DNA of 32,000 nucleotides from Candidatus Heimdallarchaeota archaeon (GTDB lineage Archaea > Asgardarchaeota > Heimdallarchaeia > Heimdallarchaeales > Heimdallarchaeaceae): the NCBI GenBank assembly GCA_019057815.1, contig JAHLWR010000013.1, positions 39,542 to 71,541 on the forward strand, written 5' to 3'. Each line of letters starts with the position of its first letter. Within the stretch, counting starts at the first letter, position 1. Below the pieces are notes generated by a model, which ran no database searches, was not told the origin of the DNA, and saw only the letters and a program-made list of their open reading frames with translations. The translations under genes and the position numbers were made by a program. This document shows, piece after piece, positions 1 to 32,000 of the stretch.

Positions 1-3000
1 AATGCAAAGAGAATTCTCCCCACGATTAAACATGACGAGAACTTCTGTGTAATAAAGGAAACGTACAGAGAAATACTTCAAGATTATATGGATATAAAAA
101 ACTCTATTAGAGTAATAAAAGGACTTGAAAAGGGCGAGATTGACTTCCATATTGCCCCCTTCTCTGATTTCCCAAGTCCATTTGCTCATGGTATAGTCCT
201 ACTTGGAGTTGCAGATGTAGTACAGATAGCTGATAGAAGTGCGTTACTCAGAGAGCTTCACCAACACGTTTTACAGAGAGTATATGGAAAAGAAGGGACA
301 AAGGAGATTCTGTTTAGTAAAGAGCTTGTAGAAAGAATTTTCAATAATCGTAGTTATAAGAATCCTGAATTCCCTATTTCTTCACCGAGGTATTTAAGAA
401 ACGCAATCAAAGCTTTAGCTCCTCTTAGGGTAATAGAAAGCCTTCCTCCAAGCATATACCATCTAAGTATAGTAGACCCGGAAAAAATACGCGCTTGGAC
501 TTTAGATTTGTATAATAGCGGAGATTTAGTCTCAATCCCTATTTCCAGAGACGATAATAGATCCATTATAATGTTAGATTTTCCATTGTTTTGGAATATA
601 TATGTTAAATCTACTGAGTTTGATGATTTAGGTCAAAGTATAATTGTTCTTCTTAAAAAGAATGACAAACTATCTTCAAGAGATATTACAAATATCCTTA
701 ATGAAACAGATATTCAAGTATTTTCTAGTTTATACAAACTAGAACAGAATTTTCTAATAACAAGAATAAATTTTGAATTTTATAGAGGAAAGGTTCAATG
801 GAAGTATACACTAATCGAGAACAAAATACCGAAAGAAATTCTTAACCAAACAAAGAATCTTGATCCTGAAGAATGTCTTAAAAGAGTTTTACTGAGATAT
901 CTAAGGGTTCATGGACCTTCTACAAAGGGTCAGATAGTAGAATATTTGAAAATTGAAGAAGAAAAAGTAGATAGATCTTTATCAGAGTTTGAGCAAGACA
1001 CCAAGATTCTGAAAGGTCAATTTGTAGAGGGTACGGTCGACCACCAATATATTACCTTAGAAGACAGAGAATTGCTAAGAAATTTAAGTAATAGAAGTAT
1101 AGATTCAATAATACTATCAAATGAAGATTTGAATTATGTGAGGTATCATTTTATTATTGAGCAATATCTTGACAGAAAAATAACTGGGAAAGAAGCTGTT
1201 CTTAATATTTTAGGTGATTTTGGTTCGATAGAAGATTTAAGTTCATTGAATATACGAATACAAAATTTTGATCTGGATTGGTTAAGAAGCTTGATTGGAC
1301 AGAATGAATTGATTCGTGGACGTTTTGGTCATAATAGATTAGCTTATGTAAGCAGAGAAGTGTTTCCTCATTATTATTCATCATATGGTGACAAAATTCA
1401 GTTTACAAGTGTTGAAAATAAAGTATTATCTACGATTAAAAAGTATGGATCACTGACTAAGAGAGAAATCAGCGAATATGCAGAACTGGATAGTGATATA
1501 ACGCAAGAAAGCATAATGTTATTGGATAAAACGTTACATCTAGTTAGGAAGTCGTTACATTTTGAGTCTTTTGTTCCTAAGCGTTTCACACCTAATGTAT
1601 ATGATATTTCGACTAAATATCTAAATATAGACACACTACCATCGTACAAAGAGAGTCAAAAGTTCATACTTTTGAAACATATTCATTCGTTAGGACCCGT
1701 TTCAGTTGTGGAGCTTACTCAAGTTTCTGGGTTCAGATATAGTGATGTTGAAAGCATAATAAAACAACTTCTAAAAGCAAAGAATGTCACAGAGAAAAAA
1801 CTAACTGAAAGGGATACAAACTACTATCTAACCAAAGAACGTTATGAACAAATAGTGAAAATTAAAGCTAATTTGATTAATAATATACAATCAACAAACG
1901 AAAGGATAGTGATAATACCCAGAAATGATCCTTTTGCGAAACTCGGATTAAGGATGCATCTCCGGGACATCTATGGAGAAGGTCACATTGACCCCATACT
2001 CTTGGATGGTTCAGTCATTGGTTCGATTGAATACAAACTTCATCCAGGAAGATATTTACAAGTGTATGATTTAAAAATTGATGAGGATATAATTTTTGAC
2101 TTCTCATTGCTTCAGAAAATCGCAGCAGAATTAACGTCATATATAAGGAATGTTCATAAAGTTCTAAGTCTCCAAATTGAAGATATTAATGGAAGGTCGA
2201 TATTATCCAAGAGTAATGGAATAATTCGTGATATTTTCATTAAAACAGGCTTTCGTTTGATTCAAGATACATTAGTGGGAGGAGAAACAATCACTCGTGT
2301 TTTCAAGAAGGATCTAGTTGAAAAATTCATTATGGATATTTTGTGGCTTAGAATTGATTATCCTGCGTTGAACTCTGATAGTTTACTTTCGCTAATTAAT
2401 CAATTTGGTTGGTTAAGTTTGGAAGGGATATTTGCAAGATTTCCCGACAATATCTCTTCAGTCACATTATATCTTCTTAATAAATTACTGGAAGAAAAGA
2501 AAATAATCTATCTGAGTAATGCTTTCTACTCATTACGCTTTGCTCGTTATAGAAAAAGTGGATTGAGACGAAGGAAACAAATAAAACAAGAGCACGTGTT
2601 AATATATAAACTGATACAAAAAGGGAATTCTACAATAGCTCAACTTACAAATAAAACCGGTGATTCAATTGTTTCTGTGAGAACAGCTATTAATGCTCTT
2701 GAGACAAATGTACAAATAGGTGTTAGAAAGCTTAGTACAACCTTTAAACCCCAAGAATACTGGGATTTACAGCATTTTATTCCTGAATTAGAAGGGGAAA
2801 ATTTAGAGCTGCGTACAAATTACATTTATGATATAGTCAAAAGTTTTGGTGTAGCAACAGAGGAACAAATTATAGAAAGGGCGTCAATTACAAGTGTTTT
2901 GTCAAAAATAAGAGTCAAAGAAGCATTAGCTAAACTTGTCGAAGAGGAAAGACTCTTAGCCGGAAGATTTGTTGAAGACACCATTCATTTCTTTTATATT

Positions 3001-3402
3001 ACTAAAAAACATTTTGAGGAGTTAGAAATGCTTGAGAAACAGGAAGAATCGCTAGTCGAATACATTCCTAAACTAGCTAAAGAGAAATACTACTTACTTC
3101 CACCACATGACATTGCAAATGTAATTTTGAGAGATTTGCTTCCAGAACAGTTTGATATTACACTTGAAAGCTATAATGTTGTAATAAATCAGAAAATTGC
3201 AGCACAATTTAGCTTAGATGATTCTAATCATAAACAGTTCAGAATAAATAACCTGAATCTAGCTTCTTGGGTTAATACAGAGATGACATTCAATTACATA
3301 ATAAATGCAGTTCAATCGCTCCCTTCATTTTATCCACTGGAAGTGAAACATATAGTGATTGAACGAATTAATGGAATTTCCGTGCTTTCGTTGGTGAAAT
3401 AA
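1..3402 (+). CDS. Lhr-family ATP-dependent helicase, C-terminal part with a long tandem winged-helix/AlkZ-like extension; 5' end lies upstream of the window
   Basis: Frame +1 is open from base 1 (NAKRILPTIKHDENFCVIKETYREILQDY precedes the first Met at 88), so ORF 88..3402 is the tail of a longer gene. The first ~90 aa (ETYREIL..GLEKGEIDFHIAPFSDFPSPFAHGIVLL..LLRELH) resemble the end of the Lhr-core DEAD/H-associated domain. The rest has recurring xRGxF(V/I)E winged-helix signatures (LKGQFVEG, IRGRFGHN, LAGRFVED). It also has two LLPxxDP + hhhDGxhhG modules (IVIIPRNDPF..ILLDGSVIGSIEY; YYLLPPHDI) like Lhr-CTD / AlkZ-YcaQ proteins. By-eye similarity only. Confidence 0.6.
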   Translation, partial: NAKRILPTIKHDENFCVIKETYREILQDYMDIKNSIRVIKGLEKGEIDFHIAPFSDFPSPFAHGIVLLGVADVVQIADRSALLRELHQHVLQRVYGKEGTKEILFSKELVERIFNNRSYKNPEFPISSPRYLRNAIKALAPLRVIESLPPSIYHLSIVDPEKIRAWTLDLYNSGDLVSIPISRDDNRSIIMLDFPLFWNIYVKSTEFDDLGQSIIVLLKKNDKLSSRDITNILNETDIQVFSSLYKLEQNFLITRINFEFYRGKVQWKYTLIENKIPKEILNQTKNLDPEECLKRVLLRYLRVHGPSTKGQIVEYLKIEEEKVDRSLSEFEQDTKILKGQFVEGTVDHQYITLEDRELLRNLSNRSIDSIILSNEDLNYVRYHFIIEQYLDRKITGKEAVLNILGDFGSIEDLSSLNIRIQNFDLDWLRSLIGQNELIRGRFGHNRLAYVSREVFPHYYSSYGDKIQFTSVENKVLSTIKKYGSLTKREISEYAELDSDITQESIMLLDKTLHLVRKSLHFESFVPKRFTPNVYDISTKYLNIDTLPSYKESQKFILLKHIHSLGPVSVVELTQVSGFRYSDVESIIKQLLKAKNVTEKKLTERDTNYYLTKERYEQIVKIKANLINNIQSTNERIVIIPRNDPFAKLGLRMHLRDIYGEGHIDPILLDGSVIGSIEYKLHPGRYLQVYDLKIDEDIIFDFSLLQKIAAELTSYIRNVHKVLSLQIEDINGRSILSKSNGIIRDIFIKTGFRLIQDTLVGGETITRVFKKDLVEKFIMDILWLRIDYPALNSDSLLSLINQFGWLSLEGIFARFPDNISSVTLYLLNKLLEEKKIIYLSNAFYSLRFARYRKSGLRRRKQIKQEHVLIYKLIQKGNSTIAQLTNKTGDSIVSVRTAINALETNVQIGVRKLSTTFKPQEYWDLQHFIPELEGENLELRTNYIYDIVKSFGVATEEQIIERASITSVLSKIRVKEALAKLVEEERLLAGRFVEDTIHFFYITKKHFEELEMLEKQEESLVEYIPKLAKEKYYLLPPHDIANVILRDLLPEQFDITLESYNVVINQKIAAQFSLDDSNHKQFRINNLNLASWVNTEMTFNYIINAVQSLPSFYPLEVKHIVIERINGISVLSLVK

Positions 3403-5769
3403 ATGACAAAGGAAAATGTTAATTTGTCTCTTGAACAATTAGCAAGATATCTCGCTGAAAAACAAAACCTAACAAAACAATATATGGGTGTTAACTACAA
3501 GCATGCTATATCGATTTCTAAGAATCTTGCGTTTTTCCAAGATTCAGAATCACTTTATGCACGTATGAGAACTTTTTCCAGTTCTCTTATTCATTCTTTA
3601 ATTAAGAATAAGCTTATAGTCCAGGCTCCCTTTATCGAGAAAAAGCTTACATATGTTAGCAAAGATTTGCTTCCATTTTTTTATTTCAGCAATATAAAAG
3701 ACAATATTGAATACAAAATGCCTGAAACTAGATCAGTTTTGGAATTCATTAAGGAGCAATATATTACAACACGTCAGAAGATTGTGAGTAGATTTGGTTT
3801 ACAAAGAGAAACAATTATGGAAATACTTGCTGAGTTACGAGAAAACTACCAGATATTCATGTATTACGATGGTTCAAGGTGGACAATAAACGATTCTGAA
3901 TCACTTCTACATAAAGGTACTATGAGTCGTTCAACAGCAATAACTGAATTGGTTTTTCAAATTATCAAAAGTTTTGGACCGATAACTGTACCTCAAGTGA
4001 TGAAAGTTTTAAATCTCTCCGGAGGTAGAGTAAGTACCAGTTTGATAGATCTTTATGAAACAGAGAGAGTAATAAGAGGGTATTTTATTGAAAATTCAAG
4101 TTATGAAGCTTTTATAGCAACAGATGAACTGGCACATCTAGAACAGTATATTGAATTGTACGAAACGAAGGAAAATGTTGAGTTTCAACTTTTGCCAGCT
4201 AATGATCCACTAGTTAGATATTGGTCTTCCGCTGATTTTGCTGTAATGGATGACACCAGAAGAATATTAATAATGATATCAGGATTACCTATCTGTTCTT
4301 TTGATTATAAGGTTATTAATGACAATTTACACGTTCAGAATCTTCTAAAAACAAGTCAATATTCTTATTATGAAGAAGAAATAATCAAAAAGGTAAAAGA
4401 GTTTGCAGAGAACCAAGGGAAAATACTGGTTTTTCCAAAAACACAGTCAGAAGCTTTAGAAAATCAAGCTAAACTTTTCTATGAACAACTAAAAAAGAGA
4501 AGTTTCACTTCAAGAGGGTCTGAGTTAACTACTAGTCTATCCCACATTAAAGTTCCTCAAGACACAAGCAAAAGAATATCTTGGATAGATGTTTTTCCAT
4601 TTATTCATGACCTTCAATATCTCAACAGGAAAAGTGAATTTAAGACTAAACAAGAGCTTATCAGAGGTATAAGAAATATAGGAGTCCCTCTTCCAATAAA
4701 TTCACTTAAAGTTAGGACAAGTAGAGGAAAAGAAAATATCATCACTGATCTTCAAATAAGTAAACAGATTGCCATAGGAAAATTTGGAGGATTCTCTCGA
4801 GGTTTAATCTTGGCATCAGACTATATTTTATATTCCCGATTACGTGCTACAAAATCGATTGGTGTTTTCGAGGAAAAAGCCTTAAACTTCATACAACAAA
4901 AAGGTAAGGTAAATTTTAAGCAACTTAGAGAAGGATTGAGATTATCAGATAGAGTGATTTTAGCAACTTTAAGTAGACTTGAAGGTGCAAATGAAGTCAT
5001 ACAAGGTAAAACCTCATCTAATCAAATAGTGTGGTATCCTGTTTCAGACTATCTAAAAAACACACAAGTAAAAAGTATCTCTTCTCAAAGAGATGCGTGG
5101 TTAGAAGTTATTCACAGAATTCTTTCTACAAATTTACCTTTATCCATCAGGCAAATTGCAAACATTACAGGTTTATCAAACACACAAGTTGAAATTTATT
5201 TGAGGGAGCTTATTGCATCAAAAGGAGTAAGATCAGGTCGTTTTATAGAAGAAAATGATACTCAATACACTACAAAAGAAATAGAGGAGAGTTTAATAGG
5301 TTTTCTTTACAAAAAAGAAAGTGAGGTTCCAGAGATAGAAGGAAATGAGGTTCCAGAGATAGAAGAAAGTGAAATAATCTATTTACCAAGAGCTGATCCT
5401 TTGCTAGTATTATATCGTTCTTTTGTACTTCAAAAATTTAAAACAAGGATTCTGTTTCAAAGGTCTTTACCTTCAGAATATGGCGAACTAATGTTAATTA
5501 ATGGGCTTCCCTTCGCAGCAGTGCATATGAAGAAAGTAGAGGGAATAGAATATATTAACAACATAGAACTTTTGGCAGGATATGAAGACAATCATACATT
5601 AATGCTAATGTTGACTGCAATTAATGATTTTTACAATAAGACAAAGAAAAACGGTGAAAAGACTATACAAATTAAACAAATAAATGGAGTTCATCTGAAA
5701 TCCAACGGAGCAAGACACATAATCGCTTTAATGGATGATATGAAAATTGACTATCACATTATTCCATGA
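3403..5769 (+). CDS. Stand-alone tandem winged-helix protein, paralog of the Lhr C-terminal extension (two AlkZ/YcaQ-like modules)
   Basis: 788-aa ORF whose ATG directly follows the upstream TAA (gtgaaaTAAATGaca). It has the same motif grammar as the upstream gene: IRGYFIEN, RSGRFIEEN; FQLLPANDPL..ILIMISGLPICSFDYKV and IIYLPRADPLL..LMLINGLPFAAVHMK. Confidence 0.55.
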   Translation: MTKENVNLSLEQLARYLAEKQNLTKQYMGVNYKHAISISKNLAFFQDSESLYARMRTFSSSLIHSLIKNKLIVQAPFIEKKLTYVSKDLLPFFYFSNIKDNIEYKMPETRSVLEFIKEQYITTRQKIVSRFGLQRETIMEILAELRENYQIFMYYDGSRWTINDSESLLHKGTMSRSTAITELVFQIIKSFGPITVPQVMKVLNLSGGRVSTSLIDLYETERVIRGYFIENSSYEAFIATDELAHLEQYIELYETKENVEFQLLPANDPLVRYWSSADFAVMDDTRRILIMISGLPICSFDYKVINDNLHVQNLLKTSQYSYYEEEIIKKVKEFAENQGKILVFPKTQSEALENQAKLFYEQLKKRSFTSRGSELTTSLSHIKVPQDTSKRISWIDVFPFIHDLQYLNRKSEFKTKQELIRGIRNIGVPLPINSLKVRTSRGKENIITDLQISKQIAIGKFGGFSRGLILASDYILYSRLRATKSIGVFEEKALNFIQQKGKVNFKQLREGLRLSDRVILATLSRLEGANEVIQGKTSSNQIVWYPVSDYLKNTQVKSISSQRDAWLEVIHRILSTNLPLSIRQIANITGLSNTQVEIYLRELIASKGVRSGRFIEENDTQYTTKEIEESLIGFLYKKESEVPEIEGNEVPEIEESEIIYLPRADPLLVLYRSFVLQKFKTRILFQRSLPSEYGELMLINGLPFAAVHMKKVEGIEYINNIELLAGYEDNHTLMLMLTAINDFYNKTKKNGEKTIQIKQINGVHLKSNGARHIIALMDDMKIDYHIIP
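5317..5373 (+). repeat. In-frame 24-nt tandem duplication (about 2.3 copies) in an acidic linker
   Basis: The core gaggttccagagatagaag occurs identically at 5323-5341 and 5347-5365 and encodes SEVPEIEGNEVPEIEESE. Confidence 0.9.
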
Positions 5770-5835
5770 ACTGCCGCTACCTAAAGAAGGGGGACTTCTG
5801 CAACGTTCAGATAAATCAAAACTTAGAGGGATAGA

Positions 5836-5844
5836 TTTTTTATT
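5836..5844 (+). promoter_or_regulatory. Putative archaeal TATA box for the MEMO1-family gene
   Basis: tttttatt is centred about 27 nt upstream of ATG 5867. The same spacing is seen for other genes in this window, which suggests leaderless or short-leader mRNAs. Confidence 0.35.
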
Positions 5845-5866
5845 GAGAAAAATAAAGTTATTGTTG

Positions 5867-6709
5867 ATGATACGACATGCTCAAGTTGCTGGAACTTTTT
5901 ATTCTAGAGATGAAGATTCTTTAATAAAAGAAATAGAATCGGCTTTTACTTGCCCTTTAGGACCTGGAGAACTTCCAAAGAATGAAAAAAAAGAGGGACT
6001 TACACCTTTCTTTGTAGTTCCACATGCAGGGTATATGTATAGCGGATCTGTTGCTAGTTGGAGTTATTTGGAACTAAGCAAATTCCAACAACCACAGACA
6101 GTCATCATTCTTGGACCAAACCATCATGGGATCGGACCAGATATTGCTTTTCCTGAAAAGGTTGAAACGTGGGAAACTCCTTTTGGTTCAGTAGAAATAA
6201 ATCATAAACTCATAGATAAAATCTCAGATATTTATCCTTCTGCAAAAAGAAACGATTTAGCTCATCAAAGAGAACACTCAATTGAAGTGCAATTACCATT
6301 TTTACAGTATATTTATAGTGAACCTTTCAAGCTTATTCCAATTGGTTTAAAAAACCAAAACTACGATGTCTGCTTAATACTGGGTGAAATATTAGCAAAA
6401 GCGTGTGAAAAAGAAGATATTGTGATTATTGCTTCTTCGGATTTGACACATTATGAGTCTCATGATAAAGCAAAAGAAAAAGATTTGCAAGTTCTTCAAG
6501 CTGTAGAAGAAATGGATACGAAGAAATTATATGAAATAAAATTAGATTTGAATGTCTCAATGTGTGGTCATGGGCCAATTGGTGTAACAATTGAATCAGC
6601 AAAAAGAATGGGAAGATCTTCTGGAAAAATCTTGAAATATGCAACATCGGGAGATTCTTCGGGAATTAAAAACCAAGTAGTAGGTTATGGTTCAGTAGTT
6701 TTTTACTAA
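5867..6709 (+). CDS. MEMO1-family protein (AmmeMemoRadiSam system protein B)
   Basis: MIRHAQVAGTFY..VVPHAGYMYSG..ILGPNH..REHSIEVQLPFLQY..SSDLTHY..MCGHGPI match the conserved MEMO1/AmmeMemoRadiSam-B motifs. Internal Met 5867 (280 aa, the family-typical length) is preferred to the listed 5747 start, which overlaps the upstream gene and adds a non-conserved 40-aa leader. Confidence 0.8.
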   Translation: MIRHAQVAGTFYSRDEDSLIKEIESAFTCPLGPGELPKNEKKEGLTPFFVVPHAGYMYSGSVASWSYLELSKFQQPQTVIILGPNHHGIGPDIAFPEKVETWETPFGSVEINHKLIDKISDIYPSAKRNDLAHQREHSIEVQLPFLQYIYSEPFKLIPIGLKNQNYDVCLILGEILAKACEKEDIVIIASSDLTHYESHDKAKEKDLQVLQAVEEMDTKKLYEIKLDLNVSMCGHGPIGVTIESAKRMGRSSGKILKYATSGDSSGIKNQVVGYGSVVFY

Positions 6710-6744
6710 GAACCATTAAATAGAGATAGATATGTTCATTAACA

Positions 6745-6759
6745 TTAATAAATAAATAT
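6745..6759 (+). promoter_or_regulatory. Putative TATA box for GTPase gene
   Basis: ttaataaataaatat is centred about 27 nt upstream of ATG 6779. Confidence 0.3.
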
Positions 6760-6778
6760 CTGTGTGAGATAAACAATT

Positions 6779-7294
6779 ATGAAAAGTCAAACCATAAAAA
6801 AAGTAGTCTTAATCGGTGATGCAAGGGTAGGTAAAACATCGCTTATTAAACGCTTTGTGACAGGACTCTTTAACCCAACATACCAAATAACCTTAGGAAC
6901 AACCATAATGAAAAAAGATGTTGAGTACGCAGATAGAACTGTTACACTAAGTTTATGGGATGTAGGAGGACAAGAAGTATTTAAACAAATAAGGAGCAAA
7001 TATTATTATGGTAGTGAGGGAGCTTTAGCAGTTTGTGACGCTTCTAAGAAGATTACATTCGAAAATCTCACATCTTGGGTTGATTCTTTTAGAAAAGTTG
7101 TTGGTGATCAACCTATTGTTTTTATTGCTAATAAAAACGATTTAGCAGGACTAGAAGTCACGGAAAAAGATATGAAACAAATAGTTGAACAACACAAAAA
7201 TGCAACTTTTCTTTTTACTTCGGCAAAAAGTGGAAATAATGCGGAAAAGGCTTTCCAGACCATAGTCAATCTGATGATTGAAAGAGAGGAATAA
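6779..7294 (+). CDS. Ras-superfamily small GTPase, Rab-like
   Basis: G1 GDARVGKTS, G3 WDVGGQE, G4 NKND and G5 TSAK are in canonical order and spacing. 171 aa, followed by a double stop (taataa). Confidence 0.9.
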   Translation: MKSQTIKKVVLIGDARVGKTSLIKRFVTGLFNPTYQITLGTTIMKKDVEYADRTVTLSLWDVGGQEVFKQIRSKYYYGSEGALAVCDASKKITFENLTSWVDSFRKVVGDQPIVFIANKNDLAGLEVTEKDMKQIVEQHKNATFLFTSAKSGNNAEKAFQTIVNLMIEREE

Positions 7295-7311
7295 TAACGC
7301 TTTTAAAAGTT

Positions 7312-7785
7312 TTATTCGATTTCTTTTCGTATTAGATAAAGAGATAAAGTTAGTTCTCCAATACAACCTATTTCACTAATTTTTTCAAAATAGATAGCTG
7401 CACCATGATCTAAATCTTTCTTTGATAAACCCGGTTCAGCTCCCCCAAAAACAAGAAGAATGGTTTTTCCATCTGAGTATGATTCACTTATGGACTTGGA
7501 ATCAAATATTTCTTTGGAAAAGGGGCGACGTATGAAAAGATAAACTTCATCAGGAGAAAGCAACTCAATAGTATCCGAAATATCTTGAAGGTAAAGAAAA
7601 TTAACTTTCTGAGAGTAAGCAATTTTTTGAGCAATGGGGACACCTGAAGAGGAAGCAGCGCCACTTGCTTTAGAAAAGACAATATCACGAGAACCTAGAC
7701 CAGTCGCACTTCTCATAAAATCGCGACAAAGCTGAACACTGCTAAAATTATGCAATTGAATAATTAGTTTACCTGATGACATCAA
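7312..7785 (-). CDS. Small SPOUT-fold-like protein (COG4080/DUF2122-like, often annotated RecB-family nuclease); function uncertain
   Basis: 157-aa ORF. The C-terminal LLVFGGAEPGLSKKDL resembles SpoU/SPOUT motif 2, and the N-terminal SKASGAASSSGVPIAQ resembles the GAAAQ-GIP segment of DUF2122 proteins. The product call is weak. Confidence 0.5.
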   Translation of the reverse strand: MMSSGKLIIQLHNFSSVQLCRDFMRSATGLGSRDIVFSKASGAASSSGVPIAQKIAYSQKVNFLYLQDISDTIELLSPDEVYLFIRRPFSKEIFDSKSISESYSDGKTILLVFGGAEPGLSKKDLDHGAAIYFEKISEIGCIGELTLSLYLIRKEIE

Positions 7786-7804
7786 AAAATGTAAAGAAGT
7801 TCAG

Positions 7805-7814
7805 TATTTAAAAA
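7805..7814 (-). promoter_or_regulatory. Putative TATA box for the 7785 minus-strand gene
   Basis: The minus strand reads TTTTTAAATA, centred about 25 nt upstream of ATG (7785). Confidence 0.4.
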
Positions 7815-7952
7815 TCTCCCTTAAGGAGAACAAAAAATAAGCATAACAACGTCACTAATGTGATGTTTCAAACAACAAGTCTTAAAAAGAAAAGAAGAAC
7901 AAATAACAAAATAAAAAAAGGGAGACTATTTTAAATTAAAATAGTAAAAAAC

Positions 7953-8042
7953 GCTCCGATAGTATAGTCGCAGAATTGAGGACTGTGGTTCTCTTTGAGC
8001 AGACATCCTTAGGCGCCGGTTCAAATCCGGCTCGGGGCACCA
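7953..8042 (+). tRNA. tRNA-His(GUG) with a 16-nt intron at the canonical 37/38 position and an encoded CCA
   Basis: Acceptor GCUCCGA/UCGGGGC (U3-G70 wobble). T arm GCCGG-UUCAAAU-CCGGC. Anticodon stem GAGGA/UCCUU. Loop CU-GUG-G..A with anticodon at 7985-7987. Intron 7989-8004 lies in a bulge-helix-bulge: central helix CUGU/GCAG, bulges GGU and ACA. Discriminator A at 8039 and CCA at 8040-8042. The D-arm GUAUAGU resembles eukaryotic tRNA-His. Confidence 0.85.
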
Positions 8043-8052
8043 ATTATTTATT

Positions 8053-8087
8053 CTCTAATGAAATTAGAGTGAATTTGATGCTTTTTT
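8053..8087 (+). terminator. Hairpin plus T6 downstream of tRNA-His
   Basis: Perfect 7-bp inverted repeat ctctaat-gaa-attagag (8053-8069), followed by tttttt at 8082-8087. Confidence 0.3.
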
Positions 8088-8139
8088 AAATGGCGTAAGA
8101 ATTGGACGTAAAAAATTCTGAATTCAAAAACTTCTGCAG

Positions 8140-8144
8140 AAAAA
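8140..8144 (-). terminator. First oligo-T run downstream of the 5S rRNA gene
   Basis: The minus strand reads ACGAACUUUUUCUG. Further T5 and T6 runs lie at 8126-8130 and 8110-8115. Archaeal Pol termination at T-runs is established; use at this site is inferred. Confidence 0.35.
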
Positions 8145-8165
8145 GTTCGTCTTTCTCTCAACAGT

Positions 8166-8291
<126 letters not shown>

Positions 8292-8296
8292 CCTGT

Positions 8297-8319
8297 GCAT
8301 CCGGAACGCGTCCAGATAC
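8297..8319 (-). other. 9-bp hairpin in the 5' flank of the permuted 5S gene
   Basis: The minus strand reads GUAUCUGGA-CGCGU-UCCGGAUGC, one nucleotide upstream of CAGGAAAGUUAAG. GC-rich relative to its surroundings. Confidence 0.6.
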
Positions 8320-8364
8320 TTACTGACATCGTTGAGATGTGACTAACTGGGAGAAAGGTTGTTT

Positions 8365-8374
8365 CCTTAAAAAC
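8365..8374 (-). promoter_or_regulatory. Putative TATA box for the 5S transcript
   Basis: The minus strand reads GUUUUUAAGG. This would place the TSS near 8343, giving a leader of about 50 nt. Weak. Confidence 0.25.
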
Positions 8375-8501
8375 ATTTCTTTTAACACTATTTAGTGCAA
8401 GAGTTTAAAGCTATTTTTAGACGATTCTAAGAGAATTTAAGTTAGTATTTCACTTTTCGAACAATACAACATCAATAGCGAACATTTAAAGACACGAGCA
8501 A

Positions 8502-8512
8502 TTTATTTTAAA
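8502..8512 (+). promoter_or_regulatory. Putative TATA box for PPAT gene
   Basis: tttattttaaa is centred about 24 nt upstream of ATG 8531. Confidence 0.35.
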
Positions 8513-8530
8513 CCAGCTTAGGTGTTTTGC

Positions 8531-9004
8531 ATGACTTGGTTAGATGAAGTTATTCTTGGAGGAACATTTGATCATCTTCATCTTGGTCATAAAGCGGTAT
8601 TAGAGGCAGCAATAAGTATTTCTAAATATGTTAGAGTTGGAGTAACATCTGATATTTTCGCCAGAAAAATGCGTAGAAATGATAAATTTATTCATCATCT
8701 TCAGCCTTTTAAAAAAAGAGAAAGAAATGTTCAACTATTTCTTGAAGAACGAGGATGTCAAAAACATCGAACAATGAAAATTCATGATAGATATGGTCCT
8801 GCTTTAACAGATCCTTATATAGAGGCTATAATAGCTACAGAAGAAACCTACCCTACAGCAGTAGAAATCAATAAACTGCGAAATTTAAACGGCCTAGATC
8901 ATCTACTAATTCTTGTAGTACCTTTTGTTTACGATGAAAAAGGAATTATAATTAGCTCTAGAAGAATTAGACAACAGCTTGGAGAAAAGGCTAAAAAAGA
9001 ATGA
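8531..9004 (+). CDS. coaD: Phosphopantetheine adenylyltransferase, archaeal/eukaryotic type (cytidylyltransferase family)
   Basis: LGGTFDHLHLGHKAVL (the GxFxxxHxGH nucleotidyltransferase motif) and the C-terminal ISSRRIR. Size is about 157 aa. ATG 8531 is preferred to the GTG at 8522 listed in the ORF track. Confidence 0.8.
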   Translation: MTWLDEVILGGTFDHLHLGHKAVLEAAISISKYVRVGVTSDIFARKMRRNDKFIHHLQPFKKRERNVQLFLEERGCQKHRTMKIHDRYGPALTDPYIEAIIATEETYPTAVEINKLRNLNGLDHLLILVVPFVYDEKGIIISSRRIRQQLGEKAKKE

Positions 9005-9068
9005 AATTCTAGGGAATAATTACCCAACTAAGATAAGGAGTATTCTGAAAAGAATTCTAGAAGATTTA

Positions 9069-9602
9069 TTAAGCAATCTTTTTCTCAATGCTTCGTAAAA
9101 TAGCTTCACCCATGGATAAAAATGCATTAGGAACATTGTCTCCGGTCTTAGCAGAAGTTTCGATAAAACCAATCATACCATTGTCTTTAGCAAATTTTTG
9201 GCCTTCTTCAGTAGAGACATCACGAAGATCCTCAAGATCGATTTTATTACCAGCTAACATAAGCATGATGCGAGGGCTTTCAGAGCGAGCTTCGTTGATC
9301 CAAGTTTTAAGGTTGTCAAAAGATTGACGACGAGTAATATCATAGGTAACTAAGGCACCCAAACTACCTTTAAAGAAAATTTGGCGCATAGAAGCAAAAC
9401 GATCTTGACCAGCAATATCCCAAAGTTGTAAACAAACCTTAGTGTCACCAATATCAGCAAAAAACGAATATGGCTCCATACCTATGGTCATTAGGTATCC
9501 TGACTGAAATTTTCCATGTATAAATCTCTGCACTAGTGATGTTTTTCCTACTGCTCCATCTCCTAGTAGTAGCATTTTGAAAGTATATTTGTAGCTTACC
9601 AT
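9069..9602 (-). CDS. Ras-superfamily small GTPase, Rab-like
   Basis: G1 GDGAVGKTS, G3 WDIAGQDRF, G4 GNKIDL and G5 ETSAKTG. 177 aa. AGGAAG lies 8 nt upstream of the ATG. Confidence 0.9.
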   Translation of the reverse strand: MVSYKYTFKMLLLGDGAVGKTSLVQRFIHGKFQSGYLMTIGMEPYSFFADIGDTKVCLQLWDIAGQDRFASMRQIFFKGSLGALVTYDITRRQSFDNLKTWINEARSESPRIMLMLAGNKIDLEDLRDVSTEEGQKFAKDNGMIGFIETSAKTGDNVPNAFLSMGEAILRSIEKKIA

Positions 9603-9830
9603 TTTTTCTTCCTACTGAGTTCTTATCTTGCATTAGTTCTTTATTGTTTATTAGTTTTTCTTTGTTTTCTGTTCTTTTTATCTTTTTTCCTCTCAGCCTT
9701 CTTTTTTACTGAGCTAACCAGTGTATCACTAAAAGTATATTTTTCTGGGAGATTTTGTTCTCTCTCCCCCTTACCTCAATTCTTGTTCTCTCTCTTCTTT
9801 AAACGTGACATGTTTTTCCTTTTTTTTTCT
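9603..9830 (-). other. 228-nt spacer that is strongly polypurine on the coding (minus) strand, between the giant gene and the GTPase gene
   Basis: The plus strand is almost entirely T/C. The minus strand contains several GGAG/GAGG-like runs (GAGGUAAGGGGGAGAGAGAAC, GCUGAGAGGAAAAAAG, GUAGGAAGAAAAAAUGG). Confidence 0.6.
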
Positions 9831-12800
9831 TTAGATATAATCTCTAATCACTTTACGGAAGTTTATACATGCTGCAAACATTCGAGCAAAGTCTATATCT
9901 GTGTTATAATATCCTTCTCGCACTTCCTTCATCAAATTATTAATGAAATTTCTGACACTTTGTCTCAATTCTAACCTTGTTGTTAGTCCTCCTATTTCCA
10001 TGATTGTTTTGTATGCTGTTATAAGACTATATTTTGCATATAACTTTACATAATCCACATGATCTAATGTATATATCCTATCTATTTCGACTTGTGTAGA
10101 AATTATATCATAGAGTTCTCTGAATATCTTTTCTTCTTCTTTTATGGATATCAAGTTTCCATTTTCATCTTTTTTCACTGTTAATGGAACTGGCATTGCT
10201 TTTCTGTTTTCAATTATGTCTTTAATGACGCTTAAGACTATTTCTTCAATACTTCCGTCAACTATTTCTCCCTCGTTTTTCATTTTTGTTATGTAGTTTT
10301 CAATAAATGCTTCTGTTATCACATTTACTTCTTGATTCTTACTTTTCTTGTTTCTTGTATTTATCATCCATTCAGTATGGAGTTTGTCCCAGATTTTTCT
10401 ATAATTTGCAATAGATGAAGGTAAAGTGAAAATGAAACGTTCAAATTTATATTTCGTATAGTCTACTGGTTTTATTTGTCCGTAATCTGTCATTATTTCA
10501 AAAAGTTCTAAAGCGAATTTCATAATTACAGTCAAAATATCATTTAACCCTTGACTTCTATCATTTTCCGCTACGATACTCCTTGTAATATAGGTTAAAC
10601 TATTAATTCTTACTGTTCTTGACTGTTGAAATACAATTTTTAATACATCTACTAAATCATTTATTGATATTATCTTATTAATTCGATTATTAGCTCTTTG
10701 ATAATTGATTTTATTTATATACATACATCCTTCAATTAATGCTTCTTTTAGTTCTGGCATTGATTGTAATAATATTCTTCCACCGTCAGGACTCTTTAAA
10801 TTAACTAGCTCTAAGCCATATTTAATCTGTAGATTTTTGTTCCACAAATTTTGTAAATCAACTCGATATTCTATACTATTCCTTTTACCTATCAGGGTTT
10901 CTAAAGCGTTTATTAGAGATGAAAGAGATAAGTATAAGGCTTTATTACCCTCACTATCTTCTGTAAATCGTACTGCTAGGAATTTTGTTGCATCTTGTTT
11001 CGGTGTCAAGTTTTTTATTGTGCCATCTTCTTTAATTACATCTTTCCCTACATCCAAATTTTGTTGAATAAGTTTATTGATAGCTTCTATTTTCGACTGA
11101 TCTATAAGACTGTTGGATTGATATTTTAATATATCATTAATATATATTATTGTAGTCCCATCTGCCGATTCACCTATAGAATCTTTGAAACTAAGTTTAT
11201 TTATTGCTGTTATAACATTTGTTAAATCATATTTGTAATCTCCTTGGGGACTCGCTCTGAATGTTACTTCTACGACAAATCCCCTCCCGTTGGAGTTTTG
11301 TATTGTATTTTGTATTGAGAAGACATAACTTACTTTTTCTTGTCTTATGTTTTTATAATAAAGTACCATATTCTTGATTATTTGAACAGCTGAATGTATA
11401 GCAGAACCTACTATTCTGACATTAGTCGTATCTTTGAATCGATTTAAAGTATTACTCTGATCTGAATATGCTTGTGAATATTGTTTTTCCATTGGTTTTG
11501 TTAACATGTCACTTTCTAGCAGTTCAATACTCGGATTTATCACTGTTCTTTCAATTGCTCCCATTAACATTTTATATTTTTGTTCGCTGTTTTCCATTGT
11601 TTTTATATCGTCTCTTATTGATTCGTATTTACTGTTACATATATCCATATACGTTCTGAAATCGTCTATTTTTGTCATTGATGTTAATATTTCCAAATAA
11701 TTGCTAATGTGTGGGGAATAATTTGGATTAGATTTTGGTAACAATGCTGTGTTAAAAATTTCTAATTCAAAATTAAGACACACATCACCTAGAGGCTCTG
11801 TTGTTTCTCCATTCAATAGCTTGTCCTCTAATCCCACTGCTAGTGTTTTAATAATATTTCCTTCGTTTGTGTCTTTAAAGTTCCCGTTACTCTTTTCATA
11901 AAATACTGACGCTATTGGTGGATTTGTTAATAGATCCTCTTCATTTTTGTATTCATTTTTGATCTTATCTTTGAGATCTGTAAAGGTATTTGCTACTAAT
12001 GTAGTTCCATCCTTTTTAATGATGTAGTATCTGTTGTATTTTACTCCGTCTTTGTTAAACTGTGCATGAAAAATGGATGAACTTAACCATATTTCTTTGT
12101 TGTTCGGATAATGTAAATCTACAATGTTTGATTTAGCTACTGACGATGAAAACATTCCTGTATATGCTGAGAGTTTTATTGTATCAGCTACTTCTTCTCC
12201 TGTGCCTGTGTCAGTAAAAGTTATTGTCTTTTTATATTCTATTGTTCCATCTCCTTTTACGATCTTTATTCCTTCAAAGATCTCTATTTCTGCAGTGTGT
12301 TTCATCTGTTCCGCTACTTGTTTATGGTTAAAGTACGATAAACTATCTTTCTCTGATTTTATACTATACACCACTTCTGTTCCATCATCTAGTTTAAAAA
12401 CTATAAACCCATTTTCATCTACTTGTACACTTGGTTCTTTCTGGAATAAAGCTATTATACTTTGTTTCAAAACCCATTTTTTAAGGAGAAGACCTAAATT
12501 AATATTTAATTCATCACTTTTTTCTTCGATTTTTCTCTTAAATTCATCAACTGTAAAACTCTTTGTAGAATCTGGATATATTCCAAACGTTTTTTGGAAA
12601 GATTCTACTATTCTTCTTATTCCTGCTGTTCCTCCTAATGGTATATCAAAAGTGGGAACATAGTCAACACTGTCTATCTTATCCATTACTCCTAATTCTT
12701 CGAAAACCTTTCTTGCCTCCTCAGTCATTCTATCTGTAGTAACGATGTTTGTAGCTTTTTTATTAAACCTTAGATGATCTTGTCTCACCTTGTATTCATG

Positions 12801-15800
12801 GACGATTAAACTGTCTACTTGTAAACATTTGTAGGAAAATACACCTTCATTTTCTTTTATAATGAAGAAATACGTTTTTCCCTCACTTGTAGCGTCTGCT
12901 CCTGTTGGTGATAATCTTGTTTCTGACTGTGATTTGAATAGTTTGTTAAGTATGTTTTCTGTATTTATTTTACTTTCTCCTATTAAATTATTTTTTACAT
13001 CTGTTACTTCTCCCGTCACAGGATTGAGTTCTAGTGACAGAAACGGGTTTCCTATTCCAGCTATCACTTTTCTTTGTCCTTGTTTGATAATATTACGTAT
13101 TTGACTTGTCATTCTCGCTTTATAATTCTCCTTTGCTTGGGGACAGTTCATAATGAATAATGCCCCTATTAAATCGAGAGTGAGTTGTTGGGTTTCTGCC
13201 AAAGCCTTATGACCTATTAAGTAGTTTCGTATTTGTGTTAGTATATACATTCCAAAATCTAGCATAGAGTGCTCAAAGAGTAGTTGATATTGTTCATTAC
13301 CAATAGAATTTCCGTCTGCAAAGACCGCATCATTATCGATTTCTTTTTCCATCTTTATAAATTCTTCAAGTAATTGGTATATTGCTGTATCTTTAATTCC
13401 CTCAGATATTGCTATCAATTCCTCTAATTCATCACCACAGATTTTCTTATTGATTGACCCATCATCATTTAAAGCTACACCTATTGTTGCTTTAGCAAGT
13501 ATTTTCTTAATATTATCTTGGGCATTAATTAGTAACAAAGTCTGGTAAAATCCTGATTCTTGTATAGTATCAGGATCTATTTTTAGATTGATTTCTTCTG
13601 AACCCATTTGAATTTTGAGAAAGGTATCTCCGTTTACCTTTTCCAGTTTCATTAATTTAGTCAATTTTTCAGCGTTATTTTCACCATCTAAAAATTTAAT
13701 AAAATTAGTAGCAAATCTATTCACAGCCTTAGCTGGTTTTAACAGGTCGTCTACGGTAATCTCAAAGTAATCTCGTATTATTCTGACATCTTCATCTGAT
13801 AAATTAGTTATTTCACCAGATTTCACTTTATTTAAAAGATCAATTCCGTCTTGTTCTGTAATAAGGTTGTGGAAATGTGGTCGTAATTGTAACATTTCCA
13901 TTTTAGCTTTGAGTTCTAATTCTTGTGCTATCCGATTTCTATTATCTTCGTCGAATCTAAATTCGTCTAGAGTAGGTTGTCTACCGTTTGTTGTTAGTAA
14001 TAGTTTTTGTACAAGTGATTGTGTAACAGGAGGTTCATAGTGATCTAAATCCTCTAAAGATTCAGCTCCACCATAATAAGCTAAATCATTTAATATGTCG
14101 GCTGCAGGACCTAAATCATACATCCATTCCATCATCGAATGGAACCAATAATTGTGGGCAAAAGCTTGTAAGAATTTGTAAGAGCTGGTTCCTTGAGTTT
14201 TTTGTGTAATGAGAACAATTCTTTGTGAAGACATCCCTTTAGCTTTAAGTAAGAGAGACATAGCACTCCACATGAGTTGTTCTTTCAAACCCATTACAGT
14301 CCCTAAAAGTGTTGTATAGATCGTTTGAGGCCAAAATATTCCCCATTGTAGAAAACTTCCAACAAGTTTTGTACCAAACTCCAATAACTCTCTAGTACCA
14401 AATTTGAAAGTATTACCTAATTCTAAACTACTAAGAGCGTTTTGAGGGCTAAGTTTTTCGATATATTCTAATAACATTCTGTCAGATTGTGACCATGATG
14501 AGGGATTATCAAAATCAATATTTTTACCAACAGCCTCTTTCTTCCAGAACTCCCATTCTTTTGTGTTTTTGATTTTTTTGCTTAAAAGATCTTGAGCTTG
14601 ATGTGAGGGTTCATCGATGTCACTTAAGACCATTAATATGTCCCCAGGAATTTGAGAGATAGCCAAACCTCGAAAGAAATTGTTAGGATCGAAAATAGCG
14701 TCACGAACATCTTGCCATAAAGCTGTAATTGAGAAACGAGCAAGAAACATTTCCATAATTGTCATGAAAGTAGATTCTTTAAGACCTGTGCCTAAATTAA
14801 TTCCAGGGATAACAAAGTTGTCACTCATTCCAAAAAACATTTCATAACTAATTTCATCTTCGGCACCTATCACTTTGTAAATAACAATATCAGCAGATTG
14901 ATTCAAAGAGTCGGGGTTTCGGACATCATTAGGGTTGGTAACACCTAATTTCTTTGTGTTAGGAACATAAACAGTGGAAATATTTGCACCTAGACTATCC
15001 GAGATTACAACACTAAAACCTGTTTTTCTTAGAACTTCAGCAATATATTTGACTTGGGCTGCCTCATTACCTCCAATGGCGACACCTTCAGATTTTGCTA
15101 TTTCGTTAGCAATAGTCTTTAAATAAACCATAAAGAGGTTCTCACCACCAAAATTATAATTTTCGCGGTTATGAGCTCTATAATTTAGATGAAGTAACAT
15201 ATCAGCGTTGGATTGAACATAGGGGTATTCTTCTTTGGAAACTATCCCAGTACAACCTCCAATATGAAATACCCATTCTAGTAAGAGAATAAAACGGAGT
15301 AAGTAATAATATTTTTTCTCTGCCCAATCCGTAAAGTCCCCTTTTAATAATGAACCTAAAGTGCGCATGAAGTCATTAAAGCTTAATTCTCCTGTCAAAA
15401 ACGATTTTAATAAGTTAAAGATTGCTGTGATTTTTTGCCAGAAATTAATGAAAGAAGTCTTAATTCTATTACCCCAACTAATGAGGAAATCTTTAGTTTT
15501 ACTAAATACTACTTTAGCAGAAACAAGAACGTTTCTAAAGAATTGTAAAATGTATTTTCCAGGATTGCTAAAGAACTCTACAATTTTAGCTTTGAGTGTA
15601 TTAAACATTGCACTTAATCCTGAAGCTATCCAGTTTGGTCCTCCTGTCATATCTAAGATGACCATCCCAACGAGCATTATTCCCGCAATAATAAATGTTT
15701 TCTTGACTATGAAGGTTAGAAAACGACCTTGTATGTTACCGTATAACATGAGTCCGCCTGTGAGTAACATTATTGAACCGAGTATAGCATATATGTGGAA

Positions 15801-18800
15801 GTGTTCGTCCGCGTTTTCTATCCATCTATCTAATAATTCTCCGCTCTTAAGAACATCGATAAATTGTTTAAGAGGACAGTAGAAGTTGTATCTGAGATAG
15901 TTGATAAAGTTGTTCCAAGATGATTTAACAAACTGTAGAAAAGCACCTTCCCAATCATAATTAAGAAGATAATCTTCTAACGTTTGTTGAGCATAGAGTA
16001 GACTTTGAGGAGTGACAGTTCTTTCATCTGGAACGACATAATCGTAAGAGAACAGTTTGAGCAAAACTTGTGAAGTGAAAATAAAGTTACCATCATAATG
16101 ATTGTTAAATTCAACACTAAGAGAATTAAGGAAATGAGCAATATACATTCCATTATAAAGCACATGTAATTCTTTAGTAAGAAGGTTAATAGTAATAACT
16201 CTATCTTGTAAGGTGATACGAAATTGTGTAGTATTAAAACCTTCTACGTTGTTATCAGTGATATTAAGTACTAAGTAATCGATTGGACCAGTGTTATAGT
16301 GTTCATCAAAGAGATTCCAATATTCTATGTTAATAACATCATTCAATTCTAAAGTTGTACCAACAGAAGTGATTTCCATTGTATAACTGTTTTCTTGAAC
16401 AGCGAGTAGGTCGTGGTTAATACTAGTGTCTCCAGAGGTTGTTGCAGTGTATAATTTAATATTTTCTAAATCCTGTGTTTGAAGGTTTTTAACTTCTAGA
16501 TTGTTAATAGATTGATAATTGCTTTGTGTTGTTGTAGAACATGGTACCATCTCTTGTAGCTCTACTTTTTGTATTTGGATTTCATGGTATTCATGAGCAG
16601 TATTTTGATCGTAAATATATCCAAAGACAGCATAACCTATACCATCCGTTTCATCATAATCAGCAACACCTATCCAGACGATTTTAACAGTGTGAATAGC
16701 TAAACCATCACAATAAAAATAGGACATGAGATATTTTTTACTAGAGTATGAACGACGGGCAATATCTACAGGAGCATAAGTGAAAGTGTTTGTTCCTCCC
16801 GTGTATTCGTCAAGAGCGAGAAATATTCTTCTTTGTCCTAATTTATCCATAAGATCTATGTGATAATCTGTAGGTTGAGCAACAAGTGAGATAAATTCAT
16901 TGATACCTTCGATAGAAAGGGTGAAGTTGAGAGAGTTGTAAGCATTTAAGTCATTTAACACAAAAACAAACGTGTGGAATCCAGCTGTGTGCCATGTGGT
17001 AGAAATATCATCGCCATTGTATGTGTTTGTTAAATCATAAGGTTTCATAGTAAACTGGAAATTACCATTTGCATCAGCTAACAAAAGTTCATTTCTGAAT
17101 GATGAAGCATTGAAATCGTTAGGTTGACGAATAAGGAAACCATCAATGTAAATTGCTAAGAAACTAGAAAGATTGAGGTTGGAATGTAAAATATACTGCA
17201 AATCGGGAGTGATTTCGGTTAAATGTCTAATTGTTGTGCTTACAACAATCTGAGTATCGTTAGAGTAGAAACCTGAATCTATTTGTCCTAATTCTTCTAT
17301 TGTACCATAATCTGTGATGGAGGAATATCCAAGTGCCATGTCATTGTAAGTGATGTTGTTAAAAATTACATCGCCTGCTAAAGGAACAGCTTTCTCGAAC
17401 CATTCTGTCAAGAAGTAAGACATGGAATAGTTACTATAGATTGGGATATATTCTCCGTTCCACTCTGGAATATCTATATCTCCATTTCTGAAATATTCTC
17501 CTGTTTTATCGATATAAATATCGGGATTAGAGACCGTCCATTCAGGAATAAATGTGAAGTTGTTCGAATCCAATACTGTCTTCATCGAATCTTTGAGTAG
17601 GGTAAAGGATTTGTCAAGAACAATGTTAACTTTGAAGAAGGGTTGATAATCGTTGAAAGAACTATCATTGAAAGTCGTGTGATGGATTCTAAAAATAAAA
17701 GTATGATAACCACCGTAAAGATTGTTTAAAGGTATCTTAATTTCCTTTTCTTCATATTTATTGGCAACATCATAAGAAAATTGATAAGAAACAGGATTAT
17801 CTATGCTAAATTCAACATTAGTATTGATAATTAACGTTCCTATTGATTCTTTTTCTGTTAGTACAGTGAAAGTCATATCGAATGCAAAAACGTCTGCAAA
17901 AGTGAGGTTAAGTCTCTCTTTGAGATTAATGTACCCCAAATCATCTGAAAGAATAGGTTGCCATGTACTATCAGTATTGAGTAATGCACTTGGCGTGTTT
18001 TCAGAAGGATTGATAGTTGGAAGTATAGCATATAGATTAAAGCCTTTTAGTTCACTTGATCCTGCAGAACAGGAGAGAGTATAATGTGTACCATCAACAT
18101 AGAAATCTTTTACTTTTACTACACTATAGAAATTACTTATGTAATCATAAGGATTAGTAACATCTAGTAAGTTTAAGGATTGTTCTGTCCCTACTTGTGT
18201 TGCACTAATGTATGCAATAAGGTTCATAAAATTCAACGAGAAATAATGCCAATCATTGTCATCTTTAATAGGTACAGCATATTCAATATGATGATAACCA
18301 GAATAATTTGTATCGTTTAAATCATAAGGATCGAAATTTGTAGATGTGAAATATAAATTGGCGAGAATTATCTCTAAATTAAGATTCTTCTCGTAATAGT
18401 TATAATCTTCCATATATGAAGCTTGGAGAGGTAAAGTTACTGTAAGTACATCTCCTTCAGCTATCTTATAATAGAATTCCAGACTATTTACTAGTGTAAC
18501 ATCGACACTTTCAACTGAAGGTATATCTATTAGATCCACTGAATATTTGGCATCAGATGGAAGAATATCAGGATTTGATGGGCTTGTATAGAGGAAGTTT
18601 GTTATCGTTTTGACTTTTCCTAAAGCTATTTTATCGAATTCTACTATATTATCGAAGTGGAGAGTGTATTTATGTAATCCTACAATGGAAAAGTCATCTA
18701 AGATGATAATAACAGGATGATTGGTTGTAAAAGCGTTATAATCTATGCAACGATAACCAAGGAATTGATCATCATCTCCATATACAGAAATATTAACAGG

Positions 18801-21800
18801 ACCATAAAGAGGGTTAACAATTAATTGTAAGATTCCTTTACGTGCAAAATAATCCTCTGAAAAGGTGAAAAGGCCATTATCATCAACATTGTATGACCAC
18901 CCTTCTAAGTCCTTATACGAAAAGTCCGAATTAATTACACCTATACTAACTTCTAGAAGGTAAAGAGTACCCGTGGTAGTTGACATAGAAACATGATAAG
19001 TATAACCTATGTCTATGTTAATGGTAGTTCCATCATACTCCCACTTTTCTTCTTTTGTACCATCGTCTATGAATAATACTTGATAAGAGGAGTTGAAGTT
19101 GAAGGTGAGAGTGTAAATGTGTCCTGAATAGATTTGATAGTCAAGTGATTGATTATCAAAGTATAAAATGTTGTCCCTTATTTCAATATTAAAGAGTTCA
19201 TTATCATTGTGAGTTGTAGTAAATACAGCATTTGTTGTATCATTGGCTATGAATGTTGTTGTAAAGGTTCCTAAACTTTCTGTATAATTACCCATAATAA
19301 AGGAGTTGCTAATGGAAGAATTGAACATTTTAAGACTATATTCTGTTTCTCCCTTTAACCAATAACTGATCTCTCCAGCACCTTGTAATCCTCTTCCATG
19401 AGAATAAGTAAGAGGAGAAGTGTAAAATTTCCCGTTTCTAATCTCTTCAATGTAAACCATGGTGTTTTCTGTCTGTATGAAAAGTTTGACTTTTGTACCA
19501 CCATTAAGGTGAGGTTTCATGAAATTATTATGATAAAAGATTTCTTCAACTATAGATTGTCCCATATCATCTTCACTATATATACTGAAGACTACATCAG
19601 AATTTTCTTTTATTTCAATACGAATCTTAAATATCTCATCATTTTTACTAGCTTGATCATCAAAGTAAACATGAGCAAACTCTCCTAAAATATCATAACC
19701 AAATCCACCTAAATCCCAAGCGAGAGCACATGTATGACCTAGATCGTTCATTACACCAATATATACTCTTCGGGTGGTCTGGGTGTCCCAAACATTTTGG
19801 AAAAGATTTGATAAGGTAACAAGATAATTAACATCTTTCATATCAATATAATTTGTGCTAATTTGTCCATCGACCCATAAACCGTCTATTGACATGTAAG
19901 TATGACCTGAATCTAATGAAATATAATCACCTGTTTGTTCAGGACTGGTTGGATATATAACTAAACTATTATAGAAGAAATTAGTCCTATTAGAATAAAA
20001 ACCGATATTTGATGCTTGATAACCTTGAACAGTTACACTAGTACTCGTTGCGAACCATCTTGTAGCCATACCATATTCTCCATCATTAGCTTGTTGCATG
20101 GCTCTAACTTCATCCCATTCGCTTATACCAAAAACTCTGTAACATTTGGCATAGATATCATATCTTACTTGCCCACTAGGGGTAATAGTTTTAACAATAG
20201 TAAGTTTGAGAGGTTGTAGATTCATGTTGTCTACAGAATTAGGTCCAGGATCTATACTATTACCTAAATTAACTATTTTTTGCTCGAAAAGGAGTGAATA
20301 AGTGTCACTAGCACCTTGATATTGCATTATAACCAAATAAAGAGGATAAGTATAATCGATGTCTTCTACAACTTTGAAACCTATGAACAAACCATCATAG
20401 AATGAATTAGCTATATTTTCAGTAGGTAATTCCAACATCATTCCTGCAACATCTGTTCGAATATCTCCTTCGATCCAAGTACTTGGTTGCACAGACATTT
20501 CTAGTTCGAAAATAGTATTTTCATATGGGTGTGTGTCGAGGAACGCTGCCCCAGCACCACGTAGCATGTTATATGCATCACTATAGGAAAAACCGCCTTC
20601 TATCATTTGTAAATAAGTGTCAATATTTTCTTCAGGTGAATCGAAATAATAGACTTCTCTTTGCATATCAGTATTTTTTTCTATGAAACTTATACCATAA
20701 ATTGCAGTAAAAGTCTCGTTGAGTTGGAGGATAAATCCATTTATGCTGTTGTTTACCCCATAATCTGCTAAGCATTTTTCATCATATATGTTAAAATCAA
20801 TAGTTTCATTGTCAATTATAACATTAATATAATTTGAAGCAGACAAACTTATTTGCTCATATTCTTTAGAGAAACTGAAGGTTTTTTGTAATGTGATTGG
20901 ACCATGTAAGAGTAAGGCTCCAAATACATTATCAAATGAGGGAGGTTCTAAATAGAATTGCATAAAGATTTGTAGTAACACAGAACTGTCAATAGTGTTA
21001 ATAAAACTAATAGGCGAATCTACAAAACCTGAAATCCAATAGTTATTAAACATTAATGGATTTGTTAGTTCTAAACCTTGATGTATTGTAATATTATACT
21101 CTACACCTTCTTCATTATGGTAATATGCTAACAATTTTCCACCATATCGTGGCATGGCTGTGTAATTCACTAACCATGAAGGATTGTAGGGTTGTAATCC
21201 AACCATTTCTCCCTCGGTTGTTATGTTAGTTTCTATATCTGTTGGGATAACGTCGGGAACTACGGTGTTGTTGATAACTTCTCCAAGATATTTTCTAACA
21301 ATGTCTCCATCAATCGGATTGACAATTCCTTGGTCATCTATTCCTTTACCAAAGGGTTCTGAACCAGCCCAGAATAAATTATTACCTCTCTCTATCCATT
21401 CTTGGAGCAGATATTTTTCAAATGGACGTCCATAATCATCATAGTAATAATATTTCTCTAGGAGTTTAGTAGGAAGTTCATCAAAAACTACCAAAATGTA
21501 CTTTTTACTACTAGTTCGTAAGGTGTTTTTCATCCAATTCGGGAAATTTGCATCTTCAGAATAGTAATAATAAATAGGAACATCAGGATATTTAGCCTTG
21601 AAAAAACTTACAGCATTTAGTTCTTGCTGTTCTCGGGTAGGAGTGATGGCAGAACCTATAAGAAAAACAATAGCTGTATCAATATTGTTCGCATAACCAA
21701 TATCTGCATAGCTGTTTTCGTTACTTTCTTCAGTATGTAAATAATTGTACTTAGCTATCTTATAGACTTCTATTTTTCTAATAGTGAAGGTTGTAGGTTT

Positions 21801-24800
21801 ATCGAAAGATATTACTAATTGTCCAACTGACTGATCGTTATTGGGGTATAATATCTCATACATGTTTTTATGGATTGTAACAAATCCTTGTATACGGTTA
21901 GTAAACGGTGTAATATCGTAATACTGGTTATTAACACCTAAAGATATTGAGTTATTTTCTTCTATATCGTCTGTCATTATATCAATTGCTACAAACGGAT
22001 ATTCTGTTACATTTACGGGGTTGAAATTGATGTATAGTCTTCCTTCATCATAACTAGTATGGTTTACTCTTAAGATACCGTTTTCAAAACTGACATTTGT
22101 GTTAAAGGCTATTACACGTTTATCATCAAAAACATACATACTAAAGTAATATTCTTTAGTAAAAACATTTTCTACCCAACGTTTAGTAGTTGAATATTTA
22201 TCAAAGTCTTCAGCCCATCCAAAGTCTGATGTAGAATACTCATAATCTTCTTCAGCTTCGGAATGACTAGTAATATCTGTTGCTTGTAAGGATAATAATT
22301 GTATTGGAATACGTCTATCAATCATTATTATAACTTCATACAGTCCTTCATATCCTATTATAACGAGAGAATGACTATGGAAATCAAAATCATTATCTAA
22401 GAAAATAATTGAACCTACATATTGTGCGTCGTCAAGATTAAATATTCCATCGATTTCTAATAAGAAAATGTGGAAAGTAAGTCTTTCTGTTACGTTCTCT
22501 CCAACATAATAATTTGCGAGAGCAGTTAAATATAATCGTGTTTCGTTTTTTAGAAACATGTCATATGATGCTATAAAGTTTAGATCTTCAGGTGTTTCTC
22601 TTGTAATTATTGAACTGTTATCATATGAACTACTGCTACCCAAATCTAGATATTTGAGGCTAATAATGTTGGGGAAGATTTCATTAGTATAAATTGCAGA
22701 TTGTGTGATTCTTAAAGCGAATACATCAGAATTATGGCTTACGGGAATCTCATTACTGAGTACAATAAGAGGGGCAATAGGGATATAATAATCTCCACGA
22801 TATAATCCCAACAAGAGTTCAGAATCTTTTCTTCCAAATCTGAACCATATATCAGCATCGATAATACTATCATCAACATATTGAATGACTAAATACTCAC
22901 CTATATAGACATTAATGGTTAGAACATCAGTAGTAATTATTTCAACCTTAAACGCTATGTTGTAGGCGTTATCTAAGAATTCAAAAGTTAGATATCCTAT
23001 ACAATTATAACTAATTGTTGTGTTAATATGAGCGGTCATTAAAAAGTCGTCTACAAGAACCATATCTTTCCAGAATGTTCTTCCTTTTGGTACATAGGTA
23101 AACTGTGAGAAATCAAAGAGGGTTTTTAATCCTTCATTTAGTACATAAGGTATTTCATTAGTTGCTACATTTCCATAAGCATAAGTTGCAAAATCATCAA
23201 TTGTTGCAAAATCAGTACTATAATCAGGGGCTACAAAAGATGTGATAGCATTGAAAGGATGAGGATTATCAATAGGTAAGCTTTTTGTACAAACATATAT
23301 TGCATTAATACCCATTGTGTTCGTAACCGTGTTATTTCCCAGTGAAAGTTCTTTGATTTTTATCCTATCAATATAAAGCTGTTCAATCTCATTGGTATAT
23401 GTAAAAATTGTCTCAAGTTGGTTGGTTCCAGTTATGTCAGATAAAACTGACAATGTATTACCTTCTCTCATTATCCTGAAGACATTGTTATTTATATCAT
23501 TAGAATGTGAAAAACTATCTACAAGAACACGATTGATGAATAATGAGATAGTGACATGTCCTTGTTCTTCTCCTGTGAATCTAAGTTCAAAGAGATCAAG
23601 ATACTGCAAATGATCTTCTAAAATAATTGAAATTATTCCATAATTTTTATCTAACAAGTAAGTAAGTCTTGTATCTAAATAAAAATCTGTTTCAAAGGTA
23701 TAATCATATGCATAGACGTTTCCGTACCAATCTGTGCCATCTTGGAAAGGACGTTCAAAGTTAGTAGTAAGGTAAGTTGCATTTTGTAGGATGGTTTGAG
23801 AAGTATAGTAATTTATTCCTTTTATTTCCCAGTTTGAAAGATCAGAAAAGTGGTCATTTAAGATTACATATTCACTTTCCCACGGCGCATCGTATTGAGT
23901 GACAAGAGCATCTTTTAGGGTTATATCTCCTAACATCATTAATAGTGGTTCTGGGGACGCAAAATCAAAAGTAGTAATAATGTCAATGTTTTCAATTCTA
24001 TAAGGTTCGATGTTTAAACTTAGATGAGGTACTAAAATGTCTACACTGTTAATATTACTATAGAAAGTGAGTGTATTCCCTTCTTGTATCAAACGTAAGG
24101 AACTATATTGCAAAACTGTTTTTTGAATAGTAATAATGTCTGTTCCACTAGTAGAGTGTAAGCTTATTATTATTGAACTTCCAGTAAATTCTAGATGTAA
24201 ATAACTATTCATATTATTAAGCGAAATTGTCAGACTTCCAATCTTATCGATTGATTCAATATTTACACGGAAATCAATCATAAAATCATAATCGGAAGAA
24301 ACATTTCTAGAAAACGTTATCGCAATATTTTGTGTAAGAGTGTTTAAAGGAGTTATTTTCATGTAATTGTTCTCATTTGTTATCCCTATATCAGATACAT
24401 CACAGCCATCATATGATGTTAACCAGTTTCCTGCAATATATGAATTGTACATATTTTCTTCTAATACTGTATTTACAGCTGATTCCAATGCATTATATCC
24501 CGCACTATAATAATAACTGTCAACAAATAATGTATCTAGATAATAATTTGGATAATAATGATCATAAAATATCTCTTGTGATATAGCGATTGTATCAATC
24601 AAGAAATTTGTACTGAAAGTATGTTCCAGAATAGTTGTACTTCTATCCAAGTCAGTTATCTGTATTTCATTTTCGTTTTTCGTAATTCGTATTTTCTTGA
24701 AAATAGATGTTGTTATTGTTTCAGTATATAGGGTATCCTCATTTATAACGATTAGAAATTCTGTGGCATTGTCTGTATCAGATAAATCTCGAAATATTAT

Positions 24801-27800
24801 AGTGATTTTCTCATCTGTATTTCCAAACGAGATTTGTTGGATACCTATTGAAGTAGGATCTTCACTTCCTAAAATTATAGCTATAAAATCAATAATAATA
24901 TTTGAATCTAATTGTTGTTCATGACTTAAATATGTTCCATGGTATCCAGCTCCACTTTCTGATATCCAAAACAGATCTTTCCTCTTCAGTACATCATCTG
25001 CAAATTGAGTAGCGAGCACGTTATTTGATAAATCTACAACATTATTAGCATTAGCAGTTACATTCCAAGCGTCAAGTGTATTGAATGTTTCACTAATTAA
25101 TCTGTGGCGGAGCGTTGTATATCCAGCTTTAAATTCACATGATGCTGAGCCTAAAATAACGCGGAATATATCATATGTTCCAGCTCTGATATTGATATTC
25201 TTAATTTGTTGAAGTAGAGCAGGGGTATCTTTTGTAATTGTAAAAACAGTTGTAGAATCTACTTGGAAAGTTACAGTAGTACTTTCCTTCTTTATTGTAA
25301 AATAGTGACTATTGCCATCTGCAAGAGCAATTTGTTCCTCATGACCGTCTATTAAAATATAATAGGTATCAAATTTTCTTCCAACAACCAAGAAAGGCTC
25401 ATTGAAATTGTTTGTTAGTTCTATTTGAACAAAATCTTCGGCGGATATTGTTGTAAAATCAACATGTATTTGGAATGTGATATCTCCTGCTATGTTGACT
25501 TCTTTATTTAATACCATTCCATATTGTTCAGTTCCCATGTTTTCAATCAGTTTTATCTCTTGTAGTGTGCCATCGAGTTCATTGTATTCTACTTGTGTAA
25601 GATTCTCATCACCAAATCTTTCAGCTGTGAAGATATCAGATATTATTCTTGTTTGCCATAATGATTGCCATTGCTCTGTCTGTACATCCAGTTTTGGATA
25701 AAATATTTCATTTGTTGAATCAGTATAATCATAAGGTGATTCATATCCTGAAGGTTCGTCACCATTATATACTAACATATCGTTATCGATGTAAGATGCG
25801 GTTCCTCTTCTATAATAGTCCCATGCAGGTCTGCTTTGTCCAAAAGGTGTAGCTCCTGCAAAACCTAACTCATCGATATATATAGGCCAATTGAAAGTTT
25901 CTACTATTTCTATCGAGAGTATAGATGTAAACCTAATTGTTTCAGGGTTGATGGGACAGATTACTCTCTCAAATCCTTTACCATGCTCAATAACTGCTTT
26001 TGCAACAAGTGTTCTAGCTATTCCGTATCTATCTATATCATCTATATAGAAAGCAAGTGTAACATCCTCTGGTCCTTGATTCATCGCCCGTACGTGTAAT
26101 CTATCAGCTGCGTTAGGCTCTCTGCTTTCTACGATTAATGTAGTGGTCTTGACGATACTATTGTATCCCATAAAACCTACGTATCTTATTCCAAAATATT
26201 CATCATGGATAGAGATATATTCAGAATTTGATATGTAAACAGTAATACCTCCATTATCATAAATAATCTCTACATTGTATTCTTCGTTCAAGAGGATGGT
26301 TTCTTTTCTTTCATAAATAGAAGTATAACCACTCGGATATAGTCTCACCAATCTTATTTTGTCTTCTGTGGTAGGATCTTTAATAAATTGTAAAGCATAA
26401 CCACTATCGAAGATATTATCATAGTTAAATAATATTGAGAAGATTGATTCTGTTGTGGGATCATTTTGAACAAAGATGAAAGAAGTTGAAAGTCTGTAAG
26501 AGTCGTTCATTTCCAAAGGTAAATAGGCTTTTGTTTTGAAATCAGTATGTGTAGTATTAAGCATTAATCCCTCTTCTGATGTGCATTGTGTATAGTTTTC
26601 ATCATATACCCAGTTATCAAGATCGCAATCTGTGAAGTCTATATCATAAATGGGGATACTGTTTTCAAGCAAATAGGATATATATCCTCCATCTTTGTTG
26701 TTATCGACAAGTAGAACGCGGTTATTAACAACTCTTATTCCACTTTGATCTGAAGTGACATCAGCTAATGTAGTTATTTTTGTGTCATAAAGAGATTTTG
26801 AATATTCTTCAGCATTAATTATTTCTCCTGGGGAATATCGATAATCATTTATTGTTTCATCAATATACAAATAATTTAGTATTAATCCCGTATCTATTCC
26901 TGCTGTATTGTTGTACCAAGTTATTGCTAGTTCCAAACGGATATAATGCCCAGCCCACCACGATAAATCAATAGTATCCATTGTTGGATAGTAGTTTAAA
27001 TATTCAAATTCATCTACAATTTTGATGTTTTTATAGGGGTTGTCAGCATCGTAAATTGTCATCTCAATGTCATAGTAAACATATGGAGCATTCAATAGAG
27101 ACGAAAACAGATAGTTTAGTGTAGGTTTATATACGGAAGGTATTACCATATGAAAATCGAAATAGCGTTTGCCATAAGGAGCAACAGAAGGTACGTTAAA
27201 GATTCTTGCATTATGCTCTATTCCTTCTGCTGTTACTATACCATTTTCGCAAATGTAATCTTTTGCAGAAGGATATAGATCTTCATTAAAAGCTTTATCA
27301 TTTGTTAATAGGTCGTATTTGTGAAATTGGGGAGTATATATACTTACTTCTTTAATGTTTAAATTATAACCATTCTCGTCATTATCAATGATTTTGATGG
27401 TAAGATATTGAGTATTTTTGAAGATATAATAATCTATTCTAGCACCCCTTAGATGAGTGAAACTTTCTTTTGTGAAAAATATTTTGGAAGTATTGGTATC
27501 AGATATAATCAATTTATCTATTGGATCAGCACCATTTGTAGGTGTTTCTACGGTAAGTAGCAGCTCGCTTTCTCCATTCCAACTGCTAATATCAACAACT
27601 TTTGTAGCATAACCGTTATCTGGTATATGTAGGTTATCATACCATGTTTCAAGGTTATCGCCTTTCCAACCCAAAATAGATTCGTGAAAATATGAGTCTT
27701 TCACAAAATAATATCCATTATCAAATGTATTTGGAGTTGTAATTAATATTCCTGATACATTTGAAAACGCAACCAAAAAAATTAACACTGCTGCTAACGT

Positions 27801-27863
27801 TACTGTTACTAATCTTTTTGCTTTATAATTATAAGTGTCCATAATATTTTCCTTTCTTTTCAT
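9831..27863 (-). CDS. Giant (6010 aa) membrane-spanning surface protein of unknown function
   Basis: Single uninterrupted 18-kb ORF. N-terminal basic segment plus a hydrophobic anchor. About 4000 aa of Y/N/T/D/I-rich beta-type sequence with recurring jelly-roll/LamG-like module endings. A hydrophobic cluster at about aa 4023-4208, then about 1800 aa of K/E/L-rich sequence. Its start overlaps the upstream stop (ATGA). Confidence 0.85.
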   Translation of the reverse strand: MKRKENIMDTYNYKAKRLVTVTLAAVLIFLVAFSNVSGILITTPNTFDNGYYFVKDSYFHESILGWKGDNLETWYDNLHIPDNGYATKVVDISSWNGESELLLTVETPTNGADPIDKLIISDTNTSKIFFTKESFTHLRGARIDYYIFKNTQYLTIKIIDNDENGYNLNIKEVSIYTPQFHKYDLLTNDKAFNEDLYPSAKDYICENGIVTAEGIEHNARIFNVPSVAPYGKRYFDFHMVIPSVYKPTLNYLFSSLLNAPYVYYDIEMTIYDADNPYKNIKIVDEFEYLNYYPTMDTIDLSWWAGHYIRLELAITWYNNTAGIDTGLILNYLYIDETINDYRYSPGEIINAEEYSKSLYDTKITTLADVTSDQSGIRVVNNRVLLVDNNKDGGYISYLLENSIPIYDIDFTDCDLDNWVYDENYTQCTSEEGLMLNTTHTDFKTKAYLPLEMNDSYRLSTSFIFVQNDPTTESIFSILFNYDNIFDSGYALQFIKDPTTEDKIRLVRLYPSGYTSIYERKETILLNEEYNVEIIYDNGGITVYISNSEYISIHDEYFGIRYVGFMGYNSIVKTTTLIVESREPNAADRLHVRAMNQGPEDVTLAFYIDDIDRYGIARTLVAKAVIEHGKGFERVICPINPETIRFTSILSIEIVETFNWPIYIDELGFAGATPFGQSRPAWDYYRRGTASYIDNDMLVYNGDEPSGYESPYDYTDSTNEIFYPKLDVQTEQWQSLWQTRIISDIFTAERFGDENLTQVEYNELDGTLQEIKLIENMGTEQYGMVLNKEVNIAGDITFQIHVDFTTISAEDFVQIELTNNFNEPFLVVGRKFDTYYILIDGHEEQIALADGNSHYFTIKKESTTVTFQVDSTTVFTITKDTPALLQQIKNINIRAGTYDIFRVILGSASCEFKAGYTTLRHRLISETFNTLDAWNVTANANNVVDLSNNVLATQFADDVLKRKDLFWISESGAGYHGTYLSHEQQLDSNIIIDFIAIILGSEDPTSIGIQQISFGNTDEKITIIFRDLSDTDNATEFLIVINEDTLYTETITTSIFKKIRITKNENEIQITDLDRSTTILEHTFSTNFLIDTIAISQEIFYDHYYPNYYLDTLFVDSYYYSAGYNALESAVNTVLEENMYNSYIAGNWLTSYDGCDVSDIGITNENNYMKITPLNTLTQNIAITFSRNVSSDYDFMIDFRVNIESIDKIGSLTISLNNMNSYLHLEFTGSSIIISLHSTSGTDIITIQKTVLQYSSLRLIQEGNTLTFYSNINSVDILVPHLSLNIEPYRIENIDIITTFDFASPEPLLMMLGDITLKDALVTQYDAPWESEYVILNDHFSDLSNWEIKGINYYTSQTILQNATYLTTNFERPFQDGTDWYGNVYAYDYTFETDFYLDTRLTYLLDKNYGIISIILEDHLQYLDLFELRFTGEEQGHVTISLFINRVLVDSFSHSNDINNNVFRIMREGNTLSVLSDITGTNQLETIFTYTNEIEQLYIDRIKIKELSLGNNTVTNTMGINAIYVCTKSLPIDNPHPFNAITSFVAPDYSTDFATIDDFATYAYGNVATNEIPYVLNEGLKTLFDFSQFTYVPKGRTFWKDMVLVDDFLMTAHINTTISYNCIGYLTFEFLDNAYNIAFKVEIITTDVLTINVYIGEYLVIQYVDDSIIDADIWFRFGRKDSELLLGLYRGDYYIPIAPLIVLSNEIPVSHNSDVFALRITQSAIYTNEIFPNIISLKYLDLGSSSSYDNSSIITRETPEDLNFIASYDMFLKNETRLYLTALANYYVGENVTERLTFHIFLLEIDGIFNLDDAQYVGSIIFLDNDFDFHSHSLVIIGYEGLYEVIIMIDRRIPIQLLSLQATDITSHSEAEEDYEYSTSDFGWAEDFDKYSTTKRWVENVFTKEYYFSMYVFDDKRVIAFNTNVSFENGILRVNHTSYDEGRLYINFNPVNVTEYPFVAIDIMTDDIEENNSISLGVNNQYYDITPFTNRIQGFVTIHKNMYEILYPNNDQSVGQLVISFDKPTTFTIRKIEVYKIAKYNYLHTEESNENSYADIGYANNIDTAIVFLIGSAITPTREQQELNAVSFFKAKYPDVPIYYYYSEDANFPNWMKNTLRTSSKKYILVVFDELPTKLLEKYYYYDDYGRPFEKYLLQEWIERGNNLFWAGSEPFGKGIDDQGIVNPIDGDIVRKYLGEVINNTVVPDVIPTDIETNITTEGEMVGLQPYNPSWLVNYTAMPRYGGKLLAYYHNEEGVEYNITIHQGLELTNPLMFNNYWISGFVDSPISFINTIDSSVLLQIFMQFYLEPPSFDNVFGALLLHGPITLQKTFSFSKEYEQISLSASNYINVIIDNETIDFNIYDEKCLADYGVNNSINGFILQLNETFTAIYGISFIEKNTDMQREVYYFDSPEENIDTYLQMIEGGFSYSDAYNMLRGAGAAFLDTHPYENTIFELEMSVQPSTWIEGDIRTDVAGMMLELPTENIANSFYDGLFIGFKVVEDIDYTYPLYLVIMQYQGASDTYSLLFEQKIVNLGNSIDPGPNSVDNMNLQPLKLTIVKTITPSGQVRYDIYAKCYRVFGISEWDEVRAMQQANDGEYGMATRWFATSTSVTVQGYQASNIGFYSNRTNFFYNSLVIYPTSPEQTGDYISLDSGHTYMSIDGLWVDGQISTNYIDMKDVNYLVTLSNLFQNVWDTQTTRRVYIGVMNDLGHTCALAWDLGGFGYDILGEFAHVYFDDQASKNDEIFKIRIEIKENSDVVFSIYSEDDMGQSIVEEIFYHNNFMKPHLNGGTKVKLFIQTENTMVYIEEIRNGKFYTSPLTYSHGRGLQGAGEISYWLKGETEYSLKMFNSSISNSFIMGNYTESLGTFTTTFIANDTTNAVFTTTHNDNELFNIEIRDNILYFDNQSLDYQIYSGHIYTLTFNFNSSYQVLFIDDGTKEEKWEYDGTTINIDIGYTYHVSMSTTTGTLYLLEVSIGVINSDFSYKDLEGWSYNVDDNGLFTFSEDYFARKGILQLIVNPLYGPVNISVYGDDDQFLGYRCIDYNAFTTNHPVIIILDDFSIVGLHKYTLHFDNIVEFDKIALGKVKTITNFLYTSPSNPDILPSDAKYSVDLIDIPSVESVDVTLVNSLEFYYKIAEGDVLTVTLPLQASYMEDYNYYEKNLNLEIILANLYFTSTNFDPYDLNDTNYSGYHHIEYAVPIKDDNDWHYFSLNFMNLIAYISATQVGTEQSLNLLDVTNPYDYISNFYSVVKVKDFYVDGTHYTLSCSAGSSELKGFNLYAILPTINPSENTPSALLNTDSTWQPILSDDLGYINLKERLNLTFADVFAFDMTFTVLTEKESIGTLIINTNVEFSIDNPVSYQFSYDVANKYEEKEIKIPLNNLYGGYHTFIFRIHHTTFNDSSFNDYQPFFKVNIVLDKSFTLLKDSMKTVLDSNNFTFIPEWTVSNPDIYIDKTGEYFRNGDIDIPEWNGEYIPIYSNYSMSYFLTEWFEKAVPLAGDVIFNNITYNDMALGYSSITDYGTIEELGQIDSGFYSNDTQIVVSTTIRHLTEITPDLQYILHSNLNLSSFLAIYIDGFLIRQPNDFNASSFRNELLLADANGNFQFTMKPYDLTNTYNGDDISTTWHTAGFHTFVFVLNDLNAYNSLNFTLSIEGINEFISLVAQPTDYHIDLMDKLGQRRIFLALDEYTGGTNTFTYAPVDIARRSYSSKKYLMSYFYCDGLAIHTVKIVWIGVADYDETDGIGYAVFGYIYDQNTAHEYHEIQIQKVELQEMVPCSTTTQSNYQSINNLEVKNLQTQDLENIKLYTATTSGDTSINHDLLAVQENSYTMEITSVGTTLELNDVINIEYWNLFDEHYNTGPIDYLVLNITDNNVEGFNTTQFRITLQDRVITINLLTKELHVLYNGMYIAHFLNSLSVEFNNHYDGNFIFTSQVLLKLFSYDYVVPDERTVTPQSLLYAQQTLEDYLLNYDWEGAFLQFVKSSWNNFINYLRYNFYCPLKQFIDVLKSGELLDRWIENADEHFHIYAILGSIMLLTGGLMLYGNIQGRFLTFIVKKTFIIAGIMLVGMVILDMTGGPNWIASGLSAMFNTLKAKIVEFFSNPGKYILQFFRNVLVSAKVVFSKTKDFLISWGNRIKTSFINFWQKITAIFNLLKSFLTGELSFNDFMRTLGSLLKGDFTDWAEKKYYYLLRFILLLEWVFHIGGCTGIVSKEEYPYVQSNADMLLHLNYRAHNRENYNFGGENLFMVYLKTIANEIAKSEGVAIGGNEAAQVKYIAEVLRKTGFSVVISDSLGANISTVYVPNTKKLGVTNPNDVRNPDSLNQSADIVIYKVIGAEDEISYEMFFGMSDNFVIPGINLGTGLKESTFMTIMEMFLARFSITALWQDVRDAIFDPNNFFRGLAISQIPGDILMVLSDIDEPSHQAQDLLSKKIKNTKEWEFWKKEAVGKNIDFDNPSSWSQSDRMLLEYIEKLSPQNALSSLELGNTFKFGTRELLEFGTKLVGSFLQWGIFWPQTIYTTLLGTVMGLKEQLMWSAMSLLLKAKGMSSQRIVLITQKTQGTSSYKFLQAFAHNYWFHSMMEWMYDLGPAADILNDLAYYGGAESLEDLDHYEPPVTQSLVQKLLLTTNGRQPTLDEFRFDEDNRNRIAQELELKAKMEMLQLRPHFHNLITEQDGIDLLNKVKSGEITNLSDEDVRIIRDYFEITVDDLLKPAKAVNRFATNFIKFLDGENNAEKLTKLMKLEKVNGDTFLKIQMGSEEINLKIDPDTIQESGFYQTLLLINAQDNIKKILAKATIGVALNDDGSINKKICGDELEELIAISEGIKDTAIYQLLEEFIKMEKEIDNDAVFADGNSIGNEQYQLLFEHSMLDFGMYILTQIRNYLIGHKALAETQQLTLDLIGALFIMNCPQAKENYKARMTSQIRNIIKQGQRKVIAGIGNPFLSLELNPVTGEVTDVKNNLIGESKINTENILNKLFKSQSETRLSPTGADATSEGKTYFFIIKENEGVFSYKCLQVDSLIVHEYKVRQDHLRFNKKATNIVTTDRMTEEARKVFEELGVMDKIDSVDYVPTFDIPLGGTAGIRRIVESFQKTFGIYPDSTKSFTVDEFKRKIEEKSDELNINLGLLLKKWVLKQSIIALFQKEPSVQVDENGFIVFKLDDGTEVVYSIKSEKDSLSYFNHKQVAEQMKHTAEIEIFEGIKIVKGDGTIEYKKTITFTDTGTGEEVADTIKLSAYTGMFSSSVAKSNIVDLHYPNNKEIWLSSSIFHAQFNKDGVKYNRYYIIKKDGTTLVANTFTDLKDKIKNEYKNEEDLLTNPPIASVFYEKSNGNFKDTNEGNIIKTLAVGLEDKLLNGETTEPLGDVCLNFELEIFNTALLPKSNPNYSPHISNYLEILTSMTKIDDFRTYMDICNSKYESIRDDIKTMENSEQKYKMLMGAIERTVINPSIELLESDMLTKPMEKQYSQAYSDQSNTLNRFKDTTNVRIVGSAIHSAVQIIKNMVLYYKNIRQEKVSYVFSIQNTIQNSNGRGFVVEVTFRASPQGDYKYDLTNVITAINKLSFKDSIGESADGTTIIYINDILKYQSNSLIDQSKIEAINKLIQQNLDVGKDVIKEDGTIKNLTPKQDATKFLAVRFTEDSEGNKALYLSLSSLINALETLIGKRNSIEYRVDLQNLWNKNLQIKYGLELVNLKSPDGGRILLQSMPELKEALIEGCMYINKINYQRANNRINKIISINDLVDVLKIVFQQSRTVRINSLTYITRSIVAENDRSQGLNDILTVIMKFALELFEIMTDYGQIKPVDYTKYKFERFIFTLPSSIANYRKIWDKLHTEWMINTRNKKSKNQEVNVITEAFIENYITKMKNEGEIVDGSIEEIVLSVIKDIIENRKAMPVPLTVKKDENGNLISIKEEEKIFRELYDIISTQVEIDRIYTLDHVDYVKLYAKYSLITAYKTIMEIGGLTTRLELRQSVRNFINNLMKEVREGYYNTDIDFARMFAACINFRKVIRDYI
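15240..15797 (-). other. Transmembrane-helix cluster of the giant protein (about aa 4023-4208)
   Basis: HIYAILGSIMLLTGGLMLYG, TFIIAGIMLVGMVILDM and YYYLLRFILLLEWVFHIGGCTGIV, separated by K-rich amphipathic segments. Helix number and topology are not determinable by eye. Confidence 0.5.
27741..27812 (-). other. N-terminal signal peptide or signal anchor of the giant protein
   Basis: KAKR followed by LVTVTLAAVLIFLVAFSNVSGILI. Confidence 0.6.
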
Positions 27864-30800
27864 TTAATTTTCACCTTCTCTAAAAATCGCAGGACTTTTT
27901 TTCCTACCTTTCGTCTAAAAATAATCAACGGAATGGCGATAATACTTGTTAAAGAGGACATAATTATTAATGTGTAATTGGTCTGTGTTAAGTGGTCATG
28001 GTTTAATTGAGTCGCCGTTATATTAGGATAAAGAGTTATTTTTTCTGATTGTAAATGATACCTGCTGATACTATCTATGTATGTTTCAATATACATCTCG
28101 ATTTCTTCTACGGTCTGTAACGAAAGCGAGATATCGTTTTTCTTGAAGAAACTGATAGATTGCCAAACCTTATCATTTTGATATTTGTAAAGGATTTTTG
28201 TTTCCAACACTTTACCTTGTGTCGTGATATTTATACGTGTCAGATTATTTTCTGTATTGTACGATATTATAGGTTGTAGAGGGCTGATAGTGTCTGTAAT
28301 ATTTAAATCATTGAAACCATAATGATAATCTTTAACAAAACTTTTTGTGAAACCAAAATAACTATGCCACAACATATCTATGTTATAAGTTTCTGTTACA
28401 AGTTTATCTAATGAAATTATAGCTTGCCAAAACACTTTTCCGGCATTATTAGTATATCTCATAGGATAATAATATTCTGTACCTTGATCTTGTAATGTTA
28501 GTGTTATTGTACCGTAACCACTTACATCATGTAATGTCAAAGCATATTGTAAAAGATTATGATCGTTTTTCAACTCTTGAATAGTATAAGGGATATTCAA
28601 TGGGCTACTATCTTGTGTATGAGTACCTTCTTCCATAACCATTGAACAACTTACTAATGGGTCGAAAGGTCCACCACCAGGGTCATATGGTGTTACCCAA
28701 TAATCATACCAATCAGTAGTTATGGCATTGCTTATTATAGGATCATAAACGATAAATCTGTAATTAACAGTAGCATGAAGATTTTCGGGTAATTCTTGTC
28801 TCCAAGTAGACCAACTGTCATAATATCTACTACCACTAAAATAATTCATCCAGAGGGATATAGGGGAAGTTGGTGAACCCTGCAAAAAAGTGTAATATTG
28901 TACTTTAACTTGGTAAATATACCAATTATCTGAAACTTTTACTTGTAGTAGTTGTCCAGCATCATAAGGTACTGGATCTCCATACATTTCTGTAACTTCA
29001 TGGAAAACAGGGGATTCTGTATCTGTCCATTGAAGGGCAAATGCATCAGTCTCATACGTATCTCCACCTGCTATTGTAGCTGTACATATCGAGTAGCGGT
29101 AGGTTTCAGGCAAATATCCCCCACTATAAGATAAACTATATTGTATATGCCACAAAGTCGTAGAATCAGATATTGAATTGGAGGTATATATAGAAGCCAC
29201 ATCTATCCATGTAGTACCACCATCATATGAGTATTGTAAGAAAACATAGTGTGGCCATGGTTCTGTCGCATAGTCCCAATCTCCCCAAATATTGTATGGT
29301 GGAGAATATAGTGTATAATAAAGGTCAAATATATTAGTAGTTGTAGGGTCTATATTCTGAGGTCCAAATGTAGATAAGCCCATGTCAATGTTAGATTCAC
29401 CAAACTCAGTTTCCGCTAAAGTAATAACACTATATGAGAATTCATTATAGTAAACATCATGATCACGAGTGTATTTTATTTTAATATAATCGACTATTGC
29501 TCCTGCCCAAGCACCAGAACGAACATCAACAATGCCTTTATCTGTTGATCCTATTGGAAGACCGTACATTACCCTCATTGCAGCTGTAAAATGAAAAGTA
29601 AATTTAACAGTATTATCATCTATTTCTTCACCGGCATAAGAGGAAATGGATCTGTAATTAGCATCTATATCATATAGTGAAAACCAAAAACTTATCTGAC
29701 AAAAGATAATTGAATCCCATGGACTGTCAGCATCATAAATATAAACATAGAACGTTAATGAATCAGATTCGTCTGTGAATTGTAAATCTGTGTCAAGAAG
29801 AAGATTGGTAGAAGGATGAGTACTCTCATACAGTCCTATACAAACAGGTGGTGTTGAATCACCCAAGATAAAGCTTTCATCGGAAGCACCTGTATCACCA
29901 TCTGCAGTAACACTAATAGTGATAATTATTTCTTGTCCCTCAAGACAGTTAAAGATGAAATCATTTATAACAAAGTTGAAAGAATAAGATTTACTGTTTA
30001 AACCCAAACTATTTTTAGAAAAGGTGAATCTGCTATCTGTTATTGGATTAGTTCTGGATGCGCCTTTATCTACATTATAGATTGTTATAGAAACATATGC
30101 ATCGCCAAATGCTGAAGCTTCAAAAACTCTGAACAGAACAGTTGTTGTACCTGATGGTGTAGGGTGATTTGGATATGAAGGAGTAATTAATATAGCGTCT
30201 ATTAAAGGAGCAACATCGTCATTGAAGTGTATTGTAGGCCATGCAGGAATGCCAGAATATATATTTATCCAATCACAATCTATCCCCAGTGAATTATCAA
30301 CATATTTTATATCGATATGATATTCAATATCGCATAATGTTGAAGGTCTATCCCAAACAATATCTGTTGGAAACTTTAACTGAATATAATAATCGCGTCC
30401 TTCATAAGTTGGCAAGCCCTGATAATTCGTACGTGTTACTGATACATCAAGAACTGTCGTACCAATTTCAAAATCGTAACCTGTGGTAGGATCCCCTGTC
30501 CAATAGTAATGACCAATAATAAACAATGTATTATCGGTAGAACCATCCCAAGTTGTCTTGATTGTAGGATTTATCTCTCCTACATCTATTACATATCTTA
30601 AAGTTAATTGAGCATAACTAGTACTGCTTAGTGCTATGCTAGTATCAGTTATTGTATGTTTCACAGAGACAGGATTAGTATCAATTACATCATTGATATC
30701 CAACTCCAACATATTGGCCGTATTTATAGGTTCATAACTCATTTGATTTGCATAACCACCTACCAAACCATACCACGCATAATTTACTCTGTCAAATACC

Positions 30801-32000
30801 TCAAAATAATATTTGGAATTATAACTCCCTATTTCATCACAATAAAGCCTAGTAAGATATTTATGACAATATGTATCTTGATAAAAATACGTACTAGTAT
30901 ATGATAATTCATGTGAAACAATATCTCCTGACTGCAAGTTTAATATCTTTAAAGTAACCGTTAGCCTCGAAGATGCACCTTGCTCAGGTACATCTCTTAC
31001 ACTTATTGCAAAGTATTCATATGGTCTATATATAACGTGTGGGTTCCAGTCAAATGATGTTGGTAAATATGATATTTGTTCACCTGTATGAAATAACATA
31101 AATATTGGTGTCCACGCGTCTAGAACCCTAAAGAAAGTACTGTGTACCCCGTCACTTGTAAATGTGAAACCATTCTCTAGTCCTGCATTACTTACCTTCC
31201 CATTATCGTAACTATCTACTAAAACAACTGTTACAGTAACAATTTTATCATAATCATCATACTCAAAAATTCCGTATAAGTCTTCTGCACTTACCTCTAT
31301 ATATCCCCTAACATGCATTTTTTTAGGAACTGTTTCGAAAGTTAGTGATTCTATCGTTAAATACCCATAATAGTCTACTGTAATTGATGTAATATCTTGA
31401 ACTAAATTGAATTTTACATAACACCAATAATTATTATCTGTATTATCATCAGGATTATTATTTGGATCGGGTGTATAATCAGCGAATAAAATGTAATCTA
31501 GTTCTGCGGTATATGACGTATCATATTCCACGTAGAGTTTTTGTGTCCAATCAATATCTGTTATATCCTCATAGTTGACATCAACAAGAGTAATTTCCGG
31601 ATGGTTAACCCCATCTCCCTTATAGGTAACTACTAAAAATGAGTTATCGATAGAGGTAATTTCAGTCTCAAAGGTATTCCACCAAAATGTGGTTTCCCAA
31701 GTATATTGTATTTTTAGATAAATAACAACTTTTCCTGTATATATTATATCGTTAGTCGAAAAAGACTCAATTGTTACCATTCCATCATTTGGTGTACAAG
31801 TATAACTTTCAAGCCAGTTATCACTATTGTAATCAATATCATCATCGTCTATACCTTGAGGATTATCATTTAAATTATCACCATTCTCAAAATATCTGTA
31901 ATAAATATCAATATTAATATCGTATAAAACGTTTGATAGAGTAACTAGACCCTCTATTGTATCCCCAGGCGCAAAAATACTAACCGCCCCTTCTATTGCT
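27860..32000 (-). CDS. Large C-terminally anchored surface protein with Ig-like repeat modules; 5' end lies beyond the right window edge
   Basis: I translated the frame upstream of the listed Met (31780) and it stays open to base 32000 (..AIEGAVSIFAPGDTIEGLVTLSNVLYDINIDIYYRYFENGDNLNDNPQGIDDDDIDYNSDNWLESYTCTPNDG-MVTIE), so at least 1379 aa lie in the window. Repeated module starts: DDVAPLI, GDSTPPV, TDTESPV, TDTISPL. The C-terminal TM LIIMSSLTSIIAIPLIIF is followed by RRKVGKK. Confidence 0.8.
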   Translation of the reverse strand, partial: AIEGAVSIFAPGDTIEGLVTLSNVLYDINIDIYYRYFENGDNLNDNPQGIDDDDIDYNSDNWLESYTCTPNDGMVTIESFSTNDIIYTGKVVIYLKIQYTWETTFWWNTFETEITSIDNSFLVVTYKGDGVNHPEITLVDVNYEDITDIDWTQKLYVEYDTSYTAELDYILFADYTPDPNNNPDDNTDNNYWCYVKFNLVQDITSITVDYYGYLTIESLTFETVPKKMHVRGYIEVSAEDLYGIFEYDDYDKIVTVTVVLVDSYDNGKVSNAGLENGFTFTSDGVHSTFFRVLDAWTPIFMLFHTGEQISYLPTSFDWNPHVIYRPYEYFAISVRDVPEQGASSRLTVTLKILNLQSGDIVSHELSYTSTYFYQDTYCHKYLTRLYCDEIGSYNSKYYFEVFDRVNYAWYGLVGGYANQMSYEPINTANMLELDINDVIDTNPVSVKHTITDTSIALSSTSYAQLTLRYVIDVGEINPTIKTTWDGSTDNTLFIIGHYYWTGDPTTGYDFEIGTTVLDVSVTRTNYQGLPTYEGRDYYIQLKFPTDIVWDRPSTLCDIEYHIDIKYVDNSLGIDCDWINIYSGIPAWPTIHFNDDVAPLIDAILITPSYPNHPTPSGTTTVLFRVFEASAFGDAYVSITIYNVDKGASRTNPITDSRFTFSKNSLGLNSKSYSFNFVINDFIFNCLEGQEIIITISVTADGDTGASDESFILGDSTPPVCIGLYESTHPSTNLLLDTDLQFTDESDSLTFYVYIYDADSPWDSIIFCQISFWFSLYDIDANYRSISSYAGEEIDDNTVKFTFHFTAAMRVMYGLPIGSTDKGIVDVRSGAWAGAIVDYIKIKYTRDHDVYYNEFSYSVITLAETEFGESNIDMGLSTFGPQNIDPTTTNIFDLYYTLYSPPYNIWGDWDYATEPWPHYVFLQYSYDGGTTWIDVASIYTSNSISDSTTLWHIQYSLSYSGGYLPETYRYSICTATIAGGDTYETDAFALQWTDTESPVFHEVTEMYGDPVPYDAGQLLQVKVSDNWYIYQVKVQYYTFLQGSPTSPISLWMNYFSGSRYYDSWSTWRQELPENLHATVNYRFIVYDPIISNAITTDWYDYWVTPYDPGGGPFDPLVSCSMVMEEGTHTQDSSPLNIPYTIQELKNDHNLLQYALTLHDVSGYGTITLTLQDQGTEYYYPMRYTNNAGKVFWQAIISLDKLVTETYNIDMLWHSYFGFTKSFVKDYHYGFNDLNITDTISPLQPIISYNTENNLTRINITTQGKVLETKILYKYQNDKVWQSISFFKKNDISLSLQTVEEIEMYIETYIDSISRYHLQSEKITLYPNITATQLNHDHLTQTNYTLIIMSSLTSIIAIPLIIFRRKVGKKVLRFLEKVKIK
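27917..27970 (-). other. C-terminal transmembrane anchor plus basic tail
   Basis: LIIMSSLTSIIAIPLIIF, then RRKVGKKVLRFLEKVKIK-stop. This is typical of archaeal tail-anchored surface proteins. Confidence 0.65.

Follow-up and report, generated by a model that had tools for sequence, protein, structure and literature searches.

A two-giant-gene operon of Heimdallarchaeia encodes an orphan membrane protein whose fast-evolving C-terminal part appears to be swapped by recombination

Heimdallarchaeia belong to the archaea most closely related to eukaryotes. Knowledge of how Asgard archaea touch other cells, recognise them or fight them is scarce, and the question is central to syntrophy-based models of eukaryogenesis. 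Polymorphic toxin systems such as CdiA-CT/CdiI, Rhs-CT/RhsI and MafB join a long conserved delivery or stalk region to a variable C-terminus and are accompanied by orphan cassettes. In the Thermococcales-specific VARTIG system (Makarova et al. 2021, PMC8416519), a large Ig-repeat surface protein carries a C-terminal Ig domain that is hypervariable by recombination; the downstream genes vary, and the authors interpret the locus by comparison with polymorphic toxin systems and the discrimination of self from non-self. The aloposon, a mobile element of Heimdallarchaeum, is described in passages of Wu et al. (2022, PMC8813620) as carrying tandem genes for proteins of 3,000–6,000 aa (Otus and Ephialtes), with a tRNA site downstream of the giants, four consecutive genes including a MinD/ParA-like ATPase upstream of them, and truncated giant-gene fragments in a further genomic region.

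The window analysed here, a stretch of 32,000 nucleotides, devotes more than 22 kb to two surface giants within which there is no known domain (Table 1). No region of the second giant (hereafter the giant) matched a Pfam, NCBIfam, PHROG, PADLOC or PDB family, which bears out an earlier note on this DNA that had recognised no catalytic or nucleotide-binding motif. Five true relatives were found among 1.84 billion representative proteins searched, labelled Heimdallarchaeaceae and Kariarchaeaceae. The homologue P0002 (6,210 aa), present in two assemblies, is colinear with the giant, with 44% identity over aa 19–4602 and 27% over aa 4889–5502, and a separate contig, L002, spans aa 2297–5881 as one ORF that runs through the membrane junction; the single-ORF call of the earlier note is therefore real. 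The giant occupies the second position in a conserved operon of two giant genes. The stop codon of the upstream partner overlaps its start (ATGA), such an overlap being present in both loci, and the partner is homologous to the gene of at least 2,812 aa that abuts P0002 (22% identity over 974 aa, E = 8e-24). Its TM anchor occupies aa 1270–1288 of a listed ORF of 1,306 aa, and the frame stays open to nt 32000, giving more than 1,379 aa. The giant is an orphan membrane protein, and the tandem giant operon is restricted to Heimdallarchaeia. What we say about the giant family is drawn from about 8 sequences, of which several are fragmentary. Among the related contigs, L002 ends in adapter sequence, L009 is palindromic and L008 contains a frameshift.

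Table 1. Features of the window, with residue numbers (aa) referring to the giant protein
Feature	Coordinates	Strand	Description
Giant ORF	9831..27863	minus	6,010 aa plus stop codon, ATG start, uninterrupted
Probable cleavable Sec signal peptide, aa 1–38	27750..27863	minus	MKRK..., core 18–34, V-S-G↓I
Conserved ectodomain, aa 39–4021	15801..27749	minus	Acidic, Y/N/T/D-rich, conserved N-x-S/T positions
Membrane hairpin, aa 4022–4075	15639..15800	minus	Two strongly hydrophobic helices, short basic loop GRFLTFIVKKT
K-rich amphipathic helical region, aa 4076–4184	15312..15638	minus	K+R 15, D+E 7
Borderline hydrophobic helix, aa 4185–4209	15237..15311	minus	Ends in invariant I-G-G-C-[TS]-G
Most conserved soluble module, aa 4210–4500	14364..15236	minus	Alpha/beta-looking
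Near-invariant aromatic helix, aa 4501–4525	14289..14363	minus	F-x-Q-W-G-I-F-W-P-Q-T-x-Y-T-T-x-L-G-T-V-x-G-L
End of conserved block, aa 4526–4640	13944..14288	minus	Conserved/variable breakpoint about aa 4610–4650
Variable helical linker, aa 4641–4880	13224..13943	minus	58–59% aa identity to L002 and P0001
Polymorphic C-module, aa 4881–6010	9834..13223	minus	Family-defining, sequon-poor
Beta-rich subdomain, aa 5155–5325	11889..12401	minus	D-G-T motifs at hairpin turns (AlphaFold)
Upstream partner gene, large surface protein	27860..32000	minus	C-terminal TM anchor; runs past window end
Ras/Roc-family small GTPase	9069..9602	minus	Pfam Ras 1.1e-50, Roc 6.7e-30
tRNA-His	7953..8042	plus	ARAGORN, 90 nt, longer than usual

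The two giants may be aloposon cargo of the Otus/Ephialtes type, integrated next to tRNA-His, a reading to which we give a little less than an even chance and which is compatible with each of the functional readings below. As in the passages of PMC8813620 on the giants, the tRNA gene lies downstream of the tandem pair, here at 1.8 kb, although it is separated from the pair by two ordinary genes and a possible 5S rRNA, and no attachment-site repeat of tRNA-His, its 3′ half included, was found elsewhere in the window, beyond which the far end of any such element would fall. Protein size agrees with that of aloposon giants in the case of the giant itself and is open-ended for its partner, and the labels of the relatives (Heimdallarchaeaceae, Kariarchaeaceae or Heimdallarchaeota) are in keeping with it. 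There are truncated copies at other places in the genome, and the flanks are non-syntenic between close relatives, whereas a GC-content anomaly is not seen in the window, viral contigs and phage records returned no match, the k-mers of the window are absent from the mobilome FASTA of PMC8813620, and the positions of the four upstream genes (MinD/ParA and others) fall outside the window; the homologous contigs L003 and L004 likewise end within the upstream giant.

The earlier note had described a signal anchor followed by an ectodomain built from divergent units of 150–250 aa, suggestive of LamG/ConA-like jelly rolls, and dense in N-x-S/T sequons. At the N-terminus, the K/R-rich n-region, the hydrophobic core (Kyte-Doolittle 2.46 for aa 23–41) and the V-S-G↓I site, matched in P0002 by the same layout with V-S-A↓V, look instead like a cleavable Sec signal peptide, the probable cleavage being read by eye. 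Neither repeats nor jelly rolls emerged: self-BLASTP was empty, a profile self-scan with hhalign gave two marginal pairs only (aa 330–456 versus 2898–3020, probability 31%, and aa 1254–1295 versus 1460–1503, probability 21%), no LamG/ConA family was matched in Pfam at E ≤ 1 for the giant or E ≤ 0.5 for P0002, and the ectodomain as a whole had no Pfam, PDB or NCBIfam match. Sequon density is that expected from composition (46 observed versus 47.7, 1.0-fold), against a 2–3 fold enrichment in ordinary surface proteins of related genomes. Sequon positions are nonetheless conserved, 27 of 47 columns being common to the giant and the 45%-identical P0002 where 4.8 would be expected, and the ectodomain is probably N-glycosylated. 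What stands of the description is a very large exported ectodomain, supported by the signal-peptide-like N-terminus, the surface-type composition, the conserved sequon positions and a hydrophobic cluster that parts two different kinds of sequence. The compositional flip at this cluster is confirmed: aa 40–4020 contain 3.4% K, 6.2% E, 7.5% Y, 8.0% N and 8.5% T with a net charge of about −20 per 250 aa, while aa 4211–6010 contain 8.3% K, 7.7% E and 4.1% Y and are nearly neutral.

Conservation extends well past the membrane cluster and then breaks off. The ectodomain is 94% identical in amino acid sequence to L002 (dN/dS 0.18), and the soluble module at aa 4210–4500 is 84–100% identical to P0001 per 50-aa window and about 45% identical to P0002, with dN/dS of 0.05–0.38; its AlphaFold model is unusable (pLDDT 34) and a profile search against PDB gave no match. 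Close relatives are 92–100% identical up to about aa 4640 and only about 60% beyond. Nucleotide identity to L002 drops from 91–96% at aa 4501–4600 to 85%, 78% and 66%, dN climbs from 0.03 to 0.18 at the breakpoint, and dN/dS in the helical linker is 0.52–0.64. Against L002, dS and dN are 0.14 and 0.026 in the ectodomain, 0.28 and 0.032 in the TM segments plus membrane-proximal module, and 0.57 and 0.26 in the C-module (ranges for the C-module 0.57–0.70 and 0.26–0.28); dN is thus ten-fold and dS two- to four-fold higher in the tail than in the conserved part. A 900-nt block within the ectodomain is 100% identical to L002, compared with 65–83% of nucleotides after about aa 4640, and the comparison with P0001 displays the same mosaic. 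Among four alleles (the window, L002, P0001 and L008) the C-parts are equidistant at 59–65% mutual identity, the N-parts are at least 92% identical where available (the window, L002 and P0001), and the downstream genes differ, with no downstream synteny. Since relaxed constraint alone would not account for the heterogeneity in dS, allele exchange is suggested: the rate of evolution is about ten-fold higher in the last ~1,370 residues, and recombination appears to swap them.

Alignments A2 and A4 define the C-module by the motifs VPTYxxPxGGxxxIRRVIETFQK, DENGF, KLSAYT, SSAIFH, RYYIIKKDG, TDYGRIKPV and MEIG; it contains no invariant His or Cys. The D-G-[ST] motifs picked out by the earlier note are genuinely over-represented, with seven in the C-part versus 0.8 expected and none of 500 shuffles reaching seven, and several copies are conserved in homologues at predicted beta-hairpin turns. 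D1285/G1286 and G1161 are invariant in A2 (numbered on its first sequence, which begins at aa 4001). The same note's description of the C-part as largely helical holds for most of the low-confidence AlphaFold model and fails for the beta-rich subdomain (model residues 295–465, pLDDT 65–85), in which predicted strands flank LDDGTEVV, KGDGTIEY and KKDGTTLV. Searches of Pfam, NCBIfam, PADLOC, PHROG and PDB found no toxin or protease domain at the C-terminus.

C-modules also occur on their own. P0005 (contig L006) and P0009 (contig L011) are 5′-truncated and signal-less, with reading frames that stay intact over more than 1,000 codons; in P0005 homology extends upstream beyond the Met and then passes into a different frame, and P0009 lies directly after rpoB. 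In L010, a displaced C-part fragment behind a 570-aa partner gene opens with the conserved junction TLLGAVMGLKEQL, the motif that ends the aromatic helix at aa 4501–4525 of the giant. The gene next to the C-module varies as well. In the window it is the Ras/Roc GTPase, a candidate partner that lies co-directionally 228 nt downstream of the giant, after a spacer that contains no T-run terminator. At this position other loci have an LRR protein or an orphan of 566–570 aa: an LRR gene without a signal peptide adjoins the C-module in L003, L006 and L011 (convergent, and not co-transcribed, in L011), and the 570-aa orphan is found in three contigs.

The tail avoids N-x-S/T specifically. In six tails together, 9 such motifs are observed where about 61 are expected, the individual counts being 3/12.5 for the window (aa 4641–6010), 0/9.5 for L002, 3/11.3 for P0001, 2/11.9 for P0002, 0/8.6 for P0005 and 1/7.1 for P0004. 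The reversed motif is found 48 times versus about 61 expected, and D-x-S/T is at or above expectation. The upstream giants are also depleted (5/14.0 in the window and 20/38.8), P0003 is not, and cytoplasmic control proteins are neutral, none sharing the depletion. Sequon usage divides the proteins of these genomes into neutral, enriched and depleted, and could serve as a cheap archaeal localisation clue.

We tentatively favour a system in which a polymorphic C-terminal cassette is exported, by analogy with CDI/Rhs or VARTIG, while rating it as somewhat less than probable. The giant comprises four parts: a probable Sec-type signal peptide, a conserved ectodomain of ~4,000 aa, the hairpin with a highly conserved membrane-proximal module of ~560 aa, and a polymorphic cassette of ~1,370 aa. 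The conserved first 4,640 aa and the Ig-like giant encoded upstream would jointly form an elongated structure on the surface through which other cells are contacted, and the cassette would be the variable 'business end', exposed outside the cell and delivered to another. We propose that the sequons of the tail were purged, Asp replacing Asn in the same motif context, because the tail is exposed outside, and that its cytoplasm-type chemistry reflects an action on, or within, the cytoplasm of another cell. A cytoplasmic partner encoded beside the cassette, be it an LRR protein (three loci), the 570-aa orphan (three contigs) or the Ras-like GTPase (window), may bind or neutralise it, and recombination close to the conserved junction (about aa 4520–4650) may exchange alleles, drawing on the 5′-truncated orphan copies. 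The more specific proposal is a contact-dependent polymorphic effector or allorecognition system of Heimdallarchaeia made of two giant surface proteins, in which a sequon-free cassette of 1,370 aa would leave the cell past a hairpin that inserts into the membrane and a conserved module for processing, recombination would shuffle the cassette between alleles and silent orphan copies, and cytoplasmic binding partners of the LRR type would match it; we regard this as doubtful at present.

Several findings speak against an exported cassette. Apart from containing no toxin, protease or other known domain and no invariant His or Cys, it has about ten times the size of a typical polymorphic toxin tip, and it can still be aligned between alleles, which indicates that it has diverged and not been replaced by unrelated domains. 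The giant is cytoplasm-like in composition after aa 4021, including the loop that any hairpin model puts outside, and the orphan copies, which have no signal peptides and are intact over deep divergence, are more simply read as cytoplasmic proteins. Both AlphaFold models are of low confidence, and topology was read from hydropathy scales.

The main rival, a cytoplasmic tail, is a serious candidate that we nevertheless consider rather unlikely. In its form as an outside-in linker, favoured by the earlier note, an odd number of spans (the hairpin plus helix 4185–4209 or helix 4501–4525) would leave the last 1,400–1,800 aa in the cytoplasm, where the module would work with LRR proteins or small GTPases, a ROCO-like theme, and exist in some genomes as a free cytoplasmic protein. 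Hydrophobic segments are indeed found where that note had placed them, at aa 23–41, 4022–4042, 4052–4074, 4185–4209 and 4501–4525. Of those in the cluster, only the two hairpin helices exceed a Kyte-Doolittle value of 1.7 in both full-length homologues (1.77 and 2.20 in the giant, 2.51 and 2.25 in P0002); their loop has three K+R and no D+E, with an acidic flank before the hairpin and a neutral one after it. With a hairpin of two helices, both halves would lie on one side of the membrane, the outcome that the note itself had named as contradicting its linker. The hairpin and aa 4076–4184 gave weak, non-significant matches to PHROG tape-measure proteins (E = 0.008).

Topology is decided by whether helix 4185–4209 spans the membrane. 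Its Kyte-Doolittle value of 1.64 in the window favours a span, but it is sub-threshold in P0002 (1.27) and its flanks contradict the positive-inside rule; its Wimley-White octanol (WW-octanol) sums are −8.7 / −12.0, and the Cys of its terminal motif is one of only 5 conserved with P0002. Helix 4501–4525 (Kyte-Doolittle about 1.0; WW-octanol −9.3 and −10.1) is possibly a fourth TM helix or a re-entrant loop, and the basic flank that follows it favours a cytoplasmic C-part. Both helices are borderline and depend on the hydropathy scale. A log-odds composition score, trained on neighbouring cytoplasmic versus surface proteins and applied in 200-aa windows, is negative in every window before aa 4001 and cytoplasm-like positive from there on, apart from a drop to about 0 at aa 5201–5600. 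The stand-alone, signal-less C-modules P0005 and P0009 and the genes adjoining the module (signal-less LRR proteins, the Ras/Roc GTPase and the 570-aa orphan) also agree with a cytoplasmic tail. Such a tail would not explain the avoidance of N-x-S/T, which is common to the extracellular operon partner and missing in the cytoplasmic controls, and would make that signature a phenomenon worth pursuing in itself. The supposed signalling domain would moreover be the least constrained and most recombined part of the protein, with ten times the dN of the ectodomain, which is unusual for cytoplasmic signalling, and no signalling, cytoskeletal or nucleotide-binding domain was detected. Cytoplasmic location of the last 1,800 aa, and with it an outside-in linker, is a candidate reading only; a polymorphic cell-contact system fits the giant better than a simple linker.

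A purely structural surface coat or adhesin complex, with both halves extracellular, held by the hairpin and devoid of effector function and cassette switching, is improbable in our view. The hairpin is the only strongly hydrophobic feature kept in both homologues, the operon is translationally coupled and no enzymatic motif was found, all consistent with such a coat; its sequon-poor tail might pack on the likewise sequon-poor upstream giant and evolve fast under pressure from viruses or grazers, or under weak constraint. Yet no other surface protein examined has a comparable K/E-rich composition, a coat would leave unexplained both the repeated linkage to cytoplasmic LRR or orphan partner genes and the signal-less orphan copies, and dS heterogeneity points to allele exchange and not just to relaxed constraint. 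That the giant is a chimeric mis-assembly or a decaying pseudogene taken for one ORF is scarcely credible and effectively refuted: a colinear homologue is present in two assemblies, L002 reads through as one ORF, an 18-kb ORF cannot remain open by chance at 32% GC, dN/dS is 0.1–0.5 throughout, and no support for an artefact was found.

The genetic hallmarks of a polymorphic contact system come together in the locus: its stalk is conserved, its tail appears to recombine, and there are orphan cassettes as well as linked putative binders. If the exported-cassette model is right, the locus would offer a first way into the study of how Heimdallarchaeia recognise other cells or come into conflict with them, and a functional hypothesis for the unexplained aloposon giants.

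Like Otus and Ephialtes as described in the passages of PMC8813620, the window has tandem co-directional genes for proteins of 3,000–6,000 aa in a Heimdall-group Asgard archaeon, with a tRNA gene downstream, truncated copies elsewhere and no assigned function. The likeness is one of locus description; no integration repeat is seen in the window, and those passages do not mention a polymorphic tail, the topology or a sequon signature. With archaeal S-layer-type glycoproteins the giant shares a signal peptide, an acidic Thr/Asn/Tyr-rich ectodomain and conserved N-x-S/T sites; unlike them it has the sequon frequency of chance, unlike the neighbouring surface proteins, and an internal anchor followed by 1,940 further residues in place of a PGF-CTERM or single C-terminal anchor, and it matches no S-layer, PKD, CARDB or Ig family.

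Similar to VARTIG, the giant is a large archaeal surface protein with a recombining variable C-terminal part and varying downstream genes. Its variable part differs in being a K/E-rich orphan module after a membrane anchor, in which Pfam detects no Ig-type family. In relation to CdiA, Rhs and MafB, the giant has no known toxin, pre-toxin or secretion domain (in Pfam, no secretion or trafficking domain of the T5SS, T6SS, T7SS, PT-VENN, PT-HINT and similar kinds, the only export signal being the Sec-type peptide recognised by eye). Its variable part is about 1,370 aa long, homologous between alleles and preceded by a membrane hairpin and a conserved module of 560 aa in a single-membrane archaeal host, and its partners are LRR proteins, a 570-aa orphan or a Ras GTPase, unlike the small immunity proteins of those systems. 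It resembles them in its conserved stalk, in the breakpoint at which the conserved N-terminal and variable C-terminal regions meet, in the allele-varying gene immediately downstream, and in the 5′-truncated orphan C-terminal cassettes (P0005, P0009 and the L010 fragment), of which the last keeps the junction motif. If the effector or allorecognition reading is true, Heimdallarchaeia would possess an archaeal counterpart to CDI or Rhs built from entirely new domains.

The 6,010-aa giant had been read in the earlier note as the product of a single ORF, and comparison with its relatives bears this out. The frame is uninterrupted, and an exhaustive HMMER search recovered a colinear homologue of 6,210 aa (P0002), 44% identical over aa 19–4602 and 27% identical over aa 4889–5502, that is present in an NCBI MAG and, independently, in a Logan assembly. 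In a related contig from 'Ca. Heimdallarchaeota archaeon 8H_bin2' (L002) one ORF spans aa 2297–5881 of the giant, so that the membrane junction is read straight through. Furthermore, dN/dS was 0.04–0.95 in all 100-codon windows tested (aa 4020–5980), and 0.18–0.27 for the ectodomain (aa 39–4021) as a whole. The colinear homologue in two assemblies, the read-through and dN/dS values below 1 throughout the windows tested rule out an assembly artefact. Some of the related public contigs do carry artefacts of their own. The 3′ end of L002 (10833–10877) translates to EEHTSELQSRGLI, which we take to be a reading of the Illumina adapter, i.e. untrimmed adapter and not gene sequence. Contig L009 (1,372 nt) matches the C-module (aa 4881–6010) on both strands around a central point, indicating a palindromic chimeric assembly, and in L008 a frameshift or sequencing error at 2105–2221 splits the C-module into ORFs of 686 and 399 aa.

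The neighbours of the giant, namely two Ras-family GTPases, a Memo-like protein and a 90-nt tRNA-His, fit an Asgard archaeon.

Features of the window around the giant ORF
Feature	Position	Strand	Remarks
Two abutting proteins, 1,104 and 788 aa	88–3402, 3403–5769	plus	multiple winged-helix / AlkZ-like / Lhr-WH domains
Memo-like protein	5747–6709		after the winged-helix proteins
Ras-family GTPase (first)	6779–7294		after the Memo-like protein
tRNA-His(GTG)	7953–8042	plus	90 nt by ARAGORN; Rfam tRNA model covers 7953–8039
GC island	8150–8350		just downstream of tRNA-His; 50% GC versus 32% GC in the surroundings
5S rRNA-like match	8218–8339	minus	full-length but sub-threshold, 18.8 bits versus a gathering score of 38
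Ras-family GTPase (second)	9069–9602	minus	downstream of the giant
Giant ORF	9831–27863	minus	uninterrupted, 6,010 aa
Upstream giant	27860–32000	minus	runs open to the window end; >1,379 aa

Upstream, the giant is preceded by the gene of a second giant, whose frame is longer than the 1,306 aa listed for it and, being open at the end of the window, is truncated there. Its stop codon overlaps the start codon of the giant (ATGA). The encoded protein has a surface-type composition, a C-terminal TM anchor with a short basic tail, and recurrent D-x-x-x-P boundaries of the kind typical of Ig-like arrays. The gene of a homologue, no shorter than 2,812 aa (22% identity over 974 aa, E 8e-24), directly adjoins that of P0002 in the same arrangement. 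From the ATGA overlap and the shared arrangement we regard the unit of the locus as a conserved pair of genes for giant surface proteins, predicted to be coupled in translation. On the 3′ side, a 228-nt spacer that contains no T-run terminator separates the giant from a same-strand Ras/Roc-type GTPase, and the tRNA-His gene, which probably contains an archaeal intron, lies 1.8 kb past the stop codon. The 5S-like match within the GC island has a conserved loop-E/helix IV–V sequence and poor helix I pairing; it could be a 5S rRNA gene, either divergent or reduced to a remnant, and the 93-aa Arg-rich ORF listed there is probably spurious.

By sequence comparison, the giant and its relatives appear to be an orphan family of HEIMDALLARCHAEIA. 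HMMER with aa 4021–5220 against 1.84 billion cluster representatives returned six proteins, one of them spurious; a word-index homology search returned only one homologue (P0001) for the shorter stretches of the giant and no match for the upstream giant; genome, metagenome and viral scans contributed only the fragments L002, L008 and L009; and tblastn against phage records returned none. The relatives carry the source labels 'Candidatus Heimdallarchaeaceae', 'Candidatus Kariarchaeaceae', 'Heimdallarchaeota' and 'subsurface metagenome'. Domain searches with overlapping 1,000-aa chunks yielded sub-threshold noise only, both against Pfam (the giant, P0002, P0003 and P0005) and against NCBIfam, PHROGs and PADLOC (the giant and the upstream ORF). 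The sole thematically interesting match among these, to phage tail tape-measure PHROGs (phrog_1272, E 0.008; phrog_58, E 0.05; both non-significant), covers aa 3977–4156 (window 15393–15932), that is, the hydrophobic hairpin and the K-rich amphipathic helices; it is probably compositional, yet compatible with the theme of a membrane-inserting module. No PDB match was found by sequence search with the giant, or by profile searches with the membrane-proximal module and the C-module. Repeat units of LamG/ConA jelly-roll type had been proposed for the ectodomain; neither a repeat architecture nor a family signal could be demonstrated by Pfam, BLASTP or a profile–profile self-scan; self-BLASTP was empty and the profile–profile scan gave marginal internal repeats only.

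An AlphaFold2 model of the C-module (6 sequences) had a pLDDT of 52, with a beta-rich subdomain at about aa 5155–5325 as its only reasonably confident and usable portion, and Foldseek against the PDB gave no match at E≤0.001. The part after the hydrophobic cluster (the C-part), described earlier as largely helical, is thus not purely so. The D-G-[ST] motifs noted there are real (7 versus 0.8 expected), and the D-G-T motifs form the hairpin turns of the beta subdomain. The model of the TM segments with the membrane-proximal module (3 sequences; pLDDT 34) was unusable. Of the 24 cysteines, 5 are conserved between the giant and P0002. Cys4204 (window 15252–15254) lies in an invariant I-G-G-C-[TS]-G that closes helix 4185–4209 and is followed by an invariant VQSN...LLHLN...H (aa 4200–4231), making this a possible processing or active site that lacks family support. 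We rejected Hedgehog/intein-like autoprocessing at G-G-C (aa 4202–4204), as there was no Hint family match and the residues after the Cys are unlike Hint blocks, and likewise a papain- or transglutaminase-like Cys-His site, which no family supports and for which the Cys would have to be at the other end of the helix.

The compositional contrast between the two halves is both real and sharp. Across the hydrophobic cluster K+E rises from 9.6% to 16.0%, Tyr falls from 7.5% to 4.1%, and net charge shifts from about −20 per 250 aa to approximately neutral. A log-odds localisation score trained on cytoplasmic versus surface proteins of the window and related loci was negative in 20/20 200-aa windows before aa 4001 and positive from there on, apart from values near zero at aa 5201–5600. 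The hydrophobic segments were found where they had been reported. However, the N-terminus resembles a cleavable signal peptide more than the signal anchor proposed, with V-S-G|I in the giant and V-S-A|V in P0002 as read from the sequence. In both full-length homologues the Kyte–Doolittle value exceeds 1.7 only at aa 4022–4042 and 4052–4074, which are joined by a short basic loop and have acidic or neutral outer flanks, as expected of a classic hairpin; if only these two segments are counted as spans, the two halves share one side of the membrane. Helix 4185–4209 is borderline (1.64 in the giant versus 1.27 in P0002), and its flanking charges oppose the out-to-in orientation that an added span would need. 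Helix 4501–4525, nearly invariant and aromatic, has a low Kyte–Doolittle but a high octanol score, and the flank after it is basic. The Wimley–White octanol scan was dropped as a TM predictor, since it gave too many false positives in the aromatic-rich giant.

Comparison with L002 revealed a mosaic. Nucleotide identity is 87–100% from aa 2300 to about aa 4600, including 900 perfectly identical nucleotides at aa 3351–3650, and 65–86% thereafter. By the Nei–Gojobori method, dS and dN are 0.14 and 0.026 in the ectodomain, 0.28 and 0.032 in the TM segments plus membrane-proximal module, 0.51 and 0.27 in the linker (aa 4641–4880), and 0.57 and 0.26 in the C-module, with dN increasing about ten-fold at aa 4608 (100-codon windows); comparison with P0001 gave the same picture. 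Because dS differs as well as dN, the divergence of the tail (linker plus C-module) is not due to relaxed constraint alone. The four tail alleles (window, L002, P0001 and L008) are all pairwise 59–65% identical, while identity is 92% or more between those N-terminal parts that are available. Divergent alleles of the tail may be maintained and exchanged, or else the N-terminal part has recently been homogenised. The hairpin and aa 4076–4640 are the most conserved portion of the giant. Conservation of the exposed ectodomain but not of the tail reverses the usual expectation.

The gene 3′ of the tail varies with the locus: a Ras GTPase in the window, an orphan of 566–570 aa in L001 and L008 (73% identical to one another), and an LRR protein after P0002. 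Tblastx between loci detected no downstream synteny at all. Copies of the C-module also occur on their own. P0005 (1,203 aa), from the MAG that also contains P0002, lies in the middle of its contig, and an LRR gene follows it. It is a 5′-truncated copy: the homology to P0002 does not begin at its Met but reaches back to an in-frame stop and, before that stop, goes on in another reading frame. P0009 (1,027 aa) is located directly 3′ of rpoB, with homology extending upstream of its Met and a convergent LRR gene. Both orphan ORFs have stayed open for more than 1,000 codons, at 24–42% identity to the tail of the window and in a genome of 32% GC, which indicates that they are under selection. The dN/dS of two near-identical orphan copies (0.50) was set aside, as 25 differences are too few. 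Finally, at positions 1–420 of the low-coverage contig L010 (744 nt), a gene of the 570-aa type, present with its 3′ end, gives way to a 94-aa ORF, P0006. This ORF opens with TLLGAVMGLKEQL (the conserved end of helix 4501–4525) fused directly to aa 4813–4905, and looks like the remnant of a displaced cassette or like a deletion variant.

The tail is strongly depleted in N-x-S/T sequons, with observed/expected counts of 3/12.5 in the window, 0/9.5 in L002, 3/11.3 in P0001, 2/11.9 in P0002, 0/8.6 in P0005 and 1/7.1 in P0004; the Kariarchaeaceae member, P0003, is the single one in which depletion is not seen. In the same sequences the reversed motif S/T-x-N totals 48 observed versus about 61 expected, N-x-A/G and Q-x-S/T show no significant depletion, and D-x-S/T is at or above expectation. 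In this structural context Asn seems to have given way to Asp, which would also account for the D-G-T hairpins. Deamidation of Asn was rejected as the cause of sequon loss because it depends on residue n+1, not n+2. Sequon counts in these genomes separate three protein classes. Ordinary surface proteins are enriched 2–3-fold (36/12.9 and 48/21.2 in the related MAG, at L006 4730–7708 and L003 32159–36328, and 6/2.3), cytoplasmic proteins of the window and related loci are neutral, individually and pooled (23/16.2), and the tails are depleted, as are the clearly extracellular upstream giants (5/14.0 and 20/38.8). The ectodomain, called dense in sequons in the earlier note, has exactly what its composition predicts (46 versus 47.7). 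One sequon of the conserved membrane-proximal module, at Asn4294 (window 14982–14984; G-[AD]-N-[IV]-S-T-V-Y-V-P), stands in an otherwise sequon-poor region and is shared by the window, L002, P0001 and P0002, the last at 41% identity; if glycosylated, it would place this module outside the cell.

The simplest reading of the depletion would be selection against unwanted N-glycosylation, in which case the tail meets oligosaccharyltransferase, i.e. is exported. This conflicts with the cytoplasm-like composition of the tail and with the signal-less orphan copies. We tentatively favour a polymorphic cassette that would be exported and act in the cytoplasm of another cell. Such a cassette would explain why dS is mosaic and a breakpoint exists, why the tail alleles are equidistant and differ in the gene downstream, and why there are truncated orphans and an L010 fragment with the junction motif at its head; it would also explain sequon avoidance and, provided that the tail acts in another cell's cytoplasm, the composition. 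Against it, the tail has no recognisable toxin or secretion domain, and the orphan copies must be taken as cassettes or as proteins exported by another route. A tail residing in the cytoplasm of the producer, as the earlier note proposed, seems rather unlikely to us: it accounts for the composition, for orphans that lack a signal peptide and for partners that are cytoplasmic, but leaves the sequon signature and the hypervariability without explanation. LRR proteins are generic tight binders, the textbook case being the mammalian ribonuclease inhibitor, and an LRR partner is therefore compatible with either an exported or a cytoplasmic tail. A purely structural coat, with both halves outside, is a distinctly improbable account. 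We infer all functions from about eight sequences. The earlier observations were largely right, and their interpretation half so: the large ectodomain is supported, while the cytoplasmic linker is unproven and contested. The recombining, sequon-poor tail and its linked partners mean that the locus holds more than was described.

Polymorphic toxin systems and the VARTIG module, a polymorphic surface module of Thermococcales (PMC8416519), are similar to the locus in logic, though not by homology; at the level of domains it belongs to neither. The nearest described object is the aloposon, a mobile element of Ca. Heimdallarchaeum (PMC8813620). No tRNA-derived attachment repeat was found in the window, and no k-mers of the window occur in the supplement of that paper. 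As described there, the aloposon carries tandem genes for proteins of 3,000–6,000 aa (Otus and Ephialtes), with a tRNA site downstream of the giants and a ParA-containing four-gene block upstream, and its host genome contains truncated giant-gene fragments elsewhere. Compared by description, the aloposon and the present locus have tandem giants in common and, arguably, a downstream tRNA and truncated giant copies as well.
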